From NCBI GenBank assembly GCA_030536655.1, contig JAUNPN010000001.1, forward strand, positions 20,559 through 84,558: DNA of 64,000 nucleotides, written 5' to 3'. This DNA is from a bacterium (GTDB taxonomy: Bacteria > Bacillota > Clostridia > UBA1381). The translations under genes were made by a program, and so were the position numbers. The number at the start of each line of letters is the position of its first letter. Positions within the stretch are counted from its first letter, which is position 1. Of this stretch, positions 1 to 64,000 are shown piece after piece. The notes beneath the pieces are model-generated. The model searched no databases. It had not been told where the DNA came from and worked only from the letters and a program-made list of their open reading frames with translations.

Positions 1-1121
1 GGATTTTCCTTGCTCATCTCCTCGCGTAGTGCCTTAAGAGCCGCATAGTTATCCTTGCTGCCGTCTTTGTTAAGCTCCTTGCCAGAGTGATCCTCACCCG
101 ACCATACTGTTACTTCGCTGAGTGAAACTGTATCGCTTAAAATGCCGCCCCAGATATTCGCGCCGATACGTCCGTTTCCGAGCGGAAGTGATTCAGCCCA
201 TTTTGCAGCCGGCTGACGGTACCACATTGTCATCGCCTTATCAGGCGCAAGTGCCTCACCCATAAATTCCAACTTTGTCCACGGTGCGGCGGTTATTGCG
301 CCAAGCACAATACCTCCGTACCAGTTTCCTCCCTTATTTTCAATTTTCATCTTTCCAAGCTTAAAGCCCGATGCCTTCTGCGCGCTTCCCGGAAAACCCG
401 ATGTACTCATCGGAATCCACTCTCCGTGCGAGCCGGCTGTTATTATTTTGCCGTTCATTCTGAGCTGATATGTATTGTTTTCCGTATTAAAATATATCTC
501 AATATCCTTAGAAAGCTTAAATACATTGTCACGACCTCTTGCCAGCTCATAACGTATGTTTTCGTTTTCCTCATCATTTAAGGCAATAAGATTTAAGGTT
601 ATATCATCCTTACCGTTGTCTTTGGTATACGCTTCAAGTCCAAGGACCCCGTTTCCGTCCTGATCCTCAACCACAAGCGTGTTCGTGCTTCCGTTCCAGA
701 AACCGCCGTAGTCAGCGTCCATTACCATTTTAAACGCCAGTACGGAATTTCCCTCCGCTGTTGCGGCAAACTCATCATAGCCCTTCTGTACAGCTGATTC
801 TGCCAGATCAAGCGTGAAATTATTGTTGCCTCCCCATTCTACATTTGCAAAGCGCATTGCATTGGAGCCCGTACCGAAGCCGTTTCCTATATCGATCGCA
901 TACTGACCGGGGCTCTCAAACGAAAAGCCGTACTGTCCGTTAAGAATACGGTCTTTAATGTCGCTCGCCTCGAAATCTTCCGAGTAAACAACCGCACCGA
1001 CTGACGGTTCGAAGCTTGCATTTCCCGAATCCGTTTCTGCAGCGGAAACATAAACTGCACCCGGCACCGCGCTCATCAAAATTGCCGATGAACACAACGC
1101 AGCTACAATTCTCTTTAGCAT
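1..1121 (-). CDS. Secreted GH95-like glycoside hydrolase, N-terminal 373 codons only (continues past window start)
   Basis: Hand translation of the minus strand from ATG at 1121 (GGAGG 8 nt upstream). It gives a signal peptide (MLKRIVAALCSSAILMSAVPGAVYVSAAE), a ~230-aa beta-sandwich module, then MWYRQPAAKWAESLPLGNGRIGANIWGG...VTVWSGE, the GH95 N-terminal signature. It is not in the ORF track because no stop lies in the window. Confidence 0.8.
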   Translation of the reverse strand, partial: MLKRIVAALCSSAILMSAVPGAVYVSAAETDSGNASFEPSVGAVVYSEDFEASDIKDRILNGQYGFSFESPGQYAIDIGNGFGTGSNAMRFANVEWGGNNNFTLDLAESAVQKGYDEFAATAEGNSVLAFKMVMDADYGGFWNGSTNTLVVEDQDGNGVLGLEAYTKDNGKDDITLNLIALNDEENENIRYELARGRDNVFKLSKDIEIYFNTENNTYQLRMNGKIITAGSHGEWIPMSTSGFPGSAQKASGFKLGKMKIENKGGNWYGGIVLGAITAAPWTKLEFMGEALAPDKAMTMWYRQPAAKWAESLPLGNGRIGANIWGGILSDTVSLSEVTVWSGEDHSGKELNKDGSKDNYAALKALREEMSKEN

Positions 1122-1253
1122 AATAACTGCCTCCTTTTTTAATTATATTTCATTATCAATTATACGTCCTCCTCCGCTAAAAGTATAGATAGAAAAACTT
1201 ATTTGAACAATGAATAATTTAATCCCAGCACCGAAAACGGCATATCTAAGCGC

Positions 1254-1283
1254 AAAAACCGCCCGCTCATCGAGCGGACGGTC
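1254..1283 (-). terminator. Rho-independent terminator of the split hydrolase gene
   Basis: Minus-strand hairpin CCGTCCGCTC-GAT-GAGCGGGCGG (one G.U pair) followed by TTTTT. It sits ~50 nt downstream of the stop at 1332. Confidence 0.7.
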
Positions 1284-1331
1284 TTTGTATTGCAATTTAA
1301 AAGAAAGAGAGAACTGATTCACAAGCTGCTT

Positions 1332-1519
1332 TTAAAGAGCTGATTCATAAGGTGTTTCAAGAACGGGTTTCATACTGTCCCTCCAGATAAATACTTTAAC
1401 CGACAAGTTTTCCTTATTCTCCGGCATGGTAAAGCTGTCCTGTACGGTAAACAATGACTCCTCATCAAATTCAGGCTCATTAAATGTCTTGACGGACTCA
1501 AGTGCTCCGCCATTGTACA
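1332..1519 (-). pseudogene. 3' remnant (61 codons) of the ICE-disrupted giant glycoside hydrolase gene; partner is 47987-54014
   Basis: YNGGALESVKTFNEPEF...KVFIWRDSMKPVLETPYESAL matches the end of the C-terminal module of the 1874-aa and 2301-aa enzymes. The 23 codons upstream in ORF 1332-1586 are ICE-end sequence. There is no credible own start. Confidence 0.85.
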
Positions 1520-1543
1520 TTACGAATGTTCTTACAGAACCTG
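1494..1543. other. attL (host arm 1494-1517, crossover CA/TG 1518-1519, element arm 1520-1543)
   Basis: The element arm ttacgaatgttcttacagaacctg is an inverted copy (19/24) of the element arm at 47961-47984. Both lie at equal distance from a shared dinucleotide. Confidence 0.8.
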
Positions 1544-1571
1544 AACGGTTTTGTAAGAACATTCGTTTTTT
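1523..1571 (+). terminator. Perfect 14-bp hairpin plus T6 at the ICE left end; overlaps the attL element arm
   Basis: cgaatgttcttaca - 15 nt loop - tgtaagaacattcg followed by tttttt on the + strand. It lies directly between the recombinase stop (1574) and the junction. Confidence 0.5.
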
Positions 1572-1573
1572 AT

Positions 1574-3277
1574 TTATCCCGCACACGCCGCATAGTGAAT
1601 GTCTACACCCTGCCTTGTGTGTACTGACACATTATTTTCAGGTAATTTGTCAATATTCGGAATTTCAATACTTCCTATACAGTTATAATGAATTTTTAAG
1701 CGTTGTATTCGTTTACCGTCTATTTCCTCTGCCTGATATACCTCTATTTTCTCTATAAGCTCATTAAGCATTTTGGGCGTCAGCTTTCTTGCTCTTGTAT
1801 ATTTCCTAACAGATGTCATAAACATATCGGTTGAAACAGATTTGTTTGTATCTTTGTCGAGTTCGTCCTGTAACTCTTTTATACGGATATTGAGTTCTTT
1901 TTGTTCTGCGTCATATTTAACAGATAATTTTGAAAATCGTTCATCAGATATTTTCCCTGAAACATTATCCTCATAAATCTTTTCAAAAAGCACATCAAGC
2001 TCTTTATCGCGGGAAGTCAAAGAATTTAATTCTTTCTGCTTCATACGTCGTTCCTGTTCCGCCGTCTGTATGGAATGTCCCATAACTATTTGAGCAAATT
2101 CGGTTTCATATTGTGTCGCAAACTTTGTCAGACGTCTAATCTCGCCAAGTACAACCCGTTCTAAGAAGTCAACGCGGATATAATGCGTTGACGAACAAAT
2201 TTTCCTGTCGCCTTTGTTATATCCCGAACAGTTGAAATATTGTATGTCGTGATTTTTTTGATTGAAGTGATACCATAGATTGCTACCGCAATCAGCGCAT
2301 ACAAGCAACCCAGAAAACATATTCTTTTCGCCGTCTGCCTTTTTACGTTTTCTCGTCTTGCCGCGTTTACTCTGTATCTTTTCCCAAACAGCCCGCTCAA
2401 TAATAGGCTCGTGAACATCTTTAAAAACTGCTTGATTTTCTTTATCGTTAGCAAATCTTTTTTTGTTCTTATATGACTTTGAATAGGTTTTGAAATTGAT
2501 AACATCACCGCAATACTCTTGTAAATCAAGAATATATATAACCGTTGAACTATTCCATAAATACGGGTATTCCGGATTTTTCTTTCCCGGTCTGTTAATA
2601 CCCTTGCTCGCCCAATAGTTTATCGGTGTCATTATTTTATCCTTTTCCAATGTTTCAGCAATTTGCTCTGTGCCTATACCGTTCATAGTCATATTGAATA
2701 TACGGCGTACAACCGCTGCTGCTTCTTCGTCAATAATCCAAAACTTAGGATTATCAGGATTTCTCATATAGCCATACGGCGGAGCTCCCAACGGCTCACC
2801 CGAATTTCCTTTTATCTTATAACTGATACGGCGCTTTTTTGAAATATCACGCGCATACCATTCATTAAAAAGATTTTTTATCGGCGCAAGCTCATTTTCG
2901 CCCTCTTGCGTGTCTATATTATCTGAAACAGCAACAAGTCGTATATCGTGGTCTGGAAAAAATTCTTCCGTCAATTTGCCAACCTCAATATAATTACGTC
3001 CTAATCTTGAAAGGTCTTTTACAAATACGGCTGAAATTTTATTGTTTTCTATTGCTTCAATCATAGCTTTATATCCGGGACGTTCCATTGTAACGCCCGA
3101 AATACCGTCGTCGCAGAATATCAATAAATTTGTATAGCCTTTTTCCTTTGCGATTTTAGTTAGCAGCTTTTTTTGATTGACAATGCTGTAACTGTCGCCC
3201 TCTAAGTTATCATCACGGCTTAAACGAACATATAAAGCCGCTGTTATTTCTTTTTGTTTGTTATTTGACCGTTTCAT
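1574..3277 (-). CDS. Large serine recombinase (ICE integrase/excisionase)
   Basis: 567 aa. N-terminal resolvase catalytic domain (AALYVRLSRDD...VNQKKLL...DDGISG), then a recombinase domain and a Cys-rich zinc-ribbon region (CADCGSNLWY...CSGY). Its position at the element terminus is typical. Confidence 0.92.
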   Translation of the reverse strand: MKRSNNKQKEITAALYVRLSRDDNLEGDSYSIVNQKKLLTKIAKEKGYTNLLIFCDDGISGVTMERPGYKAMIEAIENNKISAVFVKDLSRLGRNYIEVGKLTEEFFPDHDIRLVAVSDNIDTQEGENELAPIKNLFNEWYARDISKKRRISYKIKGNSGEPLGAPPYGYMRNPDNPKFWIIDEEAAAVVRRIFNMTMNGIGTEQIAETLEKDKIMTPINYWASKGINRPGKKNPEYPYLWNSSTVIYILDLQEYCGDVINFKTYSKSYKNKKRFANDKENQAVFKDVHEPIIERAVWEKIQSKRGKTRKRKKADGEKNMFSGLLVCADCGSNLWYHFNQKNHDIQYFNCSGYNKGDRKICSSTHYIRVDFLERVVLGEIRRLTKFATQYETEFAQIVMGHSIQTAEQERRMKQKELNSLTSRDKELDVLFEKIYEDNVSGKISDERFSKLSVKYDAEQKELNIRIKELQDELDKDTNKSVSTDMFMTSVRKYTRARKLTPKMLNELIEKIEVYQAEEIDGKRIQRLKIHYNCIGSIEIPNIDKLPENNVSVHTRQGVDIHYAACAG

Positions 3278-3364
3278 AAGTCCTCCTTTCAGACAGTCAA
3301 ATAAACAGTATTACATTTATATTATACCGCGCTTTTAACCGTCTGTCAGCCTGTTTTAAAAATT

Positions 3365-3541
3365 TTATTCGCTTGATGTCATAAGCCGTAATAAAACAGA
3401 GCCTAATGTTTCGGAAGATTTCTCTTTAAATATCGGTTGTACAACAAATGAGGTTCCATTGACTTGATATGTAATTTCAGCGTCAAGTGATTTATCATTA
3501 CAATTATTTTTGTGTTTTGGATTTTGAGTAGTGTAATTCAT
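3365..3541 (-). CDS. TnpW-like small transposon protein (58 aa, below ORF-track cutoff)
   Basis: Hand translation: MNYTTQNPKHKNNCNDKSLDAEITYQVNGTSFVVQPIFKEKSSETLGSVLLRLMTSSE. GGAGG lies 10 nt upstream of the ATG. The pattern (T-Y-x-V...F...SETL...L-x-RL) matches the TnpW family found beside serine recombinases in clostridial transposons. Confidence 0.6.
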   Translation of the reverse strand: MNYTTQNPKHKNNCNDKSLDAEITYQVNGTSFVVQPIFKEKSSETLGSVLLRLMTSSE

Positions 3542-4033
3542 AAAAAATTAACCTCCATAAAAATTTATGTTAAATCCACCACCTAATAAACCCACCTACC
3601 GAGAGTAATAACTCAATCAAAAATCATCTGACTGTCGGCGGCTGCCGACATCACGACAAGTTAAATCCAGCTCATTCCTATGACCTGCCGCCCAATGCGG
3701 TGAAACGTTCAAGGCGGGGGTATTACAATATATCGGTATTTATATCAGCATATACAAGCCGTTATACGCCTATCAGAAATGTTTGTCGCTCGGATATACA
3801 GGCTGTTTTAATCTTGCAGCGTACTTTTATTGTACGGTAGAAGCTATATATCGTCTTGGCGCATTACTGAAAAATACGGATTTAAAGTAAAGTATCAGAT
3901 GATTTATATTCAGTTGTCAAAGAACAAAGGGGATTTTAGCCCATATAAGCGCATTAAGGGAATAATGCGTTTATATCGGATAAAACCCGTATAAGGGGCG
4001 CGGAAAGGACTGCACGCCCCAACGGTCAATCAA

Positions 4034-4273
4034 TTAGTAGCGAATTACAAAATTATTCACAATTCCCAAAACTAACTTTGCTTCAAGTCTTGATATAACA
4101 TCTTCATCAACATAATAATGTTTTTTGCCCCACTCGTCCTCATATACCCTTGTAGCCAAAGTCTTTATGTAGCTATGAAAATGTGATAGAATAAACTGTA
4201 AAGCGTATGATTTACCCTTGACAGCGTCCTCAATAATAGACAATGGAATGTCCTCAATTTTCTTCTTGCTCAT
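4034..4273 (-). CDS. Tn916 Orf8-like helix-turn-helix protein (HTH_16 type)
   Basis: 79 aa. IPLSIIEDAVKGKSYALQFILSHFHSYIKTLATR...VDEDVISRLEAKLVLGIV matches the conjugative-transposon HTH family that pairs with the Orf7-like sigma factor. Its start overlaps the end of the upstream gene. Confidence 0.75.
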   Translation of the reverse strand: MSKKKIEDIPLSIIEDAVKGKSYALQFILSHFHSYIKTLATRVYEDEWGKKHYYVDEDVISRLEAKLVLGIVNNFVIRY

Positions 4274-4694
4274 AGTGAAAATCCTCCTTTTGCAGCAGAT
4301 TACATAATAGTTTTAATGCCTGCTTACGCCTTTTAAAAACTGTTTGTTGAATTAGATTTAATCGTCTGCCGATTTCTATATCGCTCATTCCAATAAAGTA
4401 CGATAGAATAATAACATCTTGTTTATTCTTTGGTAGCTGACGAATAGCTTTCGCTAATCGGTTATCCGTAATTATAATGGTCTTACCATTTATATAAAAT
4501 GCGTTTTCGCCCTTAAAGTAATTATCATATATACCTATATCGCCTATATCATCAAGCGGAAAAATAGTAATGTCTTTTTTATATTTCTGTCCTCTGTTTT
4601 GCTCTCGGTAAACATCACATATTTCGTTTTTTAGTAAACGAGTGCAAAATTTACAGAATTGATTTAAAATACGTTTATCATTTTCAGCGTTCAT
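4254..4694 (-). CDS. Sigma-70 family RNA polymerase sigma factor (Tn916 Orf7-like)
   Basis: 146 aa. Region-4 HTH: LPKNKQDVIILSYFIGMSDIEIGRRLNLIQQTVFKRRKQALKLL. AGGAGG RBS. Confidence 0.8.
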   Translation of the reverse strand: MNAENDKRILNQFCKFCTRLLKNEICDVYREQNRGQKYKKDITIFPLDDIGDIGIYDNYFKGENAFYINGKTIIITDNRLAKAIRQLPKNKQDVIILSYFIGMSDIEIGRRLNLIQQTVFKRRKQALKLLCNLLQKEDFHYEQEEN

Positions 4695-4730
4695 AAGACA
4701 ACCTCCTTTTGTGATTGAAAGTTGTTGTCC

Positions 4731-4781
4731 TTATTTACCCCTCTATAAATGTTTAACGGAAAAAATTTTTGAAAAACAACC
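4731..4781 (-). promoter_or_regulatory. Conserved ~50-nt upstream element, copy A (upstream of sigma operon)
   Basis: GGTTGTTTTTCAAAAATTTTTTCCGTTAAACATTTATAGAGGGGTAAATAA (minus orientation) is near-identical to 16299-16349 on the + strand. It ends ~40 nt before the sigma start codon. Confidence 0.55.
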
Positions 4782-5242
4782 ATTTTTTGGTAAATGTTAA
4801 AATTTTTTTTATTTTGTTTCATATCTGATAACCTCCAATTTTGAATTTGCGTTTTTCAAAATCGGGATTATGGATAGCGAATAGGGGGCTTGTCCCATTC
4901 GTGTTCTATAAAAAAACATATATGTGTATGATAAGAGTAAATAACAGAAATTTTGCAGACGAGATAAAAAAATTTTTGCCTATTCTTAATATATCCCGTA
5001 GAAACACCAAAAAGCGTAATACTATGTGTCAAAAAACCACACAATATTACGCTTTCTCTGTTAGGTACTGTTAAACTGTCATTTTTCGCATTGATAGGTG
5101 CAAAAGTGGAATATGGTTTATATATTTTTTTGATAAATAAAGTTTTCTATCAGACCTGTAAATAGGTTTATTGTTTTTTATTCCACTCATATCTCCTGTA
5201 CATTAGTAAATTATTTGTGAGTATTTACCATTATCAAACTAA

Positions 5243-6469
5243 TCAATTATATAAATGACTCGGCAGACCGTCTACCATAATAGGCGACAATTCGGCTTGT
5301 ATCAGCGGACGCGCGTATGACAAAAATTCAGGCGACACATATGTACCATTATCTGTTATCCATTCCAAAGGCACTTTTTTCTCAATGTTTGCAATTTTGT
5401 TAATATCAAACGGTTGCGTGGTACACTGATACGGATTGTTTGTAACGCGGTTAAATATAATCATTTTGCCTGTTTCACCTCTGAACGACGCTTCAACCGC
5501 GTGTCCGCCTGCAACAAAGGCTTCTGTTATATCTACTCTTGAAACCATATGCGAGCCGCAGCGTTGGAGAATATTCAAATCTATTGCGCGCGATTTGCAG
5601 CCAAATTCTTGTGTTATTGTATTTGACAGGAATTGTGCCGTGCCGCCTAATGCGACGTGTCCGAAAGAGTCTTTAAATTGTGATTGACTTGATATAAGTT
5701 CGCAGACATATCTACCGTCTTTTAACTTTATACCCTCAGAAACCGCAACAACTATTGACTTTTTATTTTTTCTTAAATTTTCTATGCTTGAAAGGAAACT
5801 GTCAACATCAAATACTTTTTCAGGCAGATATATCAAATCAGGACCGATACAATCCTCGCCCTTGCTAAGTGCAGCCGAAGCTGTAAGCCAGCCTGCGTTT
5901 CTTCCCATAATCTCTACAATATGTATATTTTGATTTCCATACACATTTGCGTCCTTGATTATTTCTTTCATAACCGTTGCGATAAATTTTGCTGCGCTTC
6001 CGTAACCGGGAGTATGGTCTGTTTCGGCAAGGTCATTATCAATAGTTTTTGGTACACCCATAAATCTTATGCTGCTGTTTATCTTTTCTCCGTAATGAGA
6101 TAGTTTTTTAATGGTATCCATTGAGTCATTTCCGCCGATGTAGAAAAAGTGTTCAATTTCAAGGTCATTAAGCATTTTAAAGATTTTTATGTATATTTCT
6201 TCATTTTCCTCTATTTCAGGTAGTTTGTATCGGCAAGAGCCGAGATATGCCGATGGAGTTCTTTTAAGTAATTCAATATGCAAGTCTGTCTGAATATGCT
6301 CCGACAAATCTACATATCGTCCTTCAAGAAATCCCGCAATTCCATTCTGCATACCGAATACTTTATTTGCGCCCCTGTCGCGTGCGGTTTTAAATACTCC
6401 TGCAAGACTTGAATTGATAACGGCGGTTGGTCCGCCTGACTGACCTACAATAACATTTCCGTGTTTCAT
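5243..6469 (-). CDS. 6-phosphofructokinase, probably pyrophosphate-dependent type
   Basis: 408 aa. GQSGGPTAVINSSLAGV, IGGNDSMDT and VPKTIDNDL motifs. The Asp and Lys at the positions of E. coli PfkA Gly104 and Gly124 are the PPi-PFK signature. Confidence 0.85.
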   Translation of the reverse strand: MKHGNVIVGQSGGPTAVINSSLAGVFKTARDRGANKVFGMQNGIAGFLEGRYVDLSEHIQTDLHIELLKRTPSAYLGSCRYKLPEIEENEEIYIKIFKMLNDLEIEHFFYIGGNDSMDTIKKLSHYGEKINSSIRFMGVPKTIDNDLAETDHTPGYGSAAKFIATVMKEIIKDANVYGNQNIHIVEIMGRNAGWLTASAALSKGEDCIGPDLIYLPEKVFDVDSFLSSIENLRKNKKSIVVAVSEGIKLKDGRYVCELISSQSQFKDSFGHVALGGTAQFLSNTITQEFGCKSRAIDLNILQRCGSHMVSRVDITEAFVAGGHAVEASFRGETGKMIIFNRVTNNPYQCTTQPFDINKIANIEKKVPLEWITDNGTYVSPEFLSYARPLIQAELSPIMVDGLPSHLYN

Positions 6470-6511
6470 TTTTTTGTTTCCTTTCTTACAATAGATGTTA
6501 TTACTTTAATT

Positions 6512-8875
6512 TTAAAAATATTTATTCAATAAAATCAATTTATCACCTTTTATAAAATCAATTTCAGCCGTTCTACCGTTTTGTGAGATAATATTTTTGC
6601 TGTTACAAATCATATTATTCGCGCAAAATGGAGGCAGTTCGATTATTATATTAAATGTTTTGCTTGCTGTTAATTCTGCTTTAAACTCATTTTTAGGTAT
6701 ATTCCATTCCATATCAATAGTGCCGCCCTCAAATCTCCAGCCTGTAATCTTTCCGTGCTGCATATCATCACTTAGAGCCGGAAGAAGTTTTATCAATTTC
6801 TTTGAGGAATACAAAATCATTTCCTGCACTGCGTTTACATATCCCATACTTGCGTCAAGCTGAATAGGAGCGGCAGAGTCCATTTCCAAAGACAAATCCA
6901 TTCGCCGCCAATCATTATGCAGCGTGAAAAAATTAGTTTGCATACAGCTTCTTACGAGATTATTTAAGCAGTCCATCGCGTCATTACCGCGATTAAATCT
7001 TGCATATATTGACGCCATATGCGCCTGCGACCAACCTGTTTGTGCGCTAATATCTCTCAAATCAACCGCCTTTTCAAATGCTGATACCATATCGTCGTTT
7101 GTTGTTATTTCATCACCCGGAAAAACAGGATATATATGCGACAAATGCCTGTGATAATACCTGTCCTCAAAATCATCGTCCTGCCATTCCTTAACGGCTC
7201 CGTCTTTATTTACGCTATATTCGGGAATGGAATTTACGATATTTTCCCATATTTTAATTTTGTTGCCGTATATATTATGCTCGACGCATAACTCGATTAA
7301 ATTTGTAAACAATTCCTTGATTATCGCCAAATCCATAGTGGAATTAACAGCGCTTGTCATAGGGTGCGCCATATCAACATTGTCTTTTGGAATAAAATTC
7401 AAAGGAGAATTTTCGGGCGAAACACTCGGATATATTTTTATATACCCGCTTTCATCAAACGCAATAAAATCCTCATAAAACTCTGCCGCCGCTTTCATAA
7501 ATGGCAGAACAACACTATGCAGATATTCAGTATCTCCTGTATAGGAATAATATTTATAATAATGCTGCGCCAGCCAACCTGCTGCGCCCGTCCAATTCAT
7601 AATTACAGGCACAAGCTGACACGGTAGCGGCATATTCGGTGTTGTTCCTGCCGGAATAAATATACCTTTACAGCCGTAGAGTTTTTTAGCGCACTCCTTA
7701 AAGATGTCAAGCCTGCTTATATAATACTCTAATAATGCCTTGTTAAGCTCCTCCAGATTGCCGATATTAGCGTGCCAATACATCATCTGTATATTTTCAT
7801 TTGCCATATTATGACTCCATACAGCTTTATAATCTCCGCACCATAATCCGTACATAGAAAACGGAAATCCGTCCTTAGAACTTCCCGATATAAATAAATA
7901 CCGCCCGTACCGCCATAGTTTTTCGATAAGCTCATTCGGAGATTTGCCGCTATACGCATTTAACATAAGTTCCTCATTCGATAAATCATTGTTCTCAAAC
8001 AAGTTAAGCTCCGCACTATGATACAAGGCACTGTGAAGCGGAATATGACGGTTTAGATAATATTCATAGCTGTTATTCTCAAATTTCAACTTGTCTTTAT
8101 CAGGACAGCCATTTACAAATACCTTTATTTTAATAAGAATATCAGACGCGCAATTTACATTGATACGGCTTTCACTGTTTTTAATATCACCGTCAGCACT
8201 TTCGATTTTTACCACCGCGCCGTATGGTTTTTTATTGGTATTAAGCGATTTATAAATGATAATATTACTGTCTATTTCAGTACGGCTATGTTCCTTTACA
8301 TATTGATATGTTTTGTCGGAGCTGTCGGTAGCTGTTGGAACATCTAATGAAAATACAGCGTCCAAGAAAGGCTTATCTGCCTGTATTCTAAGAAGTATCA
8401 TATCGTCTTTTCGTGATACGAATAAATCTTTTTTTACCCACACGTCTTTTTCACGAAATTGTGAGCTTACTTCGCCTGTTTCCATATTGACAGCGCGAAG
8501 ATAATCAGAAAATCCTGTAAAGCCTGTAAAAGACATATTAAGTTCTGCAAGTGGCAGCGGATAACCGCGCTCATTGTTATATCCGCTTTCTGTAAGCGCA
8601 TTTGTTAAAATCCAATTTGCCGTATTGAAATCTCTGTTATCCATTGCTTGACGTGTCTTTGTCAGACTTCCGCTTATATCAGGGAGAGGATTACACTCCG
8701 TACCCGTCCATAAAGCACTGTGATTTATAAGCACACTTTCGCGTTTTGTGCCGCCGTACACATTTGCGCCTATTTTTCCGTTACCGCTCACCAAACCCTC
8801 GCGCCACAAGGCTTTATGCCACGACGAGGGATATTTCATTGTAATTACATTTATGTTTTTATTTATCAGTTTCAT
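6512..8875 (-). CDS. GH95-family glycoside hydrolase, no signal peptide (cytoplasmic)
   Basis: 787 aa. N-terminal WREGLVSGNGKIGANVYGG...INHSALWTG and catalytic-domain GLWCGDYKAVWSHNMANENIQMMYWHANIGNLEE match GH95 signatures. Confidence 0.8.
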   Translation of the reverse strand: MKLINKNINVITMKYPSSWHKALWREGLVSGNGKIGANVYGGTKRESVLINHSALWTGTECNPLPDISGSLTKTRQAMDNRDFNTANWILTNALTESGYNNERGYPLPLAELNMSFTGFTGFSDYLRAVNMETGEVSSQFREKDVWVKKDLFVSRKDDMILLRIQADKPFLDAVFSLDVPTATDSSDKTYQYVKEHSRTEIDSNIIIYKSLNTNKKPYGAVVKIESADGDIKNSESRINVNCASDILIKIKVFVNGCPDKDKLKFENNSYEYYLNRHIPLHSALYHSAELNLFENNDLSNEELMLNAYSGKSPNELIEKLWRYGRYLFISGSSKDGFPFSMYGLWCGDYKAVWSHNMANENIQMMYWHANIGNLEELNKALLEYYISRLDIFKECAKKLYGCKGIFIPAGTTPNMPLPCQLVPVIMNWTGAAGWLAQHYYKYYSYTGDTEYLHSVVLPFMKAAAEFYEDFIAFDESGYIKIYPSVSPENSPLNFIPKDNVDMAHPMTSAVNSTMDLAIIKELFTNLIELCVEHNIYGNKIKIWENIVNSIPEYSVNKDGAVKEWQDDDFEDRYYHRHLSHIYPVFPGDEITTNDDMVSAFEKAVDLRDISAQTGWSQAHMASIYARFNRGNDAMDCLNNLVRSCMQTNFFTLHNDWRRMDLSLEMDSAAPIQLDASMGYVNAVQEMILYSSKKLIKLLPALSDDMQHGKITGWRFEGGTIDMEWNIPKNEFKAELTASKTFNIIIELPPFCANNMICNSKNIISQNGRTAEIDFIKGDKLILLNKYF

Positions 8876-8903
8876 ATTATCCTCCTTGAAGTCTTATACT
8901 ATA

Positions 8904-8935
8904 AATGCCAATCCGAAATATTCCGAATTGGCATT
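8904..8935 (-). terminator. Hairpin between the 1874-aa gene and GH95 (terminator or attenuator)
   Basis: 12-bp stem (aatgccaattcg / cggattggcatt, one mismatch) with an 8-nt loop. Only a weak T tract follows on the minus strand. Confidence 0.4.
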
Positions 8936-8955
8936 TATAAAATATAGGGAGAGAG

Positions 8956-11900
8956 TTAACGCAAAATCTTTGCTTCTGTAAGCGGCTTCATATTCTCTAA
9001 ACTGTTCCATAAGAACGCTTTAATATAATCTCCGCTTTCAATCGCTGAATTTGAATATGTAATGCTATATTCGTTGGCACTATTAGCCGTTACTGTATGC
9101 TTTTCGGTTTTCAATTCCTTTAAAGTTCCGTTTCCATCATACAATGCAATCATCATATTTACGGGTATATCCGTTTCACCGTTATTTTTTATAGCAGAAG
9201 TTGCCGTAACTGTTTCTCCTGCGGTTAATTCTGTTTTGTCAAATTCTATTTCACCAGCCGAGAACGGTTCTTCAAATTCTCCCTTTACAACTGTTATTCC
9301 TAACAGACCTGCTAAGACCTCGCTTGAAAGACATTCAAAGTCAACGCTTTCTATTTGATTAACCTTGCCAAAGTCAAGAGCGAGAATATTTGAATGTGCT
9401 TTGGCGCCAAGCATTTGCACATATCCCGTTTCCGCATACGGTTTTGCTTGCTGATAATTGAGCCAATCGTCAATATTATCAGGGTTTGTAAGCGGAAGTA
9501 TTTCTTTTGTTCCGTCTTTCATATTAACCGTAATTCTCGCGTTCTCAATTCTGCTCTGCATATTATTTGTAGATACGCTTAACATAAAGTAAATCTTTGA
9601 ACCGTCTGTATTAACGGGAATATTCATCTTGTCGGGGAACTGATTATATAGCGATACAAAAGCCGCATTGTTTCCCTCTGCTGATGAAATTTCAAAAGGA
9701 ACGCCTATATCTGTTAAATACTTACCTGATGTAAGATTTAAGCTACTCGGAACACCGTCTGCACCTCTGCCCGGCTCCCACCAAGCGCGTCCGTTTGGAA
9801 GAACCGTTCTTTCCGCGTCAGACGACCAATAAAATTTCTCAAGCCTGTAATGCTCGTTGCCCTCATAAGTGAGGTCATATTCATTTTGGTGCAGCGTTCT
9901 CAAATCCTGATTTACAACGCCATCAAGTGATATTGTCTGATACTGCTCCGCAGTATTTGTTACATTATCCTTTAAATCCCAAGCGGTAAGCTCGCCGTAA
10001 ATTGTTTTGTTTACATCTCCGCTTAAAACTGCTGTAACCCTATTGTTGCCGGGTGTTAAATCGGGTTCGCTTTCAATCGGTACAAGAATTTCATTACTTG
10101 CGCCCTTTGCCGCTATCGTTATATTTTCTTCTGTAACTTTGCCGCTTACAGTTGACAATGTAGCATTGAGTTTAAGCTGTTTTTCAGTGTTATTTGTGAG
10201 CTTCACTTTTATTCCCGCATTTGCGCCTGTAACAATTTCCATATCAGTTAATTCAACTGCATCCTTAACTTCAAGGTCAACAGGCAATACAGCAGTCATA
10301 TCGTTTTTCTCTACCGTAACAAAGAATGTATGGTGTCCTGATTTTTCGCCTAACGCTACTGTTATCGTATCTGTGCCGATACCATTCGTATTTGTAATTA
10401 AGCTCTGCGGGTCTGAAATAGCTGTGATTATACCGTTTGATTTAACAGTGTAATCAGAGTTTTTACCGCCGACAGGTTTCGCTCCAATCTTTGCAAGCTC
10501 ATCATTTGCATATGTTACCTCAATAACTGCACTGCTATTGACAGGAGTTTTTACATTTACAAAATTATCAACCGTATAATTCGTTACCTCCGAGCCGTTT
10601 ACCTTAACGCTTGTAATTTTTGAGCTTCTTGTAGGAATGTGCATTTCATAGCTCAAATTTTCCTTTGATGTTACACTAAATTTATCTGTGTTATTTTCGT
10701 ATTTATAGTCATAGCTTACAGCGTCCATTTTTATAGACGCATATTTCCAATCTGCGGGGAAACCGGGTTTTATATCAGCTTTTCCGTCCGGCACATTTAC
10801 TTTTATTCCGAATATACCCTCTGCCGCTGTTCTCGCATATTGCGATGTACAGTCTGCAAAGTCAATATGACCGTTATTTGATAAATCGGCTTTCACAATA
10901 TGCTGGACAGTTCCCTGACCTGCCGAACTGCCTTTCATAAGAGGAACAAGACAAGCTCTAAACTGTTTCATTCCCATTTCGCGCTGACCGTTTTCAAAAT
11001 ATGCAAGGGCATTGTTCATAACCTCCTCAACATACAAGCCGTCACTTGAATAATATTCGGGAAGTCTGTTTGAAGAATACTTAAAATCTATATTATCCCA
11101 AATTTTATCTAAGTTTGCAACACTCGGAACAGCATAATCGGTAAATCTCATCATTTGATATACCTGTTCATCAGTCGCAATCCCCATATCAACAGCAGTA
11201 TATATTGACGATAAATCGGGCGCGGCGTTAAGTCTGCCGTAACCAAAGCGTTCCTTTACTTCTCCGAATACACCTGTGTCAGCGTCCCAAAGCTGCTCGT
11301 TCATTTCCTTTTTGATTAAATCAGCCTTTGTCTGATATGCTGCTGCGTCATCTGTCTTACCGAGTTTCGACGCAATTTTTGCCATTGTATTATATGCTCT
11401 CCAAGTGTATGCGGTTGCTATTGAGCCTGCGCCGCCGTTGTTCCACTTATTATCGGTATTCCAAGCGTCAAGCCAATTTTCATATAAATTTGTTCCGGGA
11501 ACCTGCATATAATCGTCCATAAATTTAAGGTGTCCGGCGATAAATTCATATCCGCCCTCATTTGCAAAGAACGCGTCATCTCCCGTCCAATCCCAATACT
11601 GCATTATAATATCTACCATTACAAGGCTCATATTATAGCGTCCGTCGTGAGATGGATATGCCCATATTCTTCCTGTATCTTTCTCCTGTCTTGCAATATA
11701 ATTTTGAATATTAGTTTTTATTCTGTCGCTCCAGCCTGCATTTACAAAGCAATATCCGCCGCGCCAGCCGCCCTGTCCGTTATGCCAGCCGATTGCGCCG
11801 TGAGTTATAACAGGATTATCCCATATGTTATCCATTGCCATAATCTGAGCGCGCATAGCTGAATTGATGTACGGGTCGGGAGTATCAATTTTTATAGTTT

Positions 11901-14580
11901 CCGCAACACCTTTGAAATAGCTTATACTATCGTTAAATATTTCTCTTGCGTTTGTCTGATACTCGTTAAAATATTTATTTTCTGACGGACTATCTGTTGT
12001 AATCATCATATACACCGTATTTTCGGTATTACCGTCAGTCGTGCCTACTACCATTGGCTGATTTGCCGCTGTTGAGGTTAATAAAGCGTCCACTCCTGAA
12101 CTGTACATTGACGCGTCCTTTGCGGCATAATTCATTTTTACATTTGATGTGCCGCTTATTGTAGCATATGAGCCTGTGATACTGAATGAATTATCAGTAA
12201 ATGTCGGAACAGTTGAATTTGTATCGGACGGACTAAATTCAAGTGCGGAAGAATTACCGCCTGTCGGCTGCTTGCTGTCTATTTTATTACCGCCTGCCGC
12301 TGCAACTACCAGCTTATCCTTTACACTGTCGGGAAGCTCTGCTTTTACAAGCATAGCGTCGATTTTGTCCGAGCGTGTATATGTCAGCTTTATTTCACCC
12401 TCAAAGGAACTGTCTTTTATAACATATTCTTCGTACCCGTTTACATATCTTGCAGTTATATTGCTCATTTCATCAAGCCATTTTCCGTCCTTTATGCCAA
12501 GAAACATATGAGCAAAACGGAAAAAGCTTGTGCCTGTACCCGCATTTGACAATACCAATTTCGGTCTGTCGCCGAGATAATAGATATATCTGAACGAGGT
12601 TTCGCCATTATCGTTTGTATGCGCCGCATATATAGGGCGCGTATAATTCTTGTTTCCGTTGTCAATCTCAAAACCGCCGTCAACAGGCTTGTATGTAAAC
12701 GGATTTTTTGTAACTACAACCTTTAAGCTGCCTTTTATATCAGCAGTTGAAGCGGTAACAGTTATAGTCTGTTCTGTTGCTGTGCTGTCTGCTGTTACTG
12801 CCGCACTTGCGCTGTCAAAAGTTATACCGTTACTGTCATATGTTTCCATACTCCAAGAAAAGTCAGTATTCTTAATTTCAACGCCCTTTTGGTCGTATGC
12901 TTTTGCGGTATATGTAAAGCTCTTTGTTCCGCTTTTCGGTATTTCTATTGACATATCACCGTCTACGGCGATTTCTGATAATACAGGCTTATATACTCTT
13001 ACTGTCTTGCTTGCGGTTATATCGCCTGATGTTGCCTTAATTATAACGTCGCTGTCGCTGTTTACTGCGGCTGTCAGCACCCCGTTTTCAAAGGTTATAC
13101 CGTCTGTCGTATTTTCAGCGTTCCAGCCGCTTAATTCCTCTGACGGCATTTCCACTCCGTATTGGTCAAATATTTTTACCGTATAGGTTTCGCTTACCTG
13201 CGACGCTGTTTGCAGCATATCCGCTCCGATTATTTCTATTTTAGAAGCAGTCATTTTATATGTTTCTATTTCTTCTGAAATAGCATAAATACCCGGATTA
13301 TCTTCTAAGGCAGCCTTTACCTTAAAAGAGCTTGCCGTTGCTGATGAAGTTGAAGAAATAACGCCTGTGTTTTCGTCTATGATTATTCCGCTATCGTTTA
13401 ATGCTGTTTCATCAGTATTTAAAAGCGACCATTTAAGCGGTATTCCATACGCTTCGCTGCCTGCCTTGTCATAGCACTGAGCATAAAATTCTGTTGTTAC
13501 AGAACCGCTGTTCGGTATCGGCAATCTGCTTGCAGGATTTATAAGACTTACAGACGCCGCTGAGCCGGCCTGCGCTATCGTGATTTTTGCGCTGTCATAC
13601 TCCGAACCGTCATAGCTTAAAAGTCTTACGTTATATTCGCCTGCGTCTGCTTCGGAGCTTACAGTTAAAACGCCTGTCGCAGGATTTAATGTTATGCCTG
13701 TCGGTAAATTCTCCTGTAAACTTTCTGTATCATCTGAATTATAAAGCTCAAACTTTACTAATTCTTTTGACAGCGGTTCATAGCTTGATAAATCAACGCC
13801 GTTAAACGAAGCCGCTGCGACAAGATAGTTTACTGTTTTTGTTGTTCCCTCGGCGGGAATAGAAACCTTGCTTATATCGTCTGTTACTCCGATAGTAACC
13901 TCCGTCGGCGCAGGTTTATATACTTTCATATTTCTGACGTCAACCGCGCCGGAGCGTATATCGCTTTCGCCGTTTACTTTGTTTGTAACATTAAATTGTG
14001 AAAATATAGACTGAGTTAAGTTTCTAATTACTTTTTCAGACTTGGTCGCCTGTACTTTCTCGTCTGTATCTGCCGCCTTAGTGTAAGCAACCATACTTGT
14101 TGTTCCGTTGGCAAGAAATTTTATATTGTACCACTTGTTTGCTTCTGCGCCCTGATACATTGTTTCATAACTGCTCGGATTACCTATTTTTGTCTTAATT
14201 TTTTCACCGTCGAATATTACCGTAGGTCCGAGCTTTGAGCCGCCGTACAACTCTACAACACCCGAATTTCCATCCGCAAATCTCACGTCAAATTCTGCAA
14301 CATATATGCTGCCACCTGCAAGAGTGCTGTCAACCTTTCGTGTAACCTTTTGTTCTGTGTCTACGGCTGTATAGCGCATATATGGAATTTCCTCGTCGGT
14401 TAAGATTTCCATATTTTCTGTCTTGCCCGTCCACTTGTTATTTTCCGATGTAAAATCTTCGTTCAGATACACCTGCAATTCTTCTGCACTTACATTCAAT
14501 GCAGCAGTTGGAATAAACGCACATATCATCTGCAACGATAATACAGCGGATAAAATACGTTTTAATGCTTTTGCTTTCAT
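8956..14580 (-). CDS. 1874-aa secreted multidomain glycoside hydrolase-like protein (LamG-like N-module, Ig-like repeats, (alpha/alpha)6-barrel-like core, C-terminal Ig-like module)
   Basis: Signal peptide MKAKALKRILSAVLSLQMICAFIPTAALNVSAEE. Four or more Big_2-like repeats. The core (GAIGWHNGQGGWRGGYCFVNAGW...YENWLDAWNTDNKWNNGGAGSIATAYTWRAY) looks like a six-hairpin glycosidase, but I cannot assign the exact family. The C-terminal module is shared with two other enzymes in the window. Confidence 0.7.
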   Translation of the reverse strand: MKAKALKRILSAVLSLQMICAFIPTAALNVSAEELQVYLNEDFTSENNKWTGKTENMEILTDEEIPYMRYTAVDTEQKVTRKVDSTLAGGSIYVAEFDVRFADGNSGVVELYGGSKLGPTVIFDGEKIKTKIGNPSSYETMYQGAEANKWYNIKFLANGTTSMVAYTKAADTDEKVQATKSEKVIRNLTQSIFSQFNVTNKVNGESDIRSGAVDVRNMKVYKPAPTEVTIGVTDDISKVSIPAEGTTKTVNYLVAAASFNGVDLSSYEPLSKELVKFELYNSDDTESLQENLPTGITLNPATGVLTVSSEADAGEYNVRLLSYDGSEYDSAKITIAQAGSAASVSLINPASRLPIPNSGSVTTEFYAQCYDKAGSEAYGIPLKWSLLNTDETALNDSGIIIDENTGVISSTSSATASSFKVKAALEDNPGIYAISEEIETYKMTASKIEIIGADMLQTASQVSETYTVKIFDQYGVEMPSEELSGWNAENTTDGITFENGVLTAAVNSDSDVIIKATSGDITASKTVRVYKPVLSEIAVDGDMSIEIPKSGTKSFTYTAKAYDQKGVEIKNTDFSWSMETYDSNGITFDSASAAVTADSTATEQTITVTASTADIKGSLKVVVTKNPFTYKPVDGGFEIDNGNKNYTRPIYAAHTNDNGETSFRYIYYLGDRPKLVLSNAGTGTSFFRFAHMFLGIKDGKWLDEMSNITARYVNGYEEYVIKDSSFEGEIKLTYTRSDKIDAMLVKAELPDSVKDKLVVAAAGGNKIDSKQPTGGNSSALEFSPSDTNSTVPTFTDNSFSITGSYATISGTSNVKMNYAAKDASMYSSGVDALLTSTAANQPMVVGTTDGNTENTVYMMITTDSPSENKYFNEYQTNAREIFNDSISYFKGVAETIKIDTPDPYINSAMRAQIMAMDNIWDNPVITHGAIGWHNGQGGWRGGYCFVNAGWSDRIKTNIQNYIARQEKDTGRIWAYPSHDGRYNMSLVMVDIIMQYWDWTGDDAFFANEGGYEFIAGHLKFMDDYMQVPGTNLYENWLDAWNTDNKWNNGGAGSIATAYTWRAYNTMAKIASKLGKTDDAAAYQTKADLIKKEMNEQLWDADTGVFGEVKERFGYGRLNAAPDLSSIYTAVDMGIATDEQVYQMMRFTDYAVPSVANLDKIWDNIDFKYSSNRLPEYYSSDGLYVEEVMNNALAYFENGQREMGMKQFRACLVPLMKGSSAGQGTVQHIVKADLSNNGHIDFADCTSQYARTAAEGIFGIKVNVPDGKADIKPGFPADWKYASIKMDAVSYDYKYENNTDKFSVTSKENLSYEMHIPTRSSKITSVKVNGSEVTNYTVDNFVNVKTPVNSSAVIEVTYANDELAKIGAKPVGGKNSDYTVKSNGIITAISDPQSLITNTNGIGTDTITVALGEKSGHHTFFVTVEKNDMTAVLPVDLEVKDAVELTDMEIVTGANAGIKVKLTNNTEKQLKLNATLSTVSGKVTEENITIAAKGASNEILVPIESEPDLTPGNNRVTAVLSGDVNKTIYGELTAWDLKDNVTNTAEQYQTISLDGVVNQDLRTLHQNEYDLTYEGNEHYRLEKFYWSSDAERTVLPNGRAWWEPGRGADGVPSSLNLTSGKYLTDIGVPFEISSAEGNNAAFVSLYNQFPDKMNIPVNTDGSKIYFMLSVSTNNMQSRIENARITVNMKDGTKEILPLTNPDNIDDWLNYQQAKPYAETGYVQMLGAKAHSNILALDFGKVNQIESVDFECLSSEVLAGLLGITVVKGEFEEPFSAGEIEFDKTELTAGETVTATSAIKNNGETDIPVNMMIALYDGNGTLKELKTEKHTVTANSANEYSITYSNSAIESGDYIKAFLWNSLENMKPLTEAKILR

Positions 14581-14698
14581 AGGTCTGCCTCCTTAAATTA
14601 TTTCTTAAATTTATTGTTAATTTAATTATACAATATTCATTTTGCTTTGTATATGTCAAAATACTGCATATTTTATGATAAATTCACGCATTTTTATA

Positions 14699-14727
14699 TT
14701 GCGTTGATTTCCGCAATATGATATACT
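14699..14727 (+). promoter_or_regulatory. Sigma-A-type promoter of the AraC gene
   Basis: TTGCGT - 17 nt - TATACT with TGn extended -10. A 7-bp inverted repeat TATTGCG/CGCAATA overlaps the -35 and spacer. It lies 20 nt upstream of the start codon region. Confidence 0.5.
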
Positions 14728-14746
14728 AAAAGCAGGGGGTGAGCGT

Positions 14747-15589
14747 ATGAATAAAACTATCCGATATTCTTCGTTTGAAAATAAATTTGAGGTGATATAC
14801 AGGAATGAAATTCCGACTGTTCTAATGCCGCCGCATACGCATAATGCGATTGAATTATACATAAGTCTGACGCCGCTATCAAATATACTGCTCGGCGATA
14901 CTGTAATGCCGCTTAAAGAAAATTCGCTGCTTATAATACCGTCATATTGTATTCATCAGTTTACACAACTTCCTGACTGTGAGTATGAGCGATATATTAT
15001 AACTATCAGTACGGAATGGCTTGAAAATTTTATAGCGGACAATAAAAGATACAGCTATTTTACTGATACAAAAAAACCTATCGTTATTACTCTTGATGAT
15101 AAACAAAAAGCATTATTGCTTAATCGTATGCAGGATTTTATCGCCTGTAAAAACAACGATACCTTTTCTGAAATATCAATATTTTTTGATATTCTGAAAA
15201 TTATAGACGGATTGATTTATACTCACGCTGAAAATGACGAGGTGGAAAAGAGAGTTACAGGAACGCAGCAAACGGTAAATCAGATTATTAAGTACATAAA
15301 TGCTCACCTTACAGAGAATATTCATCTTACGGATATTGCAGAAAAGTTTTATTTAACACCTAATCATATATCAAGAATATTTAAAAAGCATACGAATACG
15401 CAAATAAGCAATTATATTATTTTGCAGAGAATGACAAAGGCAAAACAACTTTTTCGTGAGGGATTTACAGTTGCGGAAGCGCAGATAGCAACAGGATATT
15501 CAAGCTATGAACATTTTTTCCGTACTTTCAAAAAGAATGTCGGTATGACACCAAAGGAATATATAAATGCTTATTATAATCGCGAATAA
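14747..15589 (+). CDS. AraC family transcriptional regulator (cupin sensor plus HTH)
   Basis: 280 aa. N-terminal cupin-like HTHNAIELY, and a C-terminal double HTH (IAEKFYLTPNHISRIFKKHT...TGYSSYEHFFRTFKKNVGMTPKEY). It is divergent from the hydrolase operon. Confidence 0.9.
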   Translation: MNKTIRYSSFENKFEVIYRNEIPTVLMPPHTHNAIELYISLTPLSNILLGDTVMPLKENSLLIIPSYCIHQFTQLPDCEYERYIITISTEWLENFIADNKRYSYFTDTKKPIVITLDDKQKALLLNRMQDFIACKNNDTFSEISIFFDILKIIDGLIYTHAENDEVEKRVTGTQQTVNQIIKYINAHLTENIHLTDIAEKFYLTPNHISRIFKKHTNTQISNYIILQRMTKAKQLFREGFTVAEAQIATGYSSYEHFFRTFKKNVGMTPKEYINAYYNRE

Positions 15590-15605
15590 AAATTTTTTGA
15601 ATTAT

Positions 15606-15640
15606 TTAAAAACAACCACCCGCACATCATGGGTGGTTGT
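15606..15640. terminator. Hairpin terminator between the convergent AraC and esterase genes
   Basis: acaaccaccc - 9 nt - gggtggttgt. A T5 run follows on the minus strand and an A run precedes on the + strand. Confidence 0.6.
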
Positions 15641-15653
15641 TCCGCTCTATATC

Positions 15654-16212
15654 TTATTTCATTAAAACCCATTCCGCCATTGCTTTACCGACTGACTTAC
15701 CAACCTCGTTATATGCGTGTTGATTATAATGGTATTGGTCTATCATATCAGCAATATATCCCTCAAAGCTGCCAGCTAAAATAAAGTTATCATTATTCTC
15801 GCACAATGCAGTTTGCGCATTTCGTATTACAGCATAGCGTTCATCATAAGCCTTAGCCGAAAGACTGCCGCTGCCGTTTGGATAATCTACATAGTTATAG
15901 TGTCCTGTCTGCACCAAAAAACAAACTTCTGCGCCGTGCTGTTTAAATGTGTCAAATAAATCAATCGTATTTTGTGTATATACCGACGCTGAAATATCAG
16001 TGTCGCCGTCAGTTTCAAATTGTGCCGACTTTATCCTCATTAAATCCAAATGGCTCGGTAATAGGTACAAGCATTTCAGAATTACTTACCGCTTTATATT
16101 CAAAACCTGCTTTTTCATCACACAATGTTGCATTTGCTACATTACCTCGTCCTGACATATTAGACTGTCCAGCGAAAACTATAACATCAACAGTTTTATT
16201 AACTTTAATCAT
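15654..16212 (-). pseudogene. SASA/DUF303-type (sialate O-acetylesterase-like) SGNH esterase, frameshifted
   Basis: ORF 16015-16212 carries VIVFAGQSNMSGRG. The rest of the domain continues in another frame (15654-16070). The frames overlap around 16015-16070, so this is one indel or a sequencing error. Confidence 0.7.
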
Positions 16213-16298
16213 AAAAACACCTCTGTTTTTAATATTAAATATATTTCTAACATAATTTAATTAAAAACTCTATAAAATATTGAATTTTATATTGAAAA

Positions 16299-16349
16299 GG
16301 TTGTTATTTCAAATTTTTTTTCGTTTAACATATATAGAGGGTAAAATAG
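16299..16349 (+). promoter_or_regulatory. Conserved ~50-nt upstream element, copy B (upstream of oriT and the mob operon)
   Basis: GGTTGTTATTTCAAATTTTTTTTTCGTTTAACATATATAGAGGGTAAAATAG. See copy A at 4731-4781. Confidence 0.55.
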
Positions 16350-16470
16350 TGGTTTTTTGCTACCAGCAAGCACAGCGAGTGTAGCCACACTCACGATTTT
16401 TTGTTTGCTATATGCGTAGCAAAAGCAACAAAAAATATTTTGGGAACATATCCCAAACCCAGATAAAAAA
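16350..16470 (+). other. Candidate oriT
   Basis: Non-coding leader directly upstream of mobC and the relaxase. It has hairpins GAGTGT-AGCC-ACACTC (16377-16392) and TTTGCTA-TATGCG-TAGCAAA (16404-16423), and direct TTTGCTA repeats. Confidence 0.45.
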
Positions 16471-16483
16471 CGGAGGTAATAAA

Positions 16484-16813
16484 ATGGCGAACAGAAAAAG
16501 AAAAATGGTACTTAGATGTCCTGTAACAGAAGAAGAAAGAAAGCTGATTGAACAGAAAATGGCATTATTACATACCGACCAAATCGGAGCATATTTAAGG
16601 AAAATGGCGATTGACGGTTTAATTATTTATACTGATACATCTAACATCAAGGAGTTTACGCAAGAGTTACAGGCTATCGGACGGAATGTAAATCAGATTG
16701 CAAGGCGTGTAAACGCTTCCGGCTCCGCCTATGATGAAGATATTGCGGAAATTAAAGAGAGGTTAAAAGAGATATGGCATATACAAAGACGCATTCTATC
16801 ACAACTACCCTAA
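16484..16813 (+). CDS. mobC: MobC-family relaxosome accessory protein
   Basis: Start moved to MANRKRKM (GGAGG 7 nt upstream). RNVNQIARRVNASG is the MobC signature. The end overlaps the relaxase start. Confidence 0.8.
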   Translation: MANRKRKMVLRCPVTEEERKLIEQKMALLHTDQIGAYLRKMAIDGLIIYTDTSNIKEFTQELQAIGRNVNQIARRVNASGSAYDEDIAEIKERLKEIWHIQRRILSQLP

Positions 16814-18117
16814 AAAAAGCCATTGACTATATTTTAAATCCCGAAAAAACTGATGATGAATTGTATGTATCTTCGTTTGCCTGTTCGTCCGATACAGCCG
16901 ATATTGAATTTGAATGGACGCGTAACAAAGCAAAAATGGATAAGGGAAACAGTTTAGCGCGGCACTTGATACAATCATTTGCTCCGGGTGAAACCACGCC
17001 CGAACAGGCTCACGAAATCGGATTGAAATTAGCGGAAGAAGTTTTAGGCGGCAAATACGAATTTGTCATAAGTACGCATACCGATAAAAACAGTATTCAT
17101 AATCACATCATTTTCAATTCCGTTAGTTTTGTCGATTATAAAAAATATCATTCAAACAAATATACATATCGTAATATTCAGCGGACAAGCGATAGGATAT
17201 GTAAGGAATACGGATTATCGGTTATTGTTCCGAATACAGATAACAGGAGTAAAAACACCAAGTATGAGAATAAACCGACAAGCTGGAGGGCGAAACTGAA
17301 AACCGAGATTGACAAGATAATTCCGCAAGCGAAAGATTTTGAGGATTTTTTACGGCTTATGGAATTACAGGGCTATGATATAAAACGAGGTCAATATATA
17401 TCTGTTCGCGCCAAAGGTCAGGAACGGTTTATACGCTTAAAGGCTCAAACGCTGGGCGAAAGATACAGCATTGAGGGAATTACAAAACGGATTGAAAAAT
17501 CACGCAGACGCAAGCCGATTATTCGTGATAACCGTATCAGTCTTATTATTGATATTCAGAATTGCATTAAGGCGCAGGAAAGCAAAGGGTATGAGCATTG
17601 GGCTAAAATCAATAATCTAAAACAGGCTTCAAAAACTCTTAACTTCCTGACCGAACATAATATATCAAGCTATGCGGAATTGGAAAGCAGAATTGAGGAA
17701 ATGCGCCGCAACTTTGATGATACAGCCGACAAGCTGAAATCTACCGAAAGCCGCCTGAACAATATAAATATTTTACGAAAGAATATAAGCACATATAGAG
17801 CGCTTCGTCCTATATATGAGGAATACACCAAAGTAAAAGATAAAGCGAGGTTCGAGAAACAGCACCAGAGGGAAATTATTTTATTCAAGGCAGCACATAA
17901 GTATTTATCCGAAACATTGACAGACGGAAAACTGCCGGCTCTTGAAACCGTAAATACTAAGAGAATGGAACTTGAAGAACAAAAGCAAAAATTATATGCC
18001 GATTACAAAACAGCAAAAAAGGAATTATCGGAAATTGATGTTGTAAAAGCGAATGTTGACACTATGCTGAATGTTCCGCAGAAACCCGAACAGACAAGGG
18101 AAAATCAAATAGAATAA
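16774..18117 (+). CDS. Relaxase/mobilization nuclease (MobA/VirD2 family)
   Basis: 447 aa. It starts MAYTKTHSI, as is typical of the family, and has the histidine triad HTDKNSIHNHIIFNSVS. The C-terminus is coiled-coil. Confidence 0.9.
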   Translation: MAYTKTHSITTTLKKAIDYILNPEKTDDELYVSSFACSSDTADIEFEWTRNKAKMDKGNSLARHLIQSFAPGETTPEQAHEIGLKLAEEVLGGKYEFVISTHTDKNSIHNHIIFNSVSFVDYKKYHSNKYTYRNIQRTSDRICKEYGLSVIVPNTDNRSKNTKYENKPTSWRAKLKTEIDKIIPQAKDFEDFLRLMELQGYDIKRGQYISVRAKGQERFIRLKAQTLGERYSIEGITKRIEKSRRRKPIIRDNRISLIIDIQNCIKAQESKGYEHWAKINNLKQASKTLNFLTEHNISSYAELESRIEEMRRNFDDTADKLKSTESRLNNINILRKNISTYRALRPIYEEYTKVKDKARFEKQHQREIILFKAAHKYLSETLTDGKLPALETVNTKRMELEEQKQKLYADYKTAKKELSEIDVVKANVDTMLNVPQKPEQTRENQIE

Positions 18118-18240
18118 CAGTTCGGCATTTTATACAGGTTATAAAAAATATTTTGTGGACTTTTCCGGCTGGGCGCGCGTGTATAGAAGTGATATAATTA
18201 GTATAGAGAAAATATATTTAATTTCAAGGAGGTTTTCACT

Positions 18241-18807
18241 ATGAAAAAGAAAATTATCACTCTAACACTAATTGCCGCATTGTCGGCGTCAGCAACAACG
18301 GCGTTTGCCGCTCCCGTTCCAAGAGAGAGCGCACCGATGGACGCGACAGAGGCACAAATCCAAATCACCGAAAATATTATAGGTGATATTCTTGACGAGG
18401 TGCAGGCTGGAAATCTCGGTTACACATTAGCCGCCGGATATGCGAATACAAAAATCCGTAAGGCTGTAATGGCAAATCAGACAGACGGCAACGGTTACGG
18501 TATCTTATCACCAATCGCGCAGAACGCAATCCGCATTATGCGTGATAGACAGTTAAGACCTGACGCATACGCGCAAGCAGAGGAAGAATTAAAGGTATTG
18601 CTTGCAGATGTAATTACAGCGGTTCAGAACGGTATGGATATGGACGCCGCAACAAAAGAGGCATACGCTAAAATCTATCAATCCGTCAATCCGAATTTCA
18701 ACTACGACGAGCAATTTTCACTTGATACCTGTTACCGCGATATTCCCGCTGTCGGAATGGAAAAGTTTACAGTTGCAAGAAAATTGTTGTTGGAAGCTCA
18801 ACAATAA
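18241..18807 (+). CDS. Secreted alpha-helical protein, function unknown
   Basis: 188 aa. Signal peptide MKKKIITLTLIAALSASATTAFA, own RBS (AAGGAGG) and own terminator. Confidence 0.6.
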   Translation: MKKKIITLTLIAALSASATTAFAAPVPRESAPMDATEAQIQITENIIGDILDEVQAGNLGYTLAAGYANTKIRKAVMANQTDGNGYGILSPIAQNAIRIMRDRQLRPDAYAQAEEELKVLLADVITAVQNGMDMDAATKEAYAKIYQSVNPNFNYDEQFSLDTCYRDIPAVGMEKFTVARKLLLEAQQ

Positions 18808-18827
18808 AGATTATCACTATTACAAGA

Positions 18828-18862
18828 GGAAGCATAGCCCACGCGGTTATGCTTCCGTTTTC
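18828..18862 (+). terminator. Rho-independent terminator
   Basis: GGAAGCATA - 11 nt - TATGCTTCC followed by GTTTTC. Confidence 0.65.
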
Positions 18863-18866
18863 ATAA

Positions 18867-19256
18867 TCAATAATCAAGCGGCTTTATTTCAAGTACGAAT
18901 TTAATAGGTTCAGTATATCTAATACAATAATTCCCGTATTTTTCGTAATGTTCCCAATTACCTAATTTTAAATGCTGCAATTCTTCATTATCGGTTTTGA
19001 TAAATGATATGTTAGACGTCCAGCGTTCCACTGTTGGTAATTCATCAACATATATTTCTTTACCGCCCATTATTGCGCTCGGAAGGTCTATACTTAAAAT
19101 AACAAATCCCGCTAACGCTATACCGCCAATAATTATTAGTGCGGCAAGGTCGCCTTTTTCAATATTTTCATAATATACTTTTTCCTTTACCCATATATAA
19201 ATACCAATCGCTGTTAAGACAGCAAGAGAAATAATTAACAAAATCCAATATGCCAT
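18867..19256 (-). CDS. Two-TM membrane protein, function unknown
   Basis: 129 aa. Two hydrophobic spans (WILLIISLAVLTAIGIYIW and LIIIGGIALAGFVILSI), then a ~65-aa soluble tail. GAGGAGGG RBS. Confidence 0.55.
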   Translation of the reverse strand: MAYWILLIISLAVLTAIGIYIWVKEKVYYENIEKGDLAALIIIGGIALAGFVILSIDLPSAIMGGKEIYVDELPTVERWTSNISFIKTDNEELQHLKLGNWEHYEKYGNYCIRYTEPIKFVLEIKPLDY

Positions 19257-19272
19257 AATAATCCCTCCTCAT

Positions 19273-20349
19273 TTACGGCGCACAATTTCCACAAGGGGAA
19301 TACCCCTCGTTTACCGCGTCGGCTCGGCTTGTGAACTCAATGCGGTTTTTCTCTGCTGGAAGTGTCCGGCAATCAGGCCTATGGAATTTCTTTGAGTTTT
19401 TATTGCCGATATAAATTCCCTCGTCATATTCTGCCGCCGTTTCATTCGTTTGTATATTCTCATTCTTTGCGGTGGTAACAGTTATGTTATCGCCGTCGCT
19501 TTTCATAATTATATCGCCTTGTAAATCTGTTCTGTACACTTGCACGTCCGCGTCCCTTAAACGGCTCAAAACGGCTTCTGTCGGGTGTCCGTATGAATTA
19601 CCCTTACCAACTGAAATAACAGCGTATTCAGGCATTACCTCGCGTAAAAACGGATATGATGTTGATGTGTCCGAGCCGTGATGGCCGACTTTGAGGACGT
19701 CCGATTTTAATAATCCTTTATCTAATAGTGTTTGTTCTTCCTCGCGCTCCGCGTCGCCTGTAAACAAGAAAGATTTATTTTTATGCGTTATTTTAAGAAT
19801 GATTGATGTATTATTGAGATTATCCGCATTATCAGGGCAAGCAAGGATTTCTACCCTTGCGCTTCCGAGCGAAAAGCTCTCATAATTTACAGGGTGTATT
19901 ATTTCAGTATTTTGGTCTACCGCCTTTTGCTTGAAATTCTGATATGCCTTGCTGTCCGACTCCGCAGGCGGAGCGTATATTGCACCAACGGGCATTACGG
20001 AAAGCGGCGCGGATAAACCGCCGACGTGATCCTCGTGCGCGTGGGTGCATACCATACTGTCTATATTATCAATATTCAGCTTTTTAAGGTAAGCGACAAT
20101 CAAGCTGCTGTCTGCAACATTTCCGCCGTCAATAATCATTGTATCATCTTCACATTGTAATATTGCCGCGTCCGCCTGTCCCACATCAACAAAATGTACG
20201 GTCAATTCTGATATGGGTTGTTCGGTAGGTTCGGCGGTTATTACAGGTGTGGGCGCAACAGTGAGCGGCTGCGTTGTAGGCTCTGCCGTACAAGCGGTTA
20301 ATACACATATAATACTTAGCAGTAACGAAACAATTATATTTTTTTTCAT
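19273..20349 (-). CDS. Lipoprotein with a ComEC/Rec2-type metallo-beta-lactamase domain and a C-terminal Ada-like zinc finger
   Basis: 358 aa. Lipobox LLLSIICVLTAC. MBL motifs FVDVGQADAAIL, HAHEDHVGG and GHHGS. The tail FHRPDCRTL...GYSPCGNC resembles an Ada Zn-binding domain. Confidence 0.8.
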   Translation of the reverse strand: MKKNIIVSLLLSIICVLTACTAEPTTQPLTVAPTPVITAEPTEQPISELTVHFVDVGQADAAILQCEDDTMIIDGGNVADSSLIVAYLKKLNIDNIDSMVCTHAHEDHVGGLSAPLSVMPVGAIYAPPAESDSKAYQNFKQKAVDQNTEIIHPVNYESFSLGSARVEILACPDNADNLNNTSIILKITHKNKSFLFTGDAEREEEQTLLDKGLLKSDVLKVGHHGSDTSTSYPFLREVMPEYAVISVGKGNSYGHPTEAVLSRLRDADVQVYRTDLQGDIIMKSDGDNITVTTAKNENIQTNETAAEYDEGIYIGNKNSKKFHRPDCRTLPAEKNRIEFTSRADAVNEGYSPCGNCAP

Positions 20350-20414
20350 ATCAAATTACACTCCTTATATGCTTTTTTATTGTTATTGATGTTCTTATTT
20401 TAGCTATTATACCA

Positions 20415-20488
20415 TATCCATAATGGAAAATAAAGAGAAAATATGATATTGATAATAGGTTTATTTATATTTTCAATTATCCATAATG
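20415..20488. promoter_or_regulatory. Two direct TATCCATAATG repeats (candidate XRE operator) in a divergent intergenic region
   Basis: Identical 11-mers at 20415-20425 and 20478-20488, between the MBL gene (start 20349, minus) and the XRE gene (start 20555, plus). Confidence 0.4.
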
Positions 20489-20554
20489 TTATAATACCGC
20501 CCCGAATATATTATAATATTTACATACAGTTATGTTGCGAGGGAGGCTTAAACT

Positions 20555-20902
20555 ATGGATAATAAAGAAGATAACAATATTGTATTTGTAAAAATCGGTC
20601 AGCGAATACAATATTACAGACAAAAGGCGAATTTAACGCAAGAGAAACTTGCTGAAAAGATAGGTTTATCACCTAATCATTTATCAAGAATAGAAGCAGG
20701 TCGCCATAATCCATATTTTGAAACAATAATGTTAGCCGCCAAAGAATTAGATGTACCTATTGACGCATTTCTGGAGGACATAGAAGATAATCAAATAAAT
20801 ACATTTTTACGGATAATGAAAGATGATATTTCATCACTAAGTAAAAATCAGTTAGAGATGTTAAAACGGTATATTGAGTTAATAAAGGATTTTGACTTTT
20901 AA
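20555..20902 (+). CDS. XRE-family HTH transcriptional regulator
   Basis: 115 aa. IGQRIQYYRQKANLTQEKLAEKIGLSPNHLSRIEAG is a canonical Cro/C1 HTH. Confidence 0.85.
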   Translation: MDNKEDNNIVFVKIGQRIQYYRQKANLTQEKLAEKIGLSPNHLSRIEAGRHNPYFETIMLAAKELDVPIDAFLEDIEDNQINTFLRIMKDDISSLSKNQLEMLKRYIELIKDFDF

Positions 20903-20910
20903 CTAAAATA

Positions 20911-20953
20911 AAAAAGACGGAGTGCAGCCGCAATATACGGTTACACTCCGTCT
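20911..20953. terminator. Hairpin terminator between convergent genes
   Basis: AGACGGAGTG - 19 nt - CACTCCGTCT. A T5 run follows on the minus strand. Confidence 0.55.
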
Positions 20954-21051
20954 TAAAATGTAGAAATTTTTAAGCGGTTTTTTTAGGGTAAGAATAAAAG
21001 TATATTACCCTGTCATTTTCAAAGGAAAAAATGCTTGATTTTATGCGATTT

Positions 21052-21426
21052 TTAAGGCTTAAAATTTCTACTCTCATATCTCTTTTTTCGGATATAATCA
21101 GCCTTTTGTTTATTCCACACGATTTTTCGGCATTTATCACAATATTTTGAATTGCGTCCTGTCGGCGTATATTCATTACCGCAAACTGTACATTTTTTCC
21201 TGTTCTTCGGCTTCATCAGCCGTATGTATAAATCGTTATCATTCGGCAATACCGCTGTTCTGAACCATTTACAATTAAGGGAATAAGAAATACTTTGAGG
21301 GCAGATGCAAGGCTCGCCGTCGTCAAGTAAAATACAATTCCCGTCAAAATAGTTGCAGCATTGATTTTTTATAAGCGCCTTACACCGACGCGCCTGTTCA
21401 GGCGTCATTCGTATAATATCACTCAT
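21052..21426 (-). CDS. Cysteine-rich VLP-family ICE protein
   Basis: 124 aa. NQCCNYFDGNCILLDDGEPCICPQSISYSLNCKWF plus a C-terminal CTVCG...CDKC. Confidence 0.7.
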   Translation of the reverse strand: MSDIIRMTPEQARRCKALIKNQCCNYFDGNCILLDDGEPCICPQSISYSLNCKWFRTAVLPNDNDLYIRLMKPKNRKKCTVCGNEYTPTGRNSKYCDKCRKIVWNKQKADYIRKKRYESRNFKP

Positions 21427-22856
21427 AGCGTTTCCTCACGCGGCTTTTTCTGCGGCTGCTGTTCGGATTTTGGGCGTTCATTGGAAATAGCCCTTAACTG
21501 TTCCTTAATTGACGGCTTTTTATCAGTATTATTGATAATTCCGTTAGCTTGATTAAATTTCTCGTCTGAATATCCCTGTTCATATTCAACAGATGTTACT
21601 CGATATTCAGACGGAATATATATGGTATTACCCTCATATACCTTTTTAAAATCTGTACAACCGGGTTTTAGATATACACCGTTTATTAGCTTTCCGCCCT
21701 CGCTGCGTTCCGTTTCCATAGCATAGGCTTCTAAATCGAAGTATTCGCATAATTCACCCAAAATAATGTCTTTGTCTAAAAGCATATTGCGCCCCAAGTC
21801 GTCATAATCAGAAATTTCGTGCCAAACATCATAATACTCGGTATTATAAGTAAGATTTATTGCGTCTATTACATTTTTACATTTGCCCGCTTCAAGTGCT
21901 ATTTGAAAGACAGCCATTTCTACATCTTCCAATGCCGATATACGCATAGCAAGATAATTTAGCGCGTCAACACTCTCGTATTGACTAAAACACTTTTTCA
22001 AATCATCATTGCCGCAAGCGTAATCATCAAAAAAGTATGTGTCGGGACTTGCATTTTCAGACAAGCCTATTTCCGCAAAGGTTCGTTTGACGGTTTCCGC
22101 GTCAGACGGAAAGTATAGCCAAGCGCCGCTTGTTTCCTTGTTTCCGTTGTCATATTCAAAGCTATTGACGATAAACGCCTTAAATATATAGTCGCTCATA
22201 TTATTCACTCCTTTTTCGGTTATTTGTTTTTTAGACGGTTTAATTTTGTATTCTGGCGGTATATTTTCAACAACACCGTTATATTTGATTTTGAAATCAG
22301 TAGATACTCTTTCCAAATAAACATCACTTAAAAAATAACCGCCATTACGCTCGGCGTAATCTTTTCCGTATGCTGCATAATCAATATAATCCGCCAAATC
22401 ACCAATAACCCCAACGTCAAATCCCTGTTGTTCTGCAATATACGAGCCAACATTTTCCCAACTGTACATATTATAAACAAGATTATAACAATCTATATTA
22501 TGTGCAAGATTTATAATGCTCGCTATATTTGCAGTATGTTCCTTTGTTTCAATAACTGCGTCAAATGTATTGCGTTCTGTTTTATTCATTCCACCTAATA
22601 GGACAGAAAGGTAATTTAATTCATCAATAGCCGCTTTTTTGGGGAATACCGTTTCATTATCACCACTTTTATATATATAATCATCAAAGAAATATGTATC
22701 AGGACTTGCATTTTCGGATAGTCCTATTTTGGCAAGGGTATTTTTGACAGCTTCCGCGTCTGTCGGGAAATACAGCCAAGCACCGCTTGTTTCCTTGTTT
22801 CCATTGTCATATTCGGAACAGTTGACGATAAAGGCTTTAAATATATAATCGCTCAT
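21423..22856 (-). CDS. ardA: Tandem double ArdA-like antirestriction protein (two fused modules)
   Basis: Start moved to MSDYIFKAF (22856). MSDYIFKAFIVN..EYDNGNKETSGAWLYFP.DAE...SPDTYFFDDY occurs twice (modules 22200-22856 and 21423-22199). The fold-level pattern matches the single ArdA at 25648-26433. Confidence 0.75.
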   Translation of the reverse strand: MSDYIFKAFIVNCSEYDNGNKETSGAWLYFPTDAEAVKNTLAKIGLSENASPDTYFFDDYIYKSGDNETVFPKKAAIDELNYLSVLLGGMNKTERNTFDAVIETKEHTANIASIINLAHNIDCYNLVYNMYSWENVGSYIAEQQGFDVGVIGDLADYIDYAAYGKDYAERNGGYFLSDVYLERVSTDFKIKYNGVVENIPPEYKIKPSKKQITEKGVNNMSDYIFKAFIVNSFEYDNGNKETSGAWLYFPSDAETVKRTFAEIGLSENASPDTYFFDDYACGNDDLKKCFSQYESVDALNYLAMRISALEDVEMAVFQIALEAGKCKNVIDAINLTYNTEYYDVWHEISDYDDLGRNMLLDKDIILGELCEYFDLEAYAMETERSEGGKLINGVYLKPGCTDFKKVYEGNTIYIPSEYRVTSVEYEQGYSDEKFNQANGIINNTDKKPSIKEQLRAISNERPKSEQQPQKKPREETL

Positions 22857-22860
22857 ATTA

Positions 22861-23076
22861 TCATCTATCCTCCATATCAATATCAGGTTCAAGCTCCAGC
22901 TTAGAAAATTCATCATTCGTCATACGCTCCAGCTTGTCAATAACCGTTTCCGTAATTTCCTTTAATTCCATATCTTCAATGTATGGAACAGAAAAGCGGA
23001 GCTCTTTTAAAAGCTCCGCCTTATCAGATGTATCATAAATACACATCAAATTTATTTCGTCCTGTGAAAATGTCAT
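22861..23076 (-). CDS. Transposon-transfer assisting (TTRAP) family protein
   Basis: 71 aa. FSQDEINLMCIYDTSDKAELLKELR is the family signature. Confidence 0.7.
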   Translation of the reverse strand: MTFSQDEINLMCIYDTSDKAELLKELRFSVPYIEDMELKEITETVIDKLERMTNDEFSKLELEPDIDMEDR

Positions 23077-23807
23077 AGTGAAATATCCTCCTTTTTTGGT
23101 GTTTTCGATTTTGTCGGTTCTGATTTATCCTTATTTTCCGCAAGCTGCTTTTTGATTGACGGCTTTTCCTCTGAACGCTCTTTTATAATGGCATTGTACA
23201 ATTCCACATCAAACAAAGTTCCTTTTCCCATTCCGTAATCAAAGGCAAGTTCCATAGCGTCAATCACGCCTTTTTTTTCGTCTTGTGTCATTTTAACTAA
23301 CTTTTCCTTAACAGCGCGGGCGGTTAGTCTGTCAATATACTTTGAAATATCGCCGCATTTCAGCTTTTCGAGCCGCTTATGTTCGCACGATAGAGTGAAT
23401 TTCAATTCTTCACTTGCGGAAACATCATCAGGATTTACAGAAACATTTATAACGTGATTAAAATGCTTCGTATAATCCAATTCATAGAGATTACCTATAA
23501 CGCAGTCCGTTTTTAAATCCTTAACTTCAATGGCATAAGCGAGAATTTTATCGTCTGTCTGTTGTCCGTAAAATTTCCAAGCGTTATGTGCAAAGGTATC
23601 TTTTGTGAAAACCTCGCTTTCACGAAAACAGTATGTACCCTTTGGACGCGACATAAACAGTAGTCTTTTTTTGTCGGGATTATTGCTTACAGCGGCTTTA
23701 CTCATTGTTTTTATGTCATATTCAAAATCGTTTTTATAATAATCCGTATTCGTATTCATTATCTGACGCAGAACATAGACTAAATTTACATTCTCAAACT
23801 TCTGCAT
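23073..23807 (-). CDS. Hypothetical ICE protein with a KPSIKKQL tail
   Basis: 244 aa. Tightly packed in the operon. I recognised no family. Confidence 0.55.
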   Translation of the reverse strand: MQKFENVNLVYVLRQIMNTNTDYYKNDFEYDIKTMSKAAVSNNPDKKRLLFMSRPKGTYCFRESEVFTKDTFAHNAWKFYGQQTDDKILAYAIEVKDLKTDCVIGNLYELDYTKHFNHVINVSVNPDDVSASEELKFTLSCEHKRLEKLKCGDISKYIDRLTARAVKEKLVKMTQDEKKGVIDAMELAFDYGMGKGTLFDVELYNAIIKERSEEKPSIKKQLAENKDKSEPTKSKTPKKEDISL

Positions 23808-23810
23808 AGC

Positions 23811-25589
23811 TTAAACCTCCAACGCTGCGCTTTTAACCTTTTCAGATTTTTTCGACTGTTTATCCGCCTGCGCCTTTGCTTCTGCCAACTGCTTTTTGAT
23901 AGACGGCTTTTTCTTAGACGGCTCCTTTTTGGTAGGCGTTTTGTCTTTCTTAACTTTTTCCGCTTTATTTGCCGCGATAATATCCATAATAGCGACAGGT
24001 TCGCCGCTTTTCGCCTTTGCTTCAAGCTCGTCAATGGTAGGCGTATCTTTGGAATTGTCCTCCGGCTCAAATACTTTTGCGCCGTCCGCCGCGTCCGCTT
24101 CGGATAAATCGGTAAAATCATCATTACTGATATTCTGCTCTTTATCCTTGTTAAGCTCTGCAAGCTGTTCATCAATGCCGGATATAATTTCATCAGCCAT
24201 TTTCTGAATTGTTGCAAGCGAGCTTTCCAATTCGGGCGCTTCCTTGCTGCTGCTCCAGCCTGCAACATATCCGAATGTATAGTCGGAAGTATCAAGACCG
24301 TAACGCATACATACTGTAAATGCGACGCTTTCAGCTTCAACCTCTCTTGTATGACTGTCCTTGCGTTCCTCCGGAGGAATATCCTTTAATTCCTCATTTG
24401 AAATATCGTGTAATTTTGCATGCGCGACTTCGTGTATTGCCGTTTTCAGCGTTTGAAGCTCGCTCATATTTTCCTGAATGGCAATCCTTTTTTCCTCGCG
24501 ATGAAAATATCCTTTTGCGCCGCCCTCAATATTTTCAAAGGCTATCGGAACAGGGGATATTTTTTCAAGCGCCTTAAACATATTTTCATAATTCATTACA
24601 TCACCCTGCAACTCATCAACTCCAAGCTGGGGTAACGGTTCGCCGTCCGTCTGCGATACATCAAATACGGTTGTAACCTTATATGAGGGAATAGTAACGT
24701 CAATATTTTGTGTAAGCGGTTTTCCTGCTGCGTCATACATAGGTAAATGTGTGATTTTATCAAGTAATGGGATTTCCTGCTGCGTCTTATACGGCGACGG
24801 GGCAATAATGCTTATACCCGTTTCGCCGCGCTTCACCTGACGTTTAAAATTCTTCTGCCACGCACCGTAACCGGCTACCATAGCCGCGTCGGGCTTCTGC
24901 ATTAGAATTAAAAGAGTATTGCGGAAACTGTACTTATGGAATTTTGACATCACCGACAAATATTCCTTGTACTTATCGCTTGTGAACACATCTTTTATGC
25001 CCTCTTTCAAAATATCCGTTATTTCCTTTAACTTGTCTTTATGGTTTTTGCCTGTAAGTTTTATCGACTTTGCGCTGCTTTTCGGCGGCTCGGCGGTCTG
25101 TACCGCTGTTTGACGCATGCCGATAGCGTCAGCGTCAATATTTTTATCTGCCATTATATCAACCTCCTTGTTTTTCGTTATAATATCGGACAGCGGTTGT
25201 TCCCACCGCCGTCCGAAACCTCTTACAATCGTATTGTCATTTGCATTATTCGCCCTGAACATTTCAAGAGTATCAAAGCCCTTGTTAAAAAGCGACGGTG
25301 CGCTTGCTGGTACAATAGGCGCAAAATGAATTATTCCGTCCTTGTAGTCTTTGCCTGTTCCAACCCAGCCGCGTACAAACCGGTCAAAATCTTCTCTGAC
25401 GCCAATTTTGTGATGTTCTTCCGCGTGGCTGTAAAATATAGCGTTGCTTGAATACTGAACACCTAAAAGCAGCGTTCCCGTTTGTGGACTATACATAAAA
25501 CGGCGGTTTTTAATATCCTGCATATCGAAATATTCCGTGTTCGTGTCTATGTTCATAAGCCCCCGCACAATCTCAATTTTTCGCTTCAA
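23811..25589 (-). CDS. ArdC-like ssDNA-binding / zincin metallopeptidase antirestriction protein
   Basis: YSFRNTLLILMQKPDAAMVAGYGAWQKNFKRQVKRGETGISIIAP is the ArdC N-domain. HEVAHAKLH is an HExxH motif. The true start may be MNIDTN at 25556. Confidence 0.75.
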   Translation of the reverse strand: MKRKIEIVRGLMNIDTNTEYFDMQDIKNRRFMYSPQTGTLLLGVQYSSNAIFYSHAEEHHKIGVREDFDRFVRGWVGTGKDYKDGIIHFAPIVPASAPSLFNKGFDTLEMFRANNANDNTIVRGFGRRWEQPLSDIITKNKEVDIMADKNIDADAIGMRQTAVQTAEPPKSSAKSIKLTGKNHKDKLKEITDILKEGIKDVFTSDKYKEYLSVMSKFHKYSFRNTLLILMQKPDAAMVAGYGAWQKNFKRQVKRGETGISIIAPSPYKTQQEIPLLDKITHLPMYDAAGKPLTQNIDVTIPSYKVTTVFDVSQTDGEPLPQLGVDELQGDVMNYENMFKALEKISPVPIAFENIEGGAKGYFHREEKRIAIQENMSELQTLKTAIHEVAHAKLHDISNEELKDIPPEERKDSHTREVEAESVAFTVCMRYGLDTSDYTFGYVAGWSSSKEAPELESSLATIQKMADEIISGIDEQLAELNKDKEQNISNDDFTDLSEADAADGAKVFEPEDNSKDTPTIDELEAKAKSGEPVAIMDIIAANKAEKVKKDKTPTKKEPSKKKPSIKKQLAEAKAQADKQSKKSEKVKSAALEV

Positions 25590-25647
25590 TTCCTATCCAC
25601 TCCGTCAAATTCCAGATTAAACTGCGCATATCTGTTGTATAGGCATA

Positions 25648-26433
25648 TCATAGTGAAATATCCTCCTTTACCGGTTTTGATTTTTCAGACTGTTTATTTA
25701 TTTGTTCTTTTGCTTCCGCCAACTGCTGACGAATTGACGGCTTTTGTTCTGAACATTCTTTGACAATATGGGTATCTCTCGGAATAGCGCTAATACGGTA
25801 TTCATCAGGAATATCATCACGATTGCCGCTGTATATCTCGTTGAAATCACTTTGATTACATACAATATAACCGTAATCAGTAAACATACCGTTTTCATTT
25901 AGCGCCGTATCGCTTCCGTACTCTTTATAATCAATGTAATTTTCCAATGCTTTCAGTGTGTTCATATCATAACAGCCCACTTCATTGATAAGGTAATATC
26001 CCAAATCATACTCGTCTGTAATACTCGGATATACCTCGTAGCAATCAAGATTTTCAGTTAGATTTATTAAATCCTTTACACTGTCCGAATGTTCACCCAT
26101 TTTAACGATAGCCTTAAAATGCTGCACTTCCGAGCCCGACATTTCATCTAATCTGCCTGCGAGATAATTTAATTCGTCAAGGCTCTCATATTCGCTCAAC
26201 ATATCATATATCCCGTCAATATAACAATCATAGTCTGTAATAAACCATTCCTCATACGGCGAACCGAATACATCTTTTGAGCCTATGCCTATACGCCTAA
26301 ATACATCTTGCATTTCATCAGGAGTAACAGGGAACTTTACCCATTCGCCTACTAAATATCCCTCGTTATATTTTCCAAGATTAGTAACAAAGGCGGCCAA
26401 GTGAAAATCCGGTGTGATTTCTGTATCTGCCAT
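25648..26433 (-). CDS. ardA: Antirestriction protein ArdA
   Basis: 261 aa. AAFVTNLGKYNEGYLVGEWVKFPVTPDEMQDVF...EEWFITDYD is classic ArdA. The protein is highly acidic. Confidence 0.85.
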   Translation of the reverse strand: MADTEITPDFHLAAFVTNLGKYNEGYLVGEWVKFPVTPDEMQDVFRRIGIGSKDVFGSPYEEWFITDYDCYIDGIYDMLSEYESLDELNYLAGRLDEMSGSEVQHFKAIVKMGEHSDSVKDLINLTENLDCYEVYPSITDEYDLGYYLINEVGCYDMNTLKALENYIDYKEYGSDTALNENGMFTDYGYIVCNQSDFNEIYSGNRDDIPDEYRISAIPRDTHIVKECSEQKPSIRQQLAEAKEQINKQSEKSKPVKEDISL

Positions 26434-26442
26434 ATATCAACC

Positions 26443-28506
26443 TCACTTTCCGTCAAATTCCAGCCTGAAATGTACATACTTATCGTTGCTGTCGATTAAA
26501 ACCACGTCCGCGTCATAGGTGCTATCCTTTTTCTCGGAATACAAGCCTTTTACCTTTGTTCTGCCTTTTGCGAGCAAATCTGCCGCAATTTTCTTTGTAA
26601 TCTCTTTTCGCTTATTCGTGAAAAACCTGTCATTTTTCCACATAACGAATTTACAGCTTTTATTAGCGCAATAAAAGTTATTTTTACTTTCGTGTACGTC
26701 TGAACCACAACGGGGACATATACCGATAACCTCACGCGGCGCACGGAATATCGCTCTGTCCTCGTCTGTGATGAATGAATATGTTTCAACAAGTTCTTTT
26801 GTCAAATCCTCAATTCCTTTCATAAACTGCTCCGGCGGGTAATTGCCCTTTGCAATCTCGGCAAGGTTATTTTCCCAATCGGACGTTAGAATAGGTGATG
26901 TGAGTTTTTCAGGAAGAACACTGACAAGACTTATTCCGTTATGAGTTGCAACAATAGACTTGCCCTTGCGTTCCGCAAATCCCGTCTGTACCAGCTTTTC
27001 TATAATCGCCGCCCTTGTCGCCGGCGTTCCCAAGCCCTTGCGTTCCGCTTCGTCCGTTGTTTCGGCGGCTCCCGCTGTTTCCATTGATGATAATAATGTG
27101 TCCTCCGTAAACGCTTTCGGCGGTGAGGTATAACCCTCTTTGACTTCTGATGAAACGGTAACGGTTTCGCCTTTTGTGATACAAAATACATCTTCGGCGC
27201 GGTCTGTGTCCGAATGAATATATCTTTTAAAAAGCTGTTCGATATTTTTCCAGCCCTCAAATAAAATGATTTTACCCTTTGCCGTAAACTGTACGCCGCC
27301 GCACTCCAAAACTGCGGTAATCGTTTCATACTCATACGGGGAATTAACCGCACATAACAGCTTGCACATAATAAGGTGAAGTATATTACTTTCGCCGTTT
27401 GGTATTTCCGCCAAGCTGATATTTTCAATTTCTGCCGTCGGAATAATAGCGTGGTGGTCTGATACCTTTTCATTATTGAATAAGCAGAATGTATCAGGCT
27501 TAAAATCCGTACAGTTTGAGAACGGCGCGAATTTTGACGCTATATGAACGATTTTAATTACTGTATTGTGCATATCGTCCGTTAAATATCTGCTGTCGGT
27601 TCTCGGATATGTAATCAGCTTTTGTTCATAAAGCGATTGAGCATAGTCAAGCGTCTGTTTCACCGTATATCCAAATATTCGGTTTGCTTCGCGCTGTAAT
27701 GTTGTGAGGTCAAACAGTTTCGGGGCGCCTGTTTTCTTTTTCTCTTTAACTGCACTAACACAAACGGCCTGCCTTTCGTGGCAAGCCGCTTGTAAATTCT
27801 GCGCTTCGTCTTTGTCGGAAATCTTATCGCTGACAGCCTTAATATTACCGCCGTCAATTTCAACGGTATAATATTTTTCTTTTTTGAACATTGAAATTTT
27901 GCTGTCCCGTTCTGCTATCATAGCAAGGGTAGGCGTCTGTACGCGCCCTATATTCAAATGCTTTCTATACAGTGATGTAAACAGCCTTGTTGCGTTTATA
28001 CCGATAATCCAATCGGCTTTTGCGCGGCATAAAGCGGAATTATAGAGATTATCATACTCGCGTCCGTCTTTAAGGTTATTAAATCCCTCGCGGATTGCGC
28101 TTTCCTCCATTGAGGAAATCCATAAACGGAAGTACGGTTTTTTGCAGCCGCACATATTATATACAAATCTGAAAATTAATTCGCCCTCGCGTCCCGCGTC
28201 GCACCCGTTTATAACTTCGGTTATGTCGTTTCGGTTCATTAAACCGCTGACAACCTTATATTGATTTTCCTTGCCTTTGTTTATGGCAAACTGCCACTTT
28301 TCGGGCAGGATAGGTAAATCCTCATATTTCCATACCGCGTATTTTTCATCATACGCCGCCGCGTCCGCCAAGCCTGCAAGATGACCGATACACCAAGTAA
28401 TGATATATCCGTTTCCCTCAAAATATCCGTTTTTCTTAGCGGTTATGTTTAAAGCCTTTGCGTAGCTCTGGGCTACTGACGGCTTTTCCGCAATTACTAA
28501 TTTCAT
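26443..28506 (-). CDS. topB: DNA topoisomerase III (type IA)
   Basis: 687 aa. Toprim start MKLVIAEKPSVAQSYAKAL, active-site region ITYPRTDSRYL and a C-terminal zinc ribbon CPRCGSDV...CANKSC. Confidence 0.92.
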   Translation of the reverse strand: MKLVIAEKPSVAQSYAKALNITAKKNGYFEGNGYIITWCIGHLAGLADAAAYDEKYAVWKYEDLPILPEKWQFAINKGKENQYKVVSGLMNRNDITEVINGCDAGREGELIFRFVYNMCGCKKPYFRLWISSMEESAIREGFNNLKDGREYDNLYNSALCRAKADWIIGINATRLFTSLYRKHLNIGRVQTPTLAMIAERDSKISMFKKEKYYTVEIDGGNIKAVSDKISDKDEAQNLQAACHERQAVCVSAVKEKKKTGAPKLFDLTTLQREANRIFGYTVKQTLDYAQSLYEQKLITYPRTDSRYLTDDMHNTVIKIVHIASKFAPFSNCTDFKPDTFCLFNNEKVSDHHAIIPTAEIENISLAEIPNGESNILHLIMCKLLCAVNSPYEYETITAVLECGGVQFTAKGKIILFEGWKNIEQLFKRYIHSDTDRAEDVFCITKGETVTVSSEVKEGYTSPPKAFTEDTLLSSMETAGAAETTDEAERKGLGTPATRAAIIEKLVQTGFAERKGKSIVATHNGISLVSVLPEKLTSPILTSDWENNLAEIAKGNYPPEQFMKGIEDLTKELVETYSFITDEDRAIFRAPREVIGICPRCGSDVHESKNNFYCANKSCKFVMWKNDRFFTNKRKEITKKIAADLLAKGRTKVKGLYSEKKDSTYDADVVLIDSNDKYVHFRLEFDGK

Positions 28507-29154
28507 TTATATATCGTCCTCCGTTTCATCTTCTGTATATGTATCGTCCTCGTTTTCGGTTTCCTCGTCCTCGCCGTCGGTAAATTCAAAATCTTCCAAA
28601 TCGGGGGCGTTTTCCATATTCTTTTTGGGAAGATAAACCTTAAAATAATATATACCCAGCCCACCGATAGCCGCAATAGCAATCAGAATAAGCATTATAT
28701 TTGAATTGCCTGACTTTGATTTATCGGTTTTCGGTGCGGTTTCTGTCTTGCCGTCCGGCTCCGCTGACGGCGACGCCTGCGCCTGCGGCGTAGGGCTTGC
28801 TTTTACTGCTGCGGATACTGCCGCGCTGTTTTCCTTTGCAAGCGCTTCGAGGTCGGATATATCAACCTTATTCAAGAAATATACATTATCGTTTACATTC
28901 TGCTTGTCGATAACGATAAAAAATACGCTGCCGTCCTTTGCGGTTACGCTTATAAACTGCAATTTATCACTGTCGGAAATGTTGTCTACAACGTGCCCCG
29001 CGCCTGCGGTTGATATGGTACGCGACGGCTTCGGTGTTTCCGTTGCCGCCGGCGCTGCCGCTGTACTGTCATAGTTTGCGTGTGCGGTTATTCCGCACAT
29101 TCCGCCAAAGCATAATAAAGCTGCTGATAATATCGCAATAATTTTATTCTTCAT
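28507..29154 (-). CDS. DUF4366 / CD1107-family mobile element surface protein
   Basis: Start moved to MKNKIIAIL (AGGAGGA upstream). It has a signal peptide, a FISVTAKDGSVFFIVIDK core, a C-terminal TM segment and an acidic tail. Confidence 0.75.
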   Translation of the reverse strand: MKNKIIAILSAALLCFGGMCGITAHANYDSTAAAPAATETPKPSRTISTAGAGHVVDNISDSDKLQFISVTAKDGSVFFIVIDKQNVNDNVYFLNKVDISDLEALAKENSAAVSAAVKASPTPQAQASPSAEPDGKTETAPKTDKSKSGNSNIMLILIAIAAIGGLGIYYFKVYLPKKNMENAPDLEDFEFTDGEDEETENEDDTYTEDETEDDI

Positions 29155-29422
29155 TCGTGCCGTCCTCCTGCTGCTCGTTTTCTTCAATAGCCTTTAATTC
29201 CTCCTCGTACTCGTCGGGAAGAAGAACATCACCCTTTGCATACGCGCTTAAAAGTACGGTAAGCTGGGGAGTGCTGAGCTTAACAGCCTTAACGAGATTT
29301 ACAATCTGCAAATTCTCGGCTTCGACTTTCTGCGCTTCAAGATTGCGTAATTTCTGCTGATACTCGCTTATCTTCGCTTTTGTTCTTGTAATATCCTTTT
29401 CAATTTTTTCAAGTGTTGCCAT
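29144..29422 (-). CDS. DUF4315-family coiled-coil protein
   Basis: 92 aa. MATLEKIEKDITRTKAKISEYQQKLRNLEAQK...IVNLVKA. Confidence 0.7.
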   Translation of the reverse strand: MATLEKIEKDITRTKAKISEYQQKLRNLEAQKVEAENLQIVNLVKAVKLSTPQLTVLLSAYAKGDVLLPDEYEEELKAIEENEQQEDGTNEE

Positions 29423-29443
29423 AATTAAAATACCTCCATAATT

Positions 29444-29887
29444 TTAAATTAAATTTTTTTCATATCTTATTTTCATTTCCTGCGGATATAAAGGAACGGG
29501 AGGCTTTCGCGCTCCCGTCCACTGTTTGCCGCCCGCAAGTCCGGCACATTCCCAGCCAGCCGCTTTTAAGCTGGCGCCGCTTTCGCTTTCGAGAATGTAT
29601 GTTATGATTTTTTCGTAGCCCATAGCCTTAGCCGCTCTTGCCGCCGCTGAATATAAGAAGCTGCAAGCGTTCTTTATTCCAAGAGTACAAAGGCGGTTGA
29701 CTTCAAGCGTCTTTCCGTTATCAAGATAACGGCTAACAGGGCGCCCGACAATAACCACACCTACAAGCTGACCGTTTAATGAACAGCCGATAGAGAATTT
29801 ATGTCCAGTTACTCTTTTATGGTGTCGGTGGAATAACTCTACAAATTCATTTGCCTTAGCAAGAGAAACAGGTGTAAGTTTGAGCAT
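29444..29887 (-). CDS. GNAT-fold (XF1762-like) protein
   Basis: Start moved to MLKLTPVS (29887, 1 nt after the upstream stop). LVGVVIVGRPVSRYLDNGKTLEVNRLCT...NACSFLYSAAARAAKAMGYEKIITY..ESGASLKAAGW. Confidence 0.55.
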   Translation of the reverse strand: MLKLTPVSLAKANEFVELFHRHHKRVTGHKFSIGCSLNGQLVGVVIVGRPVSRYLDNGKTLEVNRLCTLGIKNACSFLYSAAARAAKAMGYEKIITYILESESGASLKAAGWECAGLAGGKQWTGARKPPVPLYPQEMKIRYEKNLI

Positions 29888-29888
29888 A

Positions 29889-32432
29889 TCAACCGCCCCC
29901 AAGTCTGCCAAAGGCGTAAAAATGCGAGCTCCAATAGGAACTATCAATACTTGCGTACTGAATAGGGTTGCCGCAATGTATCATCATACCGTTACCGACA
30001 AATATTCCGACGTGGGTTACAGGCTCGCCCGCGTTATATGTACCTGTAAAAAATATAATGTCGCCGGGTTTTGCGTCCGCTCTTGACACAACCGCGCATT
30101 GATTAAAAATACCCTGCGCTGTTGTACGGGATAGAGGATATACGCCTGACGCCTGATACACCCAGCATACAAAACCTGAACAGTCAAAAGATGTTGACGG
30201 ACTGCTGCCGCCCCATACATACGGATAACCTAAGTATTTTTCGGCTTCCGTTATAAGACGTCGGAATGTCGCGTCGTTTAACGCTTCGCCGGGTATGGTA
30301 TAGCTCGGCGGCGCTGCCGGATTGGAATAAATATCGTCCGCAAACAAGTAATCTCGGTTGCCCTTGCTTTCAAGATATATACCGTATAATTCCCGCTGGT
30401 CGTCCGTAAAGTTCGTATTTGCAAGCATAGTAATATTCTTGTTTACAAGCGTAACATTGAGTATTTTATATTCCTTTTCGTTTCCCTCGTCGTCCGTTCT
30501 TGTTTCCGTTTGTGATGTAAGCGTCAATATATATTGCTGTTCAAATAAATCATCAAGCGGCTGTTTTACATCATTAAAAGTAAAATCCATATATAACGCT
30601 GTGAGGTAGGAAATGAGCTCATACGGATTATGGCCTATCTGCGCCAAATCGTAATTATATTCGTCATAACCTCCGTAATCGCGTTCAATATTATTTATCT
30701 CACTCTGTAAACCGCTTTCAAGGTCTTTGTAATAATTTTCAGCCGCGTATATATCCGCGTCCTCCGCAAAGTATGACGATACCATAATTGAATTAAAGCC
30801 CGTTGTACCCATAACCGCGCAAGATGAAATTGTAGTTGCTATCCAAGCAATTATTAAAGCAATAGCAAGAATGACGCCGAATACCTTTTTATGACGCTTT
30901 ATAAACTCCACAATGTACACCGTAACGTCCTTTGTGGTCTTTGCGGCGCGTTTTGCCTGTTTCGCGCTCTGTTCGGCTCGCTTCGCCTGCTGATATTTCT
31001 TTTTAATCTGCTTTTTTTGGAGGAATTTCCTCAAAGCTGATTTTTTCTTGAAATCGGGATTATCAGCAAGCGTCTTTTGAACAAAGGCCTTTGCTTCCGC
31101 TTTTTCTGCCCTGAATTGCAGACGTGCCGCTTTTTTATACGGCGCGTTTTTGCGGTTTTGGATAATCATTCGCCCTTTACGGTTTCCAAACCGCAAAAGA
31201 CTTTCCGCTTTCTGCTCCGTCTTATGCGCGGCTTCAACGCCTGTATTTTCGTTTTCGTGTTCGCCCACTTTGGAATGAGCCTTGTTTAAGACGGTCATAC
31301 CCGCTATACCCGCCGCATTTTTTACGGGGGAACGGTGGTATATATCGGATTGAGGCTTAATCTCTTTTTCAAATTTCAGACGGGTTTTAGCTTTCTTTTT
31401 CTGCTCGTCATAAACGCGCTCTTTCTTTATTTTGCGCTTATGAGGTAGTTTGTTTTTTGCGTTTTCCGCCTTATTTTTGAGTTTGTCGGCTTTCATCGGC
31501 GCCGTTTCCGCCCGTTTAAACTGAAAATCGCCTTTGTCGGGAATAACGGTATCGGCATTTTCCGCCGACTCTGTTTTAGACTGCTTTTCCTGATATAAGC
31601 GGTTTTTGCTTCCGGCTGCCTTTTCGTCTGCGCCTTTTTTCTCTGACGGACGGAATGAAAATTCCGTCTTGCTTTCCCGCGTTTCAAAAACAAAATCCTC
31701 TTTTTCCTCTGCTCTGTCAAAAACCGTATCGTCTGCGTCAACCGCTTCTTTGATATTGTACTCTGCTGTCTTTTCGGTTTTAATACGCTTTTTCTGATAG
31801 GCTCGGTTTTTATCCGGCTGTTTCGGATTGCAGGCTGCGGAATCCTTTTCGGAATCCGCGCCAAGCTGAAAATCCGAATTGCCGTTTACGCGGTCAAACG
31901 CTTCATCAGAATTTTGTGTCTGCTCGGTAAAATCATAATTTCCGTTATCCTTTACAGGTTCGGCATTATCCGTCTGCGGTTTTTCCGCCGTACTGTCTGC
32001 GGAATGTTCGGTATTCTGTTCTGAAATATCATAATCAAAAGTCTTTTGATTAAATCTGCGCTGATACCGTTTGTTTCTCGCCGCCGTTTTTACGGCATTA
32101 GAAAAGCCGCCTTGTTTGGGCGGCTCGCTTGTCGGCGGGGAATATGGTATATCCGGCTGACGGTCAAGATGAATATTCTCTAAGTCCTCTTGCTGTTCTG
32201 TATTATTTTCGGTAGGCTTTAATATTTCCTGACTGTCTGACGGAATTTGTACGGTAGAAGTGTCAAGCGGCTTTTCGGTATCTAAAAATTTCTGCTGATA
32301 CCTCTTGTGTTCTGAAGAAGTAAAAGGCTTTTCGCTGTCCTTTACATTATGCCGTCCGAGAACGGTATCGGCAGCGGTCTTTTTTGAAAAATCCGCGTCC
32401 TTATTCCGAGCCTTAAATTCCTTGTCTTTCAT
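29889..32432 (-). CDS. CD1108-type conjugation cell-wall hydrolase (disordered N-region, TM segment, C-terminal NlpC/P60)
   Basis: 847 aa. TM segment VFGVILAIALIIAWIATTI. NlpC/P60 domain YPYVWGGSSPSTSFDCSGFVCWVY...HVGIFVGNGMMIH. Confidence 0.85.
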   Translation of the reverse strand: MKDKEFKARNKDADFSKKTAADTVLGRHNVKDSEKPFTSSEHKRYQQKFLDTEKPLDTSTVQIPSDSQEILKPTENNTEQQEDLENIHLDRQPDIPYSPPTSEPPKQGGFSNAVKTAARNKRYQRRFNQKTFDYDISEQNTEHSADSTAEKPQTDNAEPVKDNGNYDFTEQTQNSDEAFDRVNGNSDFQLGADSEKDSAACNPKQPDKNRAYQKKRIKTEKTAEYNIKEAVDADDTVFDRAEEKEDFVFETRESKTEFSFRPSEKKGADEKAAGSKNRLYQEKQSKTESAENADTVIPDKGDFQFKRAETAPMKADKLKNKAENAKNKLPHKRKIKKERVYDEQKKKAKTRLKFEKEIKPQSDIYHRSPVKNAAGIAGMTVLNKAHSKVGEHENENTGVEAAHKTEQKAESLLRFGNRKGRMIIQNRKNAPYKKAARLQFRAEKAEAKAFVQKTLADNPDFKKKSALRKFLQKKQIKKKYQQAKRAEQSAKQAKRAAKTTKDVTVYIVEFIKRHKKVFGVILAIALIIAWIATTISSCAVMGTTGFNSIMVSSYFAEDADIYAAENYYKDLESGLQSEINNIERDYGGYDEYNYDLAQIGHNPYELISYLTALYMDFTFNDVKQPLDDLFEQQYILTLTSQTETRTDDEGNEKEYKILNVTLVNKNITMLANTNFTDDQRELYGIYLESKGNRDYLFADDIYSNPAAPPSYTIPGEALNDATFRRLITEAEKYLGYPYVWGGSSPSTSFDCSGFVCWVYQASGVYPLSRTTAQGIFNQCAVVSRADAKPGDIIFFTGTYNAGEPVTHVGIFVGNGMMIHCGNPIQYASIDSSYWSSHFYAFGRLGGG

Positions 32433-32447
32433 TCATTACCTCCGCCC

Positions 32448-33245
32448 TTAAAGTTCGGGACTGCTGCGCTTTTTTGTCTGCGCCGGTTCCGTCTTGTTTT
32501 TCTCTGACGCCTTAATTGAATTTAACTCCTTGCGGATTGACGGCTTTTTATCTGCGCTTCGGCTGATATTTTCCGTCTTTGCCGCTTCCTGAGCTTTTTG
32601 CATTTTCTCTGTAACATATCCGGGTAGAAGATGTTCGTGTACCATAAAGGATTTTTCATATTCTTTCGGAATGGGCGGGGAAATTTCCGTGAATAAATGT
32701 GAATAGGCTTTTATTCTGCCTTGTATATATTTTTCCGCTTCCGCCTTATCCTTAAATGAGCGTTCTTGTTCTGCAATACAGTTATTATGACCAACTGGAC
32801 TATTTGTGCCAATAGACCATTTCACTTCCCAGCGTCTTGTTTTTTCTGAACGCCAGCTTGTGTAATCATACATACGGTATGTCATTTTATATACCATATT
32901 ACTGATAGATGTACAATCGTGGTTATAACAATCTCTGTCGTTTACCCATTTATTTGAAGAATGCGAAACCTCCGGTACTTGCAAATACTCAATAGCCCTG
33001 TCAAATTGTCTTGTAATTGCCGCTTTTTTTTCCCAATCCCGCGCTGACTGCCGTACTTTTTCAAAGGCGGCTGTTTCTTTTTTGACGTTATTATCACGCA
33101 TAGCCTGTATTTTTTCAAGCGGTTGTGAAATCAAATTCAATATATCGGTTTCATTAACGATTATGGTATGCTCAACTTTAAGTGTGGCGCCGGCTGATAA
33201 ATCGTCATTTTCATAAGTACGGTAATTATCGTAATCTTTGTACAT
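32448..33245 (-). CDS. Hypothetical ICE protein with a KPSIRKEL tail
   Basis: 265 aa, in-operon position. I recognised no family. Confidence 0.55.
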   Translation of the reverse strand: MYKDYDNYRTYENDDLSAGATLKVEHTIIVNETDILNLISQPLEKIQAMRDNNVKKETAAFEKVRQSARDWEKKAAITRQFDRAIEYLQVPEVSHSSNKWVNDRDCYNHDCTSISNMVYKMTYRMYDYTSWRSEKTRRWEVKWSIGTNSPVGHNNCIAEQERSFKDKAEAEKYIQGRIKAYSHLFTEISPPIPKEYEKSFMVHEHLLPGYVTEKMQKAQEAAKTENISRSADKKPSIRKELNSIKASEKNKTEPAQTKKRSSPEL

Positions 33246-33439
33246 ATATACCTCCTGACATTTTTATTCTAATTCCTTTAATCGGATAGGACTTACAATC
33301 TCATAGCCGCGTCTTGCGGCAAGCTCGGCAATATCGGCAATCAGCTTTTTCCGTTCCTCACGTTCAACATTCCTGATTGCCTGATACGCCGTCAAATCCT
33401 TGCACCCGCTGCCGTTAAGAAAATCCTTGTTTTCTCTGC

Positions 33440-34459
33440 TTATATCAGTTCACCTCCAAATTCACAATATTTTTTACATCTTCCCGTCTCAATATCTGAA
33501 ATAAATTTAAGTATAGGAAATACCTGCGGAGGACATACGGCATTACCTAAGGCTTTCAGTCTGTCGGCTCTGCCGTCCGTCCTGTCCGTAATTCTCGGAA
33601 TATCCTCCGGCTCGTTTAGCCACAGCTTAAATCCGTCCATTGCTTCGGGAACCCCATTAACCATTCCACCCAATCGGGATTGAGCGCCGCCGTCTCCGAC
33701 TGCGGCTGTTCCTCTAATATCACCTGCGCCGCAAGGTTCGCCCTGTCCTTGCTTTTCCTCATTACCTCCGGCGGAAATTTTGACCTTATCCCGTCCGACG
33801 CTACCGGCGTCATATAGAACACCGCCGCCGACAGCGGAAGGCTCCAGATTGCGCCGTTTTTGTTCTTCTTCCGAAATATCCCGTTGTCTGAAAGATACAC
33901 ATTCATATTTACAGCCGCCGTCTGCTTTTTGTTGTTGTCGGAGGCAAGCGGAGTGGGAAACATCAACGCCGACGATAAAAGTTCTTGTGCGCTGATGCCA
34001 CGCGCCGACACCGCAAGCTGGTAATACGAATGTTTGAACAGTGTAGCCCGCTTTTTCCAAGTCAAAAATCGTTTTGTCGAGCCCCATATTGATGAACCCA
34101 GCAACATTTTCGCCAAGCACCCAACGGGGCTTGAGCTCTGTAATGACGCGGCACATTTCAGGCCACAAGTAGCGGGTATCTTCAAACCCTTTTTGTTTCC
34201 CCGCGCTTGAAAAGGGCTGACAGGGAAATCCGCCGCTAATGAGGGTAACGCTGTTTCGTCCTGTTTTTTCAAAAAATACCTCCTTTGTTAGAGTTGTAAT
34301 ATCACGAAAGCGGGGCACGTCCGGCCACCGCTTTTCAAGTATGGAAGTCTGGAAATCCGCCCATTCACATTGACAGACGGTTTTAAACCCCGCCGCTTCT
34401 GCGGCGAGGTCTATTCCGCCTATGCCGGTAAACAGACTTAAATGTGTTAAATCATTCAT
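33440..34459 (-). CDS. DNA (cytosine-5)-methyltransferase, orphan
   Basis: 339 aa. Motif I LSLFTGIGGIDLAA, motif IV GGFPCQPFS and motif VI ENV. No adjacent restriction endonuclease. Confidence 0.9.
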   Translation of the reverse strand: MNDLTHLSLFTGIGGIDLAAEAAGFKTVCQCEWADFQTSILEKRWPDVPRFRDITTLTKEVFFEKTGRNSVTLISGGFPCQPFSSAGKQKGFEDTRYLWPEMCRVITELKPRWVLGENVAGFINMGLDKTIFDLEKAGYTVQTFVLPACGVGAWHQRTRTFIVGVDVSHSACLRQQQKADGGCKYECVSFRQRDISEEEQKRRNLEPSAVGGGVLYDAGSVGRDKVKISAGGNEEKQGQGEPCGAGDIRGTAAVGDGGAQSRLGGMVNGVPEAMDGFKLWLNEPEDIPRITDRTDGRADRLKALGNAVCPPQVFPILKFISDIETGRCKKYCEFGGELI

Positions 34460-36890
34460 TTTTCTGTATTTCCTCCGGCTTCGTCGTCATATACGAATAC
34501 AGTTTAAGGTCTTTCGGGAAACGGTCTACAAACGGGATAATAACATTTCCGTAGAATAAAAGTCCCTCGCCCTCGTTACTCTGCGTTACATACGATAATT
34601 GGTGAGGGGATATATTAAGCTGCTTCGATAAAATCTGTCTGTCGCCGCCTGCCTGATTGAGCATATAGATAAAATCGGAATTTTCAAAAATATTCTCAAT
34701 CTCTCTTGAAGATAACAGGTCTTTTACATTCTGCGTTATGCCTGTCGGAATACCGCCCCATTTACGAAAGCGTTTCCAAATCTCAACCGAATATGCCGCC
34801 GTCTGTTCTTCCTTTAACAGTAAATGAAATTCGTCTACATAATACCGCGTCGCCTTATGCTCCGCGCGGTTAATTGTTACTCTGTTCCATACTTGGTCTT
34901 GAACAATCAGCATACCCAGCTTTTTAAGCTGCTTTCCGAGTTCCTTAATGTCATAGCAGACAATACGGTTATTCACATTTACGTTTGTACGGTGATTAAA
35001 CACATTCAGCGAACCGTTTACATACAAATCAAGCGCTGACGCGATACGCTGCGCTTCCGGCTCCGGCATAGCTTTAAGCTCGTTATATAAATCTTCCAAA
35101 ATCGGCATTTTGGACGGTTCGGGATTAGCGAGGTACGGACGGTATATATTTATAACCGCTCTGTCAATCACGCTTTTTTCAATCGGTTCAAGTCCGTTCT
35201 TGCCGCCGACAATAAGCTCACACAATGAAAGTATGAAATCTGATTTTAATTGTACAGGGTTTTCATCTTCCGAATAGTTGAGGTTTATATCCATAGGGTT
35301 GATATAATCGCGCGAGTTCGGGGAAATTCGTATAATCTGCCCGTCAAGCCTTGATACAAGCGGCGCGTACTCCGCTTCCGGATCGCATATAATTATATCG
35401 TCCTGCGTTACCAAAAAAGCGTTTGTAATCTCTCTTTTCGCTGAAAAAGACTTACCGCTTCCGGGTGTACCCAAAATCAAGCCGTTAGGATTTTTCAGGT
35501 TCTTGCGGTCAACGAGTATCATATTATTTGACAGCGCGTTTAGACCGTAATATAACGCTTCGCCGCTTGCCTGAAAAAGCTCTTGTGTGGTAAAGGGTAC
35601 AAAAATAGCGGTGCTTGATGTGGTAAGCCCGCGTTGTATCTCTATTTGATTTAAACCGATAGGCACGCTTGACATTAGCGCCTGTTCCTGCTGGAAGTCA
35701 AGACGCTTTAATGCACAGTTATATTTTTGAGCGATACCCTGCGCCGCGAAAAACATATTATCAAGTTTCTGTTTGTTATCCGCCGTATTCATTACAAGAA
35801 CAGTAACAAGGAACATTCTTTCGTTTCTGCTCTGCAACTGCTCTAATAAATTCTTTGCTTCACCTCCGAATGTGGCAAGGTCTGACGGTATAATATCCAT
35901 ATCATAACCGCTTCTGACCGCCTTTTTCTGTTCCTCAATCTTCATCTTGTCAAGGTCGGTAATTTTCCGCTTGACTGTCTTTATAGCTTCCGACTGGTCG
36001 ATAGACTTAATATGAATATTTACGCCTATCCCCATATCAAGGTCGAGGAAATCCGCAAGCATACGGTCTGTAAGCTCCGGCGCAAGTATCTGTAAAAACG
36101 ATACCGTTCCAACTCTGCCGCCCATTCCAAACGTGCGGCTGTCGCGGAAATCAAACGAGGTCGGGGCGATAAAGTCCTTTGAGGAAAGCCCCGTCTTATG
36201 TACCAAATCCCAATGAAAGCCGAATTTGTCTTTTTCGCCCTCATTGAAAGTACAATGTAGAAGCTCTAAACGCTCTAATCCGTTAAGCGGTCTTGCCTGT
36301 ACGCCAAGAGCCTTGAAGTTGCCGAGTATATCCGTTTCGATACGCTCTAACTTCTGCTTAGCCGCCTTTAAGTTATCCGCTTCAATTCCAAATGTGATAA
36401 ATTTGCGCTTTATAATACCGTTATTGCCGCGCGACAACTGATTTTTGAGCATACCCATATACTCAATGCGTATGTCATTAAAATTGTCTGCCTGTTCGGG
36501 AATATGTACGGCTTTTTCATACTCCGCCATATCGACAGTCTGATTGAGGAAAGAAAACTGTACAGAAATTGACTGGTCGAAATAGTTAAGAAAATCGCAG
36601 TAGTTTTCAAATATCTCGTTTTTATCCTCATTCCTTGCAAGCTGATAATTTATATCGAAAAACTGAATTGTTTTTGTAAAATAATTATCCTTGACTTTAC
36701 ATATCCCGTCCGGGTACATTTCCTTATATGGAATAGTCTGCTGTGCTGACGCTGCGCGCCTGCCCTGCATTTGCGCTTTTCTGATAGCTGCCGCAATAGC
36801 CTTTTTCTGTCGTGCTGAAAGCGGCTTATTCGCTGATATTATGTGCTTTTTCTTTTGTTTTGGTCTTGTGTTTGTATTCTGCTTCGGCAA
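34452..36890 (-). CDS. VirB4-like conjugal transfer ATPase (CD1110 family)
   Basis: 812 aa. Walker A GTPGSGKSFSAKRE and Walker B region YYVDEFH. The start may be internal (ATG at 36770), because 36826-36890 overlaps PrgI. Confidence 0.9.
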   Translation of the reverse strand: MPKQNTNTRPKQKKKHIISANKPLSARQKKAIAAAIRKAQMQGRRAASAQQTIPYKEMYPDGICKVKDNYFTKTIQFFDINYQLARNEDKNEIFENYCDFLNYFDQSISVQFSFLNQTVDMAEYEKAVHIPEQADNFNDIRIEYMGMLKNQLSRGNNGIIKRKFITFGIEADNLKAAKQKLERIETDILGNFKALGVQARPLNGLERLELLHCTFNEGEKDKFGFHWDLVHKTGLSSKDFIAPTSFDFRDSRTFGMGGRVGTVSFLQILAPELTDRMLADFLDLDMGIGVNIHIKSIDQSEAIKTVKRKITDLDKMKIEEQKKAVRSGYDMDIIPSDLATFGGEAKNLLEQLQSRNERMFLVTVLVMNTADNKQKLDNMFFAAQGIAQKYNCALKRLDFQQEQALMSSVPIGLNQIEIQRGLTTSSTAIFVPFTTQELFQASGEALYYGLNALSNNMILVDRKNLKNPNGLILGTPGSGKSFSAKREITNAFLVTQDDIIICDPEAEYAPLVSRLDGQIIRISPNSRDYINPMDINLNYSEDENPVQLKSDFILSLCELIVGGKNGLEPIEKSVIDRAVINIYRPYLANPEPSKMPILEDLYNELKAMPEPEAQRIASALDLYVNGSLNVFNHRTNVNVNNRIVCYDIKELGKQLKKLGMLIVQDQVWNRVTINRAEHKATRYYVDEFHLLLKEEQTAAYSVEIWKRFRKWGGIPTGITQNVKDLLSSREIENIFENSDFIYMLNQAGGDRQILSKQLNISPHQLSYVTQSNEGEGLLFYGNVIIPFVDRFPKDLKLYSYMTTKPEEIQKNE

Positions 36891-37242
36891 TTATTTTGAC
36901 CTCCTTATCAAGTTTAATTTGGTTCATAATTGCCGAATACATATTATTTGTTTTATACGGTCTGACTCTCGGCGTCAAAAATCTTGACCGTATATAATTT
37001 CTTAAAATCTTTTCTGCCGGCTGTCCGTCCTTTTCGTACATAGCGAGGAAGAAGAACGGCAAGGCCGCGATTACAAGCGTCATAACCGCGCCGGTTGTGC
37101 CAAGCGCGCCGCGCGTAAGAAAGTATGTCGGAACAGCGACAGCGGCCGCAAGTCCAAAGCATATAAGCTGACGCTTCGTAAGGTTAAAAGCTACCTTTGT
37201 TTTTACGGTAGTTAAGTCTTTTGGTACGGGAACATAAGGCAT
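36826..37242 (-). CDS. PrgI-family conjugation membrane protein
   Basis: 138 aa. MPYVPVPKDLTTVKTKVAFNLTKRQLICFG plus two TM segments. Confidence 0.8.
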   Translation of the reverse strand: MPYVPVPKDLTTVKTKVAFNLTKRQLICFGLAAAVAVPTYFLTRGALGTTGAVMTLVIAALPFFFLAMYEKDGQPAEKILRNYIRSRFLTPRVRPYKTNNMYSAIMNQIKLDKEVKIIAEAEYKHKTKTKEKAHNISE

Positions 37243-37581
37243 TTACCGCGCCCCCTTATCCTTGTTTTTTCGCTTATTCTCAATAGCCGCGACTTTTTCG
37301 CGCGCCCATTCGGGTAAAAGCTCCGGCTTTAATATTCCGATAAAGTCCTGACGGTAGAAATGCACCGCTTCACCGTCCGAAAGAAATTCACCGTAAACCT
37401 TGCGCCCTCTTGCAGTAGGCGAACACCCAAAGCCGCCCGTACAATAGAATAGCTGAAACTCCGGCTTGCAGTATTCGTCGGATAAAATATCCGGTCTTAA
37501 TACCGCAACCTGATTTTTGAAATGAATGTTATCGTCCTTTATACAATGCGATTTATCATATAAAGGTAATGAATTTTCCAT
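37243..37581 (-). CDS. Conserved-looking small ICE protein, unknown function
   Basis: 112 aa, tightly packed between the VirB6-like and PrgI genes. Confidence 0.5.
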   Translation of the reverse strand: MENSLPLYDKSHCIKDDNIHFKNQVAVLRPDILSDEYCKPEFQLFYCTGGFGCSPTARGRKVYGEFLSDGEAVHFYRQDFIGILKPELLPEWAREKVAAIENKRKNKDKGAR

Positions 37582-37607
37582 ATAGTAATCCTCCTGTATT
37601 TTAATTT

Positions 37608-38477
37608 TTAGTGCGCGTTAAATATAGACTTCGACAGGCTTCCGGTCTTGAACAGGGAAAAGCATAGTACAACCGTATATGCCGCAATCGTGAATATGGT
37701 AGTATGCAGATTATTGGTTACAACAAAACCGTTTACCAACGCCGCATAAATGCCTACGCATACCATAATGAAAAAGCCCTGAAAGCCTAACGCCACAAGT
37801 CCGCGCAAATAGTTATTTCCCATTTGCCCCCATTCGCGATTAGTCATTGTCGCAAACGGGATAGCTCCAACCGAGCAATATAAATAAATCTCTATCATAC
37901 GTCCGAATATTACGACGGTAATACAAACGGATAGGATTTTCATACATAAACTAACAAGCGAGGTTTCCAAAACTAATAGGAACAGTTCGCCCATTCCCAT
38001 AGCTTCAAGGGTAGTTCGTATGTCGGCAAGCGCGGTTGATATATCAATGTTCGTGTTCGCACCGATTACCCCCGCGCTCTGCGTTACAACTCTCTGTGCA
38101 ACGTCAAATACCGCCATAGTAATGTCAAAGGTGTGGGTAACAATATAAATTGCTACCCCCGCCTTTAAGAAATATTTGAAGAACATAAATGTGTCTATAT
38201 CGTGCATATTGTTCTTTTCCGTAATCATAGTTATTAGCTCATAGCATAAGACAAAGGCTATAATAAGCCCCGCAATCGGCAGAATAACCGTCTGAGAAAT
38301 ATTCTGTATCAAAGAAAATATGCTTGCGTTCCAGCCCTGCGGCGTCTGTCCGACGTCCGCCGCAATCGTGGCGACTTTCTCATTTACGTCCGTAAACATT
38401 GTTGATAAACTACCCTCAATAAGCGAAATCAGAAAATCGCAAATCGCTTGTGTAATTTTATCAATTATTGAGTTCAT
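37608..38477 (-). CDS. VirB6/TrbL-like polytopic membrane protein (CD0415/CD1112 family)
   Basis: 289 aa, 5-6 TM segments. The N-terminus is MNSIIDKITQAICDFLISLIEG. Confidence 0.8.
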   Translation of the reverse strand: MNSIIDKITQAICDFLISLIEGSLSTMFTDVNEKVATIAADVGQTPQGWNASIFSLIQNISQTVILPIAGLIIAFVLCYELITMITEKNNMHDIDTFMFFKYFLKAGVAIYIVTHTFDITMAVFDVAQRVVTQSAGVIGANTNIDISTALADIRTTLEAMGMGELFLLVLETSLVSLCMKILSVCITVVIFGRMIEIYLYCSVGAIPFATMTNREWGQMGNNYLRGLVALGFQGFFIMVCVGIYAALVNGFVVTNNLHTTIFTIAAYTVVLCFSLFKTGSLSKSIFNAH

Positions 38478-38692
38478 CAGCTAAACAGCCCTGAGAGCAA
38501 GGGAACAAGTGTAGTTCCAATCAGCACGACGCCGCCGCCCGCCATAAGCTGTTTAATTCCCTGCGACTTTGCGCCGGGATTATCGTTACCATATCCCTCC
38601 AAGAGATTGACAACACCCCATACCGCGAGGCCTGCGCCTAACGCTATAACAAGGGTTTTTAAAACATTGACCGCTTCTGTGAAAAATTGCAT
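38477..38692 (-). CDS. Maff2-family mobile element membrane protein
   Basis: 71 aa. LVIALGAGLAVWGVVNLLEGYGNDNPGAKSQGIKQLMAGGG. Confidence 0.8.
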   Translation of the reverse strand: MQFFTEAVNVLKTLVIALGAGLAVWGVVNLLEGYGNDNPGAKSQGIKQLMAGGGVVLIGTTLVPLLSGLFS

Positions 38693-38712
38693 AAATAAAA
38701 TCCTCCTAAATT

Positions 38713-40482
38713 TTAATCTATCTTTTTTTCTTCGTCCGGCACATCTACATTGTAAAGGTCGAATTGTTCGTTTTCCTTTACAACTGCCGGCCTGCGGTTC
38801 AAAAATCGTTCAATGTCAAACTCGTTTTTCTTGTCTGCGTCTGATAAATACTTATAGCGCGGGTGCGCCGTTATATCGTACTTTTCAGACAAAAACGGAC
38901 GGACGCCCCTTAATTGCAAAATGCACTTGCCGCCGTCCATTACTGATAATTCGTCCTGCGTCATCAGCTCCTTTCCTAATTTCTGATAATTAAGTCCGTA
39001 AGACTTTTGATTACTTCGTGTTTCGGAAGTATTGTACATATCAATCGTTTCTTTGCCGAGCGTTTCGGAAATCTCTTTAAGAGTGGTTTTTTCTTTACCG
39101 CCGAGAAATAGGGTAGTATCGCAATTACCTATAATCGTGTCGGCGTTATCTTTGTAAATGGCTTTTAGCTGACTTTGCGCCTGCAAGATTATTGACGCCG
39201 ATATTTCTCGGCTTCGTATTGTGGCAATCAGCTTTTCAAATTTTGGTATTTGTCCGATATTCGCCATTTCATCAAGCAGAAATCTAACGTGTACGGGAAG
39301 TCTGCCGCCGTAAACGTCGTCCGCCTTATCACAAAGCAAATTGAATAACTGCGTGTACATCATAGCGACTATGAAATTAAAAGTGTCGTCAGTATCGGAA
39401 ATGATAACGAACAACGCCGTTTTCCTGTCGCCGATTTTGTCGAGCTCCAATTCGTCATATTCCATTAAGTCCCTGAGTTCCTTAATGTCAAACGGCGCTA
39501 ATCTCGCGCCGCACGAAATCAAAATACTTTTAGCTGTCTTGCCGGCTGCCATTTTGTATTTCTTATACTGCTTTACTGCGAAATGCTCCGGTTCCTTTTC
39601 TTCCAGACGGTCAAAGAGTAAATCAACGGGGCTTTTATAGTTCTCGTCGTCCTCTTTTGCTTCCGACGCGTTTATCATATCTAAAAGAGTTATGATGTTC
39701 TTTTCCTCGTCGGGCGCTTCGTACCAAATATAGCCTATGAGGGCGCAATAATACAGGCGTTCAGCCTTAACCCAGAAATCCTCACTTGACTTTTCGCCCT
39801 CGCCTTTGGTATTCGCAATAAGGGTATTAACGAGCTTCAAAATATCCTTTTCGCTCCTGATGTACTCAAACGGATTATATTTCATACTCTTTTTGAAATT
39901 TATCGTATTAAATGTTTTTATGATATATCCGCCTTTTTGTAACAGCTTCCCGCACTCAATTAAAACCGTGCCTTTCGGATCAGTTACAACATACGAGCTG
40001 TGCATTTGCATTAAATTCGGTTTTATGAAAAACCTTGTCTTTCCGCTGCCACTGCCGCCGATTACAAGAACATTCTTATTTCTTGCGTACTTCGGTATCT
40101 TTGGGCGGCTGTCCATTGTAAGCCGTTCCGTATTCGTGAGAAGAACATTATTATAGAAATTCTGTCCGTCAATATACGGGGCTATGTCTGACGCCGTACC
40201 CCAGCGCGCCGAGCCGTATTCAATGCCGTTTCGGTATTTCTTAGCATTTTTACCCCTGACATAAACCGCGCCTTTAATCAGAAGCGCGGCTATTACTCCG
40301 ATTGATATATCGGTTATGTGGAACGAAAAAAGCGGAGCTTTGTAAAACTCCGCAATTCCCTGAACCAGCGCTATTATTTTATTACCCTCTGTTATCCTGT
40401 ATATATAGCATATCTTATCAGCAATCCAAAAGAACAGAAGATACGGAATGTTTAAAAGAATAAACCTTTTGTCTATCCTCAT
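38713..40482 (-). CDS. Type IV secretion coupling protein (VirD4/TraG family)
   Basis: 589 aa. N-terminal TM segments, Walker A VIGGSGSGKTRF and Walker B region FLLDEMANIG. Confidence 0.9.
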   Translation of the reverse strand: MRIDKRFILLNIPYLLFFWIADKICYIYRITEGNKIIALVQGIAEFYKAPLFSFHITDISIGVIAALLIKGAVYVRGKNAKKYRNGIEYGSARWGTASDIAPYIDGQNFYNNVLLTNTERLTMDSRPKIPKYARNKNVLVIGGSGSGKTRFFIKPNLMQMHSSYVVTDPKGTVLIECGKLLQKGGYIIKTFNTINFKKSMKYNPFEYIRSEKDILKLVNTLIANTKGEGEKSSEDFWVKAERLYYCALIGYIWYEAPDEEKNIITLLDMINASEAKEDDENYKSPVDLLFDRLEEKEPEHFAVKQYKKYKMAAGKTAKSILISCGARLAPFDIKELRDLMEYDELELDKIGDRKTALFVIISDTDDTFNFIVAMMYTQLFNLLCDKADDVYGGRLPVHVRFLLDEMANIGQIPKFEKLIATIRSREISASIILQAQSQLKAIYKDNADTIIGNCDTTLFLGGKEKTTLKEISETLGKETIDMYNTSETRSNQKSYGLNYQKLGKELMTQDELSVMDGGKCILQLRGVRPFLSEKYDITAHPRYKYLSDADKKNEFDIERFLNRRPAVVKENEQFDLYNVDVPDEEKKID

Positions 40483-40967
40483 ATATCGCGCTCCTGTTCT
40501 TTGCGGCGGGCGCGGTCTTTCGGTTTGATAGTCTTTGCAAGCTCCCGCATTTGCGATAACATTTTACGGATTGACGGTTTTTCCCGTAACAGCTTTTGCG
40601 AATACTCCTGAAACGCCATATTGATTACATCAACATCTTTACCCTTGAAGAATACAAGGTACTTCGGCGGTTTCGTGGAATTATCCTTTTTCAAAGCATA
40701 GTCAAGTCCGTACTTTTTCGCCACTGGCTCAAAAGATTTTATATTTTTATTTGTTATCTCAATATTTGAAAGCGCCGCGCCTGACTCTACAAGCTGCTTA
40801 ATCGTCTGCTTACCCTGATAGCCTTTGTTTTTATTTTTCTGCTGCTGTCTTAGGTATTCACGAATTGCCGCCTGCAATACGCGCCCCGTCATTTTGGAGG
40901 CGCTTATAACTAACGCAACTGTTTTTTTATTGATTTCTTCCTGTATAGACATCACTCCTTGCAACAA
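40479..40967 (-). CDS. PcfB-family (DUF3801) conjugation protein
   Basis: 162 aa. GKQTIKQLVESGAALSNIEITNKNIKSFEPVAKKYGLDYALKKD...YLVFFKGKDVD. The start codon is uncertain (TTG at 40967 or ATG at 40952). Confidence 0.75.
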   Translation of the reverse strand: MLQGVMSIQEEINKKTVALVISASKMTGRVLQAAIREYLRQQQKNKNKGYQGKQTIKQLVESGAALSNIEITNKNIKSFEPVAKKYGLDYALKKDNSTKPPKYLVFFKGKDVDVINMAFQEYSQKLLREKPSIRKMLSQMRELAKTIKPKDRARRKEQERDI

Positions 40968-40996
40968 AAAAGCGGCTGTTTTAATATAACAACCGC

Positions 40997-41119
40997 TTAT
41001 TGCTTAATATTCTCTGTATCTGATTTATGGATTATTTCTTCTGCCTTATCCAATCCGTTTATAATCCACTCGTCAAATTCAGTCTGTACCGTATTTGTCG
41101 GTTCTATGCGTTCCTCCAC
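40997..41119 (-). CDS. Possible 40-aa ORF between the ferredoxin and PcfB genes
   Basis: GTG start 8 nt after AAGGAG. Sequence VEERIEPTNTVQTEFDEWIINGLDKAEEIIHKSDTENIKQ. It has the same orientation as the operon, but there is no family evidence. Confidence 0.3.
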   Translation of the reverse strand: MEERIEPTNTVQTEFDEWIINGLDKAEEIIHKSDTENIKQ

Positions 41120-41146
41120 CGTTTACACTCCTTATGTATAATCCAA

Positions 41147-41332
41147 TTATAATACTAATGCTTTTTTAGGACAGAAATTTGAACATTTTCCGCACCTTAT
41201 ACACTTGTCATAATCTATTGTCGGCGCTTCAAAATCTTTCTGACTTAACGCTCCAACAGGACAAACGCTTACGGCGGGGCATTTATGATTTTGTGGACAA
41301 TTTTCTATAATTATCTTTAATTTTTTATCCAT
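41147..41332 (-). CDS. Small 4Fe-4S ferredoxin-like protein
   Basis: 61 aa. One classic CIRCGKCSNFCP motif and an atypical first cluster C-x5-C-x5-CP. Confidence 0.75.
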   Translation of the reverse strand: MDKKLKIIIENCPQNHKCPAVSVCPVGALSQKDFEAPTIDYDKCIRCGKCSNFCPKKALVL

Positions 41333-41357
41333 AATATTCTTTCCTTTCGATTAAAAT

Positions 41358-41386
41358 ATTATAAAGATTATATCATATCCGGTCAA
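41358..41386 (-). promoter_or_regulatory. Consensus sigma-A promoter upstream of the ferredoxin gene and T4SS operon
   Basis: Minus strand: TTGACC (41386-41381) - 17 nt - TATAAT (41363-41358). The ATG at 41332 is 26 nt further on. Confidence 0.6.
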
Positions 41387-41411
41387 CAAACACAATACGC
41401 AAATCAGACAA

Positions 41412-44400
41412 TTATTTTACCCAAGTTTCGCCGCTCTTGCCGTCAACGGTCTTGTGCGTGTTGCTTGCTTCAAGGATTTCATAAAACGCCCAATAGGATT
41501 TATCCTTTAAGTCTGTAAATTTGTTTACGGCTGGCATATTCTTGTTGATGTATTCCGTATCGGCGGCGCGTCCTGTTACGCGGTTTACAATCGTTACAAC
41601 CTCCGCGCGTGTGATGTTGCTGTCCGGCTTAAATGTGCTGTCGCTATATCCGTTTATCCAGCCCATACCGACAGCACTGTAAATATAGCCTGACGCCCAA
41701 TGTGATTTTGGTACATCATTAAAGATATTCTTCTTTGCCGCCGCTGTCTTAGCGTCAAGCTCATAGAACCTTATACACATTGTTACAAATTCGGCTCTTG
41801 TAATATGTTCGTCCGGCTTAAATGTCTTATCGCCATAGCCGGATATTACCTTGTACTTTTCAAGATAGGCGATATAGTTATTAAACCAATCCTTGCCTGA
41901 TACGTCCTTGAATGACGATTTACGGCTTGAAATATTTTCGCCCTTGCGCTCCGCAATATTGCGGGCGAATATGGCGGCTGCTTCTGCTCTTGTCATATTG
42001 TTTTCGGGCTTAAAGGCTCCGTCCTCATATCCTACAACATAGGAATTATGCGTATTTGCCGGCATAATAAGCTGACCGTTTGCGTCGGTTGCTCCGCTTA
42101 CGGAATTATTCTTGTCTTTGAGCGTAACATCAATGTTTGGTGCAATTTTGCCCTTGTTATCGGTTACGGTAATTGTATAATAATTATCATCAAGAGTTTT
42201 GCCGCTCGGAAGCGTCAAAGTGATTTTATCGTCCTTGACGGTCTTATTTACATTGACGGTCTTTCCGTCCTTATCGACAACCTTTACAGTATATGACGGC
42301 TTGACATATCCGCCACCGCCGCCGCTTCCTCCTGAAGAAGAACCGCCGCCACCGCCTGTTGAAGTCTTGACGGGAACAGTGATTTTACCATTTGCGTCGG
42401 TTGCTTTTGTCGCTGTCTTGTTATCCTTATCGGTAACAGTTACGGAAATATCCTTAACCGCTGTATTATCCTTGTCGCTGACGGTTACAGTGGTTTGATT
42501 ATCTGTATTGAGCTTGTTTCCGTCGGGAAGAATAACGCTGATTTTACCGTCCTTAACCTCAACGGCGGCATTTTCAATTTTCGCCTTTGTGTCCTCGACA
42601 ATGACATTGTATGTCTTTTCGCCCTCAACAACCTGTGCATAGCCGTTTTTGTCTGTACGGTCTGTATTTGTCGGGGGAACAACCGCAACGCCCTCACTGT
42701 TTGTAAGGTCTTTTGCTTCCGTTCCGTCCTTTGCAATTACGGTAACAGGTACGCCGTTTACAGCTTTTCCGTCCTTATCTGTAATTCCGACAATAATTCT
42801 GTTATCGGGAGTGATACCCTTTTCATCAGGGAGCTTAACCGTAACGCTGCCGTTTTCCTTGTCAACGCTTACGATAGCGCCGTTTACAGCGCCGTCATTG
42901 TCATTTACAGATACCTTATACGAATAATCGGGAGTGATAACCTCGCTTCCGTTATCTGGATTTACGGTAGGCTTCGGCTTTTCCGTTTCGCTCGGCTGTT
43001 CTGTCGCGTCCGGCTTTTCGGTTTCTGACGGTTTATCCGTCGAGCTCGGCTTATCTGTTGCGTCCGGCTTCTCTGACGGTTCGGGAGTTTCAAGACCGGG
43101 TTTTGTTGTCGGTTCAGGCGTCGGTGTCGGCTTATCCTCAATTATATTTTCATTCAGCGGAGGAACAGTGATTTTTCCGTCCTTGTCGGTTATCTCGGTT
43201 CTGTCGCCGCCTGCATTGTCATAGACGTTTACGCTTACGCCCTCAACAGCTTTTCCGTCATTCGTCTTTACAATTACAGATGTACGGTTATGGTAATCAA
43301 TTTTTTTACCGTCGGGGAGGCATACCATAACGCCGTTATCGTCAACGGTTACAAGTGCCATATATACCGGTTCCGTTTCGTCCTCGACAAGTACGATATA
43401 TCCGTTTACATTCGCCGTACCGTTTTTGTCCGTGTACGCCTGATTTTTATTCGGTAATGTAGCCTGACCGTTTGCGTTTGTAACGCCCTTTTCGATATAG
43501 TCGCTGTCGCCTATGACAATTACATTGACATTTTCCTTTGCTTCGCCGTTCTGGTCTTTGACCGTAACAGTAACGCGGTTGTCGCTGTTCATAGCCGTAC
43601 CGTCGGGAAGTTTTACGACAATATCGTGATTATCGCCTATGTGAATATCACAATCGGAAATGACGGTATCGTTTTTGTCTGTAACGGTAACAACATAAGT
43701 ATATTTTGTTTCGCCGTTATCGCCGCCGATAGTACCGTTTTCATTACCCGTTGAGCTCTGATTATTCGGAACAATAAGCTGACCGCCTGCGTCCGTCTGA
43801 CCTGTTGCAGCGTTGCCGCTCTTGTCGGAAATATTGATATTCAAGCCCTCTGCCGCTGCCTTTGTATCTGTACGAACAACCGTAATTGTCGTTCTGTCCT
43901 CATAGTCAAGCAATCTGCCCTCCGGCAGCTTAATTGTGATGTTATCGCCCTTGTCAATGCTGATTTCTGAATTAAAAACAGGCTTGCTGTCCTTATCGGT
44001 AATCAGAATACTATAATCACCGACTTTTGAATATCCGTCCTCGTCCGAATTGTCCTTATCGGTAAGCTGGGGGATTTCCTCAATTTTAAGGACGGTTTTA
44101 CACTCTGTACATTCAATATGCCTGTTGCCCTCATTCTCAATCGTGGCGGGGACGTCAATAATCCAATCTGACGGCTTGTGTCCTTTTGCCGATACCTCGT
44201 CGGCTCTGTAAGTTTCGCCGCAGTTTTTACAGGTGTATGTTGTATAACCCAATTCTGTACAGGTGGGTTCGGTTACTGTTGTTTCGTAATCGTGAGCGGT
44301 CTTTGCCTGCTCGTTTCCGATATATGAAATTCCGCAGTCTTTACAGGTAAAGGTTGTATATCCTATACCCGTACAAGTAGAAGTTGTGATTTTTTCCTCA

Positions 44401-46637
44401 TAGTTATGACCTTTTGCGTCCGTATAATCTGAAACATACGATTTTCCGCAATCCTCGCAAGTATATGTCGTATATCCCATTTCCGTACAAGTCGGCGCGG
44501 TTACAGCGGGAATATATTTATGCTCTGTCGGCTCCTGCTCGTCGCCTATATATTCCTTGCCGCAATCGGGGCAGGTGTAAATTGTATAGCCCTGTGATGT
44601 GCAAGTAGGCTTAATCGTCTGCTTATTGTAATTATGAGGAAGAACCTCTACATAATCCGATTTATAGCTGTCGCCGCAATCCGCGCAAGTGTAAGTTGTA
44701 TATCCCATTTCCGTACAGGTCGGGGAAGTTACAACAGCATTATATTTATGCTCTGTTTTATCCGTATAATCTGAAATGTAGCTGTCGCCGCAGTCCTCGC
44801 AAGTGAATGTGGTATATCCCATTTCCGTACAGGTCGGGGGAGTTACAACTGAATTATACTTGTGTTCGGTCTTATCCGTATAATTACCGATATATGAATA
44901 GTCGCAGTTATCACAATTATATGTGGTAAAGCCCATAGCCGTACAAGTAGGCTCCGTTACTGTTTCGGAATAGGTATGACCTGTCGGCAGTTCAAGAATA
45001 GCGCCGCAGCTTTCGCACTTTTGCGGTTCGGTACAGGTAGAAGCCTTTCCGGGTGTATGACCTGTCGCTGAAATTGCCTGTATCATCTTTTCATCACAAT
45101 GTTTACAGTGGTATTCCATAACGCCCTCGCTCTCGCAGGTCGAATTAGTTACAGTATGTCCCTCGTCCCATTTATGACCGCGCGGCTCGGTGTAATCGCT
45201 TACATAGGTATCATCACAATTTCTGCACTTGTATGTGGTAAAGCCCTTTGTTTTACAAGTAGGCGCGGTTACCGTCGGTCTGTAATCGTGTTTCGCAAGC
45301 GGTGTTAAATCCGTAATGTGCTTATATCCGCAGTCGATACAAATATGTTCTGTATATCCGTTCTTTGTACAGGTGGAGGGAACAATATTTGTTTCATAAC
45401 GGTGTCCCGTCATTGATGTACTTTCCGTATAATAGCTGCCGCACTTTGTACAGGAATGTAATTCTAAACCGCCCTGCTGACAACTCGGCTCACGGATTAC
45501 AACAGTATTGTAATCGTGCCCGCTTGCGGGAGTATAATTCGTTTTCTGCAAGGCTCCGCACTCGCTACACTGGAAACGGTCAAAACCTAACTCTGTACAA
45601 GTGGGGCGCACTGTTTCCAAAAATCTGAAATCGTGAGTATGAATACTGTTTGTATTCGAGGGCGGATTATCGCTTAAAAGCCATACATAGCTTACGCCGT
45701 TTTCCGTCATACTCTCGCCGCCGTAGGTATATTCTATCTCGTAATATACGGGATAATAGCCTTCGTCGGTATAATTCGGTGCGCTTGTCTTGTTACACTT
45801 TTTCGCTTCCGTTCCGTAACGAATACTTGTATTTACGCCATTGTCCGATAAGTCATTGACGGTTACGGTATGAGGTTTTCCGTCAACCTTGCCGTAATAG
45901 CTTTGTACAACAGACTTTGCCGCCGCGTATTCATTTTTCTTATATCCGCAGTCCTCACAATCCGCTGTAATGTGAAAACGCTGATTTCCCAATTCGCCGT
46001 TTACATTTTCGGTGAAGTTATGATTTTCCTGTTTGTCCTGCACCCGCTCTTTCGTGCCTTTGCAGAATTGACAATACTTGCCCTTTTTTGCTTTTACCGT
46101 ATGCGTCCTGCTGTTGTACGGTATATATTCCGTACTGTCAAAATCCAAGAAAAAGTTGCTGTCGCAGGGATTAAGGGAATATACATCTTTACCGCACGAA
46201 TACGCGTTAATTCCGTCAACGGAATTTACCGTACCGCAATTCTGACAAACTGATTTCGTCCAATGATACCCCGTATATGACGCGTCAACGCTGGGTGTTC
46301 CGTCGTCAAGATTGCCTTTGCCTTTTCCGTCAATAAGCGTACCGTCCGAATAGTAGACGCCGCGATTATATGCGGTTTCACCTGTTCGGGTATATTCGGG
46401 TACGCGATAGGAAATGTTGCTTGTCGGCATATCGCAGACGGGGCAGAACATTGTACCTGTTGTAACAGTAGCGTTTATGTCAAACTCGCTTGTGCGCCCG
46501 TTTGCTTCAATCCATACGTCCGCCGGATCGACATATTCGTTACTCTGTGCCGCAAAAGCGGGGATTGAGGGAATAACGCTCAAAGTCATTCCCGCCGCCA
46601 TTACAGCGGCTAAAATTCTTTTTATTTTGTTTCTCAT
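41412..46637 (-). CDS. 1741-aa ICE-encoded surface protein: Cys-rich repeats, Ig-like/prealbumin-like repeats, three C-terminal SLH domains
   Basis: Signal peptide MRNKIKRILAAVMAAGMTLSVIPSIPAFA. About 13 repeats of PTCTxxGYTTYTCxxCGxSYxxDYTxxxxH. About 9 repeats ending ...DxNGxxxVP. A Gly/Ser linker. Three SLH motifs (GYEDGAFKPENNMTRAEAA, GYGDKTFKPDEHITRAEF, GYSDSTFKPDSNITRAEV). Confidence 0.85.
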   Translation of the reverse strand: MRNKIKRILAAVMAAGMTLSVIPSIPAFAAQSNEYVDPADVWIEANGRTSEFDINATVTTGTMFCPVCDMPTSNISYRVPEYTRTGETAYNRGVYYSDGTLIDGKGKGNLDDGTPSVDASYTGYHWTKSVCQNCGTVNSVDGINAYSCGKDVYSLNPCDSNFFLDFDSTEYIPYNSRTHTVKAKKGKYCQFCKGTKERVQDKQENHNFTENVNGELGNQRFHITADCEDCGYKKNEYAAAKSVVQSYYGKVDGKPHTVTVNDLSDNGVNTSIRYGTEAKKCNKTSAPNYTDEGYYPVYYEIEYTYGGESMTENGVSYVWLLSDNPPSNTNSIHTHDFRFLETVRPTCTELGFDRFQCSECGALQKTNYTPASGHDYNTVVIREPSCQQGGLELHSCTKCGSYYTESTSMTGHRYETNIVPSTCTKNGYTEHICIDCGYKHITDLTPLAKHDYRPTVTAPTCKTKGFTTYKCRNCDDTYVSDYTEPRGHKWDEGHTVTNSTCESEGVMEYHCKHCDEKMIQAISATGHTPGKASTCTEPQKCESCGAILELPTGHTYSETVTEPTCTAMGFTTYNCDNCDYSYIGNYTDKTEHKYNSVVTPPTCTEMGYTTFTCEDCGDSYISDYTDKTEHKYNAVVTSPTCTEMGYTTYTCADCGDSYKSDYVEVLPHNYNKQTIKPTCTSQGYTIYTCPDCGKEYIGDEQEPTEHKYIPAVTAPTCTEMGYTTYTCEDCGKSYVSDYTDAKGHNYEEKITTSTCTGIGYTTFTCKDCGISYIGNEQAKTAHDYETTVTEPTCTELGYTTYTCKNCGETYRADEVSAKGHKPSDWIIDVPATIENEGNRHIECTECKTVLKIEEIPQLTDKDNSDEDGYSKVGDYSILITDKDSKPVFNSEISIDKGDNITIKLPEGRLLDYEDRTTITVVRTDTKAAAEGLNINISDKSGNAATGQTDAGGQLIVPNNQSSTGNENGTIGGDNGETKYTYVVTVTDKNDTVISDCDIHIGDNHDIVVKLPDGTAMNSDNRVTVTVKDQNGEAKENVNVIVIGDSDYIEKGVTNANGQATLPNKNQAYTDKNGTANVNGYIVLVEDETEPVYMALVTVDDNGVMVCLPDGKKIDYHNRTSVIVKTNDGKAVEGVSVNVYDNAGGDRTEITDKDGKITVPPLNENIIEDKPTPTPEPTTKPGLETPEPSEKPDATDKPSSTDKPSETEKPDATEQPSETEKPKPTVNPDNGSEVITPDYSYKVSVNDNDGAVNGAIVSVDKENGSVTVKLPDEKGITPDNRIIVGITDKDGKAVNGVPVTVIAKDGTEAKDLTNSEGVAVVPPTNTDRTDKNGYAQVVEGEKTYNVIVEDTKAKIENAAVEVKDGKISVILPDGNKLNTDNQTTVTVSDKDNTAVKDISVTVTDKDNKTATKATDANGKITVPVKTSTGGGGGSSSGGSGGGGGYVKPSYTVKVVDKDGKTVNVNKTVKDDKITLTLPSGKTLDDNYYTITVTDNKGKIAPNIDVTLKDKNNSVSGATDANGQLIMPANTHNSYVVGYEDGAFKPENNMTRAEAAAIFARNIAERKGENISSRKSSFKDVSGKDWFNNYIAYLEKYKVISGYGDKTFKPDEHITRAEFVTMCIRFYELDAKTAAAKKNIFNDVPKSHWASGYIYSAVGMGWINGYSDSTFKPDSNITRAEVVTIVNRVTGRAADTEYINKNMPAVNKFTDLKDKSYWAFYEILEASNTHKTVDGKSGETWVK

Positions 46638-46677
46638 TTCTAAAAATCCTCCTTGTCAAGATTTAAAATTTTGTATT

Positions 46678-46708
46678 AAAAAACACGCTCGCATAGGCGG
46701 GGCGCGTG
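46678..46708 (-). terminator. Terminator downstream of the Rep-like gene
   Basis: Minus-strand GC-rich hairpin (CACGC...GCGTG) followed by TTTTTT. Confidence 0.5.
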
Positions 46709-46728
46709 GTGTGTGGTTGTATGTAATT

Positions 46729-47652
46729 TTAATTACCTCCGTACATATCGTGATTTACTTTCAAGGTGTAATAGCTGTCGATAGTGGAGGGGGCATTGAA
46801 TAACGCCGCAAGTAAATATTTTCTTGTATCGTGTACGTCTGTTGTATTATTCCTCATACAGTCTATGACATATTCGATATGCTCGCTGTTCAGTTTCAGA
46901 AGTTTGGATTTTACTGTTTCCGCGTTTCGTTCCTCGCTTGCAACGGTTAAGTATTCTCTTGTGGTACATACTGTTTCAGTGATAATATCAACAATTTCAT
47001 TCAGCATACCGATATTACCGTTTAGCTTTTGACATAAAATATCATACTCAATATTTTGTTTTATAAGCTGTCTGTATGCTAAAATCTTATCCATTCCTAT
47101 CCGTTCAGGCTGTTGTGGTTTTACAGGCTCGCTGTTTTCCTCCGGCTCCGTAGAATTGATTGGATAAGTATTTAATAAATCAGTATTTTGTATTTCAGTA
47201 TTTGATTTATTAGTATTTAATTGTGCGTCATTTTCCGTATCTGAAATAACCGTATCAGGGTTTTCCGTATGCGGTTCGGGCGTATTAGCTTTTTTTGTTT
47301 GAGGTTTATCGTTTTCAGGTACAGAATTATTCTCGTTGAGTATCTTGTCAAGTTGCGACTTTTCATAAAAAATATATTCCGTACCGTCAATCTTTCCTTT
47401 TTTTCGGTGTGTAATGCGTTGTAAATATCCGCCTGCTTCAAGCTCTTTCAAAGTGGCGCCGATACAACCGACGCCCTCTTTGTTAATATCAGCTAATCCG
47501 CGCACTGAAAATTTCCAATTATCAGGTAACGACAATATGAGCGACAAAAGCCCTTTTGCTTTAAGAGATAAATTCATATCTCTTAAATGATAATTTGACA
47601 TTACGGTATAATTTCTGTTTTTTACAACTCTATGTACTTCTGACATTTTCAA
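46729..47652 (-). CDS. Winged-helix replication-initiator-like / DUF6017-type ICE protein
   Basis: 307 aa. NYTVMSNYHLRDMNLSLKAKGLLSLILSLPDNWKFSVRGLA...LKELEAGGYL is a RepA_N-like wHTH. It has a low-complexity middle and a conserved C-domain. Confidence 0.65.
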   Translation of the reverse strand: MKMSEVHRVVKNRNYTVMSNYHLRDMNLSLKAKGLLSLILSLPDNWKFSVRGLADINKEGVGCIGATLKELEAGGYLQRITHRKKGKIDGTEYIFYEKSQLDKILNENNSVPENDKPQTKKANTPEPHTENPDTVISDTENDAQLNTNKSNTEIQNTDLLNTYPINSTEPEENSEPVKPQQPERIGMDKILAYRQLIKQNIEYDILCQKLNGNIGMLNEIVDIITETVCTTREYLTVASEERNAETVKSKLLKLNSEHIEYVIDCMRNNTTDVHDTRKYLLAALFNAPSTIDSYYTLKVNHDMYGGN

Positions 47653-47676
47653 ATGCTCCTTTCCTCAATATCGACA

Positions 47677-47710
47677 CTAAAAAAGGCATTGATTTTTTTC
47701 TCAATGCCTT
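47677..47710 (-). terminator. Terminator-like hairpin just inside the ICE right end
   Basis: Minus strand: AAGGCATTGA - 8 nt - TCAATGCCTT followed by TTTTAG. It lies 25 nt upstream of the Rep-like start. Confidence 0.5.
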
Positions 47711-47771
47711 ATATATAAAATATTCTGTTTTACTTATTAGACAAATAAAATTTTTGTTCTTCTGTTTTTTA

Positions 47772-47800
47772 TTGACCGTTTTATGTCTTTATGATATACT
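47772..47800 (+). promoter_or_regulatory. Near-consensus outward-facing promoter at the ICE right end
   Basis: TTGACC - 17 nt - TATACT with TGn extended -10. It points toward attR, 185 bp away. Confidence 0.5.
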
Positions 47801-47960
47801 ATCTAAGAACAAGAATGGTCGGCTCTTTGGTACGCAAATGGAAATAAAAAATACCGTAAATCTGCAATTCACGATATTTTTTAATCCTTAAAATATTTAT
47901 TTTTGAGGTTAATACTGTTTATAGACTGCTCAAAACCCTTGATTTTATGCGATTTTTGGA

Positions 47961-48010
47961 CAGGTTCTGTAACAGCACCCGTACCAGTGCGGCATATATA
48001 ACCGTATCGT
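47961..48010. other. attR (element arm 47961-47984, crossover CA/TG 47985-47986, host arm 47987-48010)
   Basis: See attL. The element arm is caggttctgtaacagcacccgtac. Confidence 0.8.
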
Positions 48011-48872
48011 TATACCGCATTTCACCCGCAGAAACAGTAAGAGTAAAGTCACCGGTTTCCGCATTAATGTCAAGCTCCTTTACGCCCCATTCCGGATTGA
48101 TTATCGGAGGTACGCTCTGAGTATCACCTATCGTAATATCATCAAGATACATACACTGCCACCAGCCCGACCAGAAATGACCGAATTCCATGGATGCCAC
48201 ACTGCCTATGCTTCTGTCCTCATCCGAAGCTATTCCTGCCGGAATGTTTTCGCCCCACGGCGTTCCCCCGAATGTGTTTCCATCGAAAATCAAACTGTAT
48301 GTATTATCCTCCTTGTTGATATTCAGAGTCACAGTATGCCACTGGTTATTTTGACTTGATATATCAACCCTGTCTATCTGATAAAGCACATCCTGAGACA
48401 TATCCTCATTCATTGCACTCAGATAGAGTATATCGTCCTTAAGCCTGAGCTCTGTGATTACATTATATCTGTCACCCTTTACTCTGATATACTGTTCATG
48501 AGTGCTGTTGGAATCAATACCCTGGTTTTCAAACTTAACCTTGAATGACAGACTCATGCTATTATTGAGATAATCTGTTACCTTCTCCTCAGCGATATCA
48601 GCGTCATATCCGGCATCAACATATTTTGAAATACCGTTCTCCTTAAGATCAAGGTTGAGCCACATAGTTTTATACCAATCTGTACTTGCAAATCTGAGCG
48701 AATTATCGCTTTCCGAGCCGTTGTCACCAACCCAGAGATTTAATTTGTCTATGTGGTTTCCATTGTCGTCACTGTTTCCGTCATAGCTCCAGCCGTTTGT
48801 CCGGTCTGAAATCTCTGCAAGCTTATTATCGGCATTTCCTTCAAAATTCTCAATATAGCTTATTCCATCCCC

Positions 48873-48998
48873 ATAAGGCGTATCTGTCACTTCAGGAGAG
48901 GGTGACGTTGTTTCCTTTGGCTCATCTGTTGCTTCCGGAGAGGGTGACGCTGTTTCCTTCGGCTCATCTGTCGCTTCCGGAGAAGGTGATGCTGTTTC
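48873..48998 (-). repeat. Three tandem 42-bp repeats encoding an ETASPSPEATDEPK linker
   Basis: The units 48873-48914, 48915-48956 and 48957-48998 are near-identical. Confidence 0.85.
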
Positions 48999-51900
48999 GA
49001 CCGCCGAATTTTTTTCAAACTCCGCTGATACCGTAACCTCCTCTCTCGGCATTACAAATGTATATTTGTCATTGCCCGTTTCCATTGCTGCAATCTCGGC
49101 ACCGGATTCAGTTTTTACACTGACATTCTTTACGCCCGGCTTTAAGCTGCTGTCATTTGTAAAGGATACTGTAACTCTGTTTCCGCCTGCTGCTGTCTGA
49201 GCGACATTTCTTCCGTGAGTATATTCGGCTGTTCCGCCTGTTATACTGCTGTTTATTTCATACTCAGACGGTGCAACCCTTATATTATCAAAATACACAG
49301 ACTGCCACCAGTTACTCCAATATATTCCGAGCTGCAGCTTTGCGACTGCACCGAAATCATACGGCTGTGCCGCTCCGATTTCACCGCTGTCACTGCATGA
49401 CACGGATGCAACATCTGTCCACTCACCCTGAGCTGTTTTTACAATATTTCCGTCTACGCTTACACGCAGTTTATTTGTATCATTATTGAACTCAAACTTT
49501 ACATTATAAAGCTTTGACGGATCAACATCGGTTATAAATGTTTTTTCAAGCGCATCTCCCGCCACATTCATTGAGATGAGATAAAGCTTATCATATATAA
49601 ACGCACCGCTGTCATTCTTCTGATTTTCGTTATAAAGCGCGCCTATAACTTTACCGTTTATGTCATATACTCTGACATGAGCATGGTTAACGCTCTTATC
49701 ATTTCCCGGACGGTTATCAAATCTTACATCCAATGACACAGTCGGATTATTTTCAAGCCTGAGCTGTGCTTCCTCTGATGCCTCCGTCTCTGTTGCGCCT
49801 TCGCTCATCAGCCTGCTCTTTTCTACATCAACAAAGCTGTGTTCTATCCATGACTGCTGGAAGAAATTGCTGTTCGCAATTCTGAAGCTTCCGTCATGGT
49901 CATCGCTTGCCTGAATCTGGGTATCCGCATCACCGTAGCCATTCCAGCCGTTTTTGCCTGCCTTTGCCCATTCCTGGATTTGTGCGCGTTCCGAGAAATC
50001 CTCGTTTTCTATTGTGTTGTCATCCTCACCTACATTTACATATATAGTTTTTGTAACACTGTTTCCGTTAAGCTCCGCTGTTGCTGCAAGCATCAGCTTG
50101 TCAGCGTTTTCCGGAACTATGCCGTCCTCGTCAAGCGGGCTGTAGGTTCTGCCTCCATTTGTTGAATAGCCCATAACGGAGCTGACCTCTGCGCCTTCCA
50201 CAGCTGTTATCTTTGAATGTATGGTATCTCCGCCGTATATAACAGGAGAATTATCGCTGTTTAAGATTCTTGCTCCTGTTATTTCAAGATTGTTTTCTGA
50301 GTTTTCAACTGTGCTTGTAACAGAAATATCATCAATATACAGACTCTGCCACCATGCTCCCGACCATATTCCAAACTCAATTTCCTTGACCATGCCTATG
50401 CTTTCGGCAGCACCGGTTTTATCCGCGTTTCCAATCGGCAGCCATTCGCCAGCGCTGTCGTTAACGCTTACTCTTACCTTACGGGCATCAGGATCAATAT
50501 CTATCTTGAAATTATACCAGTTCGAGTTTCTTTCCGCTATATCAAGACCGCCCAGAATTGTTTTCTCTGTCGATTCAGTCAAAGCATCATTCATAATATG
50601 AGTAAGAACAAGCTTGCCTGTTGACGAATCGTAGCCATCGCCCTCAATTCTCTGATCCTGCTTCATGGAAATTCCAACAAGCGTATTTCCGTTTTCATCC
50701 TTTATTCTGATATAATCCTCTCCGAAATCCTTTGGATTCGGAGCTGCAAAGTTTGCTTTAAAGGAAACTGACAGGTTCTTTGAAAGATAATCTCTTACCT
50801 GTGCCTCTGCGTCTGCCTGTGCTGCACCGTTCGCAGTCAATTTATACACACCGTTATCATAAAGATTGAGGTTTGATATATCGCTCTTCCACCAATCTGT
50901 AACAGCCTGTCTGTATATGCGGCTGCTGTTTCCGGTTTCACTGTACTCTCCTACATTGAAATGCTTCTGCTCGTCGCCGCCGTTTGTCCAACCGTTTGTC
51001 TGATTAGCCACGTTTTCAGCAGTAGTATCACTCTCAAAGTCCTCGGTGTATCTTAAAATATCCTCATTTATACTGCCATTCGCCAGAGGTATCTTATAAA
51101 GCTTACAGCTGTAGGCATTCATATTTCCTGTATTAAGGGTTCCTTCTTCCTCTGTTGTCGTGTCTGTCCACAGCTCCGTAACCGTATATTTCTTTCCGCT
51201 GTCAAGTCCTGCTCTTGCAAGGTCTATGCTCTTTGAGGTATTTGAATCTCCGTAATTGAACACAGCCATATAGAAGGTATCATCAGTTTTTAATGTGAAG
51301 GTATCAGACGGATCCGCCGCTCCGCGCTCCGGGCAGCTTTCTGTAGCCTCAACCGGTCTGAATGCCTTTCCGAGCCGCGCTATCTTATTTACTTCTTCAT
51401 TCTGTGCAACATTTTTTGTTATATTTTTTCCGGTATCCAAAGCATCATCATACTTATTGCTGAGTACCATCATGCCGGCAATAACACCCGATGTATACTT
51501 TGCCCTTGCCTGCTCCTCATTGCCACCTATAAGCGGGCGCACATCCATTGAAATCTGGTCGGGGTCTGTAAACTCATATACAGTACCCGCCTGCCACCAG
51601 CTGTAATTCAATGCGTTAAGCATATATTTTGCAGCGTCAAGATTTCCTTTTTCTGTCCAGATATCACACGAAAGACGTCTTGAATGAGCATACTGATACG
51701 GGAAAAGCGGTGCTATTGAATAATTGATAAAGAACTTATCCGGATCAACATACTGCAATATCTGCTCACAAGCCTGATTATATGCCTGCAATCCCGTTTT
51801 AACCGATTTATCCTGGAACACACCCTCAACAGCCGCAAAGTTCATAAAGTCAACCTTTAAATACTCAAAGCCAAGCTCCTTCCAGTGCTCCATCCAGTAC

Positions 51901-54714
51901 TTTGTATCATTCTTTGCCTCATTGCTTGTCGGGTCGAATGCAAAGCAGTTGATTGACGTTACATTATCCTTATCAGGCTTTGCCGGCGCAACCGAATTAC
52001 CGTATTTGTCGGTGATAGCATAGCCGCGCTTGCCCCAGTTCCACAAATCATCATCCCAGCAGATAAAGCGCGAGGTATACATTCCTACCTTCTGACCCTT
52101 TGACTTGCAGTAAGCGATATACTCCTTAAGCTGCGACTCATCATTGTTCTGTGTAAGGTTATCCCAGTAGGAGTCTATATTAATCCACTGTACTCCGTTT
52201 TCATCATGGAAGGTGTCCAAGCCGTCTACTACATCCGATGCTGTTTTCATTGTTTCAAGGCTTACATTTGAGCCGTAGGCATTCCACGAGCTGTAGCCGA
52301 ATATATTTCCGCCGCCCCAGTGGAGTCTGGGCTGATTATTATTATTCGCCTCACCGTAAGCCTCCATGCCGTCGCGCCAGTCGTCAAAATATCCGAGGAA
52401 CATTTTCGGTGATTCTACCGATTCACCGTCAAGACTGCCGTGCGGAAGGAAATCATATGTCTGTTCACGCGACCATATTCCGGCAAACGCCCCAAATAAG
52501 TTTACGCTTCCGTTATCCGCTGTACCATAGGTGCTTGTTCCTGTTTTCCATGTATCATGATCTACTGAGCCTGCTACAACCGCATTTCTTGAATTTGCGT
52601 CAAAAAGACAGGTTGCCCAGTAGCTTGTATGACTGCCGCCAAGCTTCTGCGGATCATAGGTTGTATAGTTATCGTTTGCAAAAGGCATACATAACGAACG
52701 CGCGTCTGTCTTTTCACCGATATTCACAACATCCTCGCCTGCCGCCGCAATCGGTGCCATAAAGTTTGTCGATACTCCGTCAGGTGACGATATTTTAACG
52801 CTGGTCAGAACATAATCAAGGTTATTATATATGTAGAAACTCTGTCGCATATCCGGCAGACCCTCACCTTTTGAAATAACATCATAACGTGTGCCGAGTC
52901 CGAAGCCGGTGCTTAATATACTCTCCTCAACGGTTCTTGAGGTATAATCCGAGGACTTTACAACCGAATTGACTTTATCACCGTTTCCGGTATCCTTTGC
53001 ATTCTCAACCTTTACCGCCGCCTCAAAGCCCTTTACACGGGTGACTCCGCCGCTTACAAAGTCTGCCTTACCGGTTGCCATATCATATTTAACGCTTACC
53101 TTGGAATTTTTAAATTCTTGCACTCCGGTTGACTCTGCCGTGTTTTCTTTCTGCTCCTTTGACAAAAGAAGCTGTATTTTATCTATTTCCGGCGGCAATG
53201 ACTTCTCATTCTTAAATGAAATACGATGCTTGCCCTTTGTGAGGTTCAGCTTTGCCGATATTGTTTCAATATTGTAATCCTCGCCTGTTATAGGACATAA
53301 GACTGTATTGGCAAGCTTTCCGTCAACATGAATTTCCATCGCGCGGAAATCTGCAGCATTGTACCATACATTCATGTCGTAAATGCCGTCCTTTTCCGCT
53401 GTAACCTCAAACTCAGCATCTGCACTCACGCTCTGATCCTTTGCCATATATACTTTGCGCTCAGTGCCCGCGCCCGACACAGTATTCTCAATTATACCGT
53501 CAAGCTTTCGTCCAGCAGTATTTACCGTGATTTTATCTATATCTATTCTTTTGTCCTTTGAAATCTTTCCGTTTGATTTTTCAATTCCTTCAAGGCTGTA
53601 TATCTTAACTTTATTCCAGCCCTTGTTAAGCTGTATCTTTCTTGTTACAGTTACAATATCCTCACCTGCGGTTGTTGTGACCTTATCATCATTTGAGGGA
53701 TCCCAACCGTCCCAATTAACTCTTACATAGAAAGAGGAATCTTCTCTTGAACGGTATGCTATGACACAATCATATTCTCCCGCACTGTCCGCCCATACGT
53801 CAAATACAACTGTACCAATATCGGTGTTGGTGCCTCCCACATGGGTAACAACTGCTCCGTCCGAAGCGGCACTATCGTCTGCTCTTACAGCCCAGCCGCC
53901 GGTATAAGCACTTTCGGCTTCATATACGCATGCTTCATCGGCAGCAAGTATTCCTGTTGGAAACAACGCCGTTACCATTGCCGCAGTCAATGCGGCAGAT
54001 ATAATTTTTTTCATAACATTTCTCCTTTCCATTTGAGATATATCCTACGTGGTATGCAGCAATTACTTATTCATACCCTATGGATATATTGTTTTCTCCT
54101 TACATTTTCCGATCCTACTCTCCGGAATTATTGTTGATAACTATATTTTATATCCGTTTTTTGTTGTTTTCAAGTTGAATAATATGTTATTGATATAGAA
54201 ATAATTAATCTTTATCTATCAGACAGGCTTTTTATCATATATCCACCGTGTTTATATCATAGAGCTCATAAACCTAATAGAATAGGGCTGCTGCTTTAAG
54301 CAACAGCCCAGAGGGAGTTTTGCACCGTATGTACAGGTCTTGTATACGGTGCTGCATGAGTCTTCATTTTCGATTGAAGCATTGCATATACTAACGAAGA
54401 CCTTCTTTAGGGGGGGATCCTTAATGGGGAGTAGGGGGTCCCTTTGATTAAGTAGGTATTTCTTGTCCAAACACACCCAGGGGACTTGCACAGGAGAGAG
54501 ATACAAGATGAATCCCCGAATGTATTCCCGATGACAATTACATTGTACTTTATTTCTTTCATTATTTCAAGAGCAAAAACTTAATCCTGCTATCGAAAAT
54601 TCCTCACACAAGCTTCCGATTAAATTATTCACTGTTGAAGCAAAATTTTCTACTTTTTCAGCCGTTGATATAGTGGTATAATGTCTTTATACTTTATATA
54701 AAGGAGGAATCTGT

Positions 54715-57700
54715 ATGAGCAGAAAAAAGATCCTATCCTGCATACTAAGTGCCGCAATGCTCGGCACCGGTAATGTAGTTCCGATTTCGTCCTCAGCAGC
54801 TCACGCGGCTGAGCCTGTGCAGATATACGTTTCGCCTGACGGTGATGACGCTAACACAGGCTCGAACGACGCACCGTTCAGAACATTGGAACGCGCACAG
54901 GAGGAGGTAAGGAAGTACAATTCGGACATGGACGGTGATATTACCGTAAACATTGCCCCGGGAATGTATTTCATGGACAACACACTGAGTCTGACAACCG
55001 AGGACTCGGGAAACAACGGATATAAGGTGATTTACCGTGGTATCCCCAATGATGACGGCAGCAAACCGGTTATCAGCGGAGGTATTAATATATCCGACGG
55101 CTGGGAGCTGTATGACGAAGGGAATAATATTTACAAGCGTGAAAACGTTGACTGGCAGTTCAGACAGCTCTATACAAACAATGACCGCGCGATCCGCGCG
55201 CGTGTGCCGAACCTTGAGGAACCCGAAACAGGCGGTCCGTACCTCCGTGCTGAGAGGGGCTCGTATCCGATGAAGATCGGCAGAAACAACGAGTATGCGG
55301 AAAAAGCCGGAAAATACGGTGAGATAATCTGGGGTGCCAGCTGGAGTCAGTTCCGCGCAAGAATTGAAAGCTACGATTCTGCCAGTGGTACTGTAACCTT
55401 CAAATCCCCCGAAAATTCATTTGCATGGAATCATCACGCCGAGGGTGACGCTCCGTACTATCTTGAAAATTCGCTTGACTACTTAGACGCTGAGGGAGAA
55501 TGGTATCTTGATGTAGATGAGAACGTTCTTTACTACAAGCCGAGAGAAGGCGAGATAATGAACGAAACTGAAATTATCGCGCCGAAGCTTGAAACAATAG
55601 TTGACATCAGAGGCGGCGGCATCGATGACAGAGTAAAGGATATATGCTTTGACAATATTCGTTTCCTCCACTCCAACTGGCTTGCGCCGAATGAATACGG
55701 ATACTGCAGTGTTCAGGGCGGCTTCCGCTATCAGTCAGAAGGCGGCAAAGACAACAGCGCAATCCGCGGCAGTGCGCGCTACGACGCGCCGAAGTCAATG
55801 GTTCAGCTGCGGTACACAGACGGAATCGAACTTACAAACAGTGAGTTTTCCTTCTCCGGCAGCTGGGGTATTATGGGATATGAGGGCACTCAAAATACGC
55901 TTATAGACCATAACACCTTTGTAAAGAATGCCGGTGGCGGAGTTACAATGGGTATGGCAGGACGCGAATGGGATGACCAGACCGAGGACGAAAAGCCCCG
56001 CGAATACACCGACATGGACGGACAGAGCGTGGGCGATACAATCACCAACAACCTCATTGACCATGTTGCCTGCGAATATCAGGATATGGTTGGCATAGGT
56101 GCTATGCTGCCACAGCATATGACTATAGCAAACAATGAAATCGGCTATCTCCCCTATACCGGTATAAATATCGGCTGGAACTGGCTCGATACCGACCACG
56201 GAATGACGGCAAACAAGGTTTATCAGAACTATATACATAACACCTGTATGCTGCTTCAGGACGGCGGCGGAATTTACTCGCTCGGACGTATGAACGGTGA
56301 TTCCAATTTCTACTATAATTATATAACTGATACGGTAAGAGGTCAGTGGGCTTGCCATAATAATATTATGGGTATTTATTTCGATAACGGAAGCTGTTAT
56401 AAGAAGGCACAGGCAAACGTATTCGATAACACGGAATATTCCTTCCAGGCTTCAAACCCACCGAACCATGACAATATCTTTGAGGGTAACTACTATAACT
56501 GCCCCGGAGGTATGAGCAGCACAGGTTCATCGGCTAATATCTCGAACAGACCATTTACCAGCGATGCCATTCCTGATGAGGCGCTGAATATTATTGACCA
56601 TGCAGGTATTGACAAGGACCCGCTTCCGGATCCGTCATCACGCGTTAATATCGCATTCAGAAAGCCTATTACCTCATCGGAAACCGATGACGCTCAGCCA
56701 GCCAAAAATGCAACTGACGGCGACCCGTCCACCATGTGGGAACAGTACATGGAAAACAGACCTGATGAAGCCAAGGCTCAGACCTCGCTCACAGTAGACT
56801 TAGAGGATTCATATTCTGTTGACGAGATCATGATCACCTTCCAGTACGGCAACCGTTCAAGATATAAGATAGAGTATTCCAATGACGGGAACGACTGGAA
56901 AGAATATGCGAACAAGCTTAACATTGATCCTTCACCATCTGAATCGGTATATGAAGCAAAATCAGGCGTTACCGCAAGATATTTAAAGCTCACAATGAAT
57001 ACAGGCGGATGGGGAGCCGGTGTCAAGGAAATTTATGTATACAGCAATGACGAGAATGTTCCGGCATCAGCTGAGATTTCACCCGAAAACGCTGTATATG
57101 ATAAGTCCCCGGCATGGAAGCAGGAAATAAAGCTTACCGCGCTTGAAAACGGCAGTTCCGTAACAGGCTTAAGAAACGGCAGTTACGAGCTTGTTCCCGA
57201 TGTTGATTATGAGAAGCATTGGGGCAATGTAATTCTCAAGACATCCTATCTCGACACTCTCCCGAACGGAGAAAACGAGATAACAGTAGAGTTTGACAAG
57301 AGTGAAGCAAAGACTCTCACTGTCACAGTTGAAGAAGATGACGGCACTTCAAATATTGCTCTTAACAAGCCTATTGAAGCATCCTCCTACAACACTGACG
57401 AAAACCGCTACGCAAAATATATGGTAGACGGCGATTCAGGCACACGCTGGGCTCAGAAGCAGGGTACTGCAAGCGAGACTGCAACAATCATCCTTGATCT
57501 TCAGGATACATACCTTGTAAAGAGAACCTCGATTGATTTTGAGCTTGACTCGGCAGGCTATAACTATAAGATAGAATATTCGACAAACGGTGATGTATGG
57601 CGCACCTTTGTTGATAATATGAACAAGGCTACGACCACAAGAACCGTGATCGACTCCGGTGAGGCTGTGGCGAGATACTTGAAGCTTACCGTGCAAAACA

Positions 57701-60700
57701 AGGACTGGGGCGCAAGTATCTGGGAATTACAGGTCAAGGGTTCTCCGTATACGGTCGAGGAGGATCTACAGAACCTCGCACTGAACAAACCGATTACCGC
57801 TACCTCCCACAACACCAACGAAGCACAGCGCGAGCCGAAATACATGGTGGACGGCGATTCAAACACACGCTGGGCGCAGGCTTCCGGCACAAACGGTACT
57901 CATAACACTATTGATGTTGATCTCGGCAAGGTTTACGATGTCCGTTCGGTTGTAATCAACTGGGAACTGCCTTATGGCAACTATAACTACAAGATCGAAT
58001 ATTCCGAAGACGGAGAAAACTATTCAACCTACGTTGATAAGCTTTCCGTTGGTACAACAACACAAATCACAGAGGATACAAAGAAGGTCAACGCCCGTTA
58101 TTTCCGTTTGGAAGTAAATCACAACGATTGGGGCGCAAGTATCTGGGAGCTCCAAATTCTCGGTATAGACTCAACCATACAGTCAGGCGAGCTTACCGAG
58201 GGTGTATACACACTCAGTGATAATTTTGGCAGATATATTACCGCCGGAGAGTCCATTCCAATTGCATCCACCGATATTGACGGCGGATACAATGAGAAAT
58301 GGATCGTTGTCGATGAGGACGGAACATATTTCAGACTTATCAACGCACTTTCCGGTGAAGCTCTCGCCTACAGTAATACAGACAGCAGAGATGCCGTAAC
58401 CGCTCCTGTCTCAGTCGGTGACAGCAAGCAACTCTGGCAGTGGGTAAAGAACACAGATGGAAACGGCTCATCAATGCTGATGAACAAGGACTGCGGTCTT
58501 ATGCTCCAGATCAACGGCGGCGAAACCAGCAGCAACGGTGCTCCGCTCGGACTTTACTGGTACGAGGGCTGGGTCAGAAAGCACTACTCATGGAAGGTCG
58601 AGGAGCAGAAGGACGGAACGATCATGCTGCTCAATGACTGCGGCACATATCTTCGTGCTGACGGCTCAGGCGCAAATGCTCAGACCTGGGAAAAGACAAA
58701 GGGTGACGCTCAGAAATGGGAAATCACTAAGACCGGTGATGCCTACACAATCACAAGCACAATTTCCGGCAAGCGTCTTGCACTCAATAACGGAATACTT
58801 GTAATGGCTGCGGCAGATGACAATGACGCAAATCAGAAATGGACAGTACAAAAGAGCGGCGATCTTCTTACAAAATCCTGCATCTTTACAAATGTCGCTT
58901 CAGGTGAAACTCTCAATATTGAAGGTGCTTCAACCTGGAAATATGTTCAGGACGAAAAGTCCGAGGGACTTCGTCCGTATATAACAGATATTACAACAAC
59001 GGGAATAGACACAATAACAGTTAATTACAATTACCATTTTGCATCAGCAGAGGGTGAAACCTCATATAAGGTATACGCGCTTGATTCGCGTTCAGCAGCT
59101 TCGGGAACAGAGATAGCTTCAGGCCCAGGCAGATCCGGCTTTACATTTGACGCGTCGAAGGTTGATTCGTCAAAGGTACTGCTTATCGCTGTAACACCAA
59201 AGGATGTAAACGGCACAGCAGGAGCGGAATATCTTAAATACATTTACCCCGCATTGACCGCTGAATCATTAACACAGTCAATAGCACTTGAAGAAAGCTT
59301 TGACGGTATATTTGATACAGTCAACAATAATCAGAAGGGCTGGTCACACAGCGGCGCAGGCGATGTTTTGCTTGATAACAAGGATGGACATACCTCGGCT
59401 CTCGGCTTCAAGGGTTCAGGCTGGTTCGGTGAGTCACAGCTGAGTCTTGATTTCTCAAACTCAGGAAATGACTACACTGTACTTTCAGATAAAGCTTATG
59501 TTGAATATGATATGTACTTTGATTCAGTAGACAATCATGACCGTGAGAGTCAGGCAGCAATAGGTCTTAAGAGCAACAACAATATGTTCGGTACCATCCA
59601 GCAGCGCGGAGATCAGCTTACGCTTGCGGCTGGCGGCGGAAATAATATCGCAAAGCTCTATAGCCTCGGTGACAAGAACGATATAATTCATCACTGGGTA
59701 AATGTAAAATACTTTATCGACACAAATAACAATAAATTTGCTGTTGCGCTTGACGATAAGTTTATGACAAGCGATGACGGTACTATCTGGTTTACACCTA
59801 CAGGCTACACCGTACCTCATAACGAAGGTTCAATCAAGGTTGACAAGGTAACCGGTCTTGCATTCAACAACTGGTGGCAGAGCGATGGAACCGCAATATA
59901 CATTGACAACCTTAAAACCGGTATATATTCAGACAACGGCTTTGATCCGTGGTCAGTATACGCGGTTGAACCTGCCGGCGGAAAGCTCAATTACGGCGCG
60001 GAAAATACTGTTTCTATAAGCATTAAAGAAAATACACCTGTTGAAAACGGCATTGTCTATGTCGGATTATACAAGGAGAACAGACTTTGCTCCGCTGCAT
60101 TAAATAACAGCATAACATTTGACTCACGCGGAGTTAATACAAACACCTATAAGATAAATATTCCGAAGGAAGCAGGAGCTTACACATTGAAGATATTCAT
60201 GTGGGATAAAGACCAGAAGCCGATAGCAAGAGCCTATACAAAAAGCTATGCCGTAGAAAGTCCGTTCAGTATGACAAACGTGTTCGGTGATAATATGGTA
60301 CTTCAGGCTGACCAACCGATAAAATTATGGGGCTACGGATACCCCGGTGATACAGTAACCGCTTCAATCGAAAGTAATTCCGCTGCAGCCGCTGTAAATT
60401 CAAACGGTGAGTGGGAGCTTACACTTGCGGCTATGGATGCGGGAACAGGACATAAGCTGACGGTCACAAACGGATCTGAAACCTTGAACTACAACAATGT
60501 CGCGCTCGGTGATGTATTTATCCTTGCAGGACAGTCAAATATGGAATTCTGGATGAGCGGCTTTGCTGATTCACTTGCGGATCTGGAGGCTGATAAGGCA
60601 AGTGGCAGAGTAAACAACTCAAACATAAGAATAGTTGAGCTTCTGAATCTTGACAGAAACTACGAGGCAACCGAGCCGAGAGAAAACCTGCCTGAAAAGG

Positions 60701-61620
60701 CTGTATGGGGCGAAATGAACGCTGACCGCGGCTGGCTTGCGTCACAGATCGGCTACTATCTTGCTCAACAGCTTAACGAAGAAACAGGAAGACCTATCGG
60801 ACTTATATCCGGTGCTGTCGGCGGCTCAGACGTTACAAGATGGCAGAAAAACGGCGATCTGTACAACAACAGGATCTACCCCTGCCGTAAGCTGAATATA
60901 GCTGCAATATTGTTTTATCAGGGAGAGGCTGAGGATAAGATCCGTGATGCCGCAAACTACTCCGACGTACTTGCAGAGCTGATTGATGATTACAGAGAAG
61001 TATACGATCGTCCCGATCTTCCGTTCTATTATGCTCAGCTCCCGCGTCTTTCAACGCAGCATTTCGAGCATATCCGTTCAGCTCAGATATGGGCTTTGAA
61101 CAAGGTTGCAAGCAAGAACAATATCGGCGTTATTTCAACACTGGACGAGGTCGGAAACCTTGAGGGGGCCTCCGGCAGAGCAAGATATGATGTACATCCC
61201 TACGGCAAGAAGGAAATCGCATCACGCTTTGCAAGATATATAAAGCATGATATTTACGGCGATACAAGCGTTACCGCACACGGACCGATCTATCAGTCGA
61301 TGGAAGTGAAGGGAAATACAATTGAGCTCACCTTTGACTGCACAGGTGCTTTAAAGGTTCTTCCAAAGGATAAATACGCTGATCCGGAAACACCTTCAAC
61401 GCTTGACTTCAACTCACTTTATGAGTTTGAAATTGCCGGAGCAGACGGTGTATACAAGAATGCTAAGGCAGAGCTCAGCGGAAATAAGGTAATCCTTTCA
61501 AATCCGACAATATCAGAGCCGAAAAATGCAAGATACGCGTACAGCGCATATCCAGAGGCTCCTAATCTGACAGATGAATCGGGACTTCCCTCATACACCT
61601 TCTGTACAGAGCATTTTTAA
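54715..61620 (+). CDS. 2301-aa secreted multidomain protein: right-handed beta-helix, 3 F5/8-type-C (CBM32-like) modules, ricin-type lectin, LamG-like and Ig-like modules, C-terminal SASA-type esterase
   Basis: It has a signal peptide. QIYVSPDGDDANTGSNDAPFRTLERAQ is a beta-helix start. NKPI..S......YMVDGDS.TRWAQ occurs three times. QLWQW / QKWEI / QKWTV form a ricin (QxW)3 pattern. NNWWQS marks a LamG-like module. FILAGQSNMEFW is the esterase motif. Confidence 0.85.
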   Translation: MSRKKILSCILSAAMLGTGNVVPISSSAAHAAEPVQIYVSPDGDDANTGSNDAPFRTLERAQEEVRKYNSDMDGDITVNIAPGMYFMDNTLSLTTEDSGNNGYKVIYRGIPNDDGSKPVISGGINISDGWELYDEGNNIYKRENVDWQFRQLYTNNDRAIRARVPNLEEPETGGPYLRAERGSYPMKIGRNNEYAEKAGKYGEIIWGASWSQFRARIESYDSASGTVTFKSPENSFAWNHHAEGDAPYYLENSLDYLDAEGEWYLDVDENVLYYKPREGEIMNETEIIAPKLETIVDIRGGGIDDRVKDICFDNIRFLHSNWLAPNEYGYCSVQGGFRYQSEGGKDNSAIRGSARYDAPKSMVQLRYTDGIELTNSEFSFSGSWGIMGYEGTQNTLIDHNTFVKNAGGGVTMGMAGREWDDQTEDEKPREYTDMDGQSVGDTITNNLIDHVACEYQDMVGIGAMLPQHMTIANNEIGYLPYTGINIGWNWLDTDHGMTANKVYQNYIHNTCMLLQDGGGIYSLGRMNGDSNFYYNYITDTVRGQWACHNNIMGIYFDNGSCYKKAQANVFDNTEYSFQASNPPNHDNIFEGNYYNCPGGMSSTGSSANISNRPFTSDAIPDEALNIIDHAGIDKDPLPDPSSRVNIAFRKPITSSETDDAQPAKNATDGDPSTMWEQYMENRPDEAKAQTSLTVDLEDSYSVDEIMITFQYGNRSRYKIEYSNDGNDWKEYANKLNIDPSPSESVYEAKSGVTARYLKLTMNTGGWGAGVKEIYVYSNDENVPASAEISPENAVYDKSPAWKQEIKLTALENGSSVTGLRNGSYELVPDVDYEKHWGNVILKTSYLDTLPNGENEITVEFDKSEAKTLTVTVEEDDGTSNIALNKPIEASSYNTDENRYAKYMVDGDSGTRWAQKQGTASETATIILDLQDTYLVKRTSIDFELDSAGYNYKIEYSTNGDVWRTFVDNMNKATTTRTVIDSGEAVARYLKLTVQNKDWGASIWELQVKGSPYTVEEDLQNLALNKPITATSHNTNEAQREPKYMVDGDSNTRWAQASGTNGTHNTIDVDLGKVYDVRSVVINWELPYGNYNYKIEYSEDGENYSTYVDKLSVGTTTQITEDTKKVNARYFRLEVNHNDWGASIWELQILGIDSTIQSGELTEGVYTLSDNFGRYITAGESIPIASTDIDGGYNEKWIVVDEDGTYFRLINALSGEALAYSNTDSRDAVTAPVSVGDSKQLWQWVKNTDGNGSSMLMNKDCGLMLQINGGETSSNGAPLGLYWYEGWVRKHYSWKVEEQKDGTIMLLNDCGTYLRADGSGANAQTWEKTKGDAQKWEITKTGDAYTITSTISGKRLALNNGILVMAAADDNDANQKWTVQKSGDLLTKSCIFTNVASGETLNIEGASTWKYVQDEKSEGLRPYITDITTTGIDTITVNYNYHFASAEGETSYKVYALDSRSAASGTEIASGPGRSGFTFDASKVDSSKVLLIAVTPKDVNGTAGAEYLKYIYPALTAESLTQSIALEESFDGIFDTVNNNQKGWSHSGAGDVLLDNKDGHTSALGFKGSGWFGESQLSLDFSNSGNDYTVLSDKAYVEYDMYFDSVDNHDRESQAAIGLKSNNNMFGTIQQRGDQLTLAAGGGNNIAKLYSLGDKNDIIHHWVNVKYFIDTNNNKFAVALDDKFMTSDDGTIWFTPTGYTVPHNEGSIKVDKVTGLAFNNWWQSDGTAIYIDNLKTGIYSDNGFDPWSVYAVEPAGGKLNYGAENTVSISIKENTPVENGIVYVGLYKENRLCSAALNNSITFDSRGVNTNTYKINIPKEAGAYTLKIFMWDKDQKPIARAYTKSYAVESPFSMTNVFGDNMVLQADQPIKLWGYGYPGDTVTASIESNSAAAAVNSNGEWELTLAAMDAGTGHKLTVTNGSETLNYNNVALGDVFILAGQSNMEFWMSGFADSLADLEADKASGRVNNSNIRIVELLNLDRNYEATEPRENLPEKAVWGEMNADRGWLASQIGYYLAQQLNEETGRPIGLISGAVGGSDVTRWQKNGDLYNNRIYPCRKLNIAAILFYQGEAEDKIRDAANYSDVLAELIDDYREVYDRPDLPFYYAQLPRLSTQHFEHIRSAQIWALNKVASKNNIGVISTLDEVGNLEGASGRARYDVHPYGKKEIASRFARYIKHDIYGDTSVTAHGPIYQSMEVKGNTIELTFDCTGALKVLPKDKYADPETPSTLDFNSLYEFEIAGADGVYKNAKAELSGNKVILSNPTISEPKNARYAYSAYPEAPNLTDESGLPSYTFCTEHF

Positions 61621-61815
61621 AGAATTAAGAGCCTATCCGTAATTAAAGAAGTGCATATTGCGAAGTCGGATTTTTCGTTAGATTGTACAAAAAATCCGAC
61701 GCATACTGGCGTATGCCGAGGATTTTTTTGGCGATATAACGGAAAATCAGCAAGCAAGATGCGCTTAATTTAATTTGCGGATAGGCTCTAAGGACGCAAC
61801 TGATAACCTCGTACC

Positions 61816-61853
61816 AAAGGCTTCTGACATACAATATGTCAGGAGCCTTTTTA
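61816..61853 (+). terminator. Rho-independent terminator of the 2301-aa gene
   Basis: AAAGGCTTCTGACATA-CAA-TATGTCAGGAGCCTTT followed by TTATA. Confidence 0.65.
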
Positions 61854-61974
61854 TACCGAAAAATTTTCCCGTCACAGCCTTGTATGCAGGCACAGCACAA
61901 GCCTCTGCGGGCACAGCATAAGACAATACGCAAATGATGATATATAATAAAAGAAAAACTCAGAGGTGAAAAAT

Positions 61975-64000
61975 ATGTTTCTTACTACATTAAACGGCAA
62001 ATGGCAGCTGCGTTTTGCAGACGGCAAACAGCTGTACGATGCGGAGGTTCCCGGCTCCGTATTTTCGGACCTTATGAATAACGGGGTTATGGAGGACCCT
62101 TTCCTGGGTGACAACGAATACAAAGCACTTGAATTATCAAAATCGGATTTTGAGTATATCCGTGATTTTTATCTTGAAAATATTGATTTCGATCATATTT
62201 TTCTGAATTGTGACGGTCTTGACACACTGTGTGATGTATATCTTAATGATGTTCTGATACTCAAAGCCGACAATATGCACCGGTGCTACAAAACCGAAAT
62301 AACAGGCTATGTAAAATCCGGCATCAACACAATCCGCATTTATATAAATTCACCCACCATGTACGCACTGAGAAAGAATGACGAGCAGTTTCTGACAAGC
62401 TGCGCCGATGCCGTACCCGGAATATCCCATATTCGCAAGGCGCACTATATGTTCGGTTGGGACTGGGGTCCGAAGCTGCCCGATTCAGGAATCTGGCGCG
62501 ACATTTACATAACCGCATTTAACAAATCCCGGCTGGGTGATATACAAATAGCTCATGACGGCACGGAGCAGGAATGGAGCATAAAGATTTCAACTGAGGT
62601 GCTAAGTGAGGATATAAGCTGTTGTGAGGTTGAATACAGTCTGACCTCACCTGAAGGAGAAATAATATATTGCAGCAATGAAAGCAAAATAAAAATCCCC
62701 TCACCCAAGCTCTGGTGGCCCAATAATATGGGAGATCAGCCGCTGTATACACTTTCCGTTCGTCTTATTGAGAATGGCACGGAAACCGATACCCGCTCAT
62801 ATAAGCTTGGTCTGCGTAAAATTAAACTTATCCGCCGGCCTGATAAATGGGGCGAGAGCTTTGAATTTGAAATCAACGGTCAGTCCATATTCGCCATGGG
62901 CGCAGATTATATTCCGGAGGATAACCTTTTGCCGCGTATAACTCGTGAGCGCAGCGAGCAGCTTATACGCGCGTGTGCCGAAGCTAATTTTAATATGCTG
63001 CGAATCTGGGGCGGAGGCTATTATCCTGACGATTGGTTCTACGACCTTTGCGACAAATACGGAATTCTTATATGGCAGGATCATCTCTATGCCTGCGGCG
63101 CATATAAGTTTAGTGACAGCTTCAAGGAAAGCATTACCGCCGAAACTGAGGATAATGTGCGCCGTCTGCGCCACCATGCCTGTCTTGCTCTGTGGTCCGG
63201 CAATAATGAGCTGGAATATGCGTGGGCGTACTGGGGCTGGGGCGAAGCATACGGCGAGGAGCTGAAGCACGATTATCTGCGCCAGTTTGAGGAGTATCTT
63301 CCCGCTCTTACAAAAAGTCTCGATCCATATACCGATTATATTACATCATCGCCTACCTCCGGCGGAGGGTTCGACGATCCCAATGACGAAAACCGGGGCG
63401 ATATGCACTATTGGGAGGTATGGCACGGACGAAAGCCTCTCACGGATTATAGAAAGCTGTACCCAAGGTTTATGTCGGAATTTGGACTGCAATCCTTCCC
63501 AGATATAAAGACAATTAAAAGCTTTACCGACCCGGAGGACAGAAATATCTATTCTTATATCATGGAATGTCACCAGAAAAACGGTACCGGAAATGAAAAA
63601 ATTATGTACTACATATCCGAGCACTTCCATTATCCTAAGAATCTTGACGCGGTTGTATATCTATCACAGCTGGTTCAGGCAGAGGGAGTGCGCATCGGTG
63701 TTGAGCATTGGCGCAGAAACAGAGGTCGGTGCATGGGAGCACTGTACTGGCAGCTTAACGACTGCTGGCCCGGCGCGTCATGGTCAGGCATAGACTGCTA
63801 TGGCAGAAGGAAGGCTCTGCACTGTTTTGCAAAACATTTTTACGCGCCCCTGCTTATCGGCAGTGTATACGAGGACGGCTGTATGGCTCTGTTCGTTTCA
63901 AACGAAACGCGGGAAGCCGTTTCCGATACAGCTGTATGGCAGTTAAAAAGCTTTGAGGGTGAAATACTTATGCAGGGAGAATGCACGGCGGATACCTCTC
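61975..64000 (+). CDS. GH2 beta-mannosidase, N-terminal 675 codons (runs off window end)
   Basis: Hand translation from ATG at 61975 (AGAGGTGA RBS): MFLTTLNGKWQLRF...GWDWGPKLPDSGIW...NMLRIWGGGYY...GDMHYWEVWHG...SEFGLQSFP...ALYWQLNDCWPGASWS. These are hallmark beta-mannosidase motifs. It is not in the ORF track because no stop lies in the window. Confidence 0.88.
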   Translation, partial: MFLTTLNGKWQLRFADGKQLYDAEVPGSVFSDLMNNGVMEDPFLGDNEYKALELSKSDFEYIRDFYLENIDFDHIFLNCDGLDTLCDVYLNDVLILKADNMHRCYKTEITGYVKSGINTIRIYINSPTMYALRKNDEQFLTSCADAVPGISHIRKAHYMFGWDWGPKLPDSGIWRDIYITAFNKSRLGDIQIAHDGTEQEWSIKISTEVLSEDISCCEVEYSLTSPEGEIIYCSNESKIKIPSPKLWWPNNMGDQPLYTLSVRLIENGTETDTRSYKLGLRKIKLIRRPDKWGESFEFEINGQSIFAMGADYIPEDNLLPRITRERSEQLIRACAEANFNMLRIWGGGYYPDDWFYDLCDKYGILIWQDHLYACGAYKFSDSFKESITAETEDNVRRLRHHACLALWSGNNELEYAWAYWGWGEAYGEELKHDYLRQFEEYLPALTKSLDPYTDYITSSPTSGGGFDDPNDENRGDMHYWEVWHGRKPLTDYRKLYPRFMSEFGLQSFPDIKTIKSFTDPEDRNIYSYIMECHQKNGTGNEKIMYYISEHFHYPKNLDAVVYLSQLVQAEGVRIGVEHWRRNRGRCMGALYWQLNDCWPGASWSGIDCYGRRKALHCFAKHFYAPLLIGSVYEDGCMALFVSNETREAVSDTAVWQLKSFEGEILMQGECTADTS

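What the first reader, a model, noticed from the sequence alone, without database searches (positions are those of the whole stretch)
1332..1586. Orphan 61-codon tail is the missing C-terminus of the hydrolase gene that breaks off 46 kb away
From codon 24 on, ORF 1332-1586 (YNGGALESVKTF...KVFIWRDSMKPVLETPYESAL) matches the last ~60 aa of the C-terminal module of two other giant enzymes in the window. Those are ...ALYDGNGTLKELKTE...KAFLWNSLENMKPLTEAKILR (8956 gene) and ...GLYKENRL...KIFMWDKDQKPIARAYTKSY (54715 gene). ORF 47919-54032 contains the first half of the same module (...TLTVSAGEMRYNDTVIYAAL). It then runs into 21 unrelated codons (VRVLLQNLSKNRIKSRVLSSL, stop). Joining GCC GCA CTG to TAC AAT GGC restores one in-frame gene of ~2,077 codons. 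As integrated, the host should still produce a truncated enzyme with an ICE-encoded tail.
Basis: seen in the sequence. Interest (0 to 1): 0.65.

Follow-up and report, generated by a model that had tools for sequence, protein, structure and literature searches.

The report
Conjugative element splits a glycosidase gene

Summary
Confirmed. ORF 47919-54032 (-) reads 2016 host codons, then 21 element-encoded codons and a stop. ORF 1332-1586 (-) from codon 24 carries the missing 61 codons.

- **Join:** Joining 47985 to 1517 gives one 2077-codon frame.
- **Empty site:** A Logan metagenome contig (L002) holds the uninterrupted orthologue (2080 aa, 89% aa identity). It reads ...GCGCTG|TACAATGGCGG... 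with no gap at the join and has the same downstream GH95 gene.
- **Insert:** 1518-47984 (46,467 bp) is an ICE. It has a Tn1549-type transfer module, a DUF4368 large serine recombinase (1574-3277), a 2-bp TG crossover and a dyad-symmetric attP. An 11-kb glycan-utilisation cargo lies inside it.
- **Effect on the protein:** The cut falls between the invariant Leu-Tyr pair, inside strand 3 of a six-strand C-terminal beta-sandwich.

New here: 45 of 60 relatives of the recombinase abut the CCA end of a tRNA gene. Copies of this same ICE end, over 99% identical, lie at three different tRNA ends in rodent gut metagenomes. The glycosidase site is therefore a pseudo-attB. It reads CCGCAC-TG, which resembles a tRNA acceptor end.

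The parts
47985..54032 (-). 5' part of the split gene: 2016 host codons. Signal peptide, CBM35/6-like modules, a clan GH-D-like catalytic region with the Melibiase_C sandwich, three LamG-like modules, and the first 43 residues of the terminal beta-sandwich.
   Evidence: Translation; Pfam; 89.4% aa identity to the intact orthologue P0014.
47919..47984 (-). 21 element-encoded codons (VRVLLQNLSKNRIKSRVLSSL) plus the stop that now ends the truncated ORF. The first 24 nt are the P' arm of attP.
47985..47986 (-). Crossover dinucleotide TG at attL (CA on the + strand).
   Evidence: TG is the only sequence shared by attL, attR and the empty site. ICE homology in other metagenomes ends at 47986.
47961..47984 (-). 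attP P' arm, GTACGGGTGCTGTTACAGAACCTG.
   Evidence: 19 of 24 positions are dyad-symmetric with the P arm about the TG.
1518..47984 (.). Inserted ICE, 46,467 bp. Contains the serine recombinase, TnpW-like gene, sigma-like gene, cargo, MobC/relaxase, anti-restriction genes, TopoIII, NlpC/P60, VirB4-like, VirB6-like and T4CP genes, an SLH surface protein and a DUF6017 protein.
   Evidence: Pfam. Absent from L002 between the same flanks.
1520..1543 (-). attP P arm, CAGGTTCTGTAAGAACATTCGTAA. It overlaps a 14-bp hairpin (1522-1535 paired with 1552-1565) that is followed by a T run on the + strand.
   Evidence: The arm is conserved in relatives.
1518..1519 (-). Crossover dinucleotide TG at attR.
   Evidence: Homology with related ICE ends (L004, L084, L085) and with metagenome contigs stops exactly at 1518.
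1332..1517 (-). Orphan tail: the last 61 codons plus the stop of the split gene. It encodes the end of strand 3 and strands 4-6 of the terminal beta-sandwich.
   Evidence: 82% aa identity to the tail of intact P0014, with no stop or frameshift. Database protein P0017 (62 aa) is M plus this tail.
1250..1285 (-). GC-rich hairpin plus a T run: the likely original terminator of the split gene.
   Evidence: Read directly from the sequence. Conserved in L002 after the intact gene.
1574..3277 (-). Large serine recombinase, 567 aa (Resolvase, Recombinase, Zn_ribbon_recom and DUF4368 domains; YVRLSRDD and SRLGRN motifs).
5243..15589 (.). ICE cargo: PFK, GH95, a 1874-aa secreted glycosidase ending in the same module type, and an AraC regulator.
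   Evidence: Relatives L014 and L049 have only about 2.5 kb at this position. L005 carries an 83%-identical GH95 next to the sigma-like gene.
3..1121 (-). Host gene downstream of the split gene (start of a giant GH95).
   Evidence: Pfam. The same 2535-aa gene follows the intact gene in L002 and follows the recombinase in L003.

Best explanation
A 46.5-kb integrative conjugative element was inserted by its large serine recombinase. The crossover was conservative and 2 bp long (TG), and fell between codons Leu2016 and Tyr2017 of a 2077-codon secreted glycoside hydrolase gene.

The gene now exists as two pieces. One is a 2016-codon body that reads 21 codons into the element's P' arm and stops. 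The other is an unexpressed or orphan 61-codon tail next to the recombinase gene, 46.5 kb away.

**Shown:**
- the two junctions
- the empty site in a relative
- the in-frame join
- the ICE gene set
- the position of the cut inside strand 3 of the terminal six-strand beta-sandwich (on an AlphaFold2 model)
- the fact that this recombinase lineage normally sits at the CCA end of tRNA genes

**Inferred:**
- This event was an off-target integration into a pseudo-attB. Its left arm (...GCCGCAC|TG) mimics a tRNA acceptor end (...CCGCAC|CA). The central dinucleotide, not the half-site, set the polarity.
- Excision would restore the gene precisely.
- The truncated enzyme keeps its catalytic part but has an unfoldable last domain.
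For: **Junctions and frame:**

**Intact orthologue and empty site:**

**attP:** 19 of 24 positions are dyad-symmetric, centred on the TG.

**ICE gene content:**

**Recombinase looks intact:**

**Same insertion in a second assembly:** L001 crosses attL and L003 crosses attR, at 99.9-100% identity.

**Family norm:** in 45 of 60 relatives (46-95% identity) a tRNA gene on the opposite strand abuts the conserved element end, mostly Leu and Pro, also Arg, Met and Ala. In 44 of these 45 the junction reads ...CTCGTAA|TGG. L085 shows the same at tRNA-Leu(tag).

**Same ICE elsewhere:** copies of this ICE end over 99% identical end exactly at 1518 and 47986.
- In X8 the end abuts one tRNA 3' end; in X9, X10, X13 and X16 a second; in X20 a third.
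- In X18 it lies at a non-tRNA site that also reads TGCCGCAC-TG-T.

**Resemblance to a tRNA end:** scored with a tRNA-arm weight matrix, the site ranks 6th of 2289 TG sites in the 17.5 kb of host DNA.

**Module fold:** AF2 model with pLDDT 83.5; the junction lies in strand E37-45.

**No decay of the tail:** 11 nonsynonymous and 15 synonymous codon differences, against 9 and 10 in the 61 codons before the junction.
Against: - The empty site comes from a relative only 87% identical in DNA, not from the same strain.
- No empty site or circular form was seen for this strain.
- The resemblance to a tRNA end is weak. At this rank, hundreds of equally good sites would exist in a whole genome.
- The measure combining the best proximal and best distal half-site scores was chosen after seeing the data.
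- There are no expression or protein data for the truncated enzyme.
- L001/L003 may derive from the same sample as the window.
Confidence: 0.9

Rival explanations
1. The glycosidase module is the element's specific, preferred attB. The recombinase would have evolved to target this conserved Leu-Tyr-coding stretch, which would explain why the cargo enzyme carries the same module.
For: The crossover lies exactly between the two invariant residues of the module. Three giant enzymes in the window carry the module.
Against: - Near-identical copies of the same ICE end sit at three different tRNA ends.
- The 95%-identical relative L004, and L085, sit at tRNA-Leu.
- The paralogous modules lack the CCGCAC and ACTTGA motifs in their DNA.
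- The module is rare: 15 hits among 1.8 billion representatives.
Confidence: 0.04
2. Assembly artefact: a MAG contig that wrongly joins an ICE to a glycosidase gene.
For: The source is a metagenome-assembled genome. ICEs are repeated in gut communities.
Against: - Both junctions are crossed by a separate Logan assembly (L001, L003).
- The two host flanks fit each other to the base and in frame.
- The breakpoints coincide exactly with the element ends defined independently in other samples.
Confidence: 0.02
3. A programmed, reversible gene switch like skin/sigK or SPbeta/spsM. Regulated excision would rebuild the full-length enzyme in a subpopulation.
For: - Conservative serine recombination would restore the gene exactly.
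- The tail shows no decay.
- TnpX/TndX-type enzymes can excise without a separate directionality factor (stated in PMC5704250).
Against: - The site is not conserved as a target. Relatives use tRNA ends.
- The only intact orthologue found has no element.
- Nothing links excision to a host programme.
Confidence: 0.03

Closest known systems
Tn5397 (TndX) and Tn4451/Tn4453 (TnpX, TnpW) of clostridia: the DUF4368 'multi-targeting' clade of large serine recombinases (Durrant et al. 2022, PMC10083194)
   Same: - Same domain order: Resolvase, Recombinase, Zn ribbon, DUF4368.
- A TnpW-like gene lies upstream.
- 2-bp crossover with no target duplication.
- One lineage is found at several different sites.
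   Different: - The crossover is TG, not GA.
- The preferred targets are the CCA ends of tRNA genes rather than AT-rich or GA-centred sites. The Durrant paper does not mention tRNA at all.
- The recombinase is carried by a 46-kb ICE.
Tn1549-family ICEs of Firmicutes, e.g. the Faecalibacterium ICEs named after tRNAarg/tRNAleu sites (PMC12084326)
   Same: - PF03432 relaxase with MobC.
- VirD4-like coupling protein (PF02534 plus PF12696).
- VirB4-like ATPase, TopoIII, NlpC/P60 hydrolase and a CD1107-like protein.
- Adaptive cargo lies between the backbone operons.
   Different: - Tn1549 itself uses a tyrosine integrase (from my own knowledge); this element uses a serine recombinase.
- The PF12846 hit is below Pfam's cut-off.
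- The text of that paper does not say which integrase type serves its tRNA sites.
Genes split by serine-integrase elements: skin/sigK, SPbeta/spsM, A118/comK (from my own knowledge; SPbeta reviewed in PMC8270828, which I did not read)
   Same: A large serine recombinase inserts inside a coding gene. The two gene halves flank the element, and excision would rebuild the gene.
   Different: In those cases the gene is the dedicated attB, and excision is tied to a host programme. Here the gene is an occasional off-target site, and the normal attB is a tRNA end.
Central-dinucleotide control of polarity in Bxb1 and phiC31 integration (from my own knowledge: Ghosh 2003, Smith 2004)
   Same: The window site and the X18 site carry the tRNA-like half-site on the arm opposite to the canonical one, with TG in place of CA. 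That is what a polarity rule based only on the dinucleotide predicts.
   Different: Not tested for this enzyme. The inference rests on two natural sites.
Dehalococcoides ssrA-specific genomic islands with serine recombinases
   Same: A serine recombinase that targets the 3' end of a tRNA-like gene.
   Different: Different phylum, a single target gene (tmRNA), and a longer direct repeat. No sequence comparison was made here.

Membership tests
Large serine recombinase (serine integrase) | N-terminal resolvase catalytic domain with the nucleophilic Ser, followed by the Recombinase domain and a zinc ribbon. | tested here: met
   PF00239, PF07508 and PF13408 all score above their cut-offs. The YVRLSRDD and SRLGRN motifs are present.
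Large serine recombinase (serine integrase) | Conservative recombination at a 2-bp core, with no target-site duplication beyond the core. | tested here: met
   attL, attR and the empty site share only TG.
Large serine recombinase (serine integrase) | An attP of about 50 bp with imperfect dyad symmetry about the core. | tested here: met
   19 of 24 positions are symmetric, centred on the TG.
DUF4368 / TndX-like multi-targeting LSR clade | A DUF4368 C-terminal domain, and one lineage found at several unrelated target sites. | tested here: met
   PF14287 scores E = 3e-24. ICE ends over 99% identical lie at three tRNA genes and two non-tRNA sites.
Integrative conjugative element (T4SS type, Tn1549-like module) | Relaxase, coupling protein, VirB4-like ATPase and an integrase, all within defined att boundaries. 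| tested here: met
   PF03432, PF02534 plus PF12696, PF19044, and VirB6-like PF19478. The boundaries are defined by the empty site.
Integrative conjugative element (T4SS type, Tn1549-like module) | Actual excision and conjugative transfer. | not testable with these tools
   There is only indirect support: near-identical copies lie in other genomic contexts in rodent gut metagenomes.
Tn1549 sensu stricto | A tyrosine integrase (Int-Tn type) with Xis. | tested here: not met
   The only recombinase in the element is a serine recombinase.
Clan GH-D alpha-galactosidase-like glycoside hydrolase (the split gene) | A TIM-barrel catalytic domain followed by the Melibiase_C beta-sandwich. | tested here: inconclusive
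   Only Melibiase_C scores above its cut-off (E = 4e-8). No catalytic-domain model and no PDB sequence match were found.
Developmentally excised intervening elements (skin, SPbeta type) | A dedicated attB inside the gene, and excision coupled to a host programme. | tested here: not met
   The lineage's usual sites are tRNA ends. Regulation could not be tested.

The most novel reading that the evidence does not exclude
This ICE belongs to a large sub-clade of DUF4368 serine recombinases in gut Clostridia. I found no published description of its properties in my three literature searches.

- The attB is essentially a single half-site: the T-arm and acceptor 3' end of many different tRNA genes.
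- The crossover falls on the CA of the encoded CCA.
- The element end supplies a new hairpin and T-run terminator to the tRNA.

The glycosidase insertion and the X18 site would then be natural experiments. They suggest that the acceptor-like hexamer CCGCAC next to a TG is enough for occasional integration, with polarity set only by the dinucleotide.
Probability: 0.5. Interest if true: 0.6.

Novelty: new member of a known kind. Interest (0 to 1): 0.4.

Why it matters
- **Annotation:** the 2037-aa and 84-aa (or 62-aa) ORFs are two pieces of one gene and should be flagged as such. The same two pieces already sit in protein databases as separate entries (P0005 and P0017).
- **Biology:** a gut Clostridia strain gained an 11-kb glycan-utilisation cargo while one of its own giant glycosidases was damaged.
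- **Recombinase research:** the off-target event pins the crossover of a tRNA-end-targeting serine recombinase lineage to a single dinucleotide. At canonical sites attP and the tRNA share longer identity (TGGT or more), which hides the crossover. The event also hints at which few bases are enough for recognition. Both points are useful for anyone considering multi-targeting serine integrases as tools.

Tried and rejected
- **Alternative join register.** Both junctions share GTAC, which would put one more base in attB and give AALVQWRST*. The empty site in L002 rejects this.
- **Exact empty-site pattern** (wobble positions left degenerate) in JGI metagenome contigs: 0 hits.
- **Sequencing runs for the host gene** (X1, X2, X7): only short fragments, no junction information.
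I could not look at the host's tRNA sites or at close relatives' genomes.
- **Family assignment for the C-terminal module:** no Pfam hit even at E = 5 and no PDB sequence hit. Foldseek gave only generic Ig-like sandwiches (best E = 0.02).
- **Idea that the recombinase targets the shared module, or that homologous recombination with the cargo gene's module produced the arrangement:** rejected. The paralogous modules share no DNA motif at the site, and the break is an exact att core.
- **Literature:** three searches and three papers gave no explicit description of a tRNA-CCA-targeting DUF4368 recombinase. This is absence of evidence only.
- **L084** (a short metagenome contig): the flank shares 12 nt of a tRNA end and then diverges. 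Left unexplained.
Full report
**1. Observation**

On the minus strand, ORF 47919-54032 (2037 codons) ends ...TLTVSAGEMRYNDTVIYAAL, followed by VRVLLQNLSKNRIKSRVLSSL and a stop. ORF 1332-1586 (84 codons) starts with 23 unrelated codons and then reads YNGGALESVKTF...ETPYESAL. The last host base of the first piece is 47985 (the G of CTG). The host resumes at 1517 (the T of TAC). Joining the two gives 6234 nt, or 2077 codons, with one terminal stop.

**2. Is the tail really the missing end?**

- A word-indexed search of 5.8 billion proteins, using the last 298 residues of the rebuilt protein as the query region, found only the truncated form at high identity (P0005, 80% coverage).
- The 90% cluster of P0005 has a third member, P0014 (2080 aa). 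P0014 reads straight through the join...NDTVVYAALYNGGALEAVKIF...ETPYESVLH.
- Its contig (L002, Logan assembly of SRR10165006, 27 kb) has no element there. The DNA is ...GTCGTATATGCTGCGCTG|TACAATGGCGGCGCGCTTGAA....
- The joined window flanks give one 3.5-kb blastn HSP on L002 at 86.8% identity. The protein alignment has no gap around the junction.
- The gene after it in L002 is a 2535-aa GH95 giant gene. The same gene begins at window 1121 and follows the recombinase in L003.
- The two junctions also share GTAC, which would allow a join one base longer and a frameshift. The empty site excludes that and fixes the crossover at TG.
- The tail is not decaying. It has 82% aa identity to L002, with 11 nonsynonymous and 15 synonymous codon differences. 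The 61 codons just before the junction have 9 and 10, and the gene as a whole has 212 and 417.

**3. What was inserted**

The insert is 1518-47984, or 46,467 bp.

- At one end lies a 567-aa large serine recombinase (Resolvase, Recombinase, Zn ribbon, DUF4368), preceded by a TnpW-like gene and a sigma-70 region-4 gene.
- At the other end lies a DUF6017 protein.
- Between them are MobC/NikA and a PF03432 relaxase, a VirD4-type coupling protein, a VirB4-like ATPase, a VirB6-like protein, an NlpC/P60 hydrolase, TopoIII, two ArdA genes, an ArdC-N/M78 protein, a C5 methylase, a CD1107-like protein and a 1741-aa SLH surface protein. This is a Tn1549-type transfer module combined with a serine integrase.
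- attP, rebuilt from the two element ends, is CAGGTTCTGTAAGAACATTCGTAA-TG-GTACGGGTGCTGTTACAGAACCTG. It is symmetric at 19 of 24 positions about the TG.
- The block 5243-15589 (PFK, GH95, a 1874-aa secreted glycosidase, AraC) is cargo. Relatives L014 and L049 have only about 2.5 kb between mobC and the sigma operon. L005 (82% recombinase identity) carries an 83%-identical GH95 at the same place.
- A second assembly crosses both junctions (L001, L003; 99.9-100% identity). It may come from the same sample as the window.

**4. What the split does to the protein**

The split gene encodes a signal peptide, CBM35/6-like modules, a divergent clan GH-D-like region (only Melibiase_C scores above its cut-off), three LamG-like modules ending in ...WWQxxYxDDI, and a last module of about 100 aa.

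- The module has no Pfam family.
- A full phmmer scan of 1.8 billion representatives found 15 proteins. P0005 covers query residues 1-43, and P0017 (62 aa, Met plus the orphan tail) covers residues 42-103. Other proteins carry the module at their C-terminus (P0019, P0026, P0028) or in many copies (P0016).
- In a 10-sequence alignment, L43, Y44, F86 and W88 are invariant. The crossover lies between L43 and Y44.
- AlphaFold2 on that alignment gives a confident six-strand sandwich: pLDDT 83.5, with strands at 10-16, 22-28, 37-45, 48-56, 65-71 and 81-89. Its only structural neighbours are generic Ig-like domains.
- On that predicted model, the truncated protein keeps two and a half strands and gains 21 foreign residues. 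I infer that the catalytic part is untouched and the last domain cannot fold. Whether the enzyme is made, secreted or active is not known.

**5. The site is atypical for this element**

*Relatives of the recombinase.* I fetched 80 relatives (46-95% identity) from species-representative genomes. I read the DNA after each stop codon and scanned 60 loci for tRNAs.

- In 45 of the 60, a tRNA gene on the opposite strand begins directly after the conserved element end. Most are Leu and Pro; Arg, Met and Ala also occur. In 44 of these 45 the junction reads ...AAGAACACTCGTAA|TGG, where TGG is the complement of CCA.
- The closest relative (L004, 95%) sits at tRNA-Leu(tag). So does L085, a metagenome contig with an almost identical end.
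- DNA homology between the window ICE and L004, L084 and L085 stops exactly at 1518.

*The same ICE in other samples.* Rodent gut metagenomes hold copies of this ICE end at over 99% identity, but they do not hold the host gene.

- Their contigs end at 1518 and run on into ...GCAGGTTCAAGTCCTGTCATCCGCAC|CA in X8.
- They run on into ...GAAGGTTCAAGTCCTTTCAGGTGCAC|CA in X9, X10, X13 and X16.
- They run on into ...GTGGGTTCGAATCCCTCCGGGCGTAC|CA in X20.
- These are three different tRNA 3' ends.
- On the other side, the ICE match ends at 47986. The flanks there are unrelated to each other. The canonical attB therefore has only one conserved half-site, the tRNA.

The window has no tRNA gene. The glycosidase site is a pseudo-attB.

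**6. Why here? (inference)**

- Read outward from the core, the left arm of the window site is GTGCGGCA.... This equals the acceptor-end complement of tRNA-Leu (GTGCGG).
- The right arm has ACTTGA at the register of the T-loop.
- With a weight matrix built from the tRNA arms, the site ranks 6th of 2289 TG sites in the 17.5 kb of host DNA for the sum of both arms: 38th for the right arm and 114th for the left. The resemblance is real but modest. A whole genome would hold hundreds of equally good sites.
- A rat metagenome (X18) has the same ICE at another non-tRNA site, which also reads TGCCGCAC-TG-T. Its tRNA-like arm is again on the left.
- In both cases the acceptor-like CCGCAC is followed by TG instead of CA. 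The half-site therefore lies on the opposite arm from the canonical one. This fits the established rule for Bxb1 and phiC31 that the central dinucleotide alone sets polarity (from my own knowledge, not tested here).
- The paralogous modules in the cargo gene and in the 54715 gene lack these DNA motifs. The shared module is therefore not the target.

**7. Comparison with what is known, and novelty**

- A serine-integrase element splitting a gene is well known (skin, SPbeta, A118).
- DUF4368 recombinases are known as a multi-targeting, TndX-like clade (PMC10083194).
- tRNA 3' ends are regarded as the territory of tyrosine integrases, while serine integrases are described as disrupting genes (PMC5704250).
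- Tn1549-family ICEs at tRNAarg and tRNAleu sites are catalogued in Faecalibacterium, but the text does not state the integrase type (PMC12084326).
- Earlier notes of this scan had also seen DUF4368 recombinases next to tRNA ends. I treated those notes as leads and tested the point independently here.

The finding itself is an ordinary, well-proven ICE insertion. The tRNA-end targeting and the off-target event that exposes the crossover are the parts worth following up.

**8. Limits**

- No reads of the source strain were available, so excision, occupancy of the host's tRNA sites and expression remain untested.

Noticed in passing
window 1522-1571: The element end next to attR is a perfect 14-bp hairpin followed by T6 when read on the + strand, and half of the hairpin is the attP P arm. 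At canonical sites this places a terminator-like structure directly after the CCA end of the target tRNA. Relatives keep the same layout with different sequences.
   Followed up: partly
window 5243-15589; L005 3-2291: An 11-kb glycan-utilisation cargo (PFK, GH95, a 1874-aa secreted glycosidase, AraC) sits between the divergent backbone operons. A related element in a rabbit gut MAG carries an 83%-identical GH95 at the same spot, but no PFK gene lies between it and the sigma gene.
   Followed up: partly
L018, L020, L025 (just after the recombinase gene): Some relatives are followed by only the first 17-24 nt of a tRNA 3' end, after which the sequence is unrelated. In L025 a complete tRNA-Leu lies about 160 nt further on. 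This could be tandem accretion or an att relic, or it could mean that the P' arms of these elements mimic a tRNA end.
   Followed up: no
L033, L046, L048, L068, L069; run X18: Other members of the recombinase family also have non-tRNA flanks, so off-target or secondary-site insertions recur in this clade.
   Followed up: partly
window about 48880-49000 versus L001 12698-12772: The Pro/Ser/Thr-rich linker repeat (ETASPSPEATDEPK units) differs in copy number between the window and the otherwise 99.9%-identical Logan contig.
   Followed up: no
P0016 (5280 aa) and P0023 (1329 aa): The C-terminal sandwich module, which has no Pfam family, occurs in about 15 matched stretches in each of these two database proteins. 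It is a repeatable building block and not only a C-terminal cap.
   Followed up: no
L005, L007, L028-L030, L034, L038, L055, L077: In several relatives, a second serine recombinase gene starts directly after the first one (tandem recombinase genes), in place of an element end.
   Followed up: no
L084 1581-1708: A short metagenome contig has the same P arm, then TG plus 12 nt identical to the tRNA-Leu end seen in L085, and then unrelated AT-rich sequence. It could be an attP, a relic or another pseudo-site.
   Followed up: no

What the first reader, a model, noticed from the sequence alone, without database searches (positions are those of the whole stretch)
1494..1543. Base-pair-level ICE junctions: TG crossover and a reconstructable dyad-symmetric 50-bp attP (partner site 47961-48010)
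In coding-strand orientation, the element-side 24 nt at the left junction is CAGGTTCTGTAAGAACATTCGTAA. The element-side 24 nt at the right junction is GTACGGGTGCTGTTACAGAACCTG. These are inverted copies of each other at 19/24 positions (outer 12/12). Both are exactly equidistant from a shared TG (CA on the + strand at 1518-1519 and 47985-47986). Joined, they give attP = CAGGTTCTGTAAGAACATTCGTAA-TG-GTACGGGTGCTGTTACAGAACCTG. Imperfect inverted arms around a 2-bp core, with no target duplication, is the known architecture of large-serine-recombinase sites. The recombinase gene stops 54 bp inside the left end. This gives a new, fully specified attP/attB pair.
Basis: partly seen in the sequence, partly recalled or inferred. 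Interest (0 to 1): 0.75.

Follow-up and report, generated by a model that had tools for sequence, protein, structure and literature searches.

The report
Exact ends of a conjugative element

Summary
Observation confirmed; interpretation supported with one correction.

**Sequence check.** The 24-nt element ends (1520-1543 and 47961-47984) are inverted copies at 19/24, with the outer 12/12 exact. Each abuts a CA (TG on the gene strand), at 1518-1519 and 47985-47986.

**Empty site.** Removing 1520-47986 restores a 2077-aa ORF that ends at 1332, just upstream of a terminator-like site. Joins shifted by one base give early stops.

**Relatives.** Elements whose recombinase is 92-98% identical keep the same end sequence exactly through ...CGTAA-TG and then diverge into different flanks.

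**Joined ends.** One contig (L042) carries a P-arm/TG/P'-arm junction with exactly the predicted spacing.

**Identity.** The element is an ICE (relaxase, VirD4, VirB4, TrbL). Its recombinase is a TnpX-like large serine recombinase with a DUF4368 domain.

**Correction.** All 16 distinct flanks seen in relatives (70-98% identity) are tRNA 3' ends (Leu, Arg, Pro among those identified), and the TG is the CA of the encoded CCA. The window's site inside a glycosidase-like gene is therefore probably a secondary, partly tRNA-like site.

**Extra feature.** The P arm is also half of a conserved inward-facing terminator hairpin.

**Verdict.** New member of a known kind. tRNA targeting by serine recombinases may be undescribed.

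The parts
1494..1543 (-). Recombinase-proximal junction (hybrid site P-TG-B'). Gene strand: CAGGTTCTGTAAGAACATTCGTAA-TG-TACAATGGCGGAGCACTTGAGTCC
   Evidence: relatives share the sequence through ...CGTAATG and then diverge
1518..1519 (.). Crossover dinucleotide, CA on + (TG on the gene strand), left copy
1520..1543 (-). P arm of attP (element side, 24 nt)
   Evidence: conserved in L001-L004, L050 and L051
1522..1566 (+). 20-bp-stem hairpin plus T-run, an intrinsic-terminator-like structure reading from the flank into the element. Its 5' half is the P arm
   Evidence: terminator scan; -29.2 kcal/mol, z = -9.1; conserved in 6 relatives, 2 compensatory pairs, G.U pairs on this strand only
1574..3277 (-). 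Large serine recombinase, 567 aa (Resolvase + Recombinase + Zn_ribbon_recom + DUF4368), TnpX-like
   Evidence: (TnpX catalytic domain 2mhc, E = 2.9e-31)
3365..3541 (-). 58-aa TnpW-like ORF just upstream of the recombinase gene; an ORF of similar size and position is present in relatives
   Evidence: PF14202, E = 2.3e-4, below the gathering score
4034..4694 (-). HTH_16 (79 aa) and sigma-70 region-4 (146 aa) regulatory pair, conserved next to the recombinase module
1520..47984 (.). Integrated ICE, 46,465 bp (46,467-bp circle with one TG). Transfer and maintenance genes: relaxase 16774-18117, NikA/MobC 16412-16813, TopoIII 26443-28506, CD1107-like 28507-29187, NlpC/P60 29889-32432, VirB4 34452-36890, PrgI 36826-37242, TrbL_2 37608-38477, VirD4 38713-40482, DUF3801 40479-40967, two ArdA, ArdC-like, C5 methylase. 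Cargo: PFK, GH95, a 1874-aa glycosidase-like protein and an AraC regulator
46729..47652 (-). DUF6017 protein, first gene inside the distal end. Used to fetch distal junctions of relatives
47961..47984 (-). P' arm of attP (element side, 24 nt). Gene strand: GTACGGGTGCTGTTACAGAACCTG
47985..47986 (.). Crossover dinucleotide, CA on + (TG on the gene strand), right copy
47961..48010 (-). Recombinase-distal junction (hybrid site B-TG-P'). Gene strand: CGATACGGTTATATATGCCGCAC-TG-GTACGGGTGCTGTTACAGAACCTG
47987..54032 (-). 5' part (about 2015 codons) of the interrupted target gene, a secreted multidomain glycosidase-like protein with a Melibiase_C domain. As it stands it ends in a 22-aa element-encoded tail with its stop at 47919
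1332..1517 (-). 3' part (62 codons plus stop) of the interrupted target gene
1259..1277 (-). Terminator-like hairpin plus T-run downstream of the target gene's stop codon

Best explanation
Window 1520-47984 is an integrated conjugative element. It was inserted by its own TnpX-like large serine recombinase (1574-3277, minus strand).

Proposed mechanism:
- The recombinase made a 2-bp staggered exchange at TG. One partner was the element's attP, CAGGTTCTGTAAGAACATTCGTAA-TG-GTACGGGTGCTGTTACAGAACCTG.
- The other partner was the chromosomal sequence ...ATATATGCCGCAC-TG-TACAATGGCGGAGCAC..., inside the 3' end of a 2077-aa glycosidase-like gene.
- Nothing is duplicated except the TG. Reversal would restore the gene and release a 46,467-bp circle.

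Normal target of the clade:
- This recombinase clade normally uses the 3' end of tRNA genes that encode their CCA. The TG is the CA of that CCA, so the tRNA stays intact.
- The 20-bp hairpin plus T-run at the element end, half of which is the P arm, would then replace the displaced tRNA terminator.
- The window's site is a rare secondary site that mimics parts of a tRNA end. It has an ACTTGA T-arm-like motif in register on one half and GTGCGG on the other half.

Shown: the repeats, the shared TG, the restored ORF, the divergence point in relatives, a P-TG-P' junction in a related element, tRNA flanks in relatives, and the hairpin.

Inferred: catalysis by this protein, the 2-bp stagger, the terminator function, and the secondary-site status.
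For: - Inverted arms at 19/24, outer 12/12 exact, equidistant from CA.
- The ORF is restored only by the TG join. It ends at 1332, and a terminator-like site follows at 1277-1259.
- The recombinase has Resolvase, Recombinase, Zn-ribbon and DUF4368 domains and the motif YVRLSRDD. Its best PDB match is TnpX.
- A full conjugation gene set is present.
- Relatives at 92-98% identity share the end through CGTAA-TG and then carry tRNA-Leu or tRNA-Arg.
- Relatives at 70-80% identity show the same layout at tRNA-Leu, Arg and Pro. There are 16 distinct flanks, and one identical protein (P0125) sits at 8 or more different tRNA-end flanks, seven of them called tRNA-Leu.
- L042 carries a P-TG-P' junction with the exact predicted spacing.
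- Homology to L008 starts exactly after the P' arm.
- The hairpin is very stable, conserved and strand-specific.
- The window's B' distal motif is in the top 0.04% of flank positions, and the inverted B proximal motif is in the top 0.03%.
- The DUF4368 clade is described as multi-targeting and as including TndX-like enzymes (PMC10083194).
- TnpX carries out both integration and excision (PMC5704250) and uses a 2-bp target (PMC3158075).
Against: - No empty site and no circular junction of this exact element were found.
- The L042 junction comes from a 95.7%-identical relative with a variant P arm. It could be a tandem-array junction rather than a circle.
- Homologues of the target protein do not reach the junction, so the restored C-terminus rests on frame, ORF length and the terminator only.
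- The tRNA-mimicry of the window site was noticed post hoc. Its full-length score is poor: -21 against +26 to +41 for real tRNA sites, rank 47 of 2291 TG positions.
- The distal (B) arms of natural tRNA sites were never seen.
- No biochemistry was possible.
Confidence: 0.82

Rival explanations
1. The site inside the glycosidase-like gene is this element's dedicated primary attB. On this view the recombinase is site-specific for that gene, and the tRNA insertions of relatives reflect diverged specificity.
For: The same insertion is present in three contigs from two other samples (L041/L070 and L043). The window's P arm differs by one base (T instead of C at arm position 18) from the 97-98% relatives.
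Against: Recombinases 97-98% identical, with arms differing by a single base, sit at tRNA-Leu and tRNA-Arg. All 16 other distinct flanks in the clade are tRNA ends. The three contigs (two samples) are 99.8-99.9% identical to the window, so they are one insertion event in one lineage rather than independent events.
Confidence: 0.1
2. The exchange happened elsewhere, for example inside the GTAC shared by both junctions, or through a different enzyme. On this view the TG is coincidental.
For: GTAC occurs next to both junctions (1515-1518 and 47981-47984). In the tRNA sites of relatives the shared stretch TGGT(A) does not by itself fix the dinucleotide.
Against: A GTAC-register join makes the empty site one base longer, which shifts the frame and gives an early stop (a one-base-longer join stops at aa 2023). 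Window and relatives diverge right after CGTAATG, so GG, GT and AT are each incompatible with one of the two window junctions. No second recombinase was found among the ORFs scanned; one serine recombinase sits 54 nt from the end.
Confidence: 0.03
3. The P-TG-P' junction in L042 is the internal junction of a tandem array of two related elements at one tRNA, not a circular excision product. It would then say nothing about whether excision occurs.
For: L042's P arm is the variant carried by elements with 77-80% identical recombinases, while its P' arm and backbone match the window's element. The conserved part of natural targets is only the tRNA half, so a P-TG-tRNA hybrid site could plausibly accept a second element.
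Against: Only 27 nt are available on the P side, so the two cases cannot be told apart. Either origin needs exchange at the same TG with the same arms, so the junction assignment stands in both cases.
Confidence: 0.4
4. The terminal inverted repeat reflects only the terminator hairpin and a decayed tRNA-like relic at the far end. On this view it is not a pair of recombinase half-sites.
For: The P arm is half of a 20-bp hairpin. The P' arm resembles a tRNA 3' end: its first 8 nt equal the flank in L088, and AC-AGAACC resembles ACTTGAACC.
Against: The two arms are exactly equidistant from the crossover. They are retained in relatives while the neighbouring DNA changes. L008, which has a different att arm, loses exactly the 24-nt arm. 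A dual role is more likely than an exclusive one.
Confidence: 0.05

Closest known systems
TnpX of Tn4451/Tn4453 and TndX of Tn5397 (clostridial 'large resolvase' transposases; the DUF4368 multi-targeting LSR clade of Durrant et al. 2022, PMC10083194)
   Same: Same domain architecture, including DUF4368. The best PDB hit is the TnpX catalytic domain. A TnpW-like small ORF lies next to the gene (weak). A 2-bp repeat is the only duplication (PMC3158075). Nearly identical enzymes are found at many different sites. Targets resemble the element's own joined ends, which from my own recollection was also reported for Tn4451.
   Different: The crossover is TG, not the GA I recall for Tn4451/Tn5397. The element is a 46.5-kb self-transmissible ICE, not a 6-kb mobilisable transposon. 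The targets seen are almost all tRNA CCA ends rather than assorted sites.
Serine integrases of phages (phiC31, Bxb1, A118/LI integrase, SPbeta SprA)
   Same: attP of about 50 bp made of imperfect inverted half-sites around a non-palindromic 2-bp core. Resolvase, Recombinase and zinc-ribbon domains are shared. SprA (YokA) structures match at E = 1e-17.
   Different: Those enzymes use a single specific site inside a protein-coding gene and need an RDF to excise. Here there are many tRNA sites, and the attP arms and the attB half look alike with only about 1 nt difference in motif spacing.
Tn1549/CTn2-CTn5-type ICEs of Clostridia with serine recombinases (PMC3158075)
   Same: Same type of conjugation module (MobA/VirD2 relaxase, VirD4, VirB4, TrbL_2, PrgI, CD1107-like, NlpC/P60, TopoIII, ArdA). 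A serine recombinase gene sits at one end, and the ends are defined by very short repeats.
   Different: The cargo differs: PFK, GH95, a giant glycosidase-like protein and an AraC regulator. The att arms and target class differ. No sequence-level comparison with those named elements was possible here.
tRNA-targeting tyrosine integrases of genomic islands (Islander class, PMC4383910)
   Same: They use the 3' end of tRNA genes and leave the tRNA functional.
   Different: The enzyme family and chemistry differ. Tyrosine-integrase islands duplicate a tRNA 3' segment of tens of bases, whereas here only the CA of CCA is shared. That paper states that serine integrases were not known to target tRNA genes.

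Membership tests
Large serine recombinase (serine integrase) | N-terminal resolvase catalytic domain with the serine nucleophile motif | tested here: met
   PF00239 at residues 13-150, E = 5.5e-24. The motif YVRLSRDD aligns with ...YERLSRDD of TnpX.
Large serine recombinase (serine integrase) | Recombinase domain plus zinc-ribbon domain C-terminal to the catalytic domain | tested here: met
   PF07508 (184-306) and PF13408 (320-381).
Large serine recombinase (serine integrase) | att sites made of imperfect inverted half-sites around a 2-bp non-palindromic crossover, with only that dinucleotide repeated at the element ends | tested here: met
   Arms 19/24 around TG. A P-TG-P' junction is seen in L042. 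The ORF is restored with one TG.
Large serine recombinase (serine integrase) | The protein catalyses attP x attB exchange with a 2-nt stagger | not testable with these tools
   Needs an in vitro or two-plasmid recombination assay.
TnpX/TndX-like DUF4368 multi-targeting clade | C-terminal DUF4368 domain | tested here: met
   PF14287 at residues 472-538, E = 3.3e-24. Clade description from PMC10083194.
TnpX/TndX-like DUF4368 multi-targeting clade | Closely related or identical enzymes found at many different target sites | tested here: met
   16 distinct flanks. P0125, one identical sequence, sits at 8 or more different tRNA-end flanks, seven of them called tRNA-Leu. P0044 sits at 3 tRNA ends.
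TnpX/TndX-like DUF4368 multi-targeting clade | Excision and insertion by the recombinase alone, without an RDF | not testable with these tools
   Stated for TnpX in PMC5704250. Only a weak TnpW-like ORF is seen here.
Integrative and conjugative element (type IV secretion, Firmicutes type) | Relaxase, coupling protein, VirB4 ATPase and mating-pore genes lying between the two att junctions | tested here: met
   Relaxase, T4SS-DNA_transf/TraG-D_C, TraG P-loop, TrbL_2, PrgI, CD1107-like and NlpC/P60.
Integrative and conjugative element (type IV secretion, Firmicutes type) | Demonstrated excision to a circle and conjugative transfer | tested here: inconclusive
   A P-TG-P' junction exists in a 95.7% related element (L042), but a circle cannot be told from a tandem array. 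Transfer was not testable.
tRNA-gene-targeting islands of the tyrosine-integrase type | Tyrosine recombinase, plus duplication of a tRNA 3' segment at the far end of the island | tested here: not met
   No tRNA or tRNA fragment is called in the window. The recombinase at the end of the element is a serine enzyme. Only 2 bp are repeated.

The most novel reading that the evidence does not exclude
This recombinase belongs to a widespread gut-Clostridia clade of serine recombinases that are dedicated tRNA-gene integrases. They recognise the generic 3' end of many different tRNA genes (GT-acceptor...GGACTYGAACC) and exchange strands at the CA of the encoded CCA. They also carry their own replacement terminator for the tRNA. 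tRNA targeting has been regarded as a hallmark of tyrosine integrases; a 2014 source says serine integrases were not known to do it. The window's off-target insertion is the one case that pins the crossover to TG for the whole clade.
Probability: 0.4. Interest if true: 0.6.

Novelty: new member of a known kind. Interest (0 to 1): 0.42.

Why it matters
As stated, the finding gives a precise, testable attP and one attB for an uncharacterised TnpX-like recombinase. That is useful for annotating this ICE and possibly as an integration tool. Thousands of such pairs have already been predicted computationally, so on its own it is routine.

The comparative work adds three points:
- It indicates the enzyme's normal targets, the CCA ends of several tRNA genes. 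This is a compact site of about 26 nt that is generic to bacteria.
- It shows that the element end doubles as a terminator.
- It shows that this ICE truncated a large secreted glycosidase-like protein in its host.

If tRNA targeting by serine recombinases is indeed undescribed, it would change a textbook generalisation about integrase families. It would also offer a broad-host-range landing site.

Tried and rejected
Searches for an empty site, all without success:
- A protein search with the reconstructed C-terminus found only 41-58% homologues that stop before the junction.
- A GTDB genome scan with the same peptide found nothing.
- Look-up of the neighbouring 2301-aa gene returned only contigs with the same insertion, or contigs truncated before the junction.

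Searches for the distal arm or the circular junction:
- A metagenome scan with the P' 20-mer gave 3 chance hits with no further similarity.
- Three viral-contig scans gave nothing or a chance hit.
- A GTDB scan with the DUF6017 protein gave 33 loci. None had this P' arm, though L008 proved useful as a module-swap control.

Alternative registers rejected:
- A GTAC-overlap join and joins shifted by one base were rejected on reading frame and on the divergence point in relatives.

Literature:
- I found no description of serine recombinases targeting tRNA genes. The library is incomplete, so this is not proof of novelty.
- The recombinase and its att sites could not be checked against the Durrant et al. 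LSR database.

Full report
**1. The observation**

- On the + strand, 1520-1543 is TTACGAATGTTCTTACAGAACCTG and 47961-47984 is CAGGTTCTGTAACAGCACCCGTAC.
- Each is flanked on its outer side by CA, at 1518-1519 and 47985-47986.
- As inverted copies the arms match at 19/24, with the outer 12/12 exact. That 12-mer occurs nowhere else in the window.
- The 567-aa recombinase ORF is 1574-3277 on the minus strand. Its stop codon lies 54 nt inside the left end.

The repeat alone is not overwhelming. In an unbiased scan of 275,000 24-mer pairs around the two sites, 19/24 is the maximum and falls at these coordinates. Random region pairs reached 19 in 4 of 200 trials. The case rests on the independent lines in section 3.

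**2. What lies between the junctions**

The interval 1520-47984 (46,465 bp) is an integrative conjugative element.
- DNA processing: MobA/VirD2 relaxase with a NikA/MobC accessory protein.
- Secretion system: VirD4-type coupling protein, VirB4-type ATPase, TrbL_2, PrgI, CD1107-like protein and an NlpC/P60 hydrolase.
- Other backbone genes: topoisomerase III, DUF3801, DUF6017, two ArdA proteins, an ArdC-like protein and a C5 methylase.
- Cargo: phosphofructokinase, GH95, a 1874-aa glycosidase-like protein, an AraC regulator and a 1741-aa SLH surface protein.

The recombinase has Resolvase, Recombinase, Zn_ribbon_recom and DUF4368 domains. Its best match among solved structures is the catalytic domain of TnpX (2mhc, E = 2.9e-31). 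A 58-aa TnpW-like ORF (weak hit), an HTH_16 protein and a sigma-70 region-4 protein lie just upstream. Close relatives have the same arrangement.

**3. Tests of the base-pair assignment**

(a) Restored gene.
- Deleting 1520-47986 and keeping one CA fuses the 2037-aa ORF that runs into the right junction to 62 further codons in the left flank.
- The result is a 2077-aa protein that reads ...RYNDTVIYAAL|YNGGALESVK... across the join.
- It ends at 1332 and is followed by a terminator-like hairpin at 1277-1259.
- Joins one base longer or shorter stop at aa 2023 or 2065. Of the three minus-strand frames in the left flank, only the frame of the restored ORF is open from the junction through the stop at 1332.
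- The alternative register suggested by the GTAC next to both junctions makes the empty site one base longer, so it fails.

(b) Divergence point in relatives.
- Elements whose recombinases are 92-98% identical (P0007-P0010) share the downstream sequence through ...CAGGTTCTGTAAG(A/T)ACA(C/T)(C/T)CGTAA-TG.
- Their flanks differ from the next bases on. L001-L003 continue GTGCGGATAAC... (tRNA-Leu CAG). L004 and L050 continue GTACGCCCGG... (called tRNA-Arg ACG in L004). The window continues TACAATGG....

(c) The joined ends exist.
- The first gene inside the distal end encodes a DUF6017 protein. It has a 100% identical copy (P0127) on nine contigs.
- Two of them (L041, L043) show the same insertion as the window.
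- One, L042, begins GTTCAAGTTCTGTAAGAACACTCGGTA-TG-GTACGGGTGCTGTTACAGAACCTGTCC....
- Its right part is the window's P' arm and backbone, 95.7% identical over 10 kb.
- Its left 27 nt are identical to the P arm of elements whose recombinases are 77-80% identical to the window's.
Only three bases of the P arm differ from the predicted junction string.
- Assuming a de Bruijn assembly with a k-mer of about 31, as I believe these assemblies use, the two ends share too little sequence to be joined falsely.

(d) Module boundary.
- A related ICE, L008, has a 70% identical DUF6017 protein.
- It is homologous to the window from the base after the P' arm inward. In place of the arm it carries a different inverted repeat.

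(e) Why TG and not a neighbouring dinucleotide.
- In the tRNA sites the shared stretch is TGGT(A), which leaves the choice open.
- The window's two junctions read ...GTAA-TG-TACA... and ...GCAC-TG-GTAC....
- AT, GG and GT are each incompatible with one of these two junctions, so only TG remains.

**4. The correction: the usual target is a tRNA CCA end**

Every other flank recovered for this recombinase clade is the 3' end of a tRNA gene on the opposite strand, and the TG is the CA of the encoded CCA.
- tRNA-Leu (CAG, TAG, CAA, GAG), tRNA-Arg (ACG), tRNA-Pro (GGG) and other tRNA-like ends that the tRNA finder did not call, on contigs cut short (L065, L077, L087).
- There are 16 distinct flanks. 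Their consensus after TG is GTgcgg.tg..gGGACTtGAACCc.C.
- One identical protein sequence (P0125) sits next to at least eight different tRNA-end flanks, seven of them called tRNA-Leu.

In L076 and L080 the element abuts only a 28-nt duplicate of a tRNA-Pro 3' end. About 26-28 nt therefore appears sufficient on that side.

This agrees with the published description of the DUF4368 clade as 'multi-targeting' (PMC10083194). The main text of that paper does not mention tRNA. [quoted passage not shown] I found no later description in the held library.

The window's site is the only non-tRNA site seen. Scored with a matrix built from the 16 tRNA ends, it is a poor overall match: -21 bits against +26 to +41, rank 47 of 2291 TG positions in the 17.5 kb of host flank. 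It does have two partial resemblances.
- Its B' half carries AG.ACTTGA..C in the same register as the T-arm motif. This is in the top 0.04% of flank positions.
- Its B half, read inverted, starts GTGCGG like tRNA-Leu. This is in the top 0.03%.

I noticed this after looking, so I treat it as suggestive only. The three other contigs with the same insertion (L041/L070 and L043, from two samples) are 99.8-99.9% identical to the window, so they represent one event. I conclude that the reconstructed attB is probably a secondary site.

**5. Extra anatomy**

The P arm is the 5' half of a 20-bp-stem hairpin (1522-1566, + strand) followed by TTTTTATTTA.
- It folds at -29.2 kcal/mol, z = -9.1 against shuffles.
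- Hairpin plus T-run is conserved across six relatives with two compensatory pairs. Its G.U pairs exist only on this strand.
- This strand is the one on which the neighbouring tRNA would be transcribed into the element.
- I infer that the hairpin terminates the tRNA transcript, whose own terminator has been displaced, and that it shields the recombinase gene from antisense read-through. This is inference; no transcript data were available.

The P' arm itself resembles a tRNA 3' end. Its first 8 nt equal the tRNA-Leu(TAG) flank of L088, and its AC-AGAACC compares with ACTTGAACC, one base shorter. Both attP arms and the attB half therefore share one motif. From my own recollection, Tn4451 targets were likewise reported to resemble the circular joint.

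**6. Mechanism and confidence**

- Most likely (0.82): TnpX-like serine recombination at TG between the 50-bp attP and a chromosomal site. tRNA CCA ends are the normal targets, and the present insertion is an off-target event. It replaces the last 62 aa of a secreted glycosidase-like protein with a 22-aa tail.
- Dedicated primary site in this gene: 0.10.
- A different crossover or enzyme: 0.03.
- Repeat unrelated to recombinase binding: 0.05.
- Whether L042 represents a circle or a tandem array is open. It does not affect the junction assignment.

**7. Comparison and novelty**

The architecture is that of known large serine recombinases and of clostridial ICEs with such enzymes (PMC3158075, PMC5704250). 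All testable defining features are met, so this is a new member of a known kind.

It differs from TnpX and TndX in three ways:
- the TG core;
- carriage on a 46.5-kb ICE;
- the tRNA-end target class.

The last difference, if undescribed, is the most interesting outcome.

**8. What was not achieved**

- No empty site and no circular junction of this exact element were found.
- The natural B arm of tRNA sites was not seen.
- There is no homologue evidence across the restored junction.
- No check against published LSR databases was possible.

Noticed in passing
window 1522-1566 (+); relatives L001, L004, L050, L051, L057, L062: The recombinase-proximal att arm is half of a very stable 20-bp hairpin followed by a T-run that reads from the flank into the element. 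It is conserved with compensatory changes and is probably a replacement terminator for the targeted tRNA gene.
   Followed up: yes
L001-L004, L050, L057-L068, L072-L091: Recombinases 70-98% identical to the window's sit next to 16 different tRNA 3' ends (Leu, Arg and Pro among those identified), always joined at the CA of the encoded CCA. One identical protein (P0125) is found at 8 or more different tRNA-end flanks, seven of them called tRNA-Leu.
   Followed up: yes
L076 and L080 (about 2470-2650 in L080): The element abuts a 28-nt duplicate of the tRNA-Pro 3' end. The duplicate lies 69 nt downstream of a complete tRNA-Pro(GGG) and its terminator. A short tRNA fragment therefore suffices as a target; it may be the scar of another island.
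   Followed up: partly
L008 2760-2800 compared with window 47920-47984: A related ICE (DUF6017 protein 70% identical) is homologous up to the base after the P' arm. In place of the arm it carries a different inverted repeat (ATTGTTATA-CTTC-TATAACAAT). The att arm, and presumably the recombinase, are exchanged as a module.
   Followed up: partly
L052-L055 and L062-L068: Elements with 77-82% identical recombinases carry an extra 110-117-aa Resolvase-domain ORF downstream of the large recombinase gene (lying between it and the att arm in L062-L068). Its role is unknown.
   Followed up: no
window 5243-15589; L053 1-1115: The ICE cargo next to the recombinase module is carbohydrate-related: PFK, GH95, a 1874-aa glycosidase-like protein and an AraC regulator. 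A GH95 gene also lies upstream of an 82% related recombinase in L053.
   Followed up: no
window about 48880-49000 compared with L041 8649-8723: The target gene differs between the window and an otherwise 99.9% identical contig by an overlap of about 75 nt between two alignment pieces in its ETASPSPEATDEPK linker. This suggests repeat-number variation.
   Followed up: partly
window 41412-46637 (-): The ICE encodes a 1741-aa protein with many Cys-rich CxxC...TCT(E/A)xG(Y/F)T repeats, Big_1-like repeats and three SLH domains. It is presumably a surface adhesin for mating.
   Followed up: no
window 47919-47986 (-): Because of the insertion, the target ORF now ends in a 22-aa element-encoded tail (VRVLLQNLSKNRIKSRVLSSL) in place of its last 62 residues. 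The displaced 3' fragment forms an 84-aa GTG ORF (1332-1586) that starts inside the element.
   Followed up: partly

Follow-up and report, generated by a model that had tools for sequence, protein, structure and literature searches.

A glycan-degradation cassette with a DUF4450 enzyme as likely accessory cargo of a Tn1549/CTn5-like conjugative element in gut Clostridia

The ICEs of the Tn1549 and CTn2-CTn4-CTn5-like group, found in Clostridioides difficile and other Clostridia, are modular: recombination genes form a module at one end, and the accessory module varies (PMC3158075, PMC3383454). Their accessory modules hold ABC transporters, resistance genes, toxin-antitoxin systems and restriction-modification systems (PMC3383454). 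In gut Bacteroidota, CTnDOT-like ICEs carrying PULs are conjugative elements that spread glycan-degrading capacity, and these PULs include SusC/SusD transport and binding genes. Cis-mobilizable and deletion derivatives of ICEs are covered by the CIME/IME concept, known from the ICESt1/ICESt3 family. GH95 genes have been recorded among the glycosidases on gut MGEs, where glycosidase cargo was enriched only on Bacteroidetes MGEs (PMC6907783). Here, we describe a five-gene block at 5243-16212 of a 64,000-nucleotide stretch of clostridial DNA (the window). We consider it likely that a ~46.5-kb Tn1549/CTn5-like ICE with a large serine recombinase carries this block as genuine accessory cargo. The ICE shares the modular layout of that family and differs from it in two respects: its accessory module is an 11.5-kb glycan-degradation cassette with a glycolytic enzyme, and it integrates by means of a DUF4368 serine recombinase, in other copies at a tRNA CCA end. 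In contrast to the CTnDOT-like PULs, the cassette has no transporter and travels on a Firmicutes-type ICE. Within the Tn1549/CTn5-like family the element is unusual without being surprising, and it is no new kind of system. Its features, in window coordinates, are as follows.

1518..1519: attL crossover dinucleotide CA (TG on the other strand), left ICE end (from the divergence of L001 and L002 and the starts of contigs X2 and X4)
1574..3277, minus: large serine recombinase (Pfam Resolvase, Recombinase, Zn_ribbon_recom, DUF4368)
3365..4694, minus: backbone regulatory operon (Pfam families), comprising genes for a TnpW-like protein (3365-3541, minus), an HTH_16 protein (4034-4273, minus) and a sigma-70 region-4 protein (4254-4694, minus)
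4731..4781, minus: ~50-nt promoter-like element preceding the sigma operon, at the left border of the cargo slot
5212..6530, minus: 1.3-kb PFK add-on segment
5243-6469, minus: PPi-dependent phosphofructokinase (PFK; NCBIfam NF010675)
6512..8875, minus: GH95 alpha-L-fucosidase/alpha-L-galactosidase-type enzyme (Pfam)
8956..14580, minus: 1874-aa multidomain enzyme
14581..14746: control region separating araC from the divergent enzyme operon (from gene positions)
14747..15589, plus: AraC-family regulator (cupin and HTH_18)
15654..16212, minus: SASA/SGNH-type carbohydrate esterase gene, frameshifted
16299..16349, plus: other copy of the ~50-nt promoter-like element, preceding mobC, at the right border of the cargo slot
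16412-16813, plus: MobC/NikA-like accessory protein
16774-18117, plus: MOBP-type relaxase
21052..47652, minus: remaining backbone (Cys-rich VLP, two ArdA, ArdC/M78, topoisomerase III, CD1107-like, DUF4315, NlpC/P60, LPD34, C5 methylase, VirB4-like ATPase, PrgI, TrbL/VirB6-like, VirD4/TraG coupling protein, DUF3801, SLH surface protein, DUF6017)
47985..47986: attR crossover dinucleotide CA, right ICE end (from the ends of X2 and X4 and the restored host ORF)
47987..54032, minus: host gene for a giant secreted glycosidase-like protein, split by the ICE (last 62 codons at 1332-1519, minus)

Other copies of the element fix both ends. At the left, assemblies L001 and L002 part from the window at 1518-1519 and run on into a tRNA 3' end, and contigs X2 and X4 start at 1518 and 1517, respectively. 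At the right, the loose end of X2 starts after 47986, and X4 follows the window to 47994 before diverging; the other-sample contigs match the window from 1517/1518 up to 47986-47994. Joining the host flanks at the CA crossover yields a single open frame of 2077 aa, and the terminal codons of the 2037-aa host ORF as annotated are ICE-derived. The window copy lies in this host hydrolase gene, whereas elsewhere the ICE is integrated at the CCA end of a tRNA gene, which, judging from those copies, is the normal target of its DUF4368 recombinase. As the initial annotation had it, the block lies inside the att boundaries between divergent backbone operons, holds the five listed genes at 5243-16212 and carries no mobility function.

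The cargo slot separates the sigma/HTH/TnpW/recombinase operon from the divergently oriented MobC/relaxase operon. The two elements at its edges are inverted relative to each other and ~80% identical; we read them as putative back-to-back promoters of the recombination/regulation operon and the mobC-relaxase operon. Likeness to the Tn1549/CTn5-like elements extends to the MOBP-type relaxase with MobC, the VirD4/VirB4-type conjugation genes, DUF3801 and PrgI, as well as NlpC/P60, topoisomerase III, ArdA and an Orf7/Orf8-like sigma/HTH regulatory pair. Judged by gene content, this backbone probably corresponds to that of the named Tn1549/CTn elements. A comparison with related ICEs, suggested at the outset, was run by surveying slot content among 80 relaxase relatives. 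The slot is empty (0.7-1.6 kb) in L017, L085 and L088. In most genomes that bear the ICE with the 54%-identical relaxase it spans ~2.6 kb and carries an RlmN/Cfr-like radical-SAM rRNA methyltransferase gene (read in L041), and in some relatives it holds IS110 or IS256 insertions or an ABC-type FtsX-like permease. These variable contents agree with the accessory modules reported for Tn1549/CTn5-like elements (PMC3383454). The genes that relatives have in this slot are of the resistance type; antibiotic resistance had been named at the outset as the usual cargo of the family.

The cargo recurs at 99.8-100% identity in assemblies L001, L003, L004 and L005 and at 96.8% in L002, and in four of these five (L001-L004) it adjoins backbone genes. 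The assemblies that cover the left junction, L001 and L002, show the tRNA 3' end as flank, a site other than that in the window. That ICE and cargo are inserted together elsewhere in independent assemblies indicates that the cargo travels with the ICE, in line with the co-transfer initially proposed. Moreover, the cargo gene is present in more than 20 gut metagenome or isolate runs, and the host flank in essentially none. The holders come from rat, mouse and other gut metagenomes and one run labeled sediment; none of those found was from the rumen. The proposed ICE-mediated spread among gut or rumen Clostridia is supported for the gut, with several insertion sites, and found no support for the rumen. 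Transfer between different species is suggested only by the differing insertion contexts. No excised circle was seen in the other copies, which are assembler contigs, where minority forms are hidden.

The core of the cassette is a three-gene unit of AraC, DUF4450-type (alpha/alpha)6 enzyme and GH95, and it also occurs off the full ICE. L010 is a mobilizable, T4SS-less derivative that has lost the 21-46.7 kb conjugation region and kept the relaxase, DUF6017 and the right end. L008, L103 and L105 are mini-elements of ~11 kb with the ends of the ICE, those of L008 aligning exactly to window positions 47986 and 1518. Since these ends are the outer ends of the ICE, and a truncated ICE recombinase and backbone segment 4828-5211 are retained, the mini-element most plausibly arose by internal deletion from a cassette-bearing ICE. 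This type is that of the genomes whose GH95 bears the name Hominilimicola fabiformis (1885 blocks of the collection). The L098 type (385 blocks) is an end-less remnant. The truncated ICE parts in the remnants, 92 bp from the 3' end of the esterase gene and a 120-bp piece of backbone, imply that they derive from the ICE and not the reverse. These two types are immobile remnants, perhaps vertically inherited by now, and make up many of the natural copies. Like CIMEs and IMEs, L008, L010 and L104 have kept att ends, lost conjugation and/or recombination genes and stand in tandem with related elements; the mini-element differs from the ICESt1/ICESt3 examples in belonging to another ICE family and in having a serine rather than a tyrosine recombinase.

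These derivatives could be taken to mean that the block is itself a mobile element nested in the ICE (a mini-element or IME) and able to move independently. The cassette is indeed known as a ~11-kb unit with ICE-type ends (L008, L103), tandem attP-like junctions adjoin it in L008 and L010, and another serine-recombinase element is inserted beside it in L104. However, no recombinase, transposase or att-like end belongs to the block in the window ICE; it is bordered by the two promoter-like elements of the backbone, and the mini-element is bounded by the ends of the ICE and holds backbone pieces, as described above. We regard such a nested element as improbable.

It is equally doubtful that the cassette is chromosomal and mostly vertically inherited, the ICE copy being rare, recent and functionally irrelevant hitchhiking DNA. 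Such a history would suit the core modules of L090 (an 803-kb scaffold) and L091, which lack mobility genes in the 10 kb to each side, the fact that immobile remnants in abundant species are the most frequent copies, and the broken esterase of the ICE copy. The tie to the element family is old, however: in L009 the core module, at 70% protein identity, lies in another serine-recombinase/MobA_MobL element, and the same backbone segment and recombinase fragment still adjoin it. The truncated ICE parts in the remnants, the purifying selection on the cargo genes and the presence of the intact ICE with cargo at several sites in many samples also speak against it. Least probable of all, and in our view very unlikely, is that an assembly artifact of this metagenome-assembled genome brought the ICE next to the host locus or the cargo into the ICE. 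The host flank is nearly absent from public runs and exact look-ups of two window proteins gave no match, but the cargo is colinear in five independent assemblies, four of them with the adjoining backbone genes, and restoration of the 2077-aa ORF at the shared CA is not expected of a chimera. The same cassette occurs on complete, reduced and defunct forms of the ICE in rodent and human gut bacteria, which speaks for real mobile cargo.

The most interesting component is the uncharacterized DUF4450 enzyme. The 1874-aa protein starts with a signal peptide, MKAKALKRILSAVLSLQMICAFIPTAALNVSA, followed by an N-module, Ig-like repeats, a DUF4450 beta-sandwich with an (alpha/alpha)6 barrel (about residues 640-1330), taken to be the catalytic part, and a C-terminal module of ~100 aa. 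The six-hairpin region gave weak Pfam and profile matches, and a single-sequence query of the PDB gave no match at E<0.01. In the AF2 model (pLDDT 89), residues 630-1340 had as top Foldseek matches GH94, GH63, GH116, GH65 and GH121 (TM 0.54-0.69). The predicted fold is thus common to the beta-sandwich and (alpha/alpha)6 enzymes, GH78 included, although likeness to these glycosidase and phosphorylase families is just 10-14% identity. No characterized relative was found, and a literature search on DUF4450 gave nothing. The signal peptide makes a hydrolase more likely than a phosphorylase. GH95 matches its catalytic domain over positions 1-408 of 408 (E 2.5e-94), has relatives in the PDB (2rdy, 8zbv, 4ufc), evolves with a dN/dS of 0.17 and shows no signal peptide at its N-terminus, read as MKLINKNINVITMKYPSSWH.

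The araC gene (dN/dS = 0.07) adjoins the large enzyme gene in all relatives. At 14659-14630 on the minus strand is a TTGACA-type promoter-like site that is not above chance for the region. The AraC protein may sense a breakdown product and turn on the operon of secreted 1874-aa enzyme and cytoplasmic GH95; the former would cleave a complex glycan extracellularly, and the latter would strip alpha-linked L-fucose or L-galactose caps from imported fragments. Because no transporter or binding-protein gene is present within 5243-16212, the fragments would have to enter through the recipient's own transporters, and the block is not a self-sufficient utilization locus. Being located inside the ICE, the cassette would be excised, conjugated and integrated with it, and deletion derivatives of the ICE would account for its presence in other gut Clostridia as the T4SS-less form, the mini-element and the remnants.

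Two further genes joined the core. Upstream of araC, the small SASA-type esterase would deacetylate the substrate. It had been called decayed, and it is broken in the window, split into 16015-16212 (minus; 65 aa, motif FAGQSNMSGRG) and 15654-16070 (minus), but the damage amounts to a single +1 frameshift near 16042, where a mouse-gut run has one base fewer. The ORF is intact in L010 (185 aa), with a SASA score of 30.0 bits versus 24.0 bits for the window fragment (gathering cutoff, 24.8). Downstream of GH95, the PFK matches NF010675 (diphosphate--fructose-6-phosphate 1-phosphotransferase) with 487.6 bits (cutoff, 273), and its GGNDS and PKTIDND motifs place Asp and Lys at the positions of Gly104 and Gly124 of ATP-dependent PFKs. 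The PFK is a later addition: its segment is missing from L008 and from run X9 (joint 5212->6530). It is under strict purifying selection, with 34 synonymous and 0 nonsynonymous differences from the L092 allele. As to its origin, an 88% identical PFK lies in an ordinary chromosomal neighborhood; the add-on is presumably a copied housekeeping gene of glycolysis and would increase or provide PPi-linked glycolytic capacity.

The cargo had also been said to use the module set of the host locus into which the ICE inserted. This argument is weak, as the sharing is distant: the C-terminal modules are homologous (hhalign probability 92%, E 6e-7, 26% identity), and the N-terminal "LamG-like" similarity is not significant (E 0.16). 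The cargo resembles the host locus at the level of module families only and is not a recent copy of it. The tail of the rejoined 2077-aa host ORF matches the same C-terminal module family.

Most of the window is a single conjugative element, as shown by the ORF listing and family searches. Its backbone is organized as follows.

1574-3277, minus strand: large serine recombinase with DUF4368
Up to 4694, minus strand: recombination and regulation operon (the recombinase, a TnpW-like ORF, an HTH_16 protein and a sigma-70 region-4 protein)
From 16412, plus strand: start of the transfer genes (a MobC/NikA-like protein and a MOBP-type relaxase)
21-47.6 kb: Cys-rich VLP, two ArdA, ArdC/M78, topoisomerase III, CD1107-like, DUF4315, NlpC/P60 and LPD34 proteins
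21-47.6 kb, also: C5 methylase, VirB4-like ATPase, PrgI, TrbL/VirB6-like, VirD4/TraG, DUF3801, SLH surface and DUF6017 proteins

The relaxase matched PF03432 (E 7.6e-39) and its NikA-like/MobC accessory protein was also matched; the match of the relaxase to the TraI/MobA(P) model was under that model's cut-off. Genes for the coupling protein, the VirB4-type ATPase and the mating channel were all found (T4SS-DNA_transf/TraG-D_C, TraG P-loop/AAA_10, TrbL_2, PrgI and NlpC/P60). The element thus combines a relaxase and accessory protein, mating genes and an integrase with target-restoring ends, and it occupies several chromosomal sites, as is characteristic of an ICE (integrative and conjugative element). 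Within the known Tn1549/CTn5-like ICE family this element is uncommon without being surprising, and it leaves the understanding of how ICEs work unchanged. An exact-protein look-up of the DUF6017 protein returned no match, and no Rfam RNA family was found anywhere in the window. Between the TnpW-like and HTH_16 genes lies a stretch of ~500 bp (3541-4034) with neither a convincing ORF nor an Rfam family.

The ends of the ICE were defined by comparison with other copies. In two metagenome contigs with the same cargo, L001 and L002, the match to the window is lost ~59 bp beyond the recombinase stop codon; past that point both enter the 3' end of a tRNA gene (GGTACGCCCGGAGGGATTCGAACCC) and the window enters an orphan reading frame. 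In contigs from rat-gut and other metagenome runs, the match starts at 1517/1518 and ceases at 47986-47994, with flanks beyond those ends that differ sample by sample, including the right flanks of runs X2 and X4. A right end near 47835 (GGTACGCAAATGG) was rejected because the contigs of other samples match as far as 47986-47994. A single dinucleotide, CA (TG on the opposite strand), fits every junction, at 1518-1519 and 47985-47986, and joining the host flanks in silico at this CA produces a single uninterrupted frame of 2077 aa. The ICE is therefore ~46.47 kb long and lies inside the C-terminal module of a secreted giant glycosidase-like gene of the host. The annotated 2037-aa ORF (47919-54032) is an insertion artefact, in which the final ~24 codons are ICE sequence; the true 2077-aa host gene resumes 46 kb away (1332-1519). 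As expected for an ICE/host fusion, the exact-protein look-up of the 2037-aa ORF gave no match. The attB site falls within the conserved C-terminal module, between …YAALY and NGGALE…, and since other copies of the ICE use the CCA end of a tRNA gene, it looks like a secondary integration site. No attP junction of an ICE circle was seen in the assembler contigs of the runs.

Between the divergent operons, the initial annotation had listed a phosphofructokinase (PFK), a GH95 enzyme, an 1874-aa enzyme, an AraC regulator and an esterase, and exactly these genes are present. The PFK scores 487.6 bits against the PPi-dependent family model NF010675 (cut-off 273), with ATP-PFK models far under their cut-offs. 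PPi-dependent PFKs are distinguished from ATP-dependent ones by Asp and Lys in place of two glycines, and in the translation (IGGNDS and VPKTIDND) E. coli PfkA Gly104 and Gly124 correspond to Asp and Lys. The GH95 protein covers PF22124 completely (1-408/408, E 2.5e-94), carries an N-terminal GH65N_2-type domain (PF14498, E 1e-28) and has GH95 relatives in the PDB down to E 1e-65; its catalytic domain is complete and a signal peptide is absent. The family search also found the AraC regulator complete. The esterase retains the GQSNMSG motif in a gene split by a single frameshift of one base near 16042. This frameshift is shared by the window and L001-L003; the frame is intact (185 aa) in L010, a mouse-gut MAG contig. 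Against the SASA model, the window fragment scores 24.0 bits (gathering cut-off 24.8) and the L010 copy 30.0 bits, over the first ~22 profile positions only. Contigs of the mouse-gut run X9 have one base fewer at 16042, which would restore the esterase frame; presumably the gene is intact there too. ORF and family searches of 4694-16412 found no transporter or solute-binding protein, so that the block has the regulator and glycosidases of a Gram-positive polysaccharide utilisation locus without its transporter. Promoter and terminator scans of 3200-16900 gave nothing above shuffled expectation.

The 1874-aa protein has a signal peptide. In Pfam it matches DUF4450, along with partial matches to six-hairpin models, about one-third of which are covered. 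As a single sequence it found no PDB sequence at E<0.01, and a profile of 28 homologues gave only local matches to (alpha/alpha)6 enzymes (GH94, E 2e-5). Membership in a characterised GH family (GH78, GH94, GH63 or others) is thus unsupported by single-sequence, profile and Pfam searches alike. The AlphaFold (AF2) model of residues 630-1340, a confident one (pLDDT 89, pTM 0.89), has a predicted fold resembling the beta-sandwich plus (alpha/alpha)6 arrangement of GH94 phosphorylases, GH63, GH116, GH65 and GH121, with Foldseek probability 1.00, TM 0.54-0.69 and 10-14% identity. The signal peptide makes a hydrolase the likelier reading. A literature search for DUF4450 or PF14614 found no mention of either.

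Four lines of evidence identify the block as cargo that is co-transferred with the ICE: its occurrence with the backbone elsewhere, its distribution among sequencing runs, the variability of the slot that it fills, and a pair of promoter-like sequences at its edges. The exact-protein look-up of the cargo GH95 yielded five metagenome contigs (L001-L005), all with the gene order of the window. Identity to the window is 99.8-100% in four of them (L001, L003-L005) and 96.8% in L002. Backbone genes lie beside the cargo in four of the five (L001-L004), and wherever a junction is visible (L001 and L002, at a tRNA CCA end) the integration site differs from that of the window. Moreover, the gene for the 1874-aa enzyme occurs in >20 public runs (rat, mouse and other gut metagenomes and one isolate); the host flank occurs in essentially none.

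The slot, the interval from the sigma gene to mobC, was compared across 80 loci encoding relatives of the relaxase. At this backbone position related ICEs are either empty or carry other cargo. Three relatives (L017, L085 and L088) have 0.7-1.6 kb between sigma gene and mobC, against 11.7 kb in the window, and a widespread ICE of about 50 genomes from many genera mostly has ~2.6 kb. In L041, one of the loci of this ICE, the slot holds an RlmN/Cfr-like radical-SAM methyltransferase; with 277.6 bits for RlmN (cut-off 290) and 199 for Cfr (cut-off 530), it is not established as a resistance gene. Other relatives have IS110 or IS256 transposases, or an FtsX-like permease. Each backbone operon is preceded, ~50 nt upstream, by a copy of one promoter-like sequence; the two copies (4731-4781 and 16299-16349, ~80% identical) are inverted relative to each other. 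The cargo lies exactly between the two divergent control regions. A repeat search with a 10-nt seed missed these copies and direct alignment revealed both; the exact core motif is not kept in more distant relatives. Together, these results confirm the original observation and support the main claims drawn from it. Conjugative transfer, and transfer between species, we infer from the same data.

The widespread ICE, represented by L018-L065 and others (locus positions ~7100-9680), encodes a relaxase 54% identical to that of the window, with backbone genes at the same coordinates throughout. Among its hosts are Hungatella, Enterocloster, Merdibacter, Christensenella and Gemmiger, and it is also present in MAGs labelled Bacteroidetes, Prevotella and Bradymonadales. 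In an Oscillospiraceae MAG (L081, 1-9267; relaxase 52% identical), the 10 kb upstream of mobC encode a 726-aa AraC-type protein and SLH-anchored beta-helix proteins that resemble pectate lyase or chondroitinase B. These genes could be another glycan-degrading cargo in the same position, in an element whose far boundary lies beyond reach. Upstream of mobC in L014 (1140-9162) are genes for a surface protein (1319 aa; DUF6273, C-type lectin, Flg_new_2) and for an abortive-infection toxin of the AbiGii type.

Tn1549/CTn5-like elements have been described with accessory modules that carry ABC transporters, resistance genes, and toxin-antitoxin or restriction systems (PMC3383454). Glycosidases, GH95 among them, have been recorded as cargo in surveys of gut mobile elements, but an enrichment was found on Bacteroidetes elements only (PMC6907783; see also PMC12255022). 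The present case is a concrete, well-bounded Firmicutes-type ICE whose accessory slot holds carbohydrate-active and glycolytic enzymes, not resistance genes.

A GH95-like protein, of which the window covers no more than the start, is encoded in the host flanks together with the interrupted protein of 2077 aa, a protein of 2301 aa (GH141_M, F5/8-C, ricin and SASA domains) and a GH2 enzyme. According to the initial annotation, cargo and host locus use the same module set; the resemblance is one of module families. The C-terminal ~100-aa module of the cargo shows homology to the tail of the restored host protein (hhalign probability 92%, E 6e-7, 26% identity; score 40.1, shuffled controls <=18.8) and weak homology to one module in the 2301-aa protein (E 0.0015). 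For the N-module, blastp detected no significant similarity to host modules. At this level of similarity, the two share a vocabulary without the cargo being a recent duplicate of that locus. Such a shared module vocabulary is common among secreted clostridial enzymes. The two GH95s are 36% identical across 50 comparable residues, and G+C is 33-41% in the cargo and 45-46% in the host flanks.

The core of the cassette, AraC, the DUF4450-type enzyme and GH95, also occurs in other settings. On an 803-kb scaffold (L090) it has two paralogous large enzymes, and in L091 AraC and the large enzyme adjoin a GH43; neither has mobility genes within 10 kb on either side. In L009 the core, at 70% protein identity, is inside another serine-recombinase/MobA_MobL element, and a homologue of window 4946-5138 and a recombinase fragment still follow it. 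L010 carries GH95, the large enzyme, AraC, the intact esterase, mobC, relaxase, a 188-aa ORF, Cys-rich VLP, DUF6017 and the right end; its relaxase is 80% and its cargo 93-97% identical to the window. As the conjugation region (21-46.7 kb) is missing, L010 is an IME-like derivative with a mosaic backbone. A mini-element of ~11 kb (L008, L103 and L105) comprises AraC, a 1876-aa enzyme, a 794-aa GH95, the 4828-5211 backbone segment and a truncated recombinase, without PFK, sigma gene or T4SS. In L008 its alignments with the window stop precisely at 47986 and at 1518. The mini-element lies between the gene for a giant SLH protein and housekeeping genes, and its GH95 (source name Hominilimicola fabiformis; 90% cluster) is found in 1885 (about 1,900) assembly blocks of the collection. 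Finally, the L092-L101 type (385 blocks) contains window 5123-15745 at 93.5% identity, PFK included; all that is kept of the esterase gene is its last 92 bp, and of the backbone 120 bp. On one side of it lies a Tn916-type Xis/Int and on the other a fragment of a tyrosine integrase, with his genes nearby. Since it holds truncated ICE parts, this remnant derives from the element and not the reverse.

The PFK is a later add-on. It fills a clean 1.3-kb segment (5212-6530) and is absent from L008 and from the mouse-gut variant in X9, where 5212 is joined to 6530 with 20 other letters between. Of the relatives checked outside the cassette, the closest (88% identity) sits among the ordinary chromosomal genes Zip, SpoU, DprA, TopA and TrmFO. 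Capture of the PFK from an L098-type chromosome was rejected, as the truncated ICE parts there show that block to derive from the element. Between the window and L092 alleles, the PFK shows 34 synonymous and 0 non-synonymous differences, and dN/dS is 0.17 for GH95 and 0.07 for AraC. This pattern indicates that the cargo genes are maintained by purifying selection.

The best-supported model for the cassette is an AraC-controlled two-step system, with enzyme activities, substrate, regulation and the benefit of the PFK all predicted. The large enzyme would cut the glycan outside the cell, the fragments would be taken up through transporters borrowed from the recipient, and GH95 would take off the caps inside. 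The accessory esterase is broken in the window copy and a PPi-PFK has been added; the whole block would move with the ICE, and its decay products would leave the cassette behind. A bolder proposal, which we consider possible and rather doubtful, is that DUF4450 plus (alpha/alpha)6 is the catalytic domain of an uncharacterised GH family that, with cytoplasmic GH95 and an AraC sensor, would form a minimal, transporter-less mobile glycan-foraging unit. One family of serine-recombinase elements (ICE, IME and mini-element) would have spread it through abundant gut Clostridia, including the genomes with the Hominilimicola fabiformis-named GH95. On the same reading, the strict conservation of the PPi-PFK passenger would mean that selection favours core glycolytic capacity, too, as mobile cargo. 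Two things stand out as most interesting, the DUF4450 enzyme, which is uncharacterised and very widespread, and the unbroken series that leads from ICE to remnant: the cassette can be traced through a full ICE, a T4SS-less mobilisable form, a mini-element with intact ends and an end-less chromosomal remnant. This makes it a tractable system for the spread and fixation of glycan-use traits in gut Clostridia and for the role of the DUF4450 enzyme.

Several derivatives adjoin other elements. On human-gut-cohort scaffolds (L098-L101, 1-2669), the end-less remnant comes directly after a Tn916-type Xis/Int end, and next come a tyrosine-integrase fragment and an AbiTii gene. This arrangement indicates that the region beside the his genes is a hot spot of integration. 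Beside cassette-bearing derivatives in L008 (3440-3530) and L010 (13440-13600) are attP-like junctions, in which right-end sequence is joined via TG/CA to a left-end-like hairpin. In L104 (13752-22385), a second serine-recombinase element (ParB, RepA_N/DUF6017, NikA-like) adjoins the mini-element. The junctions in these three loci suggest tandem accretion at retained att ends.

Follow-up and report, generated by a model that had tools for sequence, protein, structure and literature searches.

A charged C-terminal tail built around the motif K-P-S-I-[KR]-x-x-L is shared by six minus-strand genes in the 64,000-nucleotide stretch of clostridial DNA analyzed here (the window), and most likely serves as a docking or export tag for a DNA-transfer machine. 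In all six genes the motif proline lies 29 to 32 residues before the stop (Table 1), and the window holds no further match outside them. The chance expectation for the motif, in six frames over the whole window, is 0.024 matches, compared with the six observed. If six matches were placed at random within their own proteins, the probability that all would fall in one 4-residue-wide distance class is about 5e-12. Chance is excluded as the source of the tails.

Table 1. Coordinates of the tails and of related features in the window
Feature	Coordinates	Strand	Details
Tail of double-ArdA protein	21423..21518	-	Gene 21423-22916; sequence KPSIKEQLRAISNERPKSEQQPQKKPREETL*; Pfam: double ArdA
Tail of 244-aa protein	23073..23165	-	Gene 23073-23807; no Pfam family
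Tail of ArdC-like protein	23811..23909	-	Gene 23811-25589; Pfam: ArdC-N + peptidase M78
Tail of single-domain ArdA	25648..25743	-	Gene 25648-26433; Pfam: ArdA
Tail of LPD34 protein	32448..32546	-	Gene 32448-33245; Pfam: LPD34
Tail of PcfB/DUF3801	40479..40580	-	Gene 40479-40967; stop codon overlaps virD4 start
VirD4-type coupling protein	38713..40482	-	Pfam: T4SS-DNA_transf, TraG-D_C, TrwB_AAD_bind
T4SS core: Maff2, VirB6/TrbL_2, 112-aa protein, PrgI, VirB4	34452..38692	-	All without tail
112-aa protein	37243..37581	-	Homologous to C-terminal half of tail-bearing DUF3849 proteins
MobC/NikA-like protein and the ICE's MOBP relaxase	16412..18117	+	Both without tail

The original prediction had described six unrelated ICE proteins with a common KPSI(K/R)xxL tail. 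All six reading frames are indeed present on the minus strand where it placed them, and Pfam confirmed most of its gene labels. "Unrelated" is mostly apt but slightly overstated, since two of the six have an ArdA domain in common. The fixed distance from the stop also stands; it had been given as 31 to 34 residues for the motif, and the proline lies at 29 to 32.

In DNA, the motif appears as a 13-nt core, ATTGACGGCTTTT, which is exact in four copies and has one mismatch in the other two, as had been noted earlier. A further one-mismatch match, at 28475, falls in the N-terminal Toprim motif ("IAEKPSV") of a topoisomerase and is unrelated. Perhaps the conserved unit is a DNA or RNA element (a recombination site, binding site, or regulatory RNA) that is translated only incidentally as KPSI? 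The core is near-identical in all six window copies, as this idea would have it, but flanking synonymous sites differ even there. Across elements, moreover, all four proline codons (CCT, CCG, CCC, and CCA) and all four TCN serine codons (TCT, TCA, TCC, and TCG) are used. Because codons vary between elements while the peptide is kept, selection acts on the protein. This codon variation contradicts a nucleic acid-level element, which we regard as extremely improbable, and marks the DNA core as a mere reflection of the peptide.

The last three to six residues must be set apart. These Glu and hydrophobic residues are shaped largely by the next gene's Shine-Dalgarno sequence (GGAGG) and overlapping ATGA start/stop, and so they should not be counted in the motif; the tail first called Lys/Glu-rich is charged, but its final Glu residues are largely encoded by the ribosome-binding site (RBS). 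Could the whole tail be a by-product of operon compaction, with 3' gene ends encoding the next RBS, or else a turnover or regulatory tag, such as a degron or a protease/chaperone site? The overlap demonstrably shapes the gene ends, and C-terminal degrons are common in bacteria. However, some 90 nt separate the conserved motif from the next start downstream, which puts it away from the RBS, and it is retained on terminal genes as well as on relaxases whose contexts differ. The tail also has, to our knowledge, no resemblance to ssrA-type degrons. We consider explanations of this kind very unlikely.

One of the six carriers is a known backbone protein. The window PcfB matched Pfam PF12687 (DUF3801, the PcfB family) above the gathering score (141.9 bits, profile positions 2-131 of 131). 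None of the other five tail proteins passed the gathering score against PF12687; the tail of the single-domain ArdA gave a partial, sub-threshold match to the C-terminal end of DUF3801 (17.3 bits versus a cut-off of 24.1). It is this end of the model, roughly positions 100-131, that contains the motif, and the PF12687 annotation gives neither function nor portability for the segment. Among 120 PcfB homologs (55-97% identity), 111 have [KR]PS[ILV]R..[LI] 31 to 33 residues from the end. In an alignment of 35 PcfB sequences, P and S never vary, and distant PcfBs have K-x-S/T-I/L in place of KPSI. These comparisons identify the tail as the conserved C-terminus of PcfB, embedded already in PF12687, which the original prediction had missed. 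In an AF2 model of PcfB, P-S takes the N-cap position of a helix that follows the core, with a tail pLDDT of only ~50-65.

By Pfam, the element in the window has the order DUF6017 - pcfB - virD4 - maff2 - virB6 - prgI - virB4 - NlpC/P60 - DUF4315 - CD1107 - topoisomerase III, plus MobC and a MOBP relaxase. The backbone order is the same in Tn1549 on pMG2200 and in the description in PMC12084326, which identifies the element as a Tn1549-family ICE.

To gauge how widely the tail is spread, we surveyed six-frame ORFs of 122 sequences (951,372 residues) with the strict motif. Matches numbered 186, of which 174 lay 20 to 45 residues from the stop; the other 12 were five Toprim motifs of topoisomerases and spurious ORFs. 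In 146 non-identical tails, the median distance from motif to C-terminus was 32 residues (mostly 30-36), and K, E, R, and Q made up 52% of the residues beyond the motif, with amphipathic periodicity. Besides the Mob_Pre/MOBV relaxases of IMEs, at least 12 other protein families have the tail, a distribution that makes it a family-wide feature of Tn1549-like elements, which the original prediction had not recognized. No recognizable motif was found in pCF10, which also has pcfB-virD4.

Net charge in these 146 tails averaged +4.5 (range, -1 to +8). We weighed a nonspecific, nucleic acid-binding basic tail of the histone-H1/SPKK type, which would tether proteins to the transferred single strand (piggyback delivery) or to DNA generally. 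Some tails are indeed H1-like (SPKKAAARTKK in Tn1549), most carriers act on DNA (relaxase, ArdC-N), and a fold comparison of the PcfB core returned KH-like matches, though weak and non-significant ones. But electrostatic DNA binding needs neither an invariant P-S-[ILV]-x3-L core nor a fixed C-terminal distance, some tails are neutral or negative, and one carrier, ArdA, does not act on DNA but is itself an acidic mimic of it. A tail of this type is quite unlikely.

The window carriers include ArdA, ArdcN, Peptidase_M78, and LPD34 domains (Pfam), the module repertoire of polyvalent proteins, in a conjugative element's variable region. For the same modules (ArdA, ArdC-N, M78, LPD34, and YodL), Iyer et al. 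2017 (PMC5512222) predicted delivery with the DNA; searched by terms, the paper mentioned neither a common C-terminal tail nor a delivery signal. In the archetype Tn1549 (pMG2200), the tailed proteins are PcfB, a 1306-aa polyvalent protein, and a 314-aa hypothetical protein whose ortholog is the window's 244-aa protein. The polyvalent protein (ArdA + ArdC-N + M78 + LPD25 + YodL + DUF4316) ends, at its very C-terminus, in a single tail. The window has the ArdA and ArdC-like modules split into separate genes, each with its own tail; over residues 176-484, the ArdC-like protein shares 54% identity with the Tn1549 polyvalent protein (its residues 235-540). One tail per polypeptide, whether fused or split, points to recruitment by the transfer machine.

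Which proteins lack the tail? It is absent from T4SS structural proteins, the topoisomerase, and the Dcm methylase. The 112-aa protein of the T4SS core is a natural tail-less variant, having lost precisely the segment with the KPS motif in a 16-residue deletion. Nor do the MOBP relaxase, MobC, and Cys-rich VLP protein of the ICE itself have it, and hence the tail is not required of every substrate.

As a class, relaxases are well-established substrates of T4SSs, and some carry the tail. Related loci encode ~480-aa proteins with HxDExxPHxH, and the tail is present in 80 of 120 homologs, the remainder being mostly fragments or chimeras. When HxxR and HxDExxPHxH were tested, 111 of the 120 had the relaxase signature. 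A near homolog (P0146) matched Pfam Mob_Pre (PF01076) at 30.1 bits (cut-off, 25.5); the L002 copy fell below the Mob_Pre threshold. With an AF2 model as query, the top Foldseek PDB matches were the MobM relaxase domains 4LVM, 4LVK, and 4LVI (probability 1.0, E ~6e-3, TM 0.52-0.60). We classify these proteins as MOBV (Mob_Pre) relaxases. They are encoded by Tn4451-like IMEs that have inserted within virD4, beside pcfB, and their tails likewise point to transfer-machine recruitment. In the model, the tail (pLDDT only ~50-65) prolongs a long helical region.

Must recruitment mean export? The tail might instead be a donor-side assembly tag that attaches to one shared partner (VirD4, the PcfB core, or the relaxosome) and gathers proteins at the transfer apparatus or on element DNA within the donor, with no export of the proteins themselves. 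PcfB, the founding carrier, belongs to the conserved backbone and is coupled to virD4 in translation, so a donor-side structural role fits it as well as export does. The amphipathic, heptad-like pattern could form an oligomerization or hetero-association helix, as the predicted helical extension in the relaxase would also allow. However, it is not obvious what anti-restriction proteins would do in the donor. A strict place at the extreme C-terminus, one per polypeptide, is also typical of export signals, and assembly helices can sit anywhere. We judge a purely donor-side tag unlikely.

We favor, with moderate confidence, a tag in the form of a positively charged amphipathic helix, by which proteins would dock on VirD4 and be delivered to the recipient. 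The original prediction of a T4SS or coupling-protein recognition tag is thus, by indirect evidence, the best-supported reading, given the strict C-terminal position, the positive charge, the single copy per polypeptide, the absence from T4SS structural proteins, and the presence on IME relaxases; the missing tail on the ICE's own MOBP relaxase counts against it, as do the absence of a recognizable motif in pCF10, the altered KPSI of distant PcfBs, and the modest tail pLDDT of both AF2 models. The tail would be a portable address tag of Tn1549-family conjugation systems, placed with its motif 30 to 36 residues from the C-terminus: a [KR]-P-S helix N-cap, an amphipathic Lys/Arg-rich helix (I/L at +2, L at +6, hydrophobic residues at +9, +13, and +16), and ~15-20 further charged residues. 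[quoted passage not shown] PcfB itself would sit on VirD4 via its tail, possibly as a relaxosome adaptor, because the ICE's own relaxase has no tail. ArdA, the ArdC-like protease, LPD34, and polyvalent proteins would be exported with the DNA into the recipient, and relaxases of parasitic IMEs may have acquired the tail so that the host ICE's coupling protein accepts them.

VirB/D4 systems offer an established precedent (PMC10025392): positively charged C-terminal signals that effectors have in common with the MobA relaxase. The Agrobacterium signal (VirF, VirE2, VirE3, and the C-terminal 48 aa of MobA; Vergunst et al. 2005, as cited in PMC10025392) is short, C-terminal, net positive, and portable, as is the window tail. 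Unrelated effectors and a mobilization relaxase have it in common, and its recognition runs through the VirD4 coupling protein, according to the same source. The Tn1549-type tail likewise lies in the last ~20-50 residues, is net positive and hydrophilic, and occurs on relaxases and unrelated proteins. However, the Agrobacterium signal is described there as a loose Arg-rich pattern with no fixed motif, Gram-negative and with eukaryotic targets. The Tn1549-type tail, a candidate signal, has a sharp [KR]PS[ILV]xxxL helix-cap motif at a fixed 30 to 36 residues from the end, in monoderm elements. XVIPCD (Xanthomonas X-T4SS effectors) and the BID domain with its charged tail (Bartonella Beps) are conserved, VirD4-recognized C-terminal modules on diverse effector domains, and BID also occurs in relaxases, as does our tail. 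Yet both are folded domains of ~100-140 residues, and the Tn1549-type tail has ~35, probably in a single helix. The Legionella Dot/Icm E-block signal resembles it in occupying the C-terminal 20 to 35 residues and in being rich in charged/polar residues, but is acidic and read by DotM/IcmSW adaptors; the Tn1549-type tail is basic, and its acidic end residues are largely RBS-encoded. We found no published description of such a shared tail in Gram-positive bacteria. The PcfB-type tail could be, and we put this only tentatively, the first protein-translocation signal to be defined for a conjugative T4SS of Gram-positive bacteria.

In enterococci, Tn1549-family ICEs are carriers of vanB vancomycin resistance; in gut Clostridia, such elements are very common. 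In a study of Faecalibacterium genomes, all complete ICEs belonged to this family (PMC12084326). A 2025 review confines nearly all known functions of Gram-positive T4SSs to DNA transfer, and non-relaxase protein transfer by them is hardly documented, which counts against export (PMC12857230). A motif common to PcfB, establishment proteins, and IME relaxases makes substrate choice and protein export by a Gram-positive T4SS directly testable, and it offers a testable function for the uncharacterized backbone protein PcfB. It also gives a sequence rule to predict the injected proteins of Tn1549-family elements and the IMEs that they can mobilize. If our reading is true, the tail would define which proteins (anti-restriction factors and others for establishment) these elements inject into a recipient, would explain PcfB as a conserved VirD4 partner, and would have mimics in the relaxases of virD4-integrating IMEs. 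The ~35-residue tag could then serve protein delivery into, or engineering of, gut Firmicutes.

The original prediction, made from the sequence alone, held that six proteins of the window share a C-terminal tail. The observation is borne out: six minus-strand ORFs end in a segment with the motif K-P-S-I-[KR]-x-x-L, its Pro 29 to 32 residues before the stop, and the DNA core that had been named is present in four exact copies and two with one mismatch. Residue frequencies in the window predict 0.024 matches by chance; 6 were observed. The computed probability that six random placements would share one 4-residue-wide distance class is ~5e-12. A six-frame scan of the whole 64-kb window found no further match to the motif elsewhere.

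Tailed genes and related features of the window element
Feature	Position	Strand	Basis
Double ArdA, tailed	21423-22916	minus	Pfam
244-aa protein, tailed	23073-23807	minus	no Pfam family
ArdC-N + peptidase M78, tailed	23811-25589	minus	Pfam
Single ArdA, tailed	25648-26433	minus	Pfam
LPD34 protein, tailed	32448-33245	minus	Pfam
PcfB (DUF3801), tailed	40479-40967	minus	Pfam
MobC/NikA-like gene + MOBP relaxase, beyond the ArdA cluster	16412-18117
Large serine recombinase, beyond the ArdA cluster	1574-3277
Final codons doubling as Shine-Dalgarno (GGAGG) and ATGA overlap	21423-21430, 23073-23080, 25648-25655, 40479-40486; equivalents in related loci

A seventh match to the DNA core, a near-match at 28475-28487, was considered as a tail and rejected: it is the Toprim active-site motif IAEKPSVA at the N terminus of the ICE topoisomerase III. 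The Toprim motif matches the tail core in both peptide and DNA, is found again at the topoisomerase III N termini of related loci L041, L043, L045, L063, and L066, and is the sole recurrent non-C-terminal match. We judge this likeness to be coincidence.

What kind of element carries these genes? Pfam assignments give the order DUF6017, a 1741-aa probable surface protein, pcfB, virD4 (the coupling-protein gene), maff2, virB6/TrbL_2, prgI, and virB4, followed by a C5 methylase, LPD34, NlpC/P60, DUF4315, CD1107, and topoisomerase III. Gene-order comparison found the same backbone in Tn1549 on pMG2200. The window element has the Tn1549-family backbone, as described for Faecalibacterium ICEs (PMC12084326). 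Hence, one of the six tail carriers, PcfB, belongs to the backbone, and the other five to the variable "establishment" region.

Other parts of the window deserve mention. Three ORFs are very large, at 1741, 2037, and 2301 aa (41412-46637, minus; 47919-54032, minus; 54715-61620, plus), and probably encode surface proteins; the first sits inside the ICE between DUF6017 and pcfB, a position that holds just a small DUF5348 gene in Tn1549. Cargo at 5243-15589 comprises a GH95 (fucosidase-type) glycoside hydrolase, a phosphofructokinase-family protein, an 1874-aa protein, and an AraC regulator; it looks metabolic and suggests glycan utilization, typical of gut Clostridia. Between the relaxase and the ArdA cluster lies a gene for a 358-aa protein (19273-20349, minus) with an N-terminal hydrophobic segment, a metallo-beta-lactamase fold domain, and a C-terminal Ada-type zinc-binding domain.

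Is the tail peculiar to this element? It is the conserved PcfB C terminus and a feature of the whole Tn1549 family. The sequence [KR]PS[ILV]R..[LI] lies 31 to 33 residues from the end in 111 of 120 PcfB homologs (55 to 97% identity), the exceptions being mainly fragments; Pro and Ser are invariant in a 35-sequence PcfB alignment; and in 39 loci anchored on PcfB, taken from genomes of Lachnospiraceae and related bacteria, the protein carries KPSIHKRL or similar. The Pfam DUF3801 model spans the motif, and the tail of the window's single ArdA (ArdA-261, 25648-26433) weakly and partially matches the model's last 30 positions. In the archetype Tn1549, the tail occurs three times: on PcfB, on a polyvalent protein of 1306 aa, and on a hypothetical protein of 314 aa orthologous to the 244-aa protein of the window.

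Across 122 sequences (951,372 residues in six-frame ORFs), the strict motif matched 174 times at 20 to 45 residues from a stop and 12 times elsewhere; the 12 were five Toprim motifs and, for the remainder, spurious ORFs. Carrier families observed to date are PcfB, ArdA, double ArdA, ArdA + DUF3846, ArdC-N + M78, LPD34, the 244/314-aa family, DUF3849 proteins, the YodL polyvalent protein, Mob_Pre relaxases, a 128-aa protein, a 520-aa protein, and a 408-aa ORF of a Streptococcus agalactiae element. A metagenome scan retrieved mostly PcfB tails plus one sibling element, with five tailed genes inside 13 kb. A tail profile run against large protein collections recovered close relatives or fragments only, its 36 columns being too weak to gauge breadth; against viral contigs it matched one locus. 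tblastn of one tail against a plasmid collection gave no match. pCF10 has pcfB-virD4 and an ArdC-like protein with no recognizable tail motif, so the motif is not general to all PcfB-containing systems.

Two shortened relatives were also seen. Anaerococcus prevotii pAPRE01 encodes a second PcfB paralog of 128 aa (L045:11095-11481) that ends just before the tail position; it lies near a MobQ relaxase, and the plasmid's full-length PcfB is encoded ahead of virD4. In the window, a 112-aa protein encoded between virB6 and prgI (37243-37581, minus) shares 48% identity with the C-terminal half of tailed DUF3849 proteins (L025:5133-5927, in a related locus). A 16-residue deletion takes out exactly KPSVKKQLAELPKQPK, and the DUF3849 domain is absent too. 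This protein is a natural tail-less copy, possibly decaying.

In the window tails, Pro is nearly always encoded by CCG and Ser by TCA. Perhaps the core is conserved as a DNA or RNA element? Across elements, all four Pro codons and the four TCN Ser codons are used with the residues unchanged. Since codons differ between elements while residues stay fixed, we conclude that the tail is conserved as protein and not as DNA; a DNA-level element is the one alternative that is clearly excluded. Inside a single element the codons are uniform (CCC TCT ATC in all three Tn1549 copies), and the window tails are mosaic: the first half of the ArdA tail resembles the ArdC-like tail, and the end of the ArdA tail resembles that of the 244-aa protein. 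Together, these patterns suggest that tail-coding segments may have been copied between genes of one element.

The consensus of 146 non-identical tails is [KR]-P-S-[ILV]-[RK]-K-x-L-x-x-[LM]-K-E-x-A-K. In this set, hydrophobic residues fall at +2, +6, +9, +13, and +16 relative to Pro, which is an amphipathic-helix pattern, and the Pro-to-end distance is mostly 30 to 36 residues. PDB sequence searches with PcfB and with a tailed relaxase found no match. A low-confidence AF2 model of PcfB (pLDDT 62) has an alpha/beta core to residue ~120, a K-P-S loop, and a helix from Ile onward; a relaxase model places the motif within a C-terminal helix at modest confidence. Pro is replaced in natural variants (RSSI, RTSI, RESI, RVSI), and distant PcfBs read K-x-S/T-[IL]-xxx-I. 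Hence, the core reduces to a Ser cap and two aliphatic positions, and Pro is predicted to be dispensable.

The mean net charge of the same tails is +4.5, and on a rival reading they might simply be basic nucleic-acid-binding tails. A fold search with the low-confidence PcfB core gave non-significant matches only (E > 0.1), mostly to KH domains, including several whose structures were solved together with ssDNA. Single-strand binding by PcfB is possible on this model, as a lead and not as evidence, and a nucleic-acid-binding role for the tail itself appears improbable.

The last residues (..EDISL, ..LEV, ..GVEL, ..ERDI, ..QSR) resembled a second conserved feature. A bipartite signal with an acidic or hydrophobic extreme C terminus was nevertheless rejected, because these residues are largely dictated by the next gene: most come from its ribosome-binding site (GGAGG) and from the overlap of its start with the stop (ATGA or GTGA). 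L or I comes from NTA-TGA, R from CGA-TGA, and LEV from TTGGAGGTx. As an account of the whole tail, a degron or a by-product of such compaction is very unlikely.

The Tn1549 polyvalent protein joins ArdA, ArdC-N, M78, LPD25, YodL, and DUF4316 and has one tail, at its extreme C terminus. In the window, the ArdA and ArdC-like modules are separate genes, each with its own tail; residues 235-540 of the polyvalent protein and the ArdC-like protein show 54% identity. An export or recruitment signal would be expected to show just this pattern, one tag per chain and always at the C terminus.

Relaxases are the substrates established for conjugative T4SSs, and the coupling protein must accept them. Proteins of ~480 aa with HxxR and HxDExxPHxH motifs are tailed in four related loci (L002, L011, L013, and L026). 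A near homolog, named "plasmid recombination protein," scores above the Pfam threshold for Mob_Pre, and the best PDB matches of the AF2 model are MobM relaxase domains. The tail is present on 80 of 120 homologs, and most of the others are predictions that are truncated or chimeric. The tailed relaxases are part of Tn4451-like IMEs (TnpX-like serine recombinase, TnpV, TnpW, primase, and helicase) that insert inside virD4 of Tn1549-family ICEs, directly downstream of pcfB. That an IME relaxase appears to copy the PcfB tail of its host ICE is the strongest in silico argument for a docking function. The C-terminal 48 residues of RSF1010 MobA work as a VirB/D4 signal, like those of Vir effectors (PMC10025392); this is a close parallel to the role proposed for the tail of the IME relaxases.

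Such IMEs were seen in virD4 at L126:31-14940, at L002:10004-17861, and in L125 and L127. The L126 copy encodes a TnpX-like serine recombinase, TnpV, Vsr, Dcm, an HpaII-type nuclease, a Mob_Pre relaxase, a primase, a DUF5906 helicase, and TnpW. The IME interrupts virD4, and excision would have to restore the coupling-protein gene. In three database proteins (P0190, P0193, and P0203), the N-terminal ~340 residues of the Mob_Pre relaxase are linked to VirD4 domains; these are probably chimeras produced by assembly or gene calling where IME and virD4 meet, the alternative being real fusions.

We propose that the tail may dock proteins onto the T4SS, most likely onto VirD4. It would make PcfB a resident partner or adaptor, serve delivery of establishment proteins into the recipient, and let IME relaxases exploit the host machine. 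The VirD4 C terminus is acidic and could complement the basic tail. T4SS structural proteins, topoisomerase, and methylase lack the tail, in agreement with docking. In MOBP systems, the relaxase operon enters the recipient last. By analogy, the ArdA cluster adjoining the relaxase would enter late, and pre-made protein would then be useful in the recipient; were the cluster to enter last, early action would depend on delivered protein alone. PcfB, however, could act in the donor only, which counts against export; that the tail is a donor-side assembly helix is unlikely, if a good deal less so than the other surviving alternatives.

How, then, does the predicted T4SS translocation or coupling-protein recognition signal fare? 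The strict C-terminal place, the single tail per polypeptide, and the IME relaxases agree with it; the tail-less relaxase and MobC of the ICE itself, and the lack of a recognizable motif in pCF10, count against it. Sharpened to a PcfB-type tail that is family-wide, occurs once per polypeptide, and is common to IME relaxases, the reading is partly supported.

In the literature searched, outside subscription journals, we found no description of the tail and no function for PcfB; a Faecalibacterium ICE study gives pcfB as "not defined" (PMC12084326). C-terminal T4SS signals are already known. Compared with these, the tail would be a new variant with an unusually sharp motif, and among monoderm conjugation systems it would be the first.
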